This document shows positions 1 through 64,000 of a stretch of 64,000 nt of DNA, piece after piece. The translations under genes were made by a program, and so were the position numbers. The stretch is from Stegostoma tigrinum (taxonomy: Eukaryota), in contig NC_081394.1 of the NCBI RefSeq assembly GCF_030684315.1, positions 17,094,658 to 17,158,657 of the forward strand, in the 5' to 3' direction. The notes under the pieces are model-generated. The model was not told the DNA's origin, made no database searches, and worked only from the letters and a program-made list of their open reading frames with translations. Every line of letters starts with the position of its first letter. Positions within the stretch are counted from its first letter, which is position 1.

Positions 1-2005
1 AAAAAGAATGACGTGACTAATGTGCAGATCAGGGATGAGTGGGTGAATACTCCAGAGAATATCAACATATTGAAAAATGAAGTTTTGGGAATCCTAAATG
101 ACATTATGATAGACAAGTCCCCAGGGTAAGATGGGATCTATCCCATGTTACTCAGAGGGAAGGGGAGGTAATAGTTTGGGAATTGGCAGATGTCTTCTTT
201 TCCTCATTGACCACAGGTGTAGTTCCGGAGGACTGGAGGTTTGCAAATGTTGTTCCCTTATTTAAGAAAGGATGTAAGGATAATCAAGGAAAGTATAGGC
301 TGCTGAGCTTGACATTTGTGGTGGAGAAACTCTTGGAGAAGATACTGAGGGACAATATCTATGTGCATTTGGAGGAAAATGAACTAGTTAGTGACAGGCA
401 GCATAGTTTTGTCCCAGGAAGGTCATGTCTCACCAACCTGATTTAATTTTTTGAAGAGGTAATGAGGATAATTGATGGGAAAAGGGCTGTGGATATAGTT
501 TATATTGAATTTAGCAAAGCATTTGATAAGGTCCTGCATGGCAGGTTGGTTCAAAAACTAAATTCACAAGGAATTTTGGATGGCCTGGCCAATGGAAGTG
601 CTTGGTCACAGAAGATAGAGCGTACTGGTGGAATGAGTTTTTTTTTCAGAATGGAGACGAGTAACTAGTAGTGTTCCACAGGGGTCAGTCTTAGCTTCTT
701 CGTTGTTTGTAGTATATATAAATGATCTGGAGGAAAATACGGGTGGTCTGACAAGCAAGTTTGCTGGTGACATGAAGATTGGTGGATTGGTGATAGTGCC
801 AATGATTGTGAAAGTATACAAGAGGATATAGTTAGATTGGCAAATTGGGCACAGAAATGGCAGATGGAGTTTAATCCAGAAAAATGCGAGGTGATGCATT
901 TTGGAGGATCTAGTTTAGGAGTGAATTATATTATAAATGGCAGAACCCTGAGGAACAGTAATGTTCAGACAGATCTGGGCATGCAGGTCTTCAGTTCCCT
1001 AAAAGTGGTCACCTATGTAGTCAAGATAATTCAGAAGGCATATGGTTAGGGTGGCATGGTGGCTCAGTGGTTAGCACTGCTGCCTCACAGGACCAGGGTC
1101 CTCGGTTCGATTCCACCATTGGGTAACTGTCTATGTAGAGTTTGCACATTCTCCCCGTGTCTGCATCTGGGTTTCCCCCGGGTGCTCTGGTTTCCTCCCA
1201 GTCCAGAGATGTGCTGCGTAGGTGGATTGACCGAGCTATATTGCCTAGGGATGTTTAGGTTAGGTGGGTTACAAATGGGAAATTAGGGGAATGGGTCTGG
1301 GTGGGATGCTCTTTGGAGGGACAGTGTAGACTTGTTGGGCCGAATAGTCAGTTTTCACACTGTAAGGATCCTGTGATTACATGGTATACTTGCCTTCATT
1401 GCCCATGATGTGGAGTACAAGATTTGGCAAACCATGTTGCTACAATATGAAACACTTGTTAGGACACAATTGGAGTGTAGTGTGCAGTTTTTGGAAATCA
1501 CACTATCAGAAGGATGTGGAAGCTTTGGAGAGAGCAGAGACAATGCTCACCAGGATGTTGCCTGGTCTCTCGGCCATTAGCTGGGAGGAAAGGTTAAAAG
1601 GACGAGCATATCTTTTACTGGAAAGACGTGGCTGAGAAAAGACCTGATAGAGGTCTACAAAATTATGAGAGGCATAGAAAGAGTGGATAGTCAGAAGCTA
1701 TTTTTCCCAGTGTTGAAGTTTCAATTACAAAGGGGCACAGGTTCAGGTGAGAGGGGCAACATTCAAGTGAGATGTGCAAGGGACGTTTTTCATGCAGGGT
1801 GTGTCAGCAGCCTGTAAATGCACTGCCAGAAGAGGTGGTGGAAGCGGGCACTTTGAAGACATTGGAGAAAAACCTAGATGCAGACATGAATTGGGAGGAA
1901 TAGAGGTATATAATTTTTAAAAATGGCAGTTTTGTTTTTAGATTAATTAGGTCATAATGGTCAGCACAGGCTCGGAGAGCTGAAGGGCCTCTTCCTGTTG
2001 TATAC
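1..2005 (+). mobile_element. Degenerate CR1-type LINE, ORF2 RT to 3' end (continues from before the window), interrupted by a SINE
   Basis: ORF fragments VPEDWRFANVVPLFKKG, VDIVYIEFSKAFDKV, WQMEFNPEKCEVMHFG; many stops and frameshifts; paralog at ~52317-54310. Confidence 0.9.
1048..1378 (+). mobile_element. tRNA-derived SINE (HE1/V-SINE-like) inside the CR1
   Basis: A box TGGCTCAGTGG, B box GGTTCGATTCC, core GAGTTTGCACATTCTCCCCGTGTCTGC; ATGGT on both sides. Confidence 0.85.
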
Positions 2006-2270
2006 TTTCTCATTTGTTCATTTATTCTCAAGGGGTCAGTAAATATTTACAAGTTTCTGCTCCACTCAAACACAAAATCACAACTGAACACAGAAGGAGA
2101 ATGAGATCTATTTATTCCACCTGAAACTCTTGCATACATAACAAATGAGACTATAGCAAACTTTTCATATCTGACAAATGTTCACCTGAATGTCCTCCAA
2201 CCTAGTCTATTCTATCAGTTGCTTCTGATATGGCCTCCACTACATTGGTAGAGACCAAGCACAGACTTGG

Positions 2271-2958
2271 AGATAATGGGAACTGCAGATGCTGGAGATT
2301 CCAAGATAATAAAATGTGAGGCTGGATGAACACAGCAGGCCAAGCAGCATCTCAGGAGCACAAAAGCTGACGTTTCAGGCCTAGACCCTTCATCAGAGAG
2401 GGGGATGGGCGGAGGGAACTGGAATAAATAGGGAGAGAGGGGGAGGCGGACCGAAGATTGAGAGTAAAGAAGATAGGTGGAGAGAGTGTAGGTGGGGAGG
2501 TAGGGAGGGGATAGGTCAGTCCAGGGAAGACGGACAGGTCAAGGAGGTGGGATGAGGTTAGTAGGTAGCTGGGGGTGCGGCTTGGGGTGGGAGGAAGGGA
2601 TGGGTGAGAGGAAGAACCGGTTAGGGAGGCAGAGACAGGTTGGACTGGTTTTGGGATGCAGTGGGTGGGGGGGAAGAGCTGGGCTGGTTGTGTGGTGCAG
2701 TGGGGGGAGGGGATGAACTGGGCTGGTTTAGGGATGCAGTAGGGGAAGGGGAGATTTTGAAACTGGTGAAGTCCACATTGATACCATATGGCTGCAGGGT
2801 TCCCAGGCGGAATATGAGTTGCTGTTCCTGCAACCTTCGGGTGGCATCATTGTGGCAGTGCAGGAGGCCCATGATGGACATGTCATCAAGAGAATGGGAG
2901 GGGGAGTGGAAATGGTTTGCGACTGGGAGGTGCAGTTGTTTGTTGCGAACTGAAGTCC
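2271..2958 (-). mobile_element. Young 5'-truncated PLE with 11-bp target site duplication (TSD)
   Basis: Minus ORF NKQLHLPVANHFHSPSHSLDDMSIMGLL...RRLQEQQLIFRLGTLQPYGIN; TSD CACAGACTTGG at 2260-2270 and 2959-2969; absent at 54564. Confidence 0.9.
2366..2400 (-). ncRNA. Minimal hammerhead ribozyme motif in PLE terminus
   Basis: Minus strand CTGATGA-AGGGTCTAGGCCT-GAAAC-GTC; stem I weak. Confidence 0.6.
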
Positions 2959-3075
2959 CACAGACTTGGGACTGTTTTGTGCAGCATCTGCACTGTGTAA
3001 TTCGAGTCGACAACATCTTCTGGCCACTAACCATTTTAACACCCCTCTCACTCCATTGATGACATGTCCATCCTT

Positions 3076-3400
3076 CATTGATTCCCGCACCCATTCATTC
3101 ACAAGGCAGAAAATGAGAGGAATAGATGGTAGTTTCTCTCGTATATTTGAATATTAAAAACTGTCAGTTATGGACTGTCAACTAAACTCTCGTTTACATG
3201 GCAGAAACTGATAGGAACAGGTCAGTGGTGAGCTTCACTTTTTCACATAGCAAAAGCCGGTAGTTACATATCGATAACGACAGTCATAGTCACGCAACAG
3301 AAACTGTCAGGTCGAGATTGAGAAATGCACTCTCACATTCACAATGCGGAATTAGATACAGATTGATAATTACACTCCTGGAAACAGGACAAACTAGCCC
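3076..3400. repeat. Remnant of degenerate 49-bp minisatellite
   Basis: GCAGAAACTGA..G and ATTGATAA motifs; near-identical to 59009-59330. Confidence 0.7.
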
Positions 3401-3889
3401 TCAATACTTGAAACTCTGAACAACACAGTTCACAGACAACGATAAAGCAAAGAAGAACAGACTTGCACATAAGAGTTTGCAAATGAAACACATCGTCATA
3501 ATTTGACATCGCAAAAGTACTCTGTTGAAATTAATCCTGAAATAACAATCGCCAGGTCAGTGTGAATACAACTGCCTTGTGAGTAAATAAAGTTCAGAAA
3601 AAATCCGCCAAGATAGACTCGACCACATTAAATTATGTGGATTTATCAGAAAGTCATGAAACTGTGTTAAATCCAGTCCATACAGAGGGTCTGAAACTGA
3701 CATGTGCGGCTGGAAACACAGACTCCCACATCATTGTAGCAAAGAACAAAAGGCACAGAGCCAATAGCGCAGTAACTTTCAGTGTCACAAGCACAAAACA
3801 ATTCTCTCTCAGTCGGATTGACAGGAACAAAATCAAGTTCCACACAACATTTCGATGCAGTTCCTGACAGATTCACTTTTAGACCAACA

Positions 3890-4042
3890 CTCCCCAATCA
3901 CAGAGAGATTTAGCATGAGAGTTTTGACAGCGTATAAAGTAACCAATGAGGAACGAGGCTTTCCCCATCCTTCATTTGCATTGCTGACGCCAACAGTCTG
4001 CAAAAAGCCAGCTCCGGGCCCGCTCTCCCTGATTCTGTCACC
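3890..4042 (+). promoter_or_regulatory. H2B promoter (copy A)
   Basis: Two CCAAT boxes; octamer ATTTGCAT 3974-3981; TGCAAAAAG at the expected TATA position. Confidence 0.8.
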
Positions 4043-4264
4043 ATGGTTGAAGAAAAGAAAGGGCCAGTTGCTAAGAAGGGCGCTAAGAAAGCGGTGAAGA
4101 GGGCGCCAGCGAAAGGCAGCAAGAAGAGGCGAAAGTCCAGGAAAGAAAGTTACTCCATCTACATCTACAAAGTGTTGAAGCAGGTTCACCCCGACACCGG
4201 GATCTCCTCCAAGGCCATGAGTATCATGAACTCGTTCGTCAAGGATATTTTCGAGCGTATCGCA
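4043..4264 (+). pseudogene. H2B: 3'-truncated histone H2B (74 codons) fused to antisense CR1; chimeric ORF ends at 4468
   Basis: Identical to intact copies up to DIFERIA, then jumps to CR1 sequence; no stem-loop. Confidence 0.93.
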
Positions 4265-4465
4265 AGTGCCCACCTCACACTTGTCCGCATTAAACTCCAC
4301 TTGCCACCTCTCAGCCCAGCTCTGCAGCTTATCTATGTCTCTCTGCAACCTACAGCATCCTTCGTCACAATCCACAACTCCACCGACCTTAGTGTCGTCC
4401 GTAAATTTACTTACAAAACCTTCTACGCCCTCATCCAGGTCATTTATAAAAATGACAAACAACAG
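4265..4465 (-). mobile_element. CR1 RT remnant
   Basis: [27 protein letters not shown]; same element as 18288-19255 and 61600-62565. Confidence 0.9.
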
Positions 4466-5075
4466 TGAGTTTACAGTTGAGGTTAGTGCAATGTCTAGGA
4501 TTAGCGCCTGGATTAGAACTGGGGATAGAGTTAGTGTTCGTGTTAGGCTTAGGGTTATGGCGAGGATTTATGTTACGATTAGGGTACAAGTGAAATTTAT
4601 GGTTAGAGCTAGGGTTAGGTTCATGCGAGAGTTAGGTCTGATTTTAGCTTTCGGATTCGGGTTCGGGTTCTCTTTCATGTCATGGTTCGGCGTTCTGCTA
4701 GGGTTAGTGGATAGGTTTTGGTTTAAGGTTAAGGCTCGGGCTAGGCTTAAGGTAAAGGTTAGGTGCACGGTTTGGTTAGGTTTAGTGCTCGGATGGGAGA
4801 TACGATTACGGTTATGACGAGGTCTAGAGCTAAGGTCTCGGTTAGAGTTGGGGACTGGTTTAGGGCTGAGGTTATCATTGTGGACAGGGCCACAGTGAGA
4901 GCGAAGGATATGGTTAGGACAAGGAACAGCATAAAGTTCAGTGTTAAGTTTAGGGTTGAGGTTAGAGTTCGTGCTAGGGCTAGGGTTAGACCTAGGAACA
5001 GATTTTGCTTTAAGGTTTATGATTAGGGCTCGGGTTAGTGTTAGTGTTCGGGTCAGTGTTGTGATTCTGGGGGTT
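4466..5075 (+). repeat. Degenerate (TTAGGG)n interstitial telomere-like array
   Basis: Hexamer-phased TTAGGG/TTAGGT/TTCGGG/CTAGGG variants. Confidence 0.85.
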
Positions 5076-5124
5076 TGTGTTAAAGGAAGGGACGGTGCTA
5101 CTGCGAGCAAGAGGGTGAGCGTTA

Positions 5125-5260
5125 ATTGTGAGGAAGTGTCACTGGGCCCGAAACGTTAACTCTAATCACTCTCCAGTTAATGCCAGGCCCGCTGAGCTTT
5201 TACAGCAGTTACAGTTTCAGCTTCTGATTTTCAGGACCCGCAGATCTTTCGATTTTTATT
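5125..5260 (+). mobile_element. Decayed PLE 3' terminus next to the TTAGGG array
   Basis: GGCCCGAAACGTTAACTCT...CTGAGCTTTT...CCGCAG; also at ~19915, ~35360 and ~63225. Confidence 0.6.
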
Positions 5261-5349
5261 TAACAAAAGTGAAGAATTTGCTAATGTCTAATTTAGTGCA
5301 AGAAGAGAGGGCGTCTTCAAAATTATGTCAAAAGGCGGTGTTCGCTGTT

Positions 5350-5785
5350 ATCGTGCTCATTCCAAAGAAAGGTGTGTAATGTTTCATATCGGGGAGTTTT
5401 TGAAATGTGAACTTGAACGATTAGATGCACAGTGCGGTATTTGCCGCTTTCCCCTGCTTGTTCTGGAAGTTCTGAAATCGTCCATCAAGATCAGGAATGG
5501 ACACATTCAATTAGATGAGGGAAGGAAGTAAAAAGAGATTGTGTGAAATATACATTTGTAATCGAAAAGTAAATTAACTCGTAAGTATTGGTGAATTCTT
5601 CTTCTAAACGTCCTCTTTTTTGTGCATAATGTATGTGCAATGGCGGGCTTTTTAAATTATAGAGAAAGCGGTTGATGATTTCGCGCCGTTATTTTCCAAC
5701 TTCCTCCCCGTGCCCTCTCCGGATTAGGGAATGTAGCAGATATCTGACTGGGAAATGAAGCAACATTAGGAGATGATGAACATTT
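5350..5785 (+). promoter_or_regulatory. Orphan H2A-upstream module with E2F-like sites
   Basis: Homologous to ~35560-35966 upstream of the H2A pseudogene; TGGCGGGC 5641, TTTCGCGCC 5679-5687. Confidence 0.6.
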
Positions 5786-6499
5786 CTGTCGAAAAGATTT
5801 TTTTCTCCCTTTCAGTGTGAAGAACCCGGGGCTTGGTAATTGTCCGCCCCTGTGAAACTCGGTCACAGCCAGTTTCACATTTCCTTTAATCACATTGGGA
5901 AGAGCTGAAATGACACAGTGCAACAAATACCCCGTCCCTCAGTTCATCATTATGAGTGGGTGCTGACCGCCTGCGCTTTATTGGCGGGTGTGTTCATGTA
6001 CAGCCTCTTTGCCCAGCCCGCAGAGAGGAAACATATGAAACGCCACTGAGGTCATCTTCAGCGACTGCTATGTGTTCGTGTTACTCTTTAACACTCGATC
6101 ACTTCGGGAGCGAATGGCCCCGGTGGCCTATGAACTCTGACTTACACCCCAGGAAAACTAAAGTCGTGTCCCTGTCTTTTGAGTCCCACAAGCAAGTATA
6201 TTGTGTATCTCCTGACTTGTCAATTTCCAAATATCCGCTCAGGTTCTGTTCGGTTGCAGAATGCTGCAAGCGAGCCTTTCCGCTGTCGGTTCAAACAGAA
6301 CTGAGATAAAGCCAGAACCAAGGGAGAATAGTTAATGTGGAGCAAATTTGCCAGAAGGGAGAGCAATATTGTCTGAAGATGGTGTCCCATTAATACGGTT
6401 ACCAGGAGGAACGTCCGGCCCAGCAGGAAAGAGGGCATTCGGCCCATCGAGTCTAAACCAATCTCCGAAGGGTAGGAAATGAGGGAGGGGAGAGATTCT

Positions 6500-6790
6500 T
6501 AGACTTTTTTTTGTAATCTAAAACCAAATCAACTGTAAACTACCCATGCATTCTTCTCTGTAAAAATTCCTCCTCCATTCTACATATTGGCGCGCTTTTC
6601 AATTGAGAAAGAAAGCGGTTAATAATTTAGAGACAATTGTTTTCCGCCCGCTCCTTCCCTGCCCTGCCCATCGTTGTCGCCGTGGTAACGCCAAGGGAGA
6701 CAATCAGCAGAGAGGAGATAACAGTGAATTTATCATCTTCTGCACGCATTGAATTTTTAACAGAGATCGGAGAACACAACTGGAGTACTC
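6500..6790 (+). promoter_or_regulatory. Promoter-like module with E2F-like site and RFX X-box
   Basis: TTGGCGCGC 6587-6595; GTCGCCGTGGTAAC 6676-6689; copy at ~20820-21110; inverted paralog at ~50890-51165. Confidence 0.45.
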
Positions 6791-7145
6791 GGCTCTCTCT
6801 CCCTTCTCTCTCTTTCTCTCTCTCACACACACACACAGACACCTACCTGCTGTCACTTCTGATGCTACTGTGGTGGTGATCAGTAATTCAACTCCGACCT
6901 ACACATAGCAGAAGCTTAAAGGGGCATGTTGATAACCATACTCACCATTCACCAAACATGAACTGATAGGTAGAGATTGATAATTCACCTTACATATGGG
7001 CATAAAATTAAGTGAAAGACATAGATTGGTACCCACACTCTTATATTAATGAGAAGTTGATATATACAGTCACACACTCACTTTGCTAATAAAATGTGAG
7101 GCTGGATGAACACAGCAGGCCAAGCAGCATCTCAGGAGCACAAAA

Positions 7146-7180
7146 GCTGACGTTTCGGGCCTAGACCCTTCATCAGAGAG
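7146..7180 (-). ncRNA. Minimal hammerhead ribozyme motif
   Basis: Minus strand CTGATGA-AGGGTCTAGGCCC-GAAAC-GTC. Confidence 0.6.
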
Positions 7181-7885
7181 GGGGATGGGGAGAGGGAACT
7201 GGAATAAATAGGGAGAGAGGGGGAGGCGAACCGAAGATGGAGAGTAAAGAAGATAGGTGGAGAGAGTGTAGGTGGGGAGGTAGGGAGGGGATAGGTCAGT
7301 CCAGGGAAGACGGACAGGTCAAGGAGGTGGGATGAGGTTAGTAGGTAGCTGGGGGTGCGGCTTGGGGTGGGAGGAAGGGATGGGTGAGAGGAAGAACTGG
7401 TTAGGGAGGCAGAGACAGGTTGGACTGGTTTTGGGATGCAGTGGGTGGGGGGGAAGAGCTGGGCTGGTTGTGTGTGAGAGAGAGAGAGAAAGAGAGAGAG
7501 AGGGAGAGAGAGCCGAGTACTCCAGTTGTGTTCTCCGATCTCTGTTAAAAATTCAATGCGTGCAGAAGATGAGGGGACGAACTGGGCTGGTTTAGGGATG
7601 CAGTAGGGGAAGGGGAGATTTTGAAACTGGTGAAGTCAACATTGATACCATATGGCTGCAGGGTTCCCAGGCGGAATATGAGTTGCTGTTCCTGCAACCT
7701 TCGGGTGGCATCATTGTGGCAGTGCAGGAGGCCCATGATGGACATGTCATCTAGAGAATGGGAGGGGGAATGGAAATGGTTTGCGACTGGGAGGTGCAGT
7801 TGTTTGTTGCGAACTGAGCGGAGGTGTTCCCAAAACCAGTCCAACCCTTCTCTGCCTCCCTAACCAGTTCCCTCTCCCCATCCCC

Positions 7886-7920
7886 CTCTCTGATGAAGGG
7901 TCTCGGCCCGAAACGTCAGC
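7886..7920 (+). ncRNA. Minimal hammerhead ribozyme motif
   Basis: CTGATGA 7890-7896, stem GGGTCTCGGCCC, GAAAC-GTC 7910-7917. Confidence 0.6.
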
Positions 7921-8199
7921 TTTTGTGCCCCTGAGATGCTGCTTGCCCTGCTGTGTTCATCCAGCCTCACATTTTATTATCTTGGAATTCTCCAGCATCT
8001 GCAGTTCCCATTATCTCTCTCACACACTCACTTTGCAGTCACTGAGAGGAGATAAATTGATGACGACTCACACATTCGCATGACAGAAATTGACAGGTAC
8101 AGATCAGTAAGTTGACTGACATAATGTTAAGGTGACGACATCATGTTACAGTCCAACAGTTTTATTTGAAAACAGAAGCAGCGATGAATTCTCCTCTTG

Positions 8200-8375
8200 A
8201 CAGCCCGTAGTCCGTCCTTCACTGACAAGGCCCAAGCCAGGGGCGTGATGTTTTATCCGACTGACCTGGATGAGTGCAGCTCCAATAACGGTCGCCACAT
8301 TCAGGGCAAATTGCAACACATCCACAAGCATCCACTCTCTCGACAGAGTTCGAGTCACTACCACTGCGCAACACG
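8200..8375 (+). mobile_element. Old LINE RT C-terminal fragment (copy at ~21575-21750)
   Basis: CAAGGCCCAAGCCAGG..GTGATG..CCTGGATGAGTGCAGCTCCAA resembles the LINE motif KAQVRSVMEY..WMSAAP. Confidence 0.5.
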
Positions 8376-8769
8376 CCTCCCTCCATTGGCTACATTCTGT
8401 CTCTGTAATAATCTCCCATTTACTCCAACTCTCTGATGTTACTTTAAACAAGGAGTTAATATACACAGGATGAGTGTCGGGAGGATGAAATGACATATTT
8501 AATGGATCAATTCGATCGGCCATTGTGTTTTGAATCGGGGAAGCTCTATTGAAGGGCCGAATGGCCGTCAGCGTTTCCGATTCCTCATCAGATTCTGCAG
8601 AGGCCGAGGGAGGGAGTTACTACCGTGAGCCGGGAATGATCTCCATTGGAGCTTCATAAAGGGGTAATGTCCCTGTTTGAAACTTTCTCTGCACTTTCCA
8701 CCACGGCCCCAGTTCCATTGCTCAAACTTGGTGAAAAGGGAATTGGGAAAATGAACAATTGATATTTGT

Positions 8770-9180
8770 TTCCGGGGAAACCTCAGGGGTACGTCGCTTT
8801 ACGCCGCCCCTCCCCCAGCAGCTATATGACCGATCGAGAGGAGCGCATGCGTAATATACTTCGCGCCGGCGCTGCCACGGAGGAGCATTTGATCAGTGAG
8901 ACCGCAATGGAGGGAGCAGTGCCCAGGGAAGCGAGAAGACCAGCAGGCTCCTCCCAGCAGCCCATCGAGATGTGAACCTGGGTCACTGACCGGGGTTCCG
9001 TTCGGGGAGAACCGGGGCCTGTTTGTAAGAGGCCGAGCGGAGCAGGAGCTGATCCGGGAGCTGGAAGTAAGCGGCCTGCGGTTGGGTAAGAGTGAGGCCT
9101 TTCTCGGGCTGTGTGTGGGCTGCTCAGGGATATACCGCGGGAAGCGGCTGCTGTGGTTTTCAATCCTCCGGAGACGGAAG
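8770..9180 (+). promoter_or_regulatory. CpG-rich promoter-like segment
   Basis: GC box 8804-8810, NRF1-type GCGCATGCGT 8843-8852, TTCGCGCC, candidate donors GTAAG at 9067 and 9086. Confidence 0.5.
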
Positions 9181-9451
9181 AAAATTCACTGTGCAGTTTC
9201 TGTTCAACCTGTTTGTTGGCATTGTGTAGTGAATGATGAACCGTGACAGTCCTGTAACGGACATGCATTGGAGGCATTAAATTAATAGTTTCGAGTAAAA
9301 CGAAACAATTATTTAGCGATCATAACTCTGTTTCTTTCACGATAGTCATGGATAAGGATAGGTATATGCGGCAGGGTAAAGTTTATTTTTAGGGGGAAGG
9401 GCAATTACAATTCAGGTAGGCAAGAACTGGGAAACGTGACGATCCTGTAAA

Positions 9452-10143
9452 AGAGAGAGAGAGAACGGGAACTGCAGATGCTGGAGAATCCAAGATAACA
9501 AAGTGTGGAGCTGGATGAACGCAGCAGGCTAAGCAGCATCTTAGGAGCACAAAAGCTGATGTTTTGGGCCGAGACCCTTCTTCAGAAAAGGGGGACGCTG
9601 TATACGGTGTGGCTGCCTCTACATTGGGGAAACCAAGCCGAAGCTTGGGGACCGCTTTGCAGAATACCTCCGCTCGGTTCACAGTAAACAATTGCACCTC
9701 CCAGTCGCGAAGCATTTCAACTCCCCCCTCCCATTCCTCAGACGATATGTTCTTCCTGGGCCTCCTGCAGTGCCATCATGATGCTAATGATGCCATAGGT
9801 TGCAAGAACAGCAACTCATATTCTGCTTGTGAACCCCGCAGCCCAATGGTATCAATGTCGATTTCACCGGCTTCGAAATCTCCCCTCCCCCCACTGCATC
9901 CCAAAGCCAGCCCAGCTCGTCCCCACCTGCCTAACCTGTTCTTCCTCTCACCTAACCTCTCCTCCCACCACAAGCCGCACCTCCTTTTCCTTCCTCCTAA
10001 CCTCATCCCGCTCTCTTGACTTGGCAGTCCTCCCCAGACTGACCTATCCCCTCCATGCCTCCCCACCCATACTCTCCTCTCCATCTATCTTCTCTTCTAT
10101 CCATCTTTGATCCGCCTCCCCCTCCCTCCCAATTTATTTCAGA
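9452..10143. mobile_element. PLE insertion (inverted terminus plus + strand GIY-YIG part), 10-bp TSD
   Basis: TSD ATCCTGTAAA 9442-9451 and 10144-10153; shared with unit B. Confidence 0.85.
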
Positions 10144-10429
10144 ATCCTGTAAAGGACATGCGTTGGAGGCATTAGATTAATAGTCTGGAGTAAAACATTT
10201 GAAGAAGTGTCAGTTGTTCGTCTCTTTACTAGTTAGTGGAATGGGACTGGATAATGAACTGTGTAAGCAGTCTACTTGCTTCGAATTGTCCTATTCATGC
10301 AGCTGTGCAATTGGTGCTCAGCTCTGGTTCTCACTCAGTTGGTATAGAATTATATAAAACAAAACAGTCATCAGACAAGGAGAGCTCAGGGCAAAATGGA
10401 TTAACAGTCCAGCGATAATACAACAAACC

Positions 10430-12455
10430 CATTGCCTCCCTACACAGGTGTAAGCGATTGACATGGTTGTCTAAGTCACATGAGTATCTGCTGTGAACAT
10501 GGTGGGTGGTGCTCCCACATAGGATGGTAGTGCCTATGTTGTAGATCTGACGTGCCTTTCACGGCTTACCATGACAGGGTTGTATAGTGTTGTGGTTCAT
10601 GTAGTCCTGAAGGCTAGGTAGTTTGCTGTGAGCAATGTTCTGTTTAAGGTTTTGCGGTTGTTTGAAGGCAGGTACTGGAGGTGTCAGGAAGATCTTAGTG
10701 AGGGCGTCATGAGTAATGTGTTGAAGGCTACGAAGAACATGGCGCAGTTTCTCCACTCTCAACAAGTACTGGACGATGAAGGGTACCCTATCGGTCGTAT
10801 CCCGCATCATGAGGTTATCTGTAGGCCTGTGTTAGAGTGAAGTATTTAGGTATCTGTGTCTGATGGAGATGTCTGTGTCCAAGAGTGAGATTGATTGTAA
10901 AGAGTAGTCTATGGTAAGTCTCTTGGTGGGATGGAACTTGTTGATATCACTCCGTAGTTGCTTCAGTGATTCCTCAGACTACGTCCAAAGGAAGAAAATA
11001 TCATCAATGTATCTGGTGGAGAACTTTGGATGGACGTTCTGTGCAACAAAGAAGCCTTGTTGGAACATCTGCATGAAAATGTTGGCATGTTGGGGAGCAC
11101 ATCTGGCCCCTATGGCTGATGCATGTGTTTGGTTGGAAAACTGGCTGTCAAAGGTGAAAGTGTTACGGTCAAGGATGAAGTGGATGAGTTGTCGGATGGC
11201 GTCTGGAAATCAGCTGCTGGTGGTATTGAATACTGTGACTGATGCTGTGATGCTGTCATCATGGCGGTTGCTGTTGCAGTGAGCCAAAACCTCCACTGTG
11301 ACAAAGAATTTTCCTGGATTGGTTGGTCTGTTGGTGCCAAGTTTCTGTAAGAAATCTGCAGTGTCGTGACAGAAGCTGGGGATTCCCTGTATGATGAGTT
11401 TCAAGATGCCCTTGACATAGCCAGAGAGGTTCTCACACAGGGTCCCATTGCCTGATAGGATGGGACGTTCTGATGTGTTGGCTTTGTACATCTTTCAAAG
11501 GCAGGAGAAGGCCCCCAGTCAGGAAGTTTGTGGAATGAGAGTGCGTATGGTACTCTGAAGAATTGGATCAAAGCTCTTGACCAGTCTGTTCAGTTGGCAG
11601 GTGTGTTCCTTGCTTGGATTGGTAGGTCTGTAGTGTTGCTGGTTGTTCAGGTGTTGGAACACTTTCTTGCAGTAGTCAATTGATGATGTAATATGTACGA
11701 CGATGCCTCTGAGATTGTCATCAAAGCAGCAATTTTCTGGTTGGACTTGAGAATGTGGATGTTAATACATTGTGCTTGGGTGACATTTTGCACTAACTTG
11801 TGAGTTTGGTTGATGAATCTGGCGTTCATGCATTCGCTGATGAATTGAGCAAACCTGTCAAGCCCAATGCATTGGCCCCTTTGGAGGTGTCGAATTTGGA
11901 CCGTTGGGTAAACGTACTTTGAGGCAGATTTCAGGATACACGACAGCATAGAGTTGCGGAGCAGAGGCTGAGAACCAAGTTCCATACCCAAGAGGATGGC
12001 TTCAACTAGGATCTTGGGTTCATGTCGCACTATAGGTGACCCCACTGCATTGTACACTTGCTCTCTTTTGCTATCTTTCACATGCTCAGTCACAGTTTAT
12101 GTCAGTGACATGCACACATAAATCAGTGGAGTGAATTTGTATTTGCAGGTACATTCTATTTTTTTATTCTCAAAGCACACTATTTATAGACAGTCAGTCA
12201 ATCGAGTTTCATAAATTAATGCTTTAGAAATAAAACTAGTCTGACTCAAAACCCAATTGCAAACAGATTTGAAACAAGCTCTCACACAAAGCATGCATTA
12301 CCTGATGTAAAATGTCACCTCTTCATGACACTGTTGAAACATTTGGTTTTCACAGGGCAGTGACATCAATGCAATTTGAGGACTTTCATCTGCATATTAA
12401 TCAATTAAAATATTTAACTGATTAAAGATTTAACTCTATCTTAGGTTTGTTTGCT
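10430..12455 (-). mobile_element. Degenerate PLE of a second family, RT-containing
   Basis: RPILSGNGTLCENLSGYVKGILK...DTADFLQKL and DRVPFIVQY...PAFKQPQNLK on the minus strand. Confidence 0.8.
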
Positions 12456-12469
12456 ACAAATAAATAAGA

Positions 12470-13805
12470 ACACTGCAGATACACAGTGCAGAAACTTACA
12501 GGCCGAGACCGGACAATTCCAGGCACACATGCACGGAGCAAATCTGACATGTACATTCTGATAACTGGCCCTACACATTAACCAAGCTGAAACTGAAATG
12601 TATGGATCGATAACTGAACTCGAGGCCACTTCATAAACTGATAGGTGTAGATTGATATCTGCAATCTCATTTTCACATAGCAAAAACGGAGAAGTCCAGC
12701 TTAGCAGATGCAGTCACAAATTTGCATTACAGTAACTGACAGGGACACACTGATGTCAGCATTCACGTTCACATTGACAAAACTGGCTACATACAGACCA
12801 ATAACAACACTCACATAGTCACGTTGCAGAAATTAACAGGTAGAAATTGATAACTGTACCCATACATTCACATTGCAGAATAGAACAGGCACAGGTCTAT
12901 TACTACAGGTACATATTTGCATTCCAGTATCCGTTAGTGACAGGATAAGAAACATATCAGAAACAGATACGCATAGATTGTGAATATGCGAATGTATGTA
13001 TCAAAGCAAAAACTGAGAAGTACAGCTTGGCAAATACAGTCACACATTTGCATTGCAGTAACTAACAGGGACACACTGACAAAACTCATGTTCACATGAC
13101 AGTATTGGATAGGTACTGACCAATGACCACCCTGACAGCGTGACTTAGCAGAAACTGACAGGTAGAATCTGACCTGTATATTCAAAATGCAGAAATTAAC
13201 AGGTACACATTGATAACTCCAGGCACAAATCTGTATTCCAGTCTCTGTCAGGGGCAGTTGAATAAACAGTCCTCTTACATCCACAGAGCTGAAACTCACA
13301 GGAACAGAATGATTACTGAACTCACATATTCATGTGGCATAAATGGATAAGAACAGTTTGATAAATAATGCGCAGAACAGGATCTCACAGGTGTATGTTG
13401 ATAATGACAGGCACAGGTTCATTTAGCAATAACTTACGGGGGGTGGTTAAAACGTTATCCCATATTCATACATCAGAAACAGATAGGTGCAGCTTTATAA
13501 CTGTACTCGATTCAACAAGCAGAACCTAACAGACGTAGATGGATAACTAAACACGCATATGAACAGAGTAGAACCTGACTGGTACAGATTGATGATTAAA
13601 CTTAAATATGAGCATAGCAGAAACTGACAGGAATAGGTTTGTACCTGCATACTAATAGTCCCAGACCAGAAACTGGCAGGTACAGGCTGAGAACTATTTA
13701 CACACATTTGCCGAGCAGGAACTGACAAGAACAGGTCAGTAATAACACTGCAGGTTTCACACCACACAAACTGGTTACAGATTGATAACTACAGTCACAT
13801 ACTCA
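12470..13805. repeat. Degenerate 49-bp minisatellite
   Basis: Recurrent CAGAAACTGACAGG and ATTGATAACT at ~49-bp spacing. Confidence 0.8.
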
Positions 13806-13807
13806 TG

Positions 13808-16312
13808 AGCCTTCCATGCGGCCCTCCATTTTTGTTTCAGCAGCAGGAGGAGCGGGAGCGTCGACCAGGTAGCTGCCGGGAAGGTGAGTCACTGTTTGAA
13901 AAACTTACCTCGCGAATAGGCGGAGCATACGCTGAGCAGGAGCGGACACGGTTCTGCTGAGTTAGCGAGGTAATATTTTTGTGGTTGCGTTACCCGAAAC
14001 AGTACTCGGGTAGTGTCTCCCACCCATCCTCCTCCTCTCACCAAAAAAAAGGTTCTGTGCACCAGATTGGTAAGGTAACTAGTTTATTTTCTATTCTTTG
14101 TTTTTCAACAGTCTCTTTGGGAATTTAGAATAATGGGAATGGAGGTCAGGGCAGTAGAAAGTTCCTGCAGCAGAATGTGGGAGGTAAGGGTGACCACTAG
14201 TGTCCCTGCTGACTACATGTGTTGGAAGTGCACCCAACTCCAGCTCATCGGAAACTGCGTTCGGGAACCGGAGCTGGATGAACTTTGGATCATTCGGGAG
14301 ACGGAGGGGGTTATTGAGAGGCGTTACAGGGAGGTAGTCTCTACTCATGTACAAAAAAAAGGCAGATGGGTTACAGTCAGGGGATGGAAAGGGAACTGGC
14401 AGGCAGTGCAGGGATCCCCTGTGGCCATTCCCCTCAACAATAAGGATACCGTTTTGGATACTGTTGGCTGGCGGCGGGGGGTGACTTACCAGGGGAAAGC
14501 AATGGGGCACAGGTCTCTGGCACAGAAAGGATGGGGGAAGAGGAGCAGAGCAGTAGTCACTGGGGACTCCAGAGTTAGGGGGACAGATAGGAGGTTCTGT
14601 GGGGATGAGAGAACTCACGGTTGGTGTGTTGCCTCCCAGGTGCCAGGGTGCGTGATGTCTCTGATCGTGTTTTTGGGACCCTATAGGGGGAGGGGGAGCA
14701 GCCCCAAGTCGTAGTCCACATAGGCACCAACGACATAGGTCGGAAGAGAGATGGGGTTTAAGGTGGAAATGCAGGGAGCTAGGATGGAAGCTTCGAGCTA
14801 GGACAAACAGAGTTGTTTCTGGTTTGTTGCCCGTGCCACGTGCTAGTGAGGCGAGGAATAGGGAGAGAGGAGTTGAACACGTGGCTATAGGGTGCAGGGG
14901 GGAAGGTTTTGGATTCTTGGATAATTGGGATTCTTTCTGGGGGAGGTGGGACCTCTACAAGCAGGATGGTTTTCACCTGACCCAGACGGGTACCGATATC
15001 CTGGGGGGGGAAATTTGCTAAGGCTATTCGCGTGGGTTTAAACTAACTCAGCAGGGGGAAGGGAACCAAAATTGTAGTTTGAGTATCGAAACGCTTGAGA
15101 GTCGGGAGGTCCAAAATAAAGTTAAAGATGTAAGATGGCACCAGCGAGCAAGAAGTTGGTTTGAAGTGTGCCCACTTCAATGCCAGGAGCATCTGGAATA
15201 AGGTGGGGGAACTTGCAACATGGGTTGGTACCTGGGACTTTGATGATGTGGCCATTTCGGAGACATGGATAGAGCAGGGACAAGAATGGTTGTTGCAGAT
15301 TCCAGGATTTAGATGTTTCAGTAAGAACAGAGAAGATGGTAAAAGAGGGGGAGGTGTGGCATTGTTGGTGAAGGACAGTATTACAGTTGCAGAAAGGATG
15401 TTTGGGGACTCGTCAACTGAGGTAGTATGGGCTGAGTTTAGAAACAGGAAAGGAGAGGTCACTCTGTTGGGAGTTTTTTATAGGCCTCCGAATAGTTCCA
15501 GATATGTTGAGGAAAGGATAGCAAAGATGATTCTCGATAGGAGTGAGAGAGACAGGGTAGTTGTCATGGGAGACTCCAACTTTCAAATGTTGGAGTACTA
15601 TAGATGGGTCAGTTTTTGTCCAGTGTGTGCAGGAGGGCTTCCTGACACAGTATGTAGACAGGCCAACAAGGGGCGAAGCCACATTAGATTTGATACTAGG
15701 CAATGAGCCCGGCCAGGTGTTAGATTTGGATGTAGGTGAGCACTTTGGTGATTGCGATCACAATTCTGTTGTGTTTACTTTCGTGATGGGAAGGGATAGG
15801 TGTATACCACTAGGCAAGAGTTATAAGGCTTGAGAAAGGCAATTACGATGAGATTAGGCAAGATTTAGGGAGCACAGGATGGGTAAGGAAACTGCAGGGG
15901 ATGGGCACATTAGAAATGTGGAGCTAATTGAAGGAAAAGCTCCTGTGTGTGCTAGATAAGTATGTACCTGTCAGACAGGGAGGAAGCAGGAGAGCGCAGG
16001 AGCCATGGTTTACGAAGGAAGTGAAATCTCTGGTCAAGAGGAAGAGGAAGGCTTCTGTTAGGATGAGATGTGAAGGCTCAGTTAGGGCGCTTGAGGGTTA
16101 CAAGGTAGCCAGGAAAGACCGAAAGAGAGAGCTCGGAAGGACCAAAAGGAGACATCAGACGTTGTTGGTGGATAGGATCAGTGTAAACCCTCAGGCTATC
16201 TACTGGTATTTAAGGAATAAAAGAATGATGAGAGTAAGATTAGGGCCAATCAAGGATAGTAGTGGGAAGTTGTGTGTGGAGCCAGATGAGATAGGGGAAG
16301 CAGTAAATGAAT
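13808..16312 (+). mobile_element. CR1 LINE 5' half (5'UTR, ORF1 zinc finger/esterase, ORF2 endonuclease); 3' part deleted
   Basis: CWKCTQLQL, VVTGDSRVRG, FNARSIWNK, VAISETW, GVFYRPPNS; paralog at ~27187-29712. Confidence 0.9.
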
Positions 16313-16521
16313 TAATTGCGTTAGGTGCAGAGCATCATGACGTGCAGCTGGAAACACAGACTCATTATTATAACAGAGCACAAGGTACAGAGCCTGTAGC
16401 ACAGTCTCTTTCAGTGTCGCAGACACGTATCAAATCTCCCTCAGTCAGATGGACAGGAATAAAATCAAGTTCCACACAACATTTAGATGCAGTTCCTGAC
16501 AGATTCACTTTTAGACCCACA

Positions 16522-16674
16522 CTCCCCAATCACAGAGAGATTTAGCATGAGGGTTTTGACAGCGTATAAAGTAACCAATGAGGAACGAGGCTTTCCCCAT
16601 CCTTCATTTGCATTGCTGACGCCAACAGTCTGCAAAAAGCCAGCTCCGGGCCCGCTCTCCCTGATTCTGTCACC
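16522..16674 (+). promoter_or_regulatory. H2B promoter (copy B)
   Basis: CCAAT 16526 and 16575; octamer 16606-16613. Confidence 0.8.
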
Positions 16675-17052
16675 ATGGTTGAAGAAAAGAAAGGGCCAGT
16701 TGCTAAGAAGGGCGCTAAGAAAGCGGTGAAGAGGGCGCCAGCGAAAGGCAGCAAGAAGAGGCGAAAGTCCAGGAAAGAAAGTTACTCCATCTACATCTAC
16801 AAAGTGTTGAAGCAGGTTCACCCCGACACCGGGATCTCCTCCAAGGCCATGAGTATCATGAACTCGTTCGTCAAGGATATTTTCGAGCGTATCGCAGGGG
16901 AGGCTTCCCGCTTGACCCGTTACAACAAGCGCAGCACCATGAGCTCCCGGGAGATCCAGACTTCCGTACGCCTGCTGCTGCCCGGGGAGCTGGCCAAGCA
17001 CGCCGTGTCGGAGGGCACAAAGGCGGTGACCAAGTACACCAGCTCCAAGTGA
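16675..17052 (+). CDS. H2B: Histone H2B, replication-dependent type, divergent variant, 125 aa
   Basis: [26 protein letters not shown]...[26 protein letters not shown]; intronless; stem-loop follows. Confidence 0.97.
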
Positions 17053-17080
17053 AACGCCACTTGGCACTGAAAAACCCAAA

Positions 17081-17122
17081 GGCTCTTTTAAGAGCCACCC
17101 ACAAATTCCCTTAAACAGCTGA
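17081..17122 (+). terminator. Histone 3' stem-loop plus HDE-like element
   Basis: CCAAA-GGCTCTTTTAAGAGCC-ACCCA at 17081-17096; AAACAGCTG downstream. Confidence 0.93.
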
Positions 17123-18079
17123 ACCATCGTGTCTCTAATTTGCTTCGCAGTTGCTGCAGGGAAATATTTAACTTCCATTCTTTTTTTAAAATGATCTGTA
17201 AATTAATGTGTGCTTTATTGAGTGAAAATTGCCCATCTACTTTCATTTTCGAAAGAAACATCGTCTCGTCTCACCTTTTAGAATGTGCCCCTGTCTTCAA
17301 ATGCCCATCCCATGGAAAAGACACCTGGCCGCTCACCTTACCTATCCCCCTCATGATTTTAAAAACCTCTATAAAATGACTCTACGACTTCCGAGTCATT
17401 TCTCAGTGACATTGTTCAAATCACCCTTTGCTGGATACCGCTGAGATATGAACTCCCCCGTCAAACAAAATAAACCTGTGCCCACATTTGATTCCCCCCG
17501 GTTGAAAGAGTTCGCGCGCCGTGAGGAATTTCCCAATTACTCTACAGCTTCTGTCCGATTTTGCAGAATATTGTAAATGAGCCTTCCTGTTGTTGGTGAG
17601 AGACTGTAAAAATTAACCGAGATAAAACTTGAACAGTTGTCGGACTGGTGTGCAAGCGCGGAATTATTCAGGTCTGCTATAAAAAGGGCCGCTTTATAAT
17701 ATTGTTTAAAGCATTAATACGCTCACCCGGATGAACGTTGAGATGTTTTATCACTATGTCGGGGTGCTCTTGAAATGCGAAAAAAAATGAATATGTACAG
17801 AGGGCAGTTTGTGGCGCTTTTTTTACGTTTCCGCCTTTTTTTACAGTTAAAAAAATCCCACTCAGGATCGGAAATGGGCAGAGTGAAGTAGACGAGGGAA
17901 TGAGATTTTTAAAAATGTGTGGAATATCCATTCGTAACCTAAAAGTAAATTACCTCGTTAAAAACACTTATGCCTTCCACTTTGTAAAACTTCTTCCTTT
18001 TTTTGTACATATTGGCGGGCTTTTCAAATTTGACGGAAAGCAGTTGATCATTTTGCGGAATAGCGAATTAAGCAATGAC

Positions 18080-19865
18080 GTGAGGGTTAGGGCATGGTTT
18101 AAGGCTTCTGTCACTGTTTGGGTTAGGGTTATGGTCAGGGCTAGGGTTAGGTTTAGATTGAGGTTTACGTTTGGGGCTAAGATTACGGTTCCACCGAGGG
18201 TTCGCGCGATAAGGGAGGGTTATGGTTCGGGCTACGGTTTAGTTTAAGATGAGGGCCAGAGCGAGATTCAATGCAGTGGTGAGATAAGCATAGAAAATAG
18301 AACATAGAACATTACAGCACAGTACAGGCCCTTCGGCCTTCGATGTTGTGCCAACCTGTCATACCGATCTCAAGCCTATCTAACCTACACTATTCCATGT
18401 ACGTCCATATGCTTATCCAATGACGACTTAAATGTACCTAAAGTTGGTGAATCTACTACCGTTGCAGGCAAAGCGTTCCATTCCCTTACTACTCTCTGAA
18501 TAAGGAAACTACCTCTGACATCTGTCCTATATCTTTCGCCCCTCAATTTAAAGCAATGTCCCCTCGTGCTCGCCGTCACCATCCTAGGACAAAGGCTCTC
18601 CCTGTCCACCCTATCTAACCCTCTGATCATTTTATATGGTTCGATTAAGTCACCTCTCAACCTTCCTCTCTCTCATGAAAACAGCCTCAAGTCCCTCAGC
18701 CTTTCCTCGTAAGACCTTCACTCCATACCAGGCAACATCCCAGTAAATCTCCTCTGCACCCTTTCCAAAGCTTCCACATCCTTCTTATAATGCGGTGACC
18801 AGAACTGTACGCAATCCTCCAAGTGCGGCCGCACCAGAGTTTTGTACAGCTGCAGCATAACATCTTGGTTCTGGAACTCGATCCGTCTATTAATGAAAGC
18901 TAAAACACTGTATGCCTTCTTAACAGCCCTGTCAACCTGGGTGGCAACTTTCAAGGATCTGTGTACATGGACACCGAGATCTCTCTGCTCATCTACACTA
19001 CTAAGAATCTTGCCATAAGCCCTGTACTTTGCCTTCTGGTTACTCCTACCAATGTGCATCACCTCACACTTGTCCGCATTAAACTCCATTTGCCACCTCT
19101 CAGCCCAGCTCTGCAGCTTATCTCTGTCTCTCTGCAACCTACAGCATCCTTCGTCACAATCCACAACTCCACCGACCTTAGTGTCGTCTGTAAATTTACT
19201 AACCCATCCTTCTACGCCCTCGTCCAGGTCATTTATAAAAATGACAAACAACAGTGGGGTTACAGTTGGGGTTAGTGCAATGTCTAGGATTAGCGCCTGG
19301 ATTAGAACTGGAGATAGATTTAGTGTTAGTGTTCGGCTTAGGGTTATGGCGAGGGTTTATGTTACGATTAGGGTACAGGTGAAATTTATGGTTCGAGCTA
19401 GGGTGAGGTTCATGCGAGAGGTAGGTCTGATTTTAGCTTTAGGATTAGGGTTCGGGTACTGTTTCATGTCATGGTTCGGCGTTCTGCTGGGGTTGGTGAA
19501 TAGGTTTTGGTTTAAGGTTAAGGCTCGGGCTCGGCTTAAGGTAAAGTTTAGGTGCACGGTTTGGTTAGGTTTAGTGCTCGGATGGGAGATACGATTACGG
19601 TTATGACGAGGTCTAGAGCTAAGGTCTCGGTTAGAGTTGGGGACAGGTTTAGGGCTGAGGTTATCATTGTGGACAGGGCCACGGTGAGAGCGAAGGATAT
19701 GGTTAGGACAAGGAACAGCATAAAGTTCAGTGTTAAGTTTAGGGTTGAGGTTTGAGTTCGTGCTAGGGCTAGGGTTAGACCAAGGAACAGGTTTTGCTTT
19801 AAGGTTTATTATTAGGGCTAGGGTTAGTGTTAGTGTTCGGGTCAGTGTTGTGATTCTGGGGGTTT
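18080..19865 (+). repeat. Degenerate TTAGGG array split by a CR1
   Basis: Hexamer variants at 18080-18285 and 19256-19865. Confidence 0.85.
18288..19255 (-). mobile_element. 5'-truncated CR1 LINE
   Basis: ORF 18718-19251 ([15 protein letters not shown]); 3' microsatellite tail at ~18288-18312. Confidence 0.93.
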
Positions 19866-22139
19866 GTGTTAAAGGAAGGGACGGTGCTACTGCGAGCAAG
19901 AGGGTGAGCGTTAATTGTGAGGAAGTGTCACTGGGCCCGAAACGTTAACTCTAATCACTCTCCAGTTAATGCCAGGCCCGCTGAGCTTTTACAGCAGTTA
20001 CAGTTTCAGCTTCTGATTTTCAGGACCCGCAGATCTTTCGATTTTTATTTAACAAAAGTGAAGAATTTGTGAATGTCTAATTTAGTGCAAGAAGAGAGGG
20101 CGTCTTCAAAATAATGTCAAAAGGCGGTGTTCGCTGTTATCGTGCTCATTCCAAAGAAAGGTGTGTAATGTTTCATATCGGGGAGTTTTTGAAATGTGAA
20201 CTTGAACGATTAGATGCACAGTGCGGTATTTGGCGCTTTCCTCTGCTTGTTCTGAAAGTTCTGAAATCGTCCTTCAAGATCAGGAATGGACACATTCAAT
20301 TAGATGAGGGAAGGAAGTAAAAAGAGATTGTGTGAAATATACATTTGTAATCGAAAAGTAAATTAACTCGTAAGTATTGGTGAACTCTTCTTCTAAACTT
20401 CCTCTTTTTTGTGCATAATGTATGTGCAATGGTGGGCTTTTTAAATTATAGAGAAAGCGGTTGATGATTTCGCGCCCTTATTTTCCAACATCCTCCCCGT
20501 GCCCTCACCGGATATAAGTATGTTGTGTATCTCCTGACTTGTCAATTTCCAAATATCCGCTCAGGTTCTGTTCGGTTGCAGAATGCTGCAAGCGAGCCTT
20601 TCCGCTGTCGGTTCAAACAGAACTGAGATAAAGCCAGAACCAAGGTAGAATAGTTAATGTGGAGCAAATTTGCCAGAAAGGAGAGCAATATTGTCTGAAG
20701 ATGGTGTCCCATTAATACGGTTACTCGGAGGAACGTCCGGCCCAGCAGGAAAGAGGGCATTCGGCCCATCGAGTCTAAACCAATCTCCGAAGGGGAGGAA
20801 ATGAGGGACGGGAGAGATTCTTAGACTTTTTTTGTAATCTAAAACCAAATCAACTGTAAACTACCCATGCATTCTTCTCTGGAAAAATTCCTCCTCCATT
20901 CTACATATTGGCGCGCTTTTCAATTGAGAAAGAAAGCAGTTAATAATTTAGAGACAATTGTTTTCCACCCGCTCCTTCCCTGCCCTGCCCATCGTTGTCG
21001 CCATGGTAACGCCAAGGGAGACAATCAGCAGAGAGGAGATAACAGTGAATTTATCATCTTCTGCACGCATTGAATTTTTAACAGAGATCGGAGAACACAA
21101 CTGGAGTACTCGGCTCTCTCTCCCCCTCTCTCTCTTTCTCTCTCTCTCTCACACACACACAGACACCTACCTGCTGTCACTGCTGATGCTACTGTGGTGG
21201 TGATCAGTAATTCAACTCCTACCGACACATCGCAGAAACTTAAAGGGGCATGTTGATAACCATACTCACCATTCACCAAACATAAACTGATAGGTAGGGA
21301 TTGATAATTCACCTTACAGATGGGCATAAAAGTAAGTGAAAGACATAGATTGGTACCCACACTCTTATATTCATGAGAAGTTGATATATACAGTCACACA
21401 CTCACTTTGCAGTCACTGACAGGAGATAAATTGATGACGACTCACACATTCGCATGACAGAAATTGACAGGTACAGATCAGTAAGTTGACTGACATAATG
21501 TTAAGGTGACGACATCATGTTACAGTCCAACAGTTTTATTTGAAAACAGAAGCAGCGATGAATTCTCCTCTTGACAGCCCGTAGTCCGTCCTTCATTGAC
21601 AAGGCCCAAGCCAGGGGCGTGATGTTTTATCCGACTGACCTGGATGAGTGCAGCTCCAATAACGGTCGCCACATTCAGGGCAAATTGCAACACATCCACA
21701 AGCATCCACTCTCTCGACAGAGTTCGAGTCACTACCACTGCGCAACACGCCTCCCTCCATTAGCTACATTCTGTCTCTGTAATAATCTCCCATTTACTCC
21801 ACCTCTCTGATGTTACTTTAAACAAGGAGTTAATATACACAGGATGAGTGTCGGGAGGATGAAGTGACATATTTCATGGATCAATTCGATCGGCCATTGT
21901 GTTTTGAATCGGGGAAGCTCTATTGAAGGGCCGAATGGCCGTCAGCGTTTCCGATTCCTCATCAGATTCTGCAGAGGCCGAGGGAGGGAGTTCCGACCGT
22001 GAGCCGGGAATGATCTCCATTGGAGCTTCATAAAGGGGTAATGTCCCTGTTTGAAACTTTCTCTGCACTTTCCACCACGGCCCCAGTTCCTTTGCTCAAA
22101 CTTGGTGAAAAGGGAATTGGGAAAATGAGCAATTGATAT

Positions 22140-22555
22140 TTGTTTCCGGGGAAACCTCAGGGGTACGTCGCTTTACGCCGCCCCTCCCCAGCAGCTATAT
22201 GACCGATCGAGAGGAGCGCATGCGTAATATACTTCGCGCCGGCGCTGCCACGGACGAGCATTTGATCAGTGAGACCGCAATGGAGGGAGCAGTGCCCTGG
22301 GAAGCGAGAAGACCAGCAGGCTCCTCCCAGCAGCCCATCGAGATGTGAACCTGGGTCACTGACCGGGGTTCCGTTCGGGGAGAACCGGGGCCTGTTTGTA
22401 AGAGGCCGAGCGGAGCAGGAGCTGATCCGGGAGCTGGAAGTAAGCGGCCTGCGGTTGGGTAAGAGTGAGGCCTTTCTCGGGCTGTGTGTGGGCTGCTCAG
22501 GGATATACTGCGGGAAGCGGCTGCTGTGGTTTTCAATCCTCCGGAGACGGAAGAA
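22140..22555 (+). promoter_or_regulatory. CpG-rich promoter-like segment (copy of 8770-9180)
   Basis: NRF1-type GCGCATGCGT 22216-22225. Confidence 0.5.
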
Positions 22556-22824
22556 AATTCACTGTGTAGTTTCTGTTCAAGCTGTTTGTTGGCATTGTGT
22601 AGTGAATGGTGAACCGTGACAATCCTGTAACGGACATGCATTGGAGGCATTAAATTAATAGTTTCGAGTAAAACGAAACAATTTTTTAGCGATCATAACT
22701 CTGTTTCTTTCACGATAGTCATGGATAAGGATAGGTATATGCGGCAGAGTAAAGTTTAACTTTAGGGGGAAGGGTAATTACAATTCAGCTAGGCAAGAAC
22801 TGGGAAACGTGACGATCCTGTAAA

Positions 22825-23515
22825 AGAGAGAGATAACGGGAACTGCAGATGCTGGAGAATCCAAGATAACAAAGTGTGGAGCTGGATGAACGCAGCAGGC
22901 CAAGCAGCATCTTAGGAGCACAAAAGCTGATGTTTTGGGCCTGGACCCTTCTTCAGAAAAGGGGGACGCTGTATACAGTGTGGCTGCCTCTCCATTGAGG
23001 AAACCAAGCGGAGGCTTGGGGACCGCTTTGCAGAATACCTCCGCTCGGTTCACAGTAAACAATTGCACCTCCCAGTCGCGAAGCATTTCAACTCCCCCCT
23101 CCCATTCCTCAGACGATATGTTCTTCCTGGGCCTCCTGCAGTGCCATCATGATGCTAATGATGCCATAGTTTGCAAGAACAGCAACTCATATTCTGCTTG
23201 GGAACCCCGCAGCCCAATGGTATCAATGTCGATTTCACCGGCTTCAAAATCTCCCCTCCCCCTCACTGCATCCCAAAGCCAGCCCAGCTCGTCCCCACCT
23301 GCCTAACCTGTTCTTCCTCTCACCTATCCCCTCCTCCCACCACAAGCCGTATCTCCTTTTCCTTCCTCCTAACCTCATCCCGCCCTCTTGACCTGGCTGT
23401 CCTCCCCGGACTGACCTATCCCCTCCCTGCCTCCCCACCCATACTCTCCTCTCCATCTATCTTCTCTTCTATCCATCTTTGATCCGCTTCCCCCTCCCTC
23501 CCAATTTATTTCAGA
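22825..23515. mobile_element. PLE insertion (copy of 9452-10143)
   Basis: Same structure and TSD ATCCTGTAAA. Confidence 0.85.
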
Positions 23516-23802
23516 ATCCTGTAAAGGACATGCGTTGGAGGCATTAGATTAATAGTCTGGAGTAAAACATTTGAAGAAGTGTCAGTTGTTCGTCTCTTTA
23601 CTAGTTAGTGGAATGGGACTGGATAATGAACTGTGTAAGCAGTCTACTTGCTTCGAATTGTCCTATTCATGCAGCTGTGCAATTGGTGCTCAGCTCTGGT
23701 TCTCACTCAGTTGGTATAGAATTATATAAAACAAAACAGTCATCAGACAAGGAGAGCTCAGGGCAAAATGGATTAACAGTCCAGCGATAATACAACAAAC
23801 CC

Positions 23803-25833
23803 ATTGCCTCCCTACACAGGTGTAAGCGATTGACATGGTTGTCTAATTCACATGAGTATCTGCTGTGAACATGGTGGGTGGTGCTCCCACATAGGATGGT
23901 AGTGCCTATGTTGTAGATCTGACGTGCCTTTCACGGCTTACCATGACAGGGTTGTATAGTGTTGTGGTTCATGTAGTCCTGAAGGCTAGGTAGTTTGCTG
24001 TGAGCAATGTTCTGTTTAAGGTTTTGCGGTTGTTTGAAGGCAGGTACTGGAGGTGTCAGGAAGATCTTTGTGAGGGCCTCATAGTCATGAGTAATGTGTT
24101 GAAGGCTATGAAGAACATGGCGCAGTTTCTCCACTCTCATCAAGTACTGGACGATGAAGGGTACCCTATCGGTCGTATCCCGCATCATGAGGTTATCTGT
24201 AGGCCTGTGTTAGAGTGAAGTATTTAGGTATCTGTGTCTGGTGGAGATGTCTGTGTCCAAGAGTGAGATTGATTGTAAAGAGTAGTCAATGGTAAGTCTC
24301 TTGGTGGGATGGAACTTGTTGATATCACTCCGTCGTTGCTTCAGTGATTCCTCAGACTACGTCCAAAGGAAGAAAATATCATCAATGTATCTGGTGGAGA
24401 ACTTTGGACGGACGTTCTGTGCAACAAAGAAGCCTTGTTGGAACATCTGCATGAAAATGTTGGCATGTTGGGGAGCACATCTGGCCCCTATGGCTGATGC
24501 ATGTGTTTGGTTGGAAAACTGGCTGTCAAAGGTGAAAGTGTTACGGTCAAGGATGAAGTGGATGAGTTGTCGGATGGCGTCTGGAAATCAGCTGCTGGTG
24601 GTATTGAATACTGTGACTGTTGCTGTGATGCTGTCATCATGGCGGTTGCTGTTGCAGTGAGCCAAAACCTCCACTGTGACAAAGAATTTTCCTGGTTTGG
24701 TTGGTCTGTGGGTGCCAGGTTTCTGTAAGAAATCTGCCGTGTCGTGACAGAAGCTGGGGATTCCCTGTATGATGAGTTTCAAGATGCCCTTGACATAGCC
24801 AGAGAGGTTCTCACACAGGGTCCCATTGCCTGATAGGATGGGACGTTCTGATGTGTTGGCTTTGTACATCTTTCAAAGGCAGGAGAAGGCCCCCAATCAG
24901 GAAGTTTGTGGAATGAGAGTGCGTATGGTACTCTGAAGAATTGGATCAAAGCTCTTGACCAGTCTGTTCAGTTGGCAGGTGTGTTCCTTGCTTGGATTGG
25001 TAGGTCTGTAGTGTTGCTGGTTGTTCAGGTGTTGGAACACTTTCTTGCAGTAGTCAATTGATGATGTAATATGTACGACGATGCCTCTGACATTGTCATC
25101 AAAGCAGCAATTTTCTGGTTGGACTTGAGAATGTGGATGTTAATATATTGTGCTTGGGTGACATTTTGCACTAACTTGTGAGTTTGGTTGATGAATCTGG
25201 CATTCATGCATTCGCTGATGAATTGAGCAAACCTGTCAAGCCCAATGCATTGGCCCCTTTGGAGGTGTCGAATTTGGACCGTTGGGTAAACGTACTTTGA
25301 GGCAGATTTCAGGATACACGACAGCATAGAGTTGCGGAGCAGAGGCTGAGAACCAAGTTCCATACCCATGAGGATGGCTTCAACTAGAATCTTGGGTTCA
25401 TGTCGCACTATAGGTGACCCCACTGCATTGTACACCTGCTCTCTTTTGCTATCTTTCACATGCTCAGTCACAGTTTATGTCAGTGACATGCACACATAAA
25501 TCAGTGGAGTGAATTTGTATTTGCAGGTACATTCTATTTTTTTATTCTGAAAGCACACTATTTATCGACAGTCAGTCAATCGAGTTTCATAAATTAATGC
25601 TTTAGAAATAAAACTAGTCTGACTCAAAACCCAATTGCAAACAGATTTGAAACAAGCTCTCACACATAGCATGCATTACCTGATGTAAAATGTCACCTCT
25701 TCATGACACTGTTGAAACATTTGGTTTTCACAGGGCAGTGACATCAATGCAATTTGAGGGCTTTCATCTGCATATTAATCAATTAAAATATTTAACTGAT
25801 TAAAGATTTCACTCTATCTTAGGTTTGTTTGCT
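23803..25833 (-). mobile_element. Degenerate RT-containing PLE (copy of 10430-12455)
   Basis: Near-identical ORF fragments. Confidence 0.8.
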
Positions 25834-25849
25834 ACAAATAAGTAAGAAC

Positions 25850-27185
25850 ACTGGCAGATACACAGTGCAGAAACTTACAGGCCGAGACCGGACAATTCCA
25901 GGCACACATGCACGGAGCAAATCTGACATGTACATTCTGATAACTGGCCTCACACATGAACCAAGCTGAAACTGAAATGTACGGATCGATAACTGAACTC
26001 GAGGCCACTTCATAAATTGATAGGTGTAGATTGATATCTGCAATCTCATTTTCACATAGCAAAAACGGAGAAGTCCAGCTTAGCAGATGCAGTCACAAAT
26101 TTGCAATACAGTAACTGACAGGGACACACTGATGACAGCATTCACGTTCACATTGACAAAACTGGCTACATACAGACCAATAACAACACTCACATAGTCA
26201 CGTTGCAGAAATTAACAGGTAGAAATTGATAACTGTACCCATACATTTACATTGCAGAATAGAACAGGCACAGGTCTATAAATACAGGTACATATTTGCA
26301 TTCCAGTATCCGTTAGTGACAGGATAAGAAACATATCAGAAACGGATACGCATAGATTGTGAATATGCGAATGTATGTATCAAAGCAAATACTGAGAAGT
26401 ACAGCTTGGCAAATGCAGTCACACATTTGCATTGCAGTAACTAACAGGGACACACTGACAAAACTCATGTTCACATGACAGTATTGGATAGGTACTGACC
26501 AATGACCACTCTGACAGCATGACTTAGCAGAAACTGACAGGTAGAATCTGACCTGTATATTCAAAATGCAGAAATTAACAGGTACACATTGATAACTCCA
26601 GGCACAAATCTGTATTCCAGTCTCTGTCAGGGGCAGTTGAATAAACAGTCCTCTTACATCCACAGAGCTGAAACTCACAGGAACAGAATGATTACTGAAC
26701 TCACATATTCATGTGGCATAAATGGATAAGAACAGTTTGATAAATAATGCACAGAACAGGATCTCACAGCTGTATATTGATAATGACAGGCACAGGTTCA
26801 TTTAGCAATAACTTACAGGGGGTGGTTAAAACGTTATCCCATATTCATACATCAGAAACAGATAGGTGCAGCTTTATAACTGTACTCGATTCAACAAGCA
26901 GAACCTAACAGACGTAGATGGATAACTAAACACGCATATGAACAGAGTAGAACCTGACTGGTACAGATTGATGATTAAACTTAAATATGAGCATAGCAGA
27001 AACTGACAGAAATAGGTTTGTACCTGCATACTAATACTCCCAGACCAGAAACTGGCAGATACAGGCTGAGAACTATTTACACACATTTGCCAAGCAGGAA
27101 CTGACAAGAACAGGTCAGTAATAACACTGCAGGTTTCACACCACACAAACTGGTTACAGATTGATAACTACAGTCGCATATTCAT
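25850..27185. repeat. Degenerate 49-bp minisatellite
   Basis: Copy of 12470-13805. Confidence 0.8.
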
Positions 27186-27186
27186 G

Positions 27187-30100
27187 AGCCTTCCATGCGG
27201 CCCTCCATTTTTGTTTCAGCAGCAGGAGGAGCGGGAGCGTCGACCAGGTAGCTGCCGGGAAGGTGAGTCACTGTTTGAAAAACTTACCTCGCGAATAGGC
27301 GGAGCATACGCTGAGCAGGAGCGGACACGGTTCTGCTGAGTTAGCGAGGTAATATTTTTGTGGTTGCGTTACCCGAAACAGTACTCGGGTAGTGTCTCCC
27401 ACCCATCCTCCTCCTCTCACCAAAAAAAAGGTTCTGTGCACCAGATTGGTAAGGTAACTAGTTTATTTTCTATTCTTTGTTTTTCAACAGTCTCTTTGGG
27501 AATTTAGAATAATGGGAATGGAAGTCGGGGGAGTAGAAAGTTCCTGCAGCAGAATGTGGGAAGTAAGGGTGACCACTAGTGTCCCTGCTGACTACATGTG
27601 TTGGAAGTGCACCCAACTCCAGCTCATCGGAAACTGCGTTAGGGAACCGGAGCTGGATGAACTTTGGATCATTCGGGAGGCAGAGGGGGTTATTGAGAGG
27701 CGTTACAGGGAGGTAGTCTCTACTCATGTACAAAAAAAAGGCAGATGGGTTACAGTCAGGGGATGGAAAGGGAACTGGCAGGCAGTGCAGGGATCCCCTG
27801 TGGCCATTCCCCTCAATCATAAGTATACCGTTTTGGATACTGTTGGCTGGCGGGGTGGGTGACTTACCAGAGGAAAGCAATGGGGCACAGGTCTCTGGCA
27901 CAGAAAGGACGGGGGAAGAGGAGCAGAGCAGTAGTCACTGGGGACTCCAGAGTTAGGGGGACAGATAGGAGGTTCTGTGGGGACGAGAGAGCTCACGGTT
28001 GGTGTGTTGCCTCCCTGGTGCCAGGGTGCGGGATGTCTCTGATCGTGTTTTTGGGATCCTTAAGGGGGAGGGGGAGCAGCCCCAAGTCGTAGTCCAGATA
28101 GGCACCAACGACATAGGTCGGAAGAGAGATGGGGGTTTAAGGCGGAAATGCAGGGAGCTAGAATGGAAGCTTCGAGCTGGGATGAACAGAGTTGTTGTTT
28201 CTGGTTTGTTGCCCGTGCCACATGCTGGTGAGGCGAGGAATAGGGAGAGAGAGGAGTTGAACACGTGGCTACAGGGTGCATTGGGGAGGGTTTTGGATTC
28301 TTGGATAATTGGGGCTCTTTCTGGGGTAGGTGGGACCTCTACAAGCAGGATGGTCTTCACCTGACCCAGAGGGGTACCGATATTCTGGGGGGGAAGTTTG
28401 CTAAGGCTATTCGGGTGGGTTGAAACTAACTCAGCAGGGGGATGGGAACCAAAATTGTAGTTCGAGTATCGAAAAGGTTGAGAGTAGGGAGGTCCAAAAT
28501 AAAGTTTCAGGGATGTAACATGGCACCAGCGAGCAAGAAATTGGTTTGAAGTGCGTCTATTTCAATGCCAGGAGCATCCGGAATAAGGTGGGGGAACTTG
28601 CAGCATGTGTTGGTACCTGGGACTTTGATGATGTGGCCATTTCGGAGACATGGATAGAGCAGGGACAGGAATGGTTGTTGCAGGTTCCGGGATTAAGATG
28701 TTTCAGTAAGAACAGAGAAGATGGCTAAAAGAGGGGGAGGTGTGGCATTGTTGGTGAAGGACAGTATTACAGTTGCAGAAAGGATGTTTGGGCACTCGTC
28801 AACTGAGGAAGCATGGGCTGAGTTCAGAAAACGGAAAGGAGAGGTCACTCTGTTGGGAGTTTTTTATAGGCCTCCGAATAGTTCCAGATATGTTGAGGAA
28901 AGGACAGCAAAGATGATTCTCGATAGGAGTGAGAGAGACAGGGTAGTTGTCATGGGGGACTTCAACTTTCAAATATTGATGGGACCACTATAGTTCGAGT
29001 ACTATGGATGGGTCTGTTTTTGTCCAGTGTGTGCAGGAGGGCTTCCTGACACAGTATGTAGACAGACCAACAAGGGGCGAAGCCACATTAATTTGGTACT
29101 GGGTAATGAGCCCAGCCAGGTGTTAGATTTGGAAGTAGGTGAGCACTTTGGTGATAGCGATCACAATTCTGTTATGTTTACTTTCGTGATGGAAAGGGAT
29201 AGGTGTATACCACTAGGCAAGAGTTATAAGGCTTGAGAAAGGCAATTACGATGAGATTAGGCAAGATTTAGGGAGCATAGGATGGGTAAGGAAACTGCAG
29301 GGGATGGGCACATTAGAAATGTGGAGCTAATTGAAGGAAAAGCTCCTGTGTGTCCTAGATAAGTATGTACCTGTCAGACAGGGAGGAAGCAGGAGAGCGC
29401 AGGAGCCGTGGTTTACGAAGGAAGTGAAATCTCTGGTCAAGAGGAAGAGAAAGGCTTCTGTTAGGATGAGATGTGAAGGCTCAGTTAGGGCGCTTGAGGG
29501 TTACAAGGTAGCCAGGAAAGACCGAAAGAGAGAGCTCGGAAGAACCAGGAGGAGACATGAGACGTTGTTGGTGGATAGGATCAGTGCAGACCCTAAGGCT
29601 TTCTATAGGTATTTAAGGAATAAAAGAATGATGAGAGTAAGATTAGGGCCAATCAAGCATAGTAGTGGTAAGTTGTGTGTGGAGTCAGATGAGATAGGGG
29701 AAGCAGTAAATGAATATTTCTTGACAGTATTCACTCTAGAAAACGACAATGTTGTCGAGGTGAATACTGGGATATAGGCTACTAGACTAGGTGGGATTCA
29801 GTTTCACAAGGAAGAGGTATTAGAAATCCTACAGAGTGTGAAAATCGAGAAGTCCCCTGGGCTGGATGGGATTTATCTTAGGATCCTCTTGGAAGCCAGG
29901 GAGGAGATTGCCGAGCCTTTGGCATTGATCTTTAACTTGTCATTGTCTGCAGGAATAATGCCAGAAGACTGGAGGATGGCAAATGTGGTTCCCCTGTTCA
30001 AGAAGGGGAATAGAGACAGCCCTGGTAATTGTAGACCAGTGAGCCGTACTTCAGTTGTTGGTAAAGTGTTGGAAACAGTTATAAGAGAGGAGTTATAATC

Positions 30101-31392
30101 ATCTAGAAAAGAATAATTTGATTAGGGATAGTCAGCACGGTTTTGTGAAGGGTAGGTCGTGCCTCAGAAACCTTGCTGAGCTCTTTGAGAAGGTGACCAA
30201 ACAGGTAGATGAGAGTAAACCGGTTGATGTGGTGTATATGGATTTCAGCAAGGCGTTCGATAAGTTTCCCCACAGTAGGCTATTGTAGAAAATGCGGAGG
30301 AATGGGATTGTGGGAGATATAGCAGTTTGGATCAGAAATTGGCTTGCTGAAAGAAGACAGAGGGTGGTGGTTGATGGGAAATGTTCATCCTGCAGTGCAG
30401 TTACTAGTGGTTTACCACAAGGGTCGGTGTTGGGTCCACTGCTGTTTGTCATTTTTATAAACAAACTGGATGAGGGTGTAGAAGGATGGGTTAGTAAATT
30501 TGCAGACAACACTAAGGTCGGTGGAGTTGTGGGTAGTGACGAAGGATGTTGTAGGTTACAGAGAGACATAGATAAGCTGCAGAGCTGGACTGAGAGGTGG
30601 CAAATGGAGTTTAATGCAGACTAGTGTGAGGTGTGCATTTTGGTAGGAGTAACTGGAATGCAAAGTACTGGGCTAATGGTAAGATTCTTGGTAGTGTAGA
30701 TGAGCAGAGAGATCTCAGTGCACATGTGCACAGATCCTTGAAAGTTGCCACCCAGGTTGACAGGGTTGTTAGGAAGGCATACAGTGTTTTAGCTTTTATT
30801 AATAGAGGGATTGAGTTCCAGAACCATGAGGTTCTGCTGCAGCTGTACAAAACTCTGGTGTGGCCGCACTTGCAATATTGCGTACAGTTCTGGTCACCGC
30901 ATCATAAGAAGGATGTGGAAGCTTTGGACAGGGTGCAGAGGAGATTTACTCGGATGTTGCCTGGTACGGTGGGAAGGCCTTATGAGGATACGCTGAGGAA
31001 CTTGAGGCTGTTTTTGTTAGAGAGAAGAAGGTTGAGAGGTGACTTAATTTTGACATAAGATAATCAGAGGGTTAGTTAGGGTGGACAGGGAGAGCCTTTT
31101 TCCTGGGATGGTGATAGTGAGCACAAGGTGGCATAGCTTTAAATTGAGGTGTGGAAGATATAGGACAGATTTCAGAGGTAGTTTCTTAACTCAGCGAGTA
31201 GTGAGCGAACGGAACACTTTGCCTGCAACGGTAGTAGTTTCAGAAACTTCAAGTACATTTACGTTGTCATTGGAGAAGCATATGGATGTCCATGGAAGAG
31301 TGTAGTTTAGATGGGCTTCAGATTGGTATGACAGGTCGGCACAACATCGAGGGCCGAAGTACCTGTACTGTGCCGTACTGTTCTATGTTCTG
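27187..31392 (+). mobile_element. Near full-length degenerate CR1 LINE (~4.2 kb) inserted in the minisatellite
   Basis: ORF1 (zinc finger, GDS esterase), APE endonuclease, RT (PQGSVLGPLLF, FADNTK), 3' tail TTCTATGTTCT; stops and frameshifts. Confidence 0.93.
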
Positions 31393-31394
31393 TG

Positions 31395-32520
31395 AGAATG
31401 ATACTTGTGCACACATCCATACAGTAAAAATTCATGTATACCCATTGTAAATGCATTTACACATTCAAAGACTAATACTGACATGTACAAATTAATAACT
31501 GGACTCTCAGACTCATTTAAAAAATCCTGACAGGGACAGATTTATTTTTGCATCACTCTTGCATGACAGAGTCAAAATGATAACTGCACTCACGTTTTTC
31601 AAAAGAAAGAATGAAGTATGCCAAGATATTCACTAAGCATAATCTGACAGATATAGGTAAAAGAATACATTTGTATATTCACAAAACAGTGACTGACATG
31701 GACAGATCAGTAACTAAAATCTCAATTTGAAATAGCAGATACCGACAAGTACAGAATGATAAATACATTAACGTGTTCACAAATAAGAAACTGATGGGTA
31801 CAGATTGATGATTGCCCTCTCAGATGCACAGCACTGACAATGACAGGCAGAGATCGTAAATGCATACACATGCACAAAATTGTCAAAGGAACATTGATAA
31901 CTACACTCCTATGTTCACAAAGCAGAAACTGTCATAAACAGATTGATAACACTTCCACTTTGACAGAATAAAATGACAGTCTCGCATTCACCACGCTCGA
32001 ACAGATGGTTATAAATTGATAAATAAATTGAAACGTTGACATAGCAGAAACCTGGAGGCATAACTTGGCATGTGCCCTCGTACATTCAGCTGGAGAAACT
32101 GACAGGCACAGATGGATAACTGCCCTCGGATAGCAGAAAACCTTAAGAGCAAACTGATTTTCACACTCCTCCCATATTTCCACATCAGAAACTGCCAGGC
32201 AAAAATTTAATAACTAAACTGATATCCCATAGCAGAAACCAACAGGTAGGAGTCAGTAATAACCTTCATTTCTTCACTTAGCAGAAGTTGGCGGGTTTCG
32301 ATTGATAACAACACAAAATGACGTTGTAGACAGGAACAGATACAGTACGATGACGACATTCACGTACAAGGAGCTGGGACAACAGGGACTATTGATAACT
32401 GCAACCACATATTCGTGCAGCATAACCTAACAGGTACAAACATACGATCAATATTTCACATTCAAAAAGTAGCATCTGACAGGTTCAGGTTGATCATTTC
32501 ACTCCGATTTTCACATAGAA
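31395..32520. repeat. Degenerate 49-bp minisatellite upstream of H2B copy C
   Basis: GCAGAAACT and ATTGATAAC motifs. Confidence 0.75.
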
Positions 32521-33049
32521 GTGAGTGGGATGGATTGGGCAAACTGACCCTCAATAAACTTGAAACTCTGACCAATACAATTTAGTTGACACTCATCCAG
32601 AAATCACAGGCTGCGAAAAACCAAAATAACTCTCTTAGACACAAGAGATGCTTGTGAACAGAATAGAACATATTGTTACAATCAACGTTCTTACAGGCAA
32701 AATAGTTCTGAAATAACAATCGTCAGTGCAGAGAGAGTACAAGTGACTGGTCAGAAATAAATTTCAGAGAAAATCCCCCGAAAAATCTCATCCGTATTTA
32801 ATTGTGTGGATTGATCAGAAAGCGATAATTCTGTGTTAATTGCAGTCGGTGCAGAGTATCATGACGTGCAGCTGGAAACACAGACTTTCACATTATTATA
32901 ACAGAGCAAAAGGTACAGAGCCTCTCGCACAGTCTCTTTCAGTGTCGCAGACACGTATCAAATCTCCCTCAGTCAGATGGACAGGAATAAAATCAAGTTC
33001 CACACAACATTTAGATGCAGTTCCTGACAGATTCACTTTTAGACCCACA

Positions 33050-33202
33050 CTACCCAATCACAGAGAGATTTAGCATGAGGGTTTTGACAGCGTATAAAGT
33101 AACCAATGAGGAACGAGGCTTTCCCCATCCTTCATTTGCATTGCTGACGCCAACAGTCTGCAAAAAGCCAGCTCCGGGCCCGCTCTCCCTGATTCTGTCA
33201 CC
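33050..33202 (+). promoter_or_regulatory. H2B promoter (copy C)
   Basis: Two CCAAT boxes; octamer 33134-33141. Confidence 0.8.
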
Positions 33203-33580
33203 ATGGTTGAAGAAAAGAAAGGGCCAGTTGCTAAGAAGGGCGCTAAGAAAGCGGTGAAGAGGGCGCCAGCGAAAGGCAGCAAGAAGAGGCGAAAGTCCAG
33301 GAAAGAAAGTTACTCCATCTACATCTACAAAGTGTTGAAGCAGGTTCACCCCGACACCGGGATCTCCTCCAAGGCCATGAGTATCATGAACTCGTTCGTC
33401 AAGGATATTTTCGAGCGTATCGCAGGGGAGGCTTCCCGCTTGACCCGTTACAACAAGCGCAGCACCATGAGCTCCCGGGAGATCCAGACTTCCGTACGCC
33501 TGCTGCTGCCCGGGGAGCTGGCCAAGCACGCCGTGTCGGAGGGCACGAAGGCGGTGACCAAGTACACCAGCTCCAAGTGA
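33203..33580 (+). CDS. H2B: Histone H2B variant, 125 aa
   Basis: Same protein as 16675-17052; one synonymous difference noticed (ACG vs ACA). Confidence 0.97.
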
Positions 33581-33608
33581 AACGCCACTTGGCACTGAAA
33601 AACCCAAA

Positions 33609-33650
33609 GGCTCTTTTAAGAGCCACCCACAAATTCCCTTAAACAGCTGA
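33609..33650 (+). terminator. Histone 3' stem-loop plus HDE-like element
   Basis: GGCTCTTTTAAGAGCC 33609-33624. Confidence 0.93.
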
Positions 33651-34699
33651 ACCTGGATGTTTTTAATACTGATGAACTTTTCTTTGCAGTTGGTGCGGAG
33701 AAATTTTAAATTTCAGTTCAATGTTTGCCTTTTCTAAAATGATCTGTAAATTAGAGTGGTCAAGGAGATTCTGTGTGCTTTATTCTCGGTTGATTTCCAA
33801 TACAGCCTATTTTCCCTGATAATAGACTGCATATGAGTCATTACAGTCTTTTCTTTAAAAAAATGTTAATTCTTTAAATTTAAAAATCTATCCCCCGTCT
33901 TGAAATCCCCCTCCTAAGGAAAACGCATTTGCCATTCACCTTATCTTTGCCCCCTCATGATTTTGTAAACACCAATAAGATCATTCCTCAACTTCCGAGT
34001 CATTTCTCAGTTACATTGTTCAATTCACTCTTTACTCGACCCCGATGCCGCATGAACCCAAGGTATCACCTTCTGTCAAACAGAAATAAGAGTGTGCCCA
34101 AACTTGATTACCCCCCGGTAGGAAGAATTAGCGCGCGGTGAGCAATTTTGTTTTATTTCCAACTGTCCACTCGGATTTTGTAAGATTTTGCAGATTACTG
34201 TAAATGAGCCTTTCTGTTATTGGTGACAGACTTTCAAAACGAACCGAGATAGAAAGCAGAACAGCTGTCTGACTGGTGTGGAATTATTCAGATCCAGTGC
34301 AGTAAGGAAGGGCCACTTTAAAATAATGTTTGCAACATTAATGCGCTCACCCGTAAGAACATTGTGTGATGTTGTATCAATATGTCGGGGCGCTCTTGAA
34401 ATAGGAAAGAAAATGAATATGCGCAGGGTGCAGCTTTTGACGCTCGGTTTTCGTTTCCGACTGTCCTCACGGTTAAGAAAACGCATTAAAGATCGGAAAT
34501 GGACAGATTGAAGGGAAAAAAGGAATGAGATATTTCTTTAAAAAGTGTTAAGTATACGTTTGTAAACTAAAAGTAAATTACCTCGTAAAAAGTGTTGATG
34601 CATTCCGCTTTCTAAAATGTTTGTACATATTGGCGGGCTTTTCAAATTAGACAGAAAGCGGGAGATCATTTTGGCGCCGTAATTTTCAGGTTGGTGAGT

Positions 34700-35365
34700 G
34701 AAGCAACAAGGTTGGGGCAAGATTTAAGGCTTGTGTCACTGTTAAGGTCAGGGTTATGTTCAGGGCTAGGTTTAGGGTTAGGGCGTTGGTTCCGGTTCGA
34801 CCGAGGGTTAGCGCTCGAGTTAGGGTTATGGTTCGGGTTTAGGATTGGTTTAGGTTTAGAGCAAAGATTGGGGTTATGGTTAAGGTTGGATTGGGTTCGG
34901 TCCAGGGGTAGCATTATGGTTTGGGCTAGACCTGGGTCTACAGTTCGTGTTAGTGTTCCTGCTCGGACTATGGTTAGGAGAAGAAGTAAAGCGAGGGCAT
35001 GATTTAGTGCAATAGTGTGAGCCTTTGGATTAAACAGGGGGTTACGGTTAGTATTAGGACTGGGATTACAGTTAGGGTGAGTGCAATGGCTAGCGTTAGG
35101 GCTAAGATAAGAGCCAGGGCGAGGGACAATGTTCGGGTTACGGCTAGGATTCAGGATAGGGCTAGGAATACAGTTCAGGCAAAATTTCGGAATAGGGCTA
35201 GGGTTGGGTTCAGGCGATGTTTAGGCCTAGTTTTCGGGTTAGTGTTTGGGCTATGTTTCGGACTACATTGACGGTTGGGTCTAGGTTTACTGTCAAGTCT
35301 CGTGTTATGGTTACAGGCCAGGGTGAGGTTTAGTACAGAAGTGTTCGGGTTAGGGTGTGGGTTAC
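34700..35365 (+). repeat. Degenerate TTAGGG array without the CR1 insertion
   Basis: Hexamer variants, for example TTTAGGGTTAGGG at ~34771. Confidence 0.85.
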
Positions 35366-35819
35366 TGGCCCCGAAACGTTAACTCTGTTTTCTGCTTCAC
35401 ATATGCGGCTAGACTTCCTGAGCTTTTCCAGCAACTTTGTTTTTGTTCCTGATTTACAGCATCCGCAGTTCTTTCGGTTTTTATTCAGCATTTTCTAATA
35501 TCTAATTCAGTGCAATAACGGAGATCTACTTCGCAATAGTGTCAAAATGCGGTGAATGCGCTCATCCCAAAGAAAGTTATGTGATGTTTCATATCGGTGT
35601 GCCTTTGAAATGTGAAATTGAATGATCAGGTGTAGAGTGCAGTTTTTGACATTTAGTTTTTCCCTGCTTCTGAAGGTTCAGAAACCGTCATTCAAGATCA
35701 GGAATAGACATTTAATTCGAGGACAGAATGAGGCAGAGAAAGTATACATTTGTAATCGAAAAATAAACAAACTCATAACTATTGATGCATTCTACTTTGT
35801 AAAACCTCCTCTGATTGTA

Positions 35820-36074
35820 CATCTGGGCGGGCTTTTCAAGTTGGAAAGAAAGCGGTTGATGATTTCGCGCCGTTATTTTCCAACTTTCTCCCCGTGCCCT
35901 CTCCGGATGGCGGAATGTAGCAGAAATCTGATTGGGAAATGAAACAACATGAGGAGATATTGAACAATGTGCCCAATCAGCACAGAGCACGCAACCAATC
36001 CTCCCGAAGGGAGAGAGGACGGAATGTGAGCGGATTGCAGTATTTTCTGTGAAAGTGTTGGTGAGATTGTGGAT
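35820..36074 (+). promoter_or_regulatory. H2A promoter region
   Basis: GGCGGGCTTTTCAA 35826, TTTCGCGCC 35863, ATTGG 35931, CCAAT 35973 and 35995; no clear TATA. Confidence 0.6.
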
Positions 36075-36411
36075 ATGAGTGGAAGAGGAAAGAGCACGAA
36101 AGCTCGCTCCACGCCTAAGTCTCGGCCGTCCCAGGCTGGCCTGCTGTTCCCGGTGGGCCGGAGCGCCGGTCTATCTGGCTGCGGTGCTCGAGTACCTGAC
36201 GGCTGAAATCCTCGAGCTGGCCGGTCAGGCGGCCCGGGACAACAAGAAGACCCGCATCATCCCCAGGCACCTCCAGCTGGCCGTGCGTAACGACGAGGAG
36301 GTCAGCAAGCTGCTGGGAGTGGTGACCATCGCTCAGGGCGGGGTGCTGCCTAATATCCAGGCTGTACTACTGCCCAAAAAAACAGTCGCTGGGAGCACCC
36401 CTAAAAAGTGA
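36075..36411 (+). pseudogene. H2A: Histone H2A pseudogene with ~50-nt frameshifting deletion
   Basis: MSGRGK...AGLLFPVGR from 36075; [22 protein letters not shown]...[11 protein letters not shown] in another frame; VHRLLRKGNYAERVGA missing at 36160/36161. Confidence 0.92.
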
Positions 36412-36442
36412 CGAGTCCCATTCTTGAACCTGACAACCCAAA

Positions 36443-36480
36443 GGCTCTTTTAAGAGCCACTCACATCTGAGAGAGGAACT
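36443..36480 (+). terminator. Histone 3' stem-loop of the H2A pseudogene
   Basis: GGCTCTTTTAAGAGCC 36443-36458; purine-rich GAGAGAGGAA downstream. Confidence 0.9.
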
Positions 36481-36509
36481 AGGCCCTCACTTCTGTCGGG
36501 TTGATTTAG

Positions 36510-37200
36510 TGTCATAGACCAGATCTCCTAAATTAATCTCGTCCAATTTGGCCCATATTCCTCTACACGCCGTCTATTCACTTACCCATCCAGATGCCTT
36601 TTTTGAAATGCTGCAGCTGCAACCAGCTTCCATCAGTTCCTCCAGCAGTTCATTCCATAACCTTCTACGTTAAAATGTTGTCCCTTAGGTATTATTTAAA
36701 TCTATCGTCCCTCCCTTTAAATCCGTGCAATCTGGTTTTGGACTCCCCTGTCCGGGACTTGGTGGGGTGAGGGGCGCGGCGGAGAAGAGGCCTTGGCTTC
36801 ATCCTCTCCATGCTGGTCATGATTTTAGAAACTTGTTATAGTTCACCTCTCAGCCTCCGACGCTCCAGGGAAAATGGCCACAACGTATTCAGCTTCTCCC
36901 TGTAACTTAAACCCTCCAACCCGACATCCTTGTAAATCTTTTCTGGATGTTTTCACATTCAACAACATCTTTCCTGAAGCAGGGAGAAACGAATTGAATG
37001 CAGTATTCCAAAAGTGATCTAATCAATGTCCTGTACAGCTGCAACGTGACATTCCAGCTTCTGTCGTCAATGCATTGACCAAAAAAGGAAGGTAAACCTC
37101 ACGCCTTCTTCGATCCCCTACTTACCTCTGACACCACTATCAAGGAAATTTGAACCTGTACCCCAAGGACTCTTTGTTCAACAACACTCCCTTGGACCCG
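36510..37200 (-). mobile_element. Old CR1 3' fragment
   Basis: CR1-like motifs such as GCAGTATTCCAA and CTGTACAGCTGCAAC; ORF remnant EQRVLGVQVQISL. Confidence 0.7.
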
Positions 37201-37397
37201 TGTTTTAACAGAACAAGGTGCGAACCTCATCAGACTCGCCTGCGACTGGGACAGGGGCAGCACTGAGTGAAACACAGAGCAAAGCCCACTCTGCTGTTTC
37301 CAAACAGAAAATAAAGCTGCCTTGACTTTGTTGTACAAAGGTATAGGTGCTGATACTCTGGGGAAAAACAAAAAAAATTAGCCTCTATCGGACGTAG

Positions 37398-37620
37398 CAG
37401 GAACTGCAGATGCTCGAGAATCTGAGATAACAAGGTACAGAGCTGGATGAACGCAGCAGGCCAAGCAGCATCAGAGGAGCAGGAAGGTTGACGTTTCAGG
37501 CCGAGACCCTTCTTCTGAACCATTTTCTGCAGAAGGGTCTCGGCCCGAAACGTCAGCCTTCCTGCTCTTCTGATGGCGCTTTGCCTGCTGTGTTCATTCA
37601 GCTCTGCACCTTGTTATCTC
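37398..37620. mobile_element. Palindromic element made of two inverted PLE termini
   Basis: GAGATAACAAGG (37424) to CCTTGTTATCTC (37620); arms of ~90 bp with decayed hammerhead cores. Confidence 0.8.
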
Positions 37621-37679
37621 AAAATGCTTCTCTGGACTTTGTTCCCACCAGCCTTTTTTCGGCAGAGACCACAACGGAC

Positions 37680-40080
37680 CAAAACAAAAAACAAACAAGT
37701 AAAAATCAAAGACAAAACAAATAAATAAACAAAAGAGTAATAAGCAAATCCCCTCTGCTCCGTCCCCAAACACCCTTGGATAGGGACAGCAAGGGTTTCA
37801 AATCCAGAAATAGTTCCATTGCTCATTTGAACTAAAGATAAAATTCCCCTCACACCGATCATCACCAAGTACATCTGGGACAGCGACAGTTTGGGGATTA
37901 AATAAAAGCCCCCTTTGCTCTTCCAACGGGACCAAAAAACTGGAACAAAGGGAGAAAATAAGACAGCCTTCTTCCCGGGGCACCAAACCGAACAGAAAAG
38001 CAAACCCAAAAGGCAAAATCTAAACTGACTCGAAAGAAACAATGAGCCAACGCGCGATATCATTATCCAGGCCCGTGGCGCACAGTGGTCTCGAAAGGCT
38101 TCGAGCGGACCAATGAGCACCGCGTGCTCCCTCTCCAGGGACGAACGGAACCATGAAAGAGGGGCAGGTAGGTGGGTAGAAAGAAAGGTCTGACGATCCC
38201 CTGCTTGAACCTGGAAATGGCCAACTTGGTCAGGCCTAGGAACAAAGCCACAACAAAGCTCATAGTCTCGCCCACCCTACACCGCATCGGGTGTCTGTAC
38301 ATCAGAACTGTGGGGCTGAATTACAACCAAATCTTTGACAACAGCCCGTTCGAAAATCTAAAAGGGGGCTGTAGACGAACACACTCGACGTGCAGGTGGA
38401 AGACCCTCTCCAGGCCAGAACAACACATCCCGAGCCCGCAATAATCGCCCTCGTCCTCACACACCACCCCAACAACCTCCGGATACAACGCATCATCCTT
38501 CGACACTTCCGCCATCTACAATGCGACCCCATACCTGAGATATTTTTCCATCACCACCCTTGTCTGCCTTCCGGAGTGACTCCCTTGTCCACTCCACACT
38601 CCCCTCCAATCCCACCACACCCAGCACCTTCCCCTGCAACTGCAGGAAGTGCTACAATTGCCCCGACACCTCCTCCCTCACCCCCATCCCAGGCCTCAAG
38701 ATGATTTTCCATATTAAGCAGATGTTCACCTGCACATCTGCCAATGTGGTATACTGTATCCACTGTACCCGGTGTGGCTTTCTCTCATTGGGGAAACCAA
38801 GCGGAGGCTTGGGGATTGGTTTGCAGAACACCTCCGCTCGGTTCGCAATAAACGACTGCACCTCCCAGTCACGAACCATTTTAACTCCCCCTCCCATTCT
38901 TTAGACGACATGTCCATCCTGGGCCTCCTGCAGTGCCACAATGATGCCACCCGAAGGTTGCAGGAACAGCAACTCATATTCCGCTTGGGAACCCTGCAGC
39001 CCAATGGTATCAGTGTGGACTTCACAAGCTGCAAAATCTCCCCTTCCCCCACTGCATCCCAAAACCAGCCCAGCTCGTTCCCTCCCCCCACTGCATCACC
39101 AAACCAGCCCAGCTCGTTCCCGCCTCCTTAACCTGTTCTTCCTCTCACCTATCCGCTCCTCCCACCTCAAGCCACACCACCATTCCTCACCTACCAACCT
39201 CATCCGGCCTCCTTGACCAATCCCTCCTCTCCGGACTGATCTATCCCCTCCCCAACTCCTGACCTATACTCTCCTCTCCACCTATCTTCTCCTCTATCCA
39301 TCTTCGGTCTGCCTCCCCCTCTCTCCCTATTTATTTTAAAACCCTCTCCCCATCCCCCTCTCTGATGAAGGGTCTAGGCCCAAAACATCTGCTTTCGTGC
39401 TCCTGAGATGCTGCTTGGCCTGCTGTGTTCATCCAGCCCCACACTTTGTTATCTTGGATTCTCCAGCATCTGCAGTTCCCATTATCTCCGAACATGCACT
39501 TTGCCTGGCAGCCAGTGAACTTGCCCAGTTGCCGGTTGGACAGCACCATTGCACGCAGCACTATCTACCCCAGATCCCCAGTGTAAGAGGAAAGATTCCT
39601 TCATAGAGGGCCCTCCACTGGCAATCTCCACCCCTGGTGGGCAAGGCAGCACACCAAGGTACTTACAGGCAGCAGATGAAGGCACGAACCAGCACAAATA
39701 ATGCCTTCATTGCCTTGGAAAATGGCACCGGAAGGATATCCCAGAGTCGGCTTGGATTGCATTGCAGCACGTCCTCGGGTCCGTGGTGCAGAGCCAATGA
39801 CAGACAGGCGTCCAGAAGCTGGAGGTGGGGGCAATGCAGAGAATGTAACTGACCCACATATGAACAACCACGCCGTGCAAATACCATCGTCTCTCTCCTT
39901 CCCGCCACCCACGCAAACCAGGACCAATGCCTCCCCCTCACACACATAGCCGATAAAGGAAACTGGGAGTGTCCCATTAGGCCTCACCTGCCAGTCTAGT
40001 CGCCTCAGGCAGCCACGTCCCAACCTGTCACCCAACCCACATATCCAAAATAGTAATTTGTCAATTCCCAGAGGCAACAG
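37680..40080 (-). mobile_element. Tx1-clade LINE 3' part (ORF2 C-terminus plus 3'UTR), interrupted by a PLE
   Basis: Minus strand CMF..GLERVFHLHVECVRLQP..FSPTVLMYRHP..LGLTKLAI..LPLFHG; upstream QWRALYEGIFPL; T-rich 3' end at ~37680-37740. Confidence 0.75.
38422..39488 (+). mobile_element. PLE (thumb, GIY-YIG, terminus) nested in the Tx1
   Basis: TFPCNCRKCYNCP, VVYCIHCTRCG, IGETKRRLGDWFAEHLRSV; GAACA on both sides. Confidence 0.9.
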
Positions 40081-40084
40081 TCGT

Positions 40085-40345
40085 AGAATAGAATAAAATA
40101 AAATAGAATCCCTACAGTGTGGTAACAGGCCCTTTGGCCTGACCAGCCCACACCAAACATCAGAGCATCCCACCCAGACCCACCCCTCTATAACCCACAG
40201 AATCTACAGTGCCCTGAACACTACGGGCAATTTAGCATGTCCAATCCACCAAAACTGCACATCTTTGGACTGTAGGAAGAAACCTACGCAGACACGGGGA
40301 GAATGTGCAAACTCCACTTAGACAGTCACTCAAGTTTGGAATGAA
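40085..40345 (-). mobile_element. HE1-type SINE, 5'-truncated
   Basis: GCAGACACGGGGAGAATGTGCAAACTCCAC core. Confidence 0.85.
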
Positions 40346-40849
40346 TGGTGTCAAGTAGGCAAGAATCACAGAGTAATAATAAAGAATAGGCCCAGGCTTT
40401 GAACAATTCCTGGCCCAAAATATAGTCTCTCACTGTAAGTGTTCAGGCCCCAAGCAATTAGTGTCCAGGCCTGAATCCCCTGACTGAAGCTGTAGTCCAG
40501 ACTCCAGAAATGAGCGTCCCAGGCACTGGCTGAATAAAAGTGCAGGCCACCATGTTTCTCAGAGCAACAGGAGCAGCACCCAGGCCTCAATCCTCAGCAG
40601 ATTCTCCCTGGCACAGCACGTGTTATTACAACAGTCTTCAACTCAAGGAGGAGAAATGCAGGCCACCAGGCTTCCAAACGTAACAGCAGCAACAGAGAAT
40701 CCCAGGTTTGAACACTTCCAGGCAGGCTGTAGCACCAGGGGCTCTAGGCTCTACTTGCTCTCTGTTGCAATAATGTGTTGCTACTGCAGCCTCCAATTTC
40801 CAACGACAGCAGCAGAGTACAGACTTCTGACACACTGCCCTTAACAGGG

Positions 40850-42110
40850 TAAAATATCCCTCCACCACCACCCTCTGTCTGCAATATTCCAGCCACTTTT
40901 GTTTTTTAATCCAAACGGCTAATTCTCCCTGCATTCAGTGTGATCTAACTTGCTAACCAGTCTACAAGGTGGGACCTTGTTGAGGTCCATACAGATAATG
41001 TCCATGGCTCTGCCTTCTTCAGTCCTCTTCATCACTTCTTCGAAAAACTCCAGTAAAGTTAGTGATATATGATTTCTCACACACAAGGCCATGTTGACTA
41101 TTCCTTATCAGTTCTTGCCTTTCCCTTTACACATAAATCCTGTTCCTCAGAATCCCCTCCAACAACTTGCCTTTCACTGATGCCAGGCCCACTGGTCTAT
41201 AGTTAACGTAAAAACAGAGAAGATGGGAGCAGGAGGAGGCCATTCGGCTCTTTAAGCTTGCTCTGCCATTATTGACAATCATGGCTGATTGACCAACTCA
41301 ATAGCCTAATACTGCTTTCTCCCCATAACTTTAATGCTTTCATTCAAAGTGCTATATCTAGTCGTCTCTTGAATACATTCAATATTTTGGCATCAATTAG
41401 TTCCTTTGGTAATGAATTCCACAGGCTCACCACGCTTAGGCTGAAGAATTGTCTCTTCATCTCCATTTTAAATCGTCTCTCCTGAATCCTCATACTGTGA
41501 CCCCTGGTTTTGGACACACCGATCATCAGGAACATCCTCCCTGCATTTAGCCTGTCCAGTCCTGTTAGAATTTTATAAGCCTGTATGAGATCCCTGCTCA
41601 TTCATCTGAACTCTAGCAAAAATAATCTCAACCTTGCCCTACGTCAATCCTGCCAACCTAGAATCAGCGTGATAAACCTTCGCTGCACTGCCTCGAGAAC
41701 AAGACCTCCTTTGTCAGAAAAAGAATCAAAAACTGCACTCAATATTCTACGTGTCAACTCACCAAGGCCCTGTATAACTGCAACAACACATCCCTGCTCC
41801 TAAACTCGAAATCTATCGCAAAAGGACAACATACTATTTGCCTTCTTTACCTACTTTAGATCCAGAACTGAAATTTCTCATTCCAGGGACCATTCTTGTA
41901 AACCAATTCTGCACCGTCTCCAATATATTCACACCTTTCCTGTGACGTGACATTTACAGCTGCACACAAGACTCCAACTGAGGTCTAAAAAGGGCTTTAT
42001 ACAAGTTCGACATCACCCTCTTTGCTCTGGTACTCCATTCCCCTGTGAGTAAATCCAAGAACACTGAATGTTTTATTAACCGCTCTCTCCACTTGTTGTG
42101 CCCTCCAAGC
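40850..42110 (-). mobile_element. Nested old CR1-group LINE fragments
   Basis: RQRVVVEG, DLIQAYKILTGLDR, FFSLSVVSLWNSLP on the minus strand. Confidence 0.75.
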
Positions 42111-42155
42111 CACTCTGCCCTAAGCTATTTCACACTCACTCTCTTTTTCTCCCTT

Positions 42156-42187
<32 letters not shown>

Positions 42188-42272
42188 ACTCTGTGATATA
42201 ATTAATCTACAGAGGCCCCCTTGGAAGTCATTGCCTTCAATTAGGTAATATTGGAAGTTGGGAATCACTTTG

Positions 42273-42555
42273 GATCTTCATTGTCTGAAGAATCATTTTA
42301 GATCATCATTGTCTGAACAATCTCCTTGGATCCTCTTTGTCGAAAGGATCTCTCTGGGTCTTCATTGTCTGAGGGGTGTATTTGGATCTTCATTGTCTAA
42401 GGAATCTGTTTGAATTCTCATTATCTGGGGGCTCCTTTTGCATTATTATTGTTTAACAGATCCCTTTGGATCACCTTTGTCTGAGGGATTTCTTTTGGTC
42501 CTCACTGACTAAGTGTCCCTTTAAATCATCAGTATCTATGAGATCTCTTTGGAGG
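42273..42555. repeat. 28-bp tandem repeat, about 10 degenerate copies
   Basis: GATCTTCATTGTCTGA... units start at 42273, 42301, 42329 and onward. Confidence 0.8.
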
Positions 42556-43244
42556 TTGTATCTGTTCCAAGCCTCAAATTGCTGTATTGTTGATTCCAAT
42601 GTAGCACTGTCTGCAGGCTCAACACTGACCCTACTCCAGCAGACACCAGAAAACACGCCAGCAAAATTCCTCTAGCCTGAGCCCATGTCGCCACAGCTTT
42701 AAATTGACGGTCCCACAGTTTTTGTGGTTCACATGAAACTTGGTTCAACACAGAAGTCTGAAATCAGAAGCTAATTCTTTCCTGTCCATCTGGAATAATT
42801 ACATGTTCAGCAGGAAACTGATCCGTTGCTGTGAAGGAACTTAAATCACTTGATTTCAGAATTATGCAGCACTAATAGAGACTGTTTCATCCAATGAGGC
42901 CTGGGTCAGCTCTTTGGAAGATCCCTCAAGTTAGTCCCCATGATCCCCTCTTTACCCCACAACACTGAAAATGTTCCCAGTTTTAATATTCCGCTAATGC
43001 CTGTTTTTCAAACTTGCTCTTCAATCCGATTCCACCTCCATCTCAGGCAGTGACTAATTGATCTCCTGTGAAGCTGCAATATTCTCAGCATCGATTAAGT
43101 TTATATTGTGCAGCAGATGAGAGGGAAACATGATTAATCTTACCTTGTCGATCTTAGATGCTGCTGTGGGACATTCAGGCCAGTGCTGTCTGAGTCTTAT
43201 TTTCGAGATCCACTTCATCCTCCAGTTTTTATCCATGCTTCTTA

Positions 43245-43405
43245 AATGTCCCTGTCATCCCACACTCACCGACCTACATTAGCGTCAACATCTCAGTTTG
43301 ATGATTCTCTGCGTCGTTTTCTGAACCCTCCACTCCCCCACTCCCTATCTCTGTAACCTTCACCAATCCTTGAACCCACTGAGATCTCTTTGCTCCCCCA
43401 ATGTT
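43245..43405 (+). mobile_element. L2-like LINE fragment
   Basis: GACCTACATT...CTCCCTATCTCTGTAACC motif. Confidence 0.5.
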
Positions 43406-43819
43406 GTTGTCAGACCGGGAGACGGTGTATATCAGTGAGCACATGTGGTAATGGGTGACCTGGACTTGGTATGAATTTGTACACTGGCTCACTGCTGAAT
43501 TGTTTCCCACTCTGAGCTCAATAACAATGATCTTTTACAAAACAATTAACTGCAAATCTGTCTGAGCTGATGGTGATGTTAACTTGAAGAAATAACAGCA
43601 GGAAGCAAGATTTCCTGATCATTGTCCACTCCAAATATTTGAACAGCTTCTCCCTCACAAGGTCTAAAAGAGAAAGGAGTTACTGAAACTCAGATTTCAT
43701 CTGACAGCTCTCAAGAAATCAGAACTCACAGATTTGAGCTGTATGCCCAGATTTTACTTGGAAGTAGAAATGTTTTGAAGGCATCAATCATTGGAATCTG
43801 TTTTCAAAATTAAGAAAAG

Positions 43820-44310
43820 AAATAGGAACTGAAGAAGGCTATTTTCCCTCTTGACCCTACTCCATCATTCAATTGGATCATGGCTAATCCAACAATTCCC
43901 GTTTCCACTTTCCTGTGTTTTGTCCGTAACCCTTGATTCCCTGACGGATCAAGAATCTATTCCATCCTTTGATGTACATTGTCCCCACAGTTGTCTGTGG
44001 CAGGAGTTCCAAAGACTCACAACCCTCTGAGAGAAGAAATTCTTCCTTATCTGAGTTTAAATTTGTGTCCCATTATTCTGATAACGGGGACCCTCTGGTC
44101 ACAAACTCTCACATGATGTGAAACATCCACTCAGATTTACCCTGTCAGGCCCCTTAAGAATCCTATATGGTGAAATCAGATCGCCTCTAATTCTTCTAAA
44201 CTCCACGGAATAGATGCCCAAACTGTTTTGTCTTTAATCATAAGACAATCCCTCCAAGCTGGGATCCTCCTAGTCAATCGGCTTTGATCTGCTTCCAATG
44301 AAATGATACC
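43820..44310 (-). mobile_element. Old CR1-group LINE 3' fragment
   Basis: GAGTTCCAAAGACTCACAACCCTCTGAGAGAAGAAATT; CCTCTAATTCTTCTAAACTCC. Confidence 0.65.
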
Positions 44311-45169
44311 TTTAAAAATTGACAATACCAACAAAGGTCAATGTTGGTCATAGAAGCAAATTCCAAACATTATGTTTCTTACCCAGGACCTGCCTGACAC
44401 TTCACCTGGGGAGTAAGTGCCGAGATGCTCTGCTTGGGCTGAATGTAATTTTCCTCTGCTGTTCCACTGTGTTTTTAATTAGAAAGAGCTGACACACCGA
44501 GTCAAAATGAGGAAGTAGGAAGTCTGTGATAAATTCTATAACAGCTTGCAATATAACCAAACTGTTGACCTATGTGAATTGAACTCGGAGTTCGGCAGCT
44601 GTTCACATGTATTATCTACCCTGGTCCCAAGGCCAGAAACTTGAATGCCATGATCCAGGATGACAATCTACAAAGGCTATTTTAATATTTATCCACAGCT
44701 TACAGACACCACTGCTTGTCCCTAAATGCCCTGGTGGAGATGCTGTCCATGTGCTGTAGGTAAACCCAGAATGCTGTTACAGCGGGAGCCCCAGGATTTT
44801 GACAGTGACACTGAACGAATGGCAAAATACCACCAAGTAAATGTGGTAAGTGACTCTGTGTCCATAAGAAATAGGAACAGGATGAGGCCATTTGTCACAG
44901 CCATTCAAAAAGACACGGCTGATCACACATTCCTCAGATCCACTTTACTGCCACTTCCCTGAGTAGCTTCAGAGGGGAGCAGGCAGGGAATGGTGTTCCC
45001 ATGTATTTACCGTTGTTGTCATTCCACATGCTGTCTAAGGAGCCCTGGTGTAAACTAGGGGAATGCTGCACCAGTGCAATGGAAACATAGATTTGGTGGG
45101 TCAGTGCTGAGGGAGAGCCGTATTGTTGGAGTATCAGTGTTCAGGGAGTGTCACACTGTCAGAGGGTCA

Positions 45170-45330
45170 GGAAAAAGACATGACCAATGCTCACTCATCT
45201 CCATTCATATGGATAAGTAGAACCTCTAGTTTGACTGGGGAAACACCAGGATCCTAGGACAGACCAAACAGAAACAAGCACAGGAATGTCCAGAGGCCTG
45301 GTTCTTCACCAAGAACGTCATTAACAAATA
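45170..45330 (+). mobile_element. PLE GIY-YIG C-terminal fragment of a third family
   Basis: Translates KRHDQCSLISIH..FDWGNTRILGQTKQKQAQECPEAW..NVINK with stops. Confidence 0.6.
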
Positions 45331-46085
45331 TGTGTATGTGGGAGAGTGTGTGTGAGTGAGGGGTGCGGTGAGTGTGACTGTGTGTGTGTGTGTGTGTGAG
45401 AGAGTGTGAGAGAGAGAGTGTGAGTGAGTGAGAGAGAGGGCAGAGTGAGAGTGTGTTGGAGGGCAGAGAGAGGGTGCATGTCTGTGAGAGAGAGGAGTGA
45501 GAGAGAGTGAGTGCGAGCGTATGAGAGAGAGGTGGAGAGGGAGGGTATATGTGAGAGGGGTAGTGAGAGTGTGTGAGGGGGGAAGGAGAGAGTGTGTGTT
45601 TGTGTGCTTGAGAAAGTGATTGGAGGTTACTGAGACAATGAGTATTTGCATAAGAGAGAGGGGAGAAAGTGTTTGTGTGTGACAGGGAGAGATACATTGT
45701 ACATATATTGAGGGAAAGAGATTGAGTGAGGGAGGCGTGAGAGAGTGAGAATATGTGAGGGGGAGAGAGTGTGTGTGTGTATGTGTGTGGAGGGGAAAGA
45801 GAGAGTGAAAGAGAGAGAGAGTGTGTTTGTAAAGGGGGAGAGAGTGTGTGCCTGAGAAGGGGGAGAGAGAAAACATGTTTGTGGGAGTAGGGGCCAGTGA
45901 GAGAGGTGGAGAGTGTATACCTGTGAAGTGGAGAGAAAGATTGTATGCAGACAGAGAGTGAGAGACCAAGGGAGGTGTGAGAGAGAAAGTGACTGTGTGT
46001 GAGGAGAGAGAGTGTGTGTGCGGCTGAGGGGGGAAGAGAGAAAAATGTGTGCTGGTGTATTGGGTGGTAGTGAGAGACAGACCAA
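45331..46085. repeat. GA/GT-rich compound microsatellite
   Basis: Mixed (GA)n and (GT)n runs. Confidence 0.9.
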
Positions 46086-46109
46086 GTATATTTGTGATTC
46101 TTTATTCAT

Positions 46110-46452
46110 TGACTGGTTATGAGTGTTGCGGGTTCAACAGCATTTATTGCCCATCCCTACTTACCCAGAGGACAGTTAAGAATCAACCATGTTGCCTGTG
46201 AGTCTGGAGTCACATGTAGGCCAGACCAGGTAAGGATGGCAGTTTCCTTCCCAAAAGGACATTAGTGAACCAGATGGGTGTTTCCTCACAATCGACAATG
46301 AATTCACAGTCATCATTCGATTCTTAATCCAGATATTTATTGAATTCAGATTCCAACATCTGTCATGGTGGGATTTGAACCCCAGTCTCCTCGACATTAT
46401 CTGGGTCTCTGGATTAACATTCCGGTGATAATACCACAAGGCCATCGTCTCC
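46110..46452 (-). mobile_element. tRNA-derived SINE with a LINE-like tail
   Basis: Minus B box GGTTCAAATCC; CTGGAGTCACATGTAGGCCAGACC core; tail CATTTATTGCCCATCCCTA. Confidence 0.75.
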
Positions 46453-46464
46453 CTATGTTTGTAT

Positions 46465-47100
46465 GTGTGACCTTATACTCTTCTAGGGATTCACTCGAAT
46501 CCTGTTACTTCTACCTGACATATGCTTCCTTCTTTTTCTTGACCAGATCCTGAATTTCTCCAGCCTTCCAGCATTCCCTCCACCTACCAGCCTTGCATTC
46601 ACTCTAACAGGAACATACTGTCTCTGGACTTTTGTCAGCTTATTTTTGAAGGGCTCCAACTTTCCTGCTTCCCCTCTACCTTCAAACATCTCCACCTCCC
46701 CCACCCCCCAAACCCCACCACCACCACCAAAATCAACTTTTGGAAGTTCTATACTGAAAAAAATGGCCTTCATCCAATTTGGATCTTCAACTTTTAGCTC
46801 AGGTCTCTCCTTTCTCATCACTATTTTAAAACAAATAGAATTATGATCACTTACCCCAAAGGGCTTCCCAACTGACACCTCAGTCACTTGCCCTGCCTTA
46901 TTTCCCAAGAGTGAATCTACTTCTGATCCTTCTCCAGTAAGTCCATCCACAGGCTGAATAAGAACATTTTCTTGTGCACACTTCACAAATTTCTCTTTAT
47001 CTTACTCCTTAACACTATGGCAGTCCCAGACTATGTTTGCGAAGTTAAAATCCCCAGCCATTAGTAACTATTATACTAACAAATAACCAAGATCTCCTTA
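46465..47100 (-). mobile_element. CR1 ORF2 endonuclease/linker fragment
   Basis: LGNKAGQVTEVSVGKPFGVSDHNSICFKI. Confidence 0.75.
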
Positions 47101-48139
47101 ACCCCCTTCCGTTAGTTATTAATTATTAGATTATTATAATTAGACTGCTATTAAACTAAAAAATCAGAAAAACATTCTGAGATGTTCAAGTCACACCTCA
47201 GTAAGATGGCAGAATTTTCTAACAGAAATAAATACAGAAGGAAGGGATGGAGAGAGGGAGAGAGGAAGGAAGATATTTTCCTGTTGGATTCTGTCAACAA
47301 CTCGTCTCTGACAAATTCTTAAAAGTTCAGGTATCAGGCCCAGAATATGAACATGTCACTTTATTGTACAATAAAACTGTACAAAGAACCCCAGCATCAC
47401 AACAATTCCTTAAAAAAACAGTTCATCTCCTTCTATCCATCACTGACTTTCTCCATTTTTGCATCTCCTCATCAATTTAAAGGAAGATTGATCCCATCTC
47501 CCTGGAGGAATGGGCAATCAATGTGATGGGGATTGATCCATCCCTTGGAAGACTGTGTGATCGATGTGTTGGGGATTGATTGATGCCCCTGGAGGACTGC
47601 ATGATGGGGGATATGTGGAAAATCACATGGTCGCTATTGAGTCCCCAGTTCTTTTATGACAATTTAATGGCAGTTAATCCCACTGAATAAGCGGTTAATC
47701 AACTCACTTTCTTTGTTTACCATAAAGTCAACAGATGTATAAATTGTACACACAACCTAAATGTTTAAAATAGTTAAGGATTTTGTATTCTGTACAAAGC
47801 ATTCCATTCCGAGTTTCCTCAAGGTGAGTGATGGGGCAGAAAATCTATGGAGCGGTGGGGATTTGAAGGCAGAGTAGGGAATATGGGTGTAGACACGGTG
47901 GTTGTTATAGGCGTCAGGCTTTCTCTGGTCAATTCCAGTCAGATCATAGACTCATAGAGTTACATAGCACAGAAGGAGACCCTTCGGTCCAAATTGTCCA
48001 TGCTGACCAGACATCTGAAACTGATTTAGTCCCATTTGCCAGCTTTTGGTGCAAATCACTTTAAACCCTTGCAATTGGTGTACACATCCAGATGCCTTCT
48101 AAATGTTTTAAATGTACCAGCCTGAGCCGCCTCTTCTGT

Positions 48140-48965
48140 TTCAGTTCCAACATGTCACAGTGAAAAACCGCAATGACCTCATCAGAAGACAAACACAGCA
48201 CACAACCGATAGAGTACCCCTTGTTGTTCACTACTTCCCCGGAGCAGAGAAACTACGTCATGTTCTTTGCAACCTTCCACATGTCATCAATGCCAATGAG
48301 CACCTCACCAAGATCATTGCTACTCCTTCACTTCTCACCATCAAACAACCGCCAGCCTTAAACGGACCATCATTCTCAGCAAATTACCTTACCTTCAGGA
48401 CAACATCAACCATAACAGCACACCACCATTGCACTTGGGAGTACCACCTACCATATACACAACAGATACGCATGTGATTCAGTGATAGAAGAAATTGCTG
48501 ATGCTGGAGAATCTGAGATAACAAGGTGTAGAACTGGATGAACACAGCAAGCCAAGCAGCTTCAGAGGACCAGGAAAGCTGACGTTTTGGGTCTGGACCC
48601 TTCTTCAGAAAAGCTCTCTACCTTATGATCTCAGATATTCATGTGACTTGGCCAATGTTGTCTACCTCATATACTGCAGGCAAAGGGTGCCCCAAGGCAT
48701 GGTATAAAAGCAAGACAACCGAGACACTATGGCAAAGGATGAATGTAACAATCGCTGGACAGGAATGTTCCCGCCCAGTCAGGGAAAACTTCAGCAGTCA
48801 AGGACATTCATCACTGATCTTTGGGTAAGCATCCTCCAAGGCAGCCTTCAGGATACACAACAATGCAGAATCACTGAGCAGAAACTGATAGCCAAGTTCC
48901 GTACCCATGTAGGTAGCCTCAACTGTGATCTTGGATTCATGTTGTGCTACAAGTGACCCCACCAT
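48140..48965 (+). mobile_element. PLE fragments (second family) with a nested inverted terminus at ~48490-48612
   Basis: TTDRVPLVVHYFPGAEKLRHVL; EQKLIAKFRTH. Confidence 0.7.
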
Positions 48966-49231
48966 ACTGTTATATATGTGTAAAATTTTTCTTAGTGTCC
49001 TGTTTTGACATAGAATAGTACAGCACAGAAACAGGCCCTTTGGCCCACCATGACTGTGTTGACCATGATGCCATTCCAAATTAATCTCATCTGCCTGCTC
49101 ATGGTCCTCTGTCCACTGATGACTTGTTATGATCTCTCTACCTTAATTAGTTTGTACAATGTTGTATTATTTGTTGCTTTGGTTCGACCCTCAGCGTGTG
49201 ACTCTGATAGTTATCATGCTATTCCAGCCAT

Positions 49232-50860
49232 TTGAGATAACAAGGAGTAGATCCTGATGAACACAGCAGGCCAAGCAGCATTAAAGGAGCAGGAGAGCTG
49301 AAGTTTTGGGTCTGGGCTCTTCTTTAGAAATTGGGGAGGGGAAGGTGATTCTGAAATAAATAGAGAGAGGGTGAGGTGGATGGTAGATGGATAAAGGAGT
49401 ACATAGGTGGAGAGGACACAGACAGGTCAAGGAGGCAGGGATGGAGACAGTAAAGGTGAGTGTAGGTGGGGAGTTAGGGAGGAGATAGGTCAGTCCAGGG
49501 AGGACGGACAGGTCAAGGGGAAAGAATGAGGTATGAGGAAGGAAGTGGTGGTGCGGCGTGAGGTGGGAGGTGGGGATAGGTGAGAGGAAGAACAGGTTAG
49601 GGAGGCAGGGACGAGGTGGGCTGGTTTTGGGATGCAGTGGGGGAAGGGGAGATTTTGAAGCTTGTGAAATCCACATTGATACCATTGGGTTGCAGGGTTC
49701 CCAAGTGGAATATGAGTTGCAGTTCCTGCAACCTTCGGCAGATATCGTTGTGGCACAGCAGGAGACTCAGGATGGACTAAGGAATGGGAGGGGGAGATGA
49801 AATGGTTCACGATTGGGAGGTGCAGTTGTTTATTACGGACTGAGTGTAGGTGTTCTGCAAAGCGGCCGCCAAGCCTCCGCTTGGTTTCCCCGATGTAGAG
49901 GAGGCCACAATGGGTACAGCGGATGTAGTATGCCATACTGGCAGATGTGCAGGTGAACATCTGCTCGACGTGGAAAGCCCTCTTGTGGCCTAGGATGGGG
50001 GGTGAGGTAGGAGGTGTGGGGGCAGGTGTAACACTTCCTGCCATTGCAGGGGAAAGTGTTGGGTGTGTTGGGGTTGGAGGGGAGTTTGGAGCTGACAAGA
50101 GAGTCTCTGAGAGAGTGGTCCCTTTGCAAAGCAGACAAGGGTGGGTGGGGGGGGGGGGGCGGTAGAAAAGTGTCTTTGGTCAGATTGCAAATGGCGGAAG
50201 TGTCGGAGGTTGATATGTTGGAACCGGAGGTTGGTGAGATGATACGTGAGGATGCGGGGGATTCTCTTTTGGTTATGATTGCGGGGATGGGGTGTGAGGG
50301 ATGAGGTTGCGGGAAATGTGGGAGACATGGTCAAGGGCGTTCTCGACCACTGTGCGGGGGGTGGGGATGTAGCGGTCCTTGAAAAGGACATCTGAGATGT
50401 ACAGGAGTGGAATGCCTCATCCTGGGAGCAGATGTGGCAGTCGCGAAGGAATTGGGAATACGGGATGGCATTTTTGTAGGAATTGGGAGGAATCTGAAGA
50501 GGTTATTGATGGTGAGGACGAGTTTGGCTAGGCGGATAGGGTGCCAGTGGAGGGGGACTGGTCAGGCCTCCCGGTCAGTAAGAAGCATCTGTATGGGGAA
50601 TGCAGGTGTATCGGGACTGGACTTCCATCGTAAAAATGAGGGGTTGGGGCCCAGGGAATTGGAAGTTCTGGAGGAGTTGGAGGGCGTGGGTGGTGTCACC
50701 GATGTAGGTAGGGAGTTCCTGGACAAAGGGGTAGAAAATGGAGTCCAGATAGCTGGAGATGAGTTCAGTGGGGCAGGAGCAGGTGGAGACAAAGGGTCAA
50801 CCAGGGCAGGCAGGTTTGTGGATTTTGGGAAGGAGATAGAAGCGGGCGGTGTGGGGTTTC
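49232..50860 (-). mobile_element. Degenerate PLE (RT end, GIY-YIG, terminus)
   Basis: YYIRCTHCGLLYIGETKRRLGGRFAEHL. Confidence 0.85.
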
Positions 50861-50884
50861 TAACACTTTGTTATCGACAACCTC

Positions 50885-51510
50885 ACTTCGGTTACGTTCT
50901 GGATTACTGTTCAAAATCTCAATGCGTGCAGAAGATTATAAATTCACTGTAAAATTCCTCTCTGTTCATTGTCTCTCGGCGTTACCCCAGCTGTAGCTAT
51001 CGGTATTCACTGATTAGAAGAGGGTCGCGGCGGAAAAAAAATGTCGCTAAATTATTTACCGCTTCCTTCCTAATTCGAAAAGCCTGCCACTATGTGGAAA
51101 GGAGGACGAAGTTTTACAAAGAAGTATGTGTTGGTACTAAGTAGTTGATTTGGTTTTAGATTACTAAAGTATAGTTCACACAACCCCTCATTCCATCGTC
51201 CATTTCGGGCGATCCTATTCGGAGGGTCGGTTCAGACCAAATGGTCAAAATGCTCTCTTTCTGCTGTGCACAGATTCCATAAATTTTCTTCCCGCTGACA
51301 TGGGGAAACAGTCACCAGACAATATTTTTAAGTCGCTCTCCTTTCTTCCAAATTTACACCGCATTAACTATTCCACTCTGATTCTGTTTTATTTCAGTTC
51401 AGTTTGAAAGCTTGAAACCGGCAACGGAAAGCCTCACATATAGCATTCTGCAACCGGACAGAACTCGTGTGGTGTTTTGGAAATTGAGAAGTAACAATAC
51501 GTGCAATATA
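50885..51510 (-). repeat. Inverted, diverged paralog of ~6210-6780
   Basis: CAATGCGTGCAGAAGATTATAAATTCACTGT and GTTGATTTGGTTTTAGATTAC are reverse complements of sequence near 6720-6752 and 6513-6533. Confidence 0.75.
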
Positions 51511-51514
51511 TCCA

Positions 51515-54310
51515 GGGTAGCTGTGATGGGTGACTTCAAATTTCCTCTTATTGATGGGAATCTATCAGAGCCAGGAGCCTGGATGGAGAACAATTTGTTA
51601 GTTGTGTCCAGGAGGGCTTTTTGAAGTGGTATGTTGACAATTCAACTGGAGAGGAAGCCATTTTAGACTTGGTACCAGGGAATGAGCCAGGACCGGTGAT
51701 TCATATTTCAGTAGGTGACCATTTAGGCCTAAATGACCATAACTCCATAAGATTTAGAGGAGTCATGGAAGAGGACACTAGTAGCCCTCGGGCGAGGGTG
51801 CTTAATTGGTCAAGAGCCAACTACATCCAAGTCAGACACGAAGAGGAGAATGCGGATTGGAAGCTGTGATTTGAGGGCAAATCTATCTCTGGCACGTAGA
51901 TAGGAGGCTTTTCAAGACCAATTGACTAAACTGCAAGACATGTATTTCCCTGCAAAACTAAATGATAAGAATAGCAGGATTCAGGAACCATGGATGACAA
52001 GGGAAATTGAAATGTTAGACAAAATAAGTGAGGTGTACGACAAGTCTAGGCATCTACAAACTGACAAAGCCATGGATGAATACAAAAGAAATAGGAAGGA
52101 AATTAAATATGCAGTTAGGAAGACAAAAAAGGGGTCATAAAGTATCTTTAGCAAACAGGGTCAAGGAGAATCCCAAGACTTTTTATGCATATATTGGGAG
52201 AAAGAGGGAACCAGGAAAAGAGTAGGCTGACTCAAGGACAAAGAAGGGAAGTTCTAAGTTGAGCCGCAGGAAGTGGAGGACATGCTAAATGATCACTTTG
52301 TACAGGTTTTCACACCAAAAAGAATGACGTGACTAATGTGCAGATCAGGGATGAGTGGGTGAATACTCTAGAGAATATCAACATATTGAAAAATGAAGTT
52401 TTGGGAATCCTAAGTGACGTCATGACAGACAAGTCCCCAGGGTAAGATGGGATCTAAACCATGTTACTCAGAGGGAAGGGGAGGAAATAGTTTGGGAATT
52501 GGCAGATGTCTTCTTTTCCTCATTGACCACAGGTGTAATTCCGGAGGACTGGAGTTTCGCAAATGTTGTTCCCTTATTTAAGAAAGGATGTAAGGATAAT
52601 CCAGAAAACTATAGGCTGGCGAGCTTGACATTTGTGGTGGAGAAGCTCTTAAAGAAGATACTGAGGCACAATATATATGTGCATTTGGAGGAAAATGAAC
52701 TAGTTAGTGAGAGGCAGCATAGTTTTGTCCCAGGAAGGTCAACCTGATTTAATTTTTTGAAGAGGTAATGAGGATAATTGATGGGGAAAGGGCTGTGGAT
52801 ATAGTTTATATTGAATTTAGCAAAGCATTTGATAAGGTCCTGCATGGCAGGTTGGTTCAAAAACTAAATTCACAAGGAATTTGGGATGGCCTGGCCAATG
52901 GAAGTGCTTGGTCACAGAAGATAGAGCGTACTGGTGGAATGAGTTTTTTTCAGAATGGAGACGAGTAACTAGTAGTGTTCCACAGGCGTCAGTCTTAGCT
53001 TCTTTGTTGTTTGAAGTATATATAAATGATCTGGAGGAAAATACGGGTGGTCTGGCAAGCAAGTTTGCTGGTGACATGAAGATTGGCGGATTGGTGATAG
53101 TGCCAACGATTGTGAAAGTATACAAGAGGATATAGTTAGATTGGCAAATTGGGCACAGAAATGGCAGATGGAGTTTAATCCAGAAAAATGCGAGGTGATG
53201 CATTTTGGAGGATCAAGTTTAGAAGTGAATTATATTATAAATGGCAGAACCCTGAGGAACAGTAATGTTCAGACAGATCTGGGCATGCAGGTCTTCATTT
53301 CCCTAAAAGTGGTCACCGAGGTAGTCAAGATAATTCAGAAGGCATATGGTTAGGGAGGCATGGTGGCTCAGTGGTTAGCACTGCTGCCTCACAGTACCAG
53401 GGTCCTCGGTTCGGTTCCACCGTTGGGTAACTGTCTATATAGAGTTTGCACATTCTCCCCGTATCTGCATCTGGGTTTCCTCCGGGTGCTCTGGTTTCCT
53501 CCCAGTCCAGAGATGTACTGGGTAGGTGGATTGACCAAGCTATATTGCCTAGGGATGTTGAGGTTAGGTGGGTTACAAATGGGAAATTAGGGGAATGGGT
53601 CTGGGTGGGATGCTGTTTGGAGGGACAGTGTAGAATTGTTGGGCCGAATAGTCTGTTTTCACACTGTAGGGATCCTATGATTACATGGTATACTTGCCTT
53701 CATTGCCCATGATGTGGAGTACAAGATTTGGCAAACCATGTTGCTACAATGTAAAACCCTTGTTAGGCCACATTTTGAGTATTGTGAGCAGTTTTTGGCA
53801 ATCACACTATCAGAAGGATGTGGAAGCTTTGGAGAGAGCACAGAGAATGCTCAACAGGATGTTGTCTGGTCTCCAGACCATTGGCTGAGAGGAAAGGTTA
53901 AAAGGACGAGCATATCTTTTACTGGAAAGACGTGGCTGAGAAAAGACCTGATAGAGGTCGACAAAATTATGAGAGCAATGGAAAGAGTGGATAGTCAGAA
54001 GCTATTTTTCCCAGTGTTGAAGTTTCAATTACAAAGGGGCACAGGTTCAAGGTGAGAGGGGCGACGTTCAAGGGAGATGTGCAAGGGACGTTTTTCATGC
54101 AGGGAGTGTTAGCAGCCTGTAAATGCACTGCCAGTAGAGGTGGTGGAAGCGGGCACATTGAAGACATTTGAGAAAAACCCAGATGCAGACATGAATTGGG
54201 GGGAATAGAGGGATATAATTTTCAAAAATGGCAGTTTTGTTTTTAGATTAATTAGGTCATAATGGTCAGCACAAGCTTGGAGGGCTGAAGGGCCTCTTCC
54301 TCTCGTATAC
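51515..54310 (+). mobile_element. Degenerate CR1 LINE ORF2 to 3' end, with SINE at ~53352-53685
   Basis: VMGDFKFP, EAILDLV, PWMTREI, FSKAFDKV; paralog of 1-2005. Confidence 0.9.
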
Positions 54311-54474
54311 TTTCTCATTTGTTCATTCATTCTCAAGGGGTCAGTAAATATTTACAAGTTTCTGCTCCACTCAAACACAAAATCACAACTGAACACAGAA
54401 GGAGAATGAGATCTATTTATTCCACCTGAAACTCTGGCATACATAACAAATGAGACTATAGCAAACTTTTCATA

Positions 54475-55285
54475 TCTGACAAATGTTCACCTGAACGTCC
54501 TCCAACCTGGTCTATTGTATCAGTTGCTTCTGATGTGGCCTCCACTACATTGGTTGAGACCAAGCACAGACTTGGGACTGTTTTGTGCAGCATCTGCACT
54601 GTATAATTCTAATCGACAACATCTTCTGGTCACTAACCATTTTAACACCCCTCCCACTCCATTGACGACATGTCCATCCTGGGCCTCCTCCAGTGCCAGA
54701 ATGATGAGACATGCAAACTGGAACAGCAACACCTCATAATCCACCTCAGGAGCCTACAGCCCTATGGGCTGAACATAGAATTCACCAGTTTTAAAATCTC
54801 CCCACCCCTGGCCTCATCCCATGTCCAAACCCTTCTCATTCATCCCTCCTTAACCTTACACAACCTGTCCATCTTATTCCCCACCTATCTGCCCAACCCT
54901 TCCCACTGACCAAACCCCAGTACCCCTACCTCCATCAGACTATCAGCATCCCCACCTACCTTTCCCCAGCTCGACATATCCTCCCTCCCACCTTCTTGAC
55001 CTGACACAGCCTGTTCATCTTCTCTTCCACCTATCTGCCATGCCCATTCCACTGACTAAACCACACCACTCCCTGCCCGCATCCACCTATCACCACCCCC
55101 AAGTACCATTCCCCAGCCCCACCCCTCCTCTCGCTATTTATTTCACATCTCCCTGCCCCTCCCATTTCTGAAACTGACCTGAAACATCAGCTTTCATGCT
55201 CCTCTGATACTCTCTGATCTGCTGTGTTCCTCCAGCTCCATATTGATTTGTCTCTGACTCCAGCATCTTCAGTTTTTGCTACCTC
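54475..55285 (+). mobile_element. Old PLE 3' part
   Basis: MSILGLLQCQNDETCKLEQQHLIIHLRSLQPYGLNIEF plus pyrimidine-rich tail. Confidence 0.75.
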
Positions 55286-55911
55286 CCTAAAGTTATGCAC
55301 AGACGGATGAGTGCAGAAAAATGTCAAATTAGCATTTATTTCCAGACAGTGACAGTCAATGGATGAAGTTCTTATTCCCAACAATTACTAGAATCTGGTC
55401 TGCAGAACAGATGCAGAATAAAATGTCACAGTGCAGATATAATGGGCCGAATGACCTTTTATGCTGTACCAATTCTGTGATTCTGATTCTGGTGAAAACG
55501 GAAATTCTTCTGTTACATAGAGCTGCATAAAACTATCACGTAGAAATGGACTGAGAGAAACAGAAATGTTCACAAATGAGCATCAGCAACGTCCAAGGAC
55601 AGAATGAAACCACAGAACCCTAAAAAAGAAAATGTCCCACACTGTCAGGCAATACTAACATCTGGTATAAGTAACATATATATTTCCTACAGTCATGATC
55701 CAAATAAGAAGTTGCATTGATGATTCAGAATGGTTCTCAGATGAAAGCAGTCCCCTCCTACCATCACCTCTCCCACTGCAGATGTAAATGTCAACTCATA
55801 ACTCACAAAATACAGAAGAGATTAAGACCCAGTCTCTCAACACCCTAATAACTAATATCACAGAATGAATTACACAGATATGAAAAATATGACTGGCTGG
55901 CAGAGAATTAA

Positions 55912-56078
55912 GAGATAACAAGGAGTAGACTTGGATGAACACAACAGGCCAAGCAGCATCAGAGGACCAGGAAAGCTGACATTTCTGAAGAAGTGTCGAG
56001 GCCTGAAACGTCAGCCTTCCTGCTCCTCTGATGCTGCTTGGCCTGCTGTGTTCATCCAGCTCTACACCTTGTTATCTC
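55912..56078. mobile_element. Palindromic element of inverted PLE termini with a hammerhead core
   Basis: GAGATAACAAGG to CCTTGTTATCTC; CTGAAGA 55985 and GAAACGTC 56005-56012. Confidence 0.8.
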
Positions 56079-56079
56079 A

Positions 56080-59000
56080 AGTACAGGTTAATACCTACAC
56101 TCACATATTCACGTGGCAGAAACAGCTATAAAGATATTGTTGATGAAACTCCCATTCAGGTAGCAAAAGAATTGAAAGGTATAGATCTGCAGAGCAGATA
56201 CTGATAGAATAGATTGGGAATAACATTTGCAGTTTCAAATTGTATAAATTTTGTATAAAGTTGTACAAATTGTATAACGTTTGATAACTTGGGGCGGCAC
56301 GGTGGCTCAGTGGTTAGCACTGCAGCCTCACAGCGCCAAGGACCCGGGTTCGATTCCCACCTCAGGCGACTGTCTGTGTGGAGTTTGCACATTCTCCCCG
56401 TGTCTGCGTGGGTTTCCTCCGGGTGCTCCGGTTTCCTCCCACAGTCCAAAGATGTGCAGGCTAGGTGGATTGGACATGCTAAATTGCCCGTAGTGTTCAG
56501 GGTTATGGGGGCATGGGCCTGGATGGGATGCTTCAAAGGGCGGTGTGGACTTGTTGGGCCGAAGGGCCTGTTTCCACGCTGTAGGGCATCTAACATCTAA
56601 CAACTGTACTCACATATTGATGGAATAGAAACTGACAGTGACAGATTGATGATACCACTCAAGCATTCAAATTACAGAAACTAACACTCACACATTCGCA
56701 CAGCAAACAGTGACAGACATAGATTGATAACTACACACAGATATGCACAAAGCAGAAACTGACAGGAACAAAATGATAATAACACTTCCAGATCCATATA
56801 ACATAAACAGACGGGTACAGTTTGATAACTACACTCACATATTGACAGGACAGAAAGTGACAGACACAGATTGATACCTGCCCGCATAGATTCACATTGC
56901 AAAAAGTGACAGGTGCAGGAATATAATTACAGCCAGACCTTCACATTACAGTAACTGACAGGTACAGATTGATAACTAATTTCACAAATTCATTTGCGAA
57001 AACAGAGGCCTAGATGGATAACCATGTTAACACATTAACATAGCGGAAACTGACATGTACAGGTTAATAGCTAGAGTCACATTCACATTGCAGTAACTGT
57101 CAGGGAAAGGTTGATGATGGTAGTCACATGTTCACATGAGAGAACTGACAGTTCTGAATTGCTGACTAAACTCACGTATTGATATAGCAGAAAGTAACAG
57201 GCGTAGATTGATACCTGCATTGACATTCATATGGCAGAAACTGACAGGTGCAAGTTGGTAGGTACGCTCAAATATTTACATTGTAATAATTAACAGAGGC
57301 AGAATGATCATAGTACTCAGGTTCACATTACAGAAACTAAAAGAGACAGATCAACAACCACACTCACAACACACATTTACAATGCTGTGTTTATCGAAGT
57401 CTGCACCTTGTTATCTCTTAATTCTCTGCCAGCCAGCCATAGTTTTCATGTCTGTGTAATTCATTTTGTGATAGTAGTTATTAGGGTGTTGAGAGACTGG
57501 GTCTTAATCTCTTGGTATTTTGTGAGTTATGAGTTGACACTTACATATACGGTGGGAGAAGTGATGGTGGGAGGGGGACTGTTTTCATCTGAGAGCCATT
57601 CTGAATCATCAACACAACATTTATTTGGATCATGGCTGTAGGAAATATATATATTACATATCAGTTTGATAACTGCAGTCATGTATTCACACAGTAAGTA
57701 CTGACTGGGATAGATAGTTATTTATATGTGAATGTGTGAGTGTAGGTATCTATCAAGAACAAGTTGATAACTGCACTCAAATGTTGACATATCAGAAAAA
57801 GCCAGGAACAAATTAGTAACTGAACTCAGACATTCTCACAGAAGGGACGAACAGAGACAGTCTGATAACTACACTCGCACATTCTCATAGCAGAAGTTGA
57901 CGGTTACATATTAATAGCTTCACTCTGAGATACAAAGAGTAGAAACTGACATGGACAGATTGGTAAATACGTTCATATTCACATGGCAGTCATGGCCAGA
58001 GGAAGATTGATAACAAATTTCTCATATCCATACAGCAGAAATTGACAGGCATAGATCGATAACTACACTCATATGTTCACATATAAGAAACGGACAGGGA
58101 GAGAATGATAACTACACTGATATTCACACAGCTAAAACTGACATATTGATAAATACATTCAGATATTCTCAAACCAGAAACTGACAGGAACAGATTAACA
58201 ACAACATTCTCAGATTTACAAAACAGAAACTGATAAGGACAGATTCATAAATATATTCACACATTAACATAGCAGAAAGTAACAGGAAGAGATTGCTAAC
58301 TGGACACGAACTTTCATATCGCATAAAATGAAAGATACAGATTGATAACTTCACTTACGCACTCACAAAGCGGAAACTAACAGTTACAGATTGGTAACTA
58401 TTCTCACATGTTCATCATTCTAAAATTGACACGTACAGAATAGTAAGCACATTCACATATTCACAGAGCAGAAACTGATAAGAACAGATTGATAACAGTA
58501 CATATTCGGAGGGCAAAATCGTATAGATGCAGATCGATATCTACTCTCGTTGACAGTGCAGAAACTAACAAGCACAGATGGATAACTTCACTTACACATG
58601 CATATAGCTGAAAAGGACAGGGAGAGAATGATAATTACGTAGACATTCAAACAACAATATCTGACAGATATAGATTGATAACTGCATTCACATACTCACA
58701 AACTCGAAACTGATGGGCAGAGATTAAAAACTGCATCATACACTCACATAGCAGAAACTGACAATTACAAATTGATGACTACACTTTCATATTCACACAG
58801 CAGAAAATGACAAGAACAGGTTAACAATAAAACTCCCGGTTTCACATAGCACAAATGGAAAGGTCCGGCTTGAAAACGACGCATTTTCGTAGAGCAAAAC
58901 CTGACAGGTACAGCCTCGTAAATACACACACATTAACTAAGTAGAAATTGACAGGTAGAGATGGATAATTAAACTCACATATTGACATAACAGAAACTGA

Positions 59001-59330
59001 GAGACATACATTGATTCCCGCACCCATTCATTCACAAGGCAGAAAATGAGAGGCATAGATGGTAGTTTCTCTCGTATATTTGAATATTAAAGACTGTCAG
59101 TTATGGACTGTCAACTAAACTCTCGTTTACATGGCAGAAACTGATAGGAACAGGTCAGTGGTGAGCTTCACTTTTTCACATAGCAAAAGCCGGTAGTTAC
59201 ATATCGATAACGACAGTCATAGTCACGCAACAGAAACTGTCAGGTCGAGATTGAGAAATGCACTCTCACATTCACAATGCGGAATTAGATACAGATTGAT
59301 AATTACACTCCTGGAAACAGGACAAACTAG
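56080..59330. repeat. Long degenerate 49-bp minisatellite, interrupted by a SINE and an inverted duplication
   Basis: Approximate consensus ACAGATTGATAACTACACTCACATATTCACATAGCAGAAACTGACAGGT; GCAGAAA at 58751 and 58800. Confidence 0.85.
56291..56602 (+). mobile_element. Full-length young HE1-type SINE
   Basis: GGGCGGCACGGTGGCTCAGTGGTTAGC, GGTTCGATTCCC, tail ATCTAACATCTAAC. Confidence 0.92.
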
Positions 59331-59824
59331 CCCTCAATAAACTTGAAACTCTGAACAACACAGTTCACAGACAACTATAAAGCAAAGAAGAACAGACTTG
59401 CACATAAGAGTTTGCAAATGAAACACATTGTCATAATTTGACATCGCAAAAGTACTCTGTTGAAATTAATCCTGAAATAACAATCGCCAGGTCAGTGTGA
59501 ATACAACTGCCTTGTGAGTAAATAAAGTTCAGAAAAAATCCGCCAACATAGACTCGCCCGCATTAAATTATGTGGATTTATCAGAAAGTCATGAAACTGT
59601 GTTAAATCCAGTCCATACAGAGGGTCTGAAACTGACATGTGCGGCTGGAAACACAGACTCCCACATCATTATAGCAAAGAACAAAAGGCACAGAGCCAAT
59701 AGCGCAGTAACTTTCAGTGTCACAAGCACAAAACAATTCTCTCTCAGTCGGATTGACAGGAATAAAATCAAGTTCCACACAACATTTAGATGCAGTTCCT
59801 GACAGATTCACTTTTCGACCCACA

Positions 59825-59977
59825 CTACCCAATCACAGAGAGATTTAGCATGAGGGTTTTGACAGCGTATAAAGTAACCAATGAGGAACGAGGCTTTCCC
59901 CATCCTTCATTTGCATTGCTGACGCCAACAGTCTGCAAAAAGCCAGCTCCGGGCCCGCTCTCCCTGATTCTGTCACC
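59825..59977 (+). promoter_or_regulatory. H2B promoter (copy D)
   Basis: Two CCAAT boxes; octamer 59909-59916. Confidence 0.8.
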
Positions 59978-60355
59978 ATGGTTGAAGAAAAGAAAGGGCC
60001 AGTTGCTAAGAAGGGCGCTAAGAAAGCGGTGAAGAGGGCGCCAGCGAAAGGCAGCAAGAAGAGGCGAAAGTCCAGGAAAGAAAGTTACTCCATCTACATC
60101 TACAAAGTGTTGAAGCAGGTTCACCCCGACACCGGGATCTCCTCCAAGGCCATGAGTATCATGAACTCGTTCGTCAAGGATATTTTCGAGCGTATCGCAG
60201 GGGAGGCTTCCCGCTTGACCCGTTACAACAAGCGCAGCACCATGAGCTCCCGGGAGATCCAGACTTCCGTACGCCTGCTGCTGCCCGGGGAGCTGGCCAA
60301 GCACGCCGTGTCGGAGGGCACAAAGGCGGTGACCAAGTACACCAGCTCCAAGTGA
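59978..60355 (+). CDS. H2B: Histone H2B variant, 125 aa
   Basis: Same protein as copies B and C. Confidence 0.97.
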
Positions 60356-60383
60356 AACGCCACTTGGCACTGAAAAACCCAAA

Positions 60384-60425
60384 GGCTCTTTTAAGAGCCA
60401 CCCACAAATTCCCTTAAACAGCTGA
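60384..60425 (+). terminator. Histone 3' stem-loop plus HDE-like element
   Basis: GGCTCTTTTAAGAGCC 60384-60399. Confidence 0.93.
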
Positions 60426-61389
60426 ACCATCGTGTCTCTAATTTGCTTCGCGGTTGGTACAGGGAAATATTTAACTTCCATTCTGCGACTGTCTTTTTTT
60501 TTAAATGAGCTGTAAATTAATGTGTGCTTTATTGAGTGAAAATTGCCCATCTACTTTTATTTTCGAAAGAAATATCATCTCGTCTCACCTTTTAGAATGT
60601 GTCCCTGTCTTCAAGTGCCCGTCCCATGGAAAAGACACCTGCCGCTCACCTTACCTATCCCCCTCATGATTTTATAAACCTCTATAAAATCACTCTTCGA
60701 CTTCCGAGTCATTTCTCAGTGACATTGTTCAAATCACCCTTTACTGGATACCGCTGAGATATGAGCCCCCCTGTCAAACAAAATAAACCTGTGCCCACAT
60801 TTGATTCCCCCCGGTTGAAAGAGTTCGCGCGCCGTGAGGAATTTCCCAATTCCTCTACAGCTTCTATTTTGCAGAATATTGTAAATGAGCCTTCCTGTTG
60901 TTGGTGAGAGACTGTAAAAATTAACCGAGATAAAACCTGAACAGTTGTCGGACTGGTGTGCAAGCGCGGAATTATTCAGGTCTGCTATAAAAAGAAAGGG
61001 CCGCTTTAAAATATTGTTTAAAGCATTAATACGCTCACCCGGATGAACGTTGAGATGTTTTATCACTATGTCGGGGTGCTCTTGAAATGCGAAAAAAATG
61101 AATATGTACAGAGGGCTGTTTGTGGCGCTTTTTTTTACGTTTCCGCCTTTTTTTACAGTTAAAAAAAATCCCATTCAGGATCGGAAATGGGCCGAGTGAA
61201 GTAGACGAGGGAATGAGATTTTAAAAATTGTGTGGAATATCCATTCGTAACCTAAAAGTAAATTACCTCGTTAAAAATACTTATGCCTTCCACTTTGTAA
61301 AACTTCTTCCTTTTTTGTACATATTGGCGGGCTTTTCAAATTTGGCAGAAAGCAGTTGATCATTTTGCGGATTAGCGAATGAAGCAATG

Positions 61390-63180
61390 AGGTGAGGGTT
61401 AGGGCATGGTTTAATGCTTCTGTCACGGTTAAGGTTAGGGTTATGCTCAGGGCTAGGTTGAGGTTTAGATTTAGGTTTACGGTTGGGGCTAAGATTACGG
61501 TTCAAACGACGGTTAGCGCAATAAGGAGGGTTATGGTCCGGGCTACGGATTAGTTTAAGATTAGGGCCAGAGCGAGATTCAATGCAGTGGTGAGATAAGC
61601 ATAGAAAATAGAACACAGAACATTACAGCACAGTACAGGCCCTTCGGCCTTCGATGTTGTGCCAACCTGTCATACCGATCTCAAGCCTATCTAACCTACA
61701 CTATTTCATGTACGCCCATATGCTTATCCAATGACGACTTAAATGTACCTAAAGTTGGCGAATCTACTACCGTTGCAGGCAAAGCGTTCCATTCCCTTAC
61801 TACTCTCTGAGTAAAGAAACTACCTCTGACATCTGTCCTATATCTTTCGCCCCTCAATTTAAATCTATGCCCCCTCGTGCTCGCCGTCACCATCCCAGGA
61901 AAAAGGCTCTCCCTATCCGCCCTATCTAACCCTCTGATTATTTTATATGTCTCAATTAATCCACCTCTCAACCTTCTTCTCTCGAATGAAAACAGCCTCA
62001 AGTCCCTCAGCCTTTCCTCATAAGACCTTCCCTCCATATCAGGCAACATCCTATTAAATCTCCTCTGCACCCTTTCCAAAGCTTCCACATCCTTCTTATA
62101 ATGCGGTGACCAGAACTGTACACAATACTCCAAGTGCGGCCGCACCAGAGTTTTGTACAGCTGCAGCATAACATCTTGGTTCTGGAACTCGATCCGTCTA
62201 TTCATAAAAGCTAAAACACTGTATGCCTTCTTAACAGCCCTGTCAACCTGGGTGGCAACTTTCAAGGATCTGTGTACATGGACACCGAGATCTCTCTGCT
62301 CATCTACACTTCTAAGAATCTTGCCATTAGCCCTGTACTTTGCCTTCTGGTTAACCCTACCAAAGTGCATCAGCTCACACCTGTCCGCATTAAATTCCAT
62401 TTGCCACCTCTCAGCCCAGCTCTGCAGCTTATCTATGTCTCTCTGCAACCTACAGCATCCTTCGTCACAATCCACAACTCCACCGCCCTGAGTGTCGTCT
62501 GCAAATTTACTAACCCATCCTTCTACGCCCTCGTCCAGGTCATTTATAAAAATGACAAACAACAGTTGGGTTACAGTTGGGGTTAGTGCAATGTCTAGGA
62601 TTAGCGCCTGGATTAGAACCGGGGATAGAGTTAGTGTTAGTGTTAGGCTTTGGGTCATGGCGAGGATTTATGTTACGATTAGGGTACAGGTGAAATTTAT
62701 GGTTAGAGCTAGGGTTAGGTTCATGCGAGAGTTAGGTCTGATTTTAGCTTTAGGATTAGGGTTCGGGTTCTGTTTCAGGTCATGGTTCGGCGTTCTGCTA
62801 GAGTTAGTGGACAGGTTTTGGTTTAAGGTTAAGTCTCGGGCAAGGCTGAAGGTAAAGGTTAGGTGCACGTTTGGTTAGGTTTAGTGCTCGAATGGGAGAT
62901 ACGGTTAGGGTTATGACGAGGCCTAGAGCTAAGGCCTCGGTTAGAGTTGGGGACTGGTTTAGGGCTGAGGTTATCATTGTGGACAGGGCCACAGTGAGAG
63001 CGAAGGATATGGTTAGGACAAGGAACAGGATAAAGTTCAGTGTTAAGTTTAGGGTTGAGGTTAGAGTTCGTGCTGGGGCTAGGGTTATACCTAGGAACAG
63101 GTTTTGCATTAAGGTTTATGATTAGGGCTAGGGTTAGTGTTAGCATTCGGGTCAGTGTTGTGATTCTGGGGGTTTGTGTT
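61390..63180 (+). repeat. Degenerate TTAGGG array split by a CR1
   Basis: Hexamer variants at 61390-61595 and 62566-63180. Confidence 0.85.
61600..62565 (-). mobile_element. 5'-truncated CR1 LINE with RT C-terminus still open
   Basis: ORF 61696-62658 contains FADDT, LVRPHLEYCVQFWSP, FFTQRVVREWNALP. Confidence 0.93.
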
Positions 63181-64000
63181 TAAGGAAGGGACGGTGCTAC
63201 TGCGAGCAAGAGGGTGAGCGTTAATTGTGAGGAAGTGTCACTGGGCCCGAAACGTTAACTCTAATCACTCTCCAGTTAATGCCAGGCCCGCTGAGCTTTT
63301 ACAGCAGTTACAGTTTCAGCTTCTGATTTCCAGGACCCGCAGATCTTTCGATTTTTATTTAACAAAAGTGAAGAATTTGCTAATGTCTAATTTAGTGCAA
63401 GAAGAGAGGGCGACTTCAAAATAATGTCAAAAGGCGGTGTTCGCTGTCATCGCGCTCATTCCAAAGAAAGTTGTGTAATGTTTCATATCGGGGAGTTTTT
63501 GAAATGTGAACTTGAACGATTAGATGCATAGTGCGGTATTTGGCGCTTTCCCCTGCTTGTTCTGAAAGTTCTGAAATCGTCCTTCAAGATCAGGAATGGA
63601 CACATTCAATTAGATGAGGGAAGGAAGTAAAAAGAGATTGTGTGAAATGTACATTTGTAATCGAAAAGTAAATTAACTCGTAAGTATTGGTGAATTCTTC
63701 TTCTAAACGTCCTCTTTTTTGTGCATAATGTATGTGCAATGGCGGGCTTTTTAAATTATAGAGAAAGCGGTTGATGATTTCGCGCCGTTATTTTCCAACT
63801 TCCTCCCCGTGCCCTCTCCGGATTAGGGAATGTAGCAGATATCTGACTGGGAAATGAAGCAACATTAGGAGATGATGAACATTTCTGTCGAAAAGATTTT
63901 TTTCTCCCTCTCAGTGTGAAGAACCCGGGACTTGGTAATTGTCCGCCCCTGTGAAACTCGGTCACAGCCAGTTTCACATTTCCTTTAATCACATTGGGAA

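What the first reader, a model, noticed from the sequence alone, without database searches (positions are those of the whole stretch)
16675..60355. Amplified divergent H2B variant with histone-fold substitutions
Seen: three copies encode the same protein. Relative to canonical vertebrate H2B (human numbering) it has N67K, A81T, H82R, I89M, T90S and A97S, plus an MVEEKK N-tail; K120 and the acidic-patch residues E105/E113 are retained. Established: the helix-2 C-terminal region around Y83 contacts H4, and these positions are strongly conserved in vertebrates. Inference: an undescribed elasmobranch H2B variant, possibly germline, that changes nucleosome stability. Identity between copies could reflect conversion rather than selection.
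Basis: partly seen in the sequence, partly recalled or inferred. Interest (0 to 1): 0.7.

Follow-up and report, generated by a model that had tools for sequence, protein, structure and literature searches.

The report
Carpet-shark orphan histone H2B subtype
This shark genome keeps five near-identical copies of a slightly altered histone H2B gene in a side cluster whose other core histone genes are broken; a whale shark gene shares its key changes, so it is likely a real but minor subtype that would build near-normal nucleosomes, and nothing yet shows where it is switched on.

Summary
In detail: three intact stem-loop H2B genes encode one protein with the listed substitutions. The genome holds five such copies and a LINE-truncated one on C53, apart from the main array on C56. 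T81, R82, M89 and S97 are the real marks; one whale shark protein shares R82, M89 and S97 and groups with it (99/95). Selection is purifying (omega 0.09-0.27 against C56; 7 residue differences from whale shark against 15-27 expected if neutral), while neighbouring H2A, H3 and H4 are pseudogenes. Copy identity is gene conversion. No evidence supports a germline role or changed stability: known destabilising sites are canonical, R82 and S97 occur in other eukaryotes' H2B, 0/20 dispersed pseudogenes derive from it, and its TATA box is mutated. Expression is untested. The scan had not reported this locus; its earlier shark histone-variant notes concern a different cluster. Verdict: an apparently unnamed, lineage-restricted minor H2B subtype of modest interest.

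The parts
16675..17052 (+). Intact H2B subtype gene, copy 1 (125 aa; T81, R82, M89, S97), start context ACCATGG
33203..33580 (+). Intact H2B subtype gene, copy 2 (other flank type; one synonymous difference)
59978..60355 (+). Intact H2B subtype gene, copy 3
4043..4264 (+). Truncated copy: first 74 codons identical, then replaced by LINE reverse-transcriptase-like sequence; no stem-loop
17076..17121 (+). Histone 3' stem-loop (RF00032) followed by AAACAGCT, the same downstream motif as in most C56 genes
33604..33649 (+). Histone 3' stem-loop of copy 2
60379..60424 (+). Histone 3' stem-loop of copy 3
16526..16639 (+). Promoter of copy 1: two CCAAT boxes (16526, 16575), perfect octamer ATTTGCAT (16606), TGACG (16617), and TGCAAAAAG (16631) in place of the TATA box; same elements at the same offsets in the other copies (33054-33167, 59829-59942, 3894-4007)
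16475..17125 (+). Approximate gene-conversion tract (about -200 to +450 from the ATG), nearly identical among copies whose flanks differ by 17-25%
36075..36411 (+). H2A pseudogene with a 50-nt frameshifting deletion, former partner of copy 2; stem-loop at 36438-36482
8020..16312 (.). One of the recent segmental duplications (97% identical to 21394-29715) that raised the copy number; repeat-rich DNA

Best explanation
These are five intact, gene-converted copies of one H2B paralogue, the only core histone gene left unbroken in a side (orphon) histone cluster, and it likely acts as a minor replication-type H2B subtype of the zebra shark/whale shark lineage that would build near-normal nucleosomes. 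Shown: a piece of the main histone array came to lie on C53; its H2A, H3 and H4 genes are broken; the H2B gene fixed T81, R82, M89 and S97, kept its frame, stem-loop, CCAAT boxes and octamer, was multiplied by recent segmental duplication, and is homogenised from promoter to stem-loop. Inferred: it is transcribed weakly or in few cells (octamer intact, TATA mutated), its mRNA is cut at the stem-loop like other replication-dependent histones, and the protein pairs with H2A from C56. Predicted: R82 adds one positive charge in the pocket behind the H2A L1-L1' contact, M89 and S97 are conservative, and nucleosome stability changes little.
For: Separate locus and clade: five C53 copies against a large array on C56, DNA tree support 99/97. 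Broken neighbours in the 264 kb examined: 3 H2A, 1 H3 and 2 H4 remnants with deletions and frameshifts, against 5 of 6 H2B copies intact. Selection: NG86 omega 0.12-0.27 over the CDS and 0.09-0.22 over residues 34-125 against 20 C56 coding sequences; private changes 13-15 synonymous against 7 replacement over 86 and 289 sites. Whale shark P0027 shares L45, R82, M89 and S97, is sister with 99/95 and differs at 7 residues, where neutral drift at the published dS of 0.061-0.111 (PMC13100897, passages) gives 15-27, P at most 0.014. Conversion: 2 segregating CDS sites among 5 copies, both synonymous, while flanks of the two copy types differ by 17-25% (P at most 2e-5). Mild chemistry: G53, D68, F70, E71, E76, Y83, E105, E113 and K120 kept; R82 with S97 in a barley H2B (P0031), and T81/R82/S97 or M89/S97 in other eukaryote proteins; canonical Trypanosoma H2B has Arg at the H82 position, and a smaller residue there goes with lower stability (10.64898/2026.09.18.752700, passage).
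Against: No expression data: no RNA holder was on record and no reads were laid. The TATA box reads TGCAAAAAG in 5 of 5 copies, against TATAAAAAG in 21 and TACAAAAGG in 3 of 24 distinct C56 promoters, which fits a gene on its way to silence. Orthology with the whale shark gene rests on one protein; its DNA and synteny were not available. If local dS were 0.04, the 7 differences would not reject neutrality (P 0.16-0.20). Two synonymous sites alone are weak evidence of present-day selection. The structural reading rests on papers and recalled nucleosome contacts, not on a model computed here.
Confidence: 0.58

Rival explanations
1. Specialised germline or stage-specific H2B variant: the gene left the main cluster's control, lost its TATA box, is driven by the octamer in germ cells, and the clustered changes at 81-97 alter DNA grip or dimer exchange.
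For: All four diagnostic changes fall within 17 residues (end of helix 2, loop 2, helix 3), where bulk shark H2B is nearly invariant (186-188 of 190 at each site). The perfect octamer (5 of 5 copies, 0 of 24 distinct C56 promoters) is shared with 3 of 3 printed promoters of the divergent C44 H2B genes, which also change positions 81, 82, 89 or 97. The gene was kept and amplified while its partners decayed. In mammals, H2B.1 differs from core H2B by only three conserved fold residues, all five widespread variants are germline-expressed, and H2B.1 and H2B.W keep stem-loops (PMC8857922; abstract, passages and section 6).
Against: No expression evidence. 0 of 20 dispersed H2B pseudogenes sampled carry R82 with M89, and the diagnostic pattern occurs only at the five C53 copies; this is weak, as the gene is young and low-copy. 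No sign of X linkage. The substitutions are residues used by H2B in other eukaryotes. The best-known small lineage-restricted variant, mouse H2B.E, was found in neurons, not germ cells.
Confidence: 0.2
2. Redundant or dying relic: the four changes were fixed by drift under relaxed constraint soon after the cluster piece moved, the TATA mutation has since silenced it, and the clean frames reflect recent duplication and conversion of one template in a slowly evolving genome.
For: TATA mutated in all copies; one copy already destroyed by a LINE; all core partners dead and the nearby H1 has a 15-nt deletion in its fold and a degenerate stem-loop; duplications are 95-99% identical; about 8 replacement changes over 289 sites from the whale shark gene is near the genome-wide median dN (0.015-0.034), fast for a core histone.
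Against: Replacement changes are strongly depleted against synonymous ones; 3 of the 4 fold differences from the whale shark protein fall on sites that also vary in bulk shark H2B (38, 60, 67); stem-loop, downstream motif, octamer, CCAAT boxes and start context are intact in all five; the converted tract stops at the edges of the functional unit.
Confidence: 0.2
3. Assembly artefact or ordinary bulk shark H2B.
Against: Each copy has its own flanks and junctions; an independent species carries the same signature; no C56 gene examined has any of the four residues.
Confidence: 0.02

Closest known systems
Mouse/rat H2B.E (PMC8857922, section 5 part 1 read)
   Same: Lineage-restricted H2B known from two close species, a handful of residues from core H2B (five, three in the fold), in a small cluster apart from the main array.
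   Different: H2B.E is single-copy with a shown function in olfactory neurons and intact neighbours; this one has five converted copies, dead partners, other diagnostic positions and no expression data. No orthology.
Replication-dependent H2B of sharks, MVEEKKGQ tail class (L006-L009; P0029, P0030, P0032)
   Same: Tail type, S60, S90, intronless gene, stem-loop, promoter layout; about 90% protein and 82-83% DNA identity; the subtype nests in this class in the protein tree (94/89).
   Different: T81, R82, M89, S97; separate contig; perfect octamer, mutated TATA, 16-nt shorter leader; dS about 0.3 from C56 genes.
Mammalian H2B.1 (TSH2B/TH2B) and H2B.W (PMC8857922; passages, sections 5-7)
   Same: Few fold changes with a kept stem-loop (H2B.1); recurrent gene conversion among copies (H2B.W).
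   Different: Both arose in eutherians and are shown germline genes; H2B.W is under 50% identical to core H2B in the fold. Analogy only.
H2B.K (PMC8857922, sections 6-7)
   Same: Changes cluster around loop 2.
   Different: H2B.K has an intron, a polyglutamine tail and poly(A) signals; this gene is intronless with a lysine-rich tail and a stem-loop.
Orphon histone genes (term recalled; seen only in a search listing)
   Same: Displaced piece of a tandem histone array that diverges and decays.
   Different: Here one member is held under selection in two species and re-amplified rather than lost.

Membership tests
Replication-dependent metazoan H2B gene | Intronless histone-fold H2B ORF | tested here: met
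Replication-dependent metazoan H2B gene | 3' stem-loop with downstream element | tested here: met
   RF00032 above gathering score in 3 of 3 window copies; AAACAGCT shared with most C56 genes (its reading as the U7-binding element is recalled)
Replication-dependent metazoan H2B gene | Octamer ATTTGCAT in the promoter (PMC5706932, passages) | tested here: met
   5 of 5 copies
Replication-dependent metazoan H2B gene | TATA box as in the main array | tested here: not met
   TGCAAAAAG in 5 of 5 copies; TATAAAAAG in 21 of 24 distinct C56 promoters
Replication-dependent metazoan H2B gene | Clustered with working H2A, H3 and H4 genes | tested here: not met
   only broken H2A, H3 and H4 in 264 kb
Replication-dependent metazoan H2B gene | S-phase expression | not testable with these tools
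   no reads laid
Histone variant in the phylogenetic sense (criteria as applied in PMC8857922) | Own clade apart from core H2B | tested here: met
   DNA tree 99/97; protein tree with whale shark P0027 99/95, 48 rows kept, P0061 left out by the program
Histone variant in the phylogenetic sense (criteria as applied in PMC8857922) | Diagnostic residues conserved across orthologues | tested here: met
   R82, M89 and S97 together in two species only; 1 of 190 other chondrichthyan proteins
Histone variant in the phylogenetic sense (criteria as applied in PMC8857922) | Orthology confirmed by synteny | not testable with these tools
   no whale shark DNA available; P0027 lies on another scaffold than the other whale shark H2B proteins listed
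Histone variant in the phylogenetic sense (criteria as applied in PMC8857922) | Purifying selection with faster evolution than core H2B | tested here: met
Histone variant in the phylogenetic sense (criteria as applied in PMC8857922) | Distinct expression or chromatin function | not testable with these tools
   no data
Germline H2B variants (H2B.1, W, L, K, N) | Orthology to a named clade | tested here: not met
   nests within shark replication-dependent H2B; no intron or polyglutamine tail; the named variants themselves were not in my trees
Germline H2B variants (H2B.1, W, L, K, N) | Germline expression | tested here: inconclusive
   indirect only: 0 of 20 sampled dispersed pseudogenes derive from it

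The most novel reading that the evidence does not exclude
A histone variant caught at birth: a fragment of the shark histone array was cut loose, lost every core partner, traded its TATA box for an octamer-led promoter, and its H2B became a germline or embryo-stage variant whose R82/M89/S97 patch tightens the DNA gyres at the H2A L1-L1' contact, kept for about 50 million years in zebra and whale sharks and now amplified fivefold.
Probability: 0.18. Interest if true: 0.58.

Novelty: new member of a known kind. Interest (0 to 1): 0.3.

Why it matters
If expressed, it is a young, dated example of how an H2B variant arises from a displaced piece of a replication-dependent cluster, with its dead siblings still beside it as a built-in neutral control. 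It would add a cartilaginous-fish case to a class described mostly in mammals (H2B.E, H2B.O). It also shows that calling shark histone variants against human H2B misleads: half of the apparent substitutions are the shark norm. It does not, on present evidence, bear on a long-standing question or reveal a new chromatin mechanism.

Tried and rejected
X linkage: rejected as unsupported; none of 91 homeodomain matches lies on C53, a four-homeobox group lies on C204, and TIMELESS lies on C64 (its place in the human chromosome 12 block homologous to the shark X is recalled); the separase search found nothing and is uninformative. Germline footprint by retrocopies: 20 of the dispersed matches were fetched; 4 scored best or tied best to this gene by BLAST but none carries R82 with M89, one has R82 alone. 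Wider distribution: two protein searches (best 120 shown each) and 20 cluster look-ups (at most 15 members listed per cluster) gave no carrier of the full signature in Chiloscyllium, Hemiscyllium, Heterodontus, lamniforms, carcharhiniforms or batoids; members of large unlisted clusters could hide one. Poly(A) option: hexamers lie 416-904 nt after the stop and differ between copy types, so no conserved signal. Membership in H2B.K, H2B.1 or the C44 divergent set: rejected by gene anatomy and trees. The bacterial promoter scan and tRNA scan (none) do not bear on the question. No structure or complex prediction was run: it would return a textbook fold without contact energies. Paper searches for direct data on H2B positions 82, 89 and 97 gave one useful passage.
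Full report
Observation. The window holds three intact 125-codon H2B genes at 16675, 33203 and 59978 (+), identical in protein and differing by at most one synonymous base. Each has an RF00032 stem-loop. The listed substitutions and the retained K120, E105 and E113 are correct against solved H2B chains. A fourth copy at 4043 is identical for 74 codons and then passes into LINE sequence. A fourth stem-loop belongs to an H2A pseudogene at 36075-36411 with a 50-nt deletion.

Genome setting. The window is G000:C53:17094658-17158657. A protein search of the genome scored 150 of 301 candidates and returned 135 matches: five 100% matches within about 100 kb on C53, then a long run of 76-90% matches on C56, a few divergent genes on C44, and dispersed decayed copies. 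A diagnostic 29-base pattern with two mismatches allowed finds exactly the five C53 copies. Two C56 proteins are identical to proteins named Stegostoma tigrinum, so the genome is likely a zebra shark (inference). In 264 kb around the window the other histone genes are three H2A, one H3 and two H4 remnants with deletions and frameshifts, and one H1 with an open frame but a 15-nt deletion in its fold and a degenerate stem-loop. This is a displaced piece of the main array in which H2B is the only intact core gene. Recent segmental duplications of 95-99% identity raised the copy number.

What is special and what is not. Among 190 distinct chondrichthyan H2B proteins, S90 is in 190, S60 in 168, the tail type in 163, K67 in 17; T81 is in 2, R82 in 2, M89 in 2 and S97 in 1. 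In this genome's own C56 genes K67 and L45 also occur. The subtype is therefore defined by T81, R82, M89 and S97. One whale shark protein (P0027, XP_020380705.2) has L45, V81, R82, M89 and S97 and is its sister in a 48-row protein tree (99/95), inside the MVEEKKGQ tail class of carpet sharks (94/89). In a 37-row DNA tree of this genome's genes the five copies form their own clade (99/97) next to the C56 genes and far from the C44 genes. The two species split about 50 million years ago (PMC13100897, passages). Synteny could not be checked.

Selection. Against 20 distinct C56 coding sequences, dS is 0.27-0.35 and omega 0.12-0.27 over the whole CDS, 0.09-0.22 over residues 34-125. Changes private to the subtype are 13-15 synonymous and 7 replacement over 86 and 289 sites. 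The whale shark protein differs at 7 residues; simulated neutral drift at the published per-chromosome dS range of 0.061-0.111 gives 15-27 differences (P at most 0.014), but at dS 0.04 the test would not reject neutrality (P 0.16-0.20). The gene is constrained, though less than a core histone.

Conversion. The five intact copies have two segregating CDS sites, both synonymous. They fall into two flank types that differ by 17-25% outside a tract from about -200 to +450, inside which they are nearly identical. About 15-21 synonymous differences would be expected at that divergence; at most 2 are seen (P at most 2e-5).

Control elements. All copies keep two CCAAT boxes, TGACG, an ACCATGG start, the stem-loop and the downstream AAACAGCT. 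They carry the perfect octamer ATTTGCAT, the Oct-1 site of mammalian H2B promoters (PMC5706932, passages), where 24 of 24 distinct C56 promoters read ATTAGCAT. The TATA box reads TGCAAAAAG in 5 of 5 copies, against TATAAAAAG in 21 and TACAAAAGG in 3 of the 24. No conserved poly(A) signal was seen. The inference is replication-type processing with weak or restricted transcription. Expression itself is untested: no RNA holder was on record and no reads were laid.

Likely effect on the nucleosome. G53, D68, F70, E71, E76 and E113, whose mutations impair nucleosomes (PMC10657182, passages), and Y83 are canonical. H82 lines a cavity behind the H2A L1-L1' contact; canonical Trypanosoma H2B has Arg there, and the smaller residue in H2B.V is linked to lower stability (10.64898/2026.09.18.752700, passage). 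R82 with S97 occurs in a barley H2B, and T81/R82/S97 or M89/S97 in other eukaryote proteins (these were picked by likeness to the query, so they show tolerance, not frequency). That position 89 pairs with H2A loop 1 and that 97 is buried in helix 3 is recalled, not computed. The prediction is a near-normal particle with slightly more positive charge (20.7 against 18.8 for two bulk proteins), not a loosened one.

Germline? Nothing shows it. None of 20 sampled dispersed pseudogenes carries R82 with M89, and C53 shows no sign of being the X. In favour, only analogy: small fold changes and stem-loops are compatible with germline variants in mammals (PMC8857922; abstract, passages, section 5 part 1, sections 6 and 7), and the divergent C44 H2B genes share the perfect octamer and changes at the same positions.

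Novelty. The protein is in NCBI collections, and its whale shark counterpart carries only an automatic name. Four searches aimed at shark or cartilaginous-fish H2B variants (6 of 7, 20 of 154, 6 of 7 and 20 of 147 papers listed, seen as listings) showed no description; subscription journals and HistoneDB were not searched. The finding is a new member of a known kind, closest in character to mouse H2B.E. Interest 0.3; about 0.58 if tissue-specific expression and a chromatin effect were shown.

Noticed in passing
L089-L093 (G000:C44 near 12.70, 26.69 and 26.95 Mb): Four far more divergent intact stem-loop H2B genes with altered H2A, H1 and H4 neighbours. One has I81/R82/T97 and one has M89, the same positions changed in the C53 subtype; three printed promoters carry the perfect octamer. 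Probably the variant cluster of earlier scan notes; its MHC setting was not checked.
   Followed up: partly
L040, about 5.0-5.6 kb before the window start (G000:C53 near 17,089,000-17,089,640, +): H1 with an open frame but a 15-nt in-frame deletion in the globular domain, many replacements and a degenerate stem-loop: either a decaying gene or a partner variant.
   Followed up: partly
window 36075-36411; copies at about -25,300 and +82,000 in window coordinates: H2A pseudogene with the same 50-nt deletion region missing in three copies, stem-loop still intact.
   Followed up: yes
L006-L009 (C56): The MVEEKKGQ class of C56 H2B has cysteines at positions 31 and 38 and a weakened TATA (TACAAAAGG).
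   Followed up: no
window 16660-16674 and the same place in the other copies: The leader lacks a 16-nt piece present in all 24 C56 promoters aligned; the piece holds an AG that might be the splice acceptor proposed for C56 H2B genes in an earlier scan note. Not tested.
   Followed up: no
L103 (G000:C11:43877379-43878296): Young dispersed H2B copy, about 89.5% identical to both the C56 MVEEKKGQ class and the C53 subtype but with bulk residues at 45, 81, 82 and 89.
   Followed up: partly
G000:C204 (4,436-193,117) and C64: Four homeoboxes within 190 kb on a small contig (likely the Hox C cluster) and TIMELESS on C64 (likely the X chromosome).
   Followed up: no
window 56668-59049: Degenerate tandem repeat of about 240-300 nt period just upstream of the copy 3 duplication unit.
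   Followed up: no
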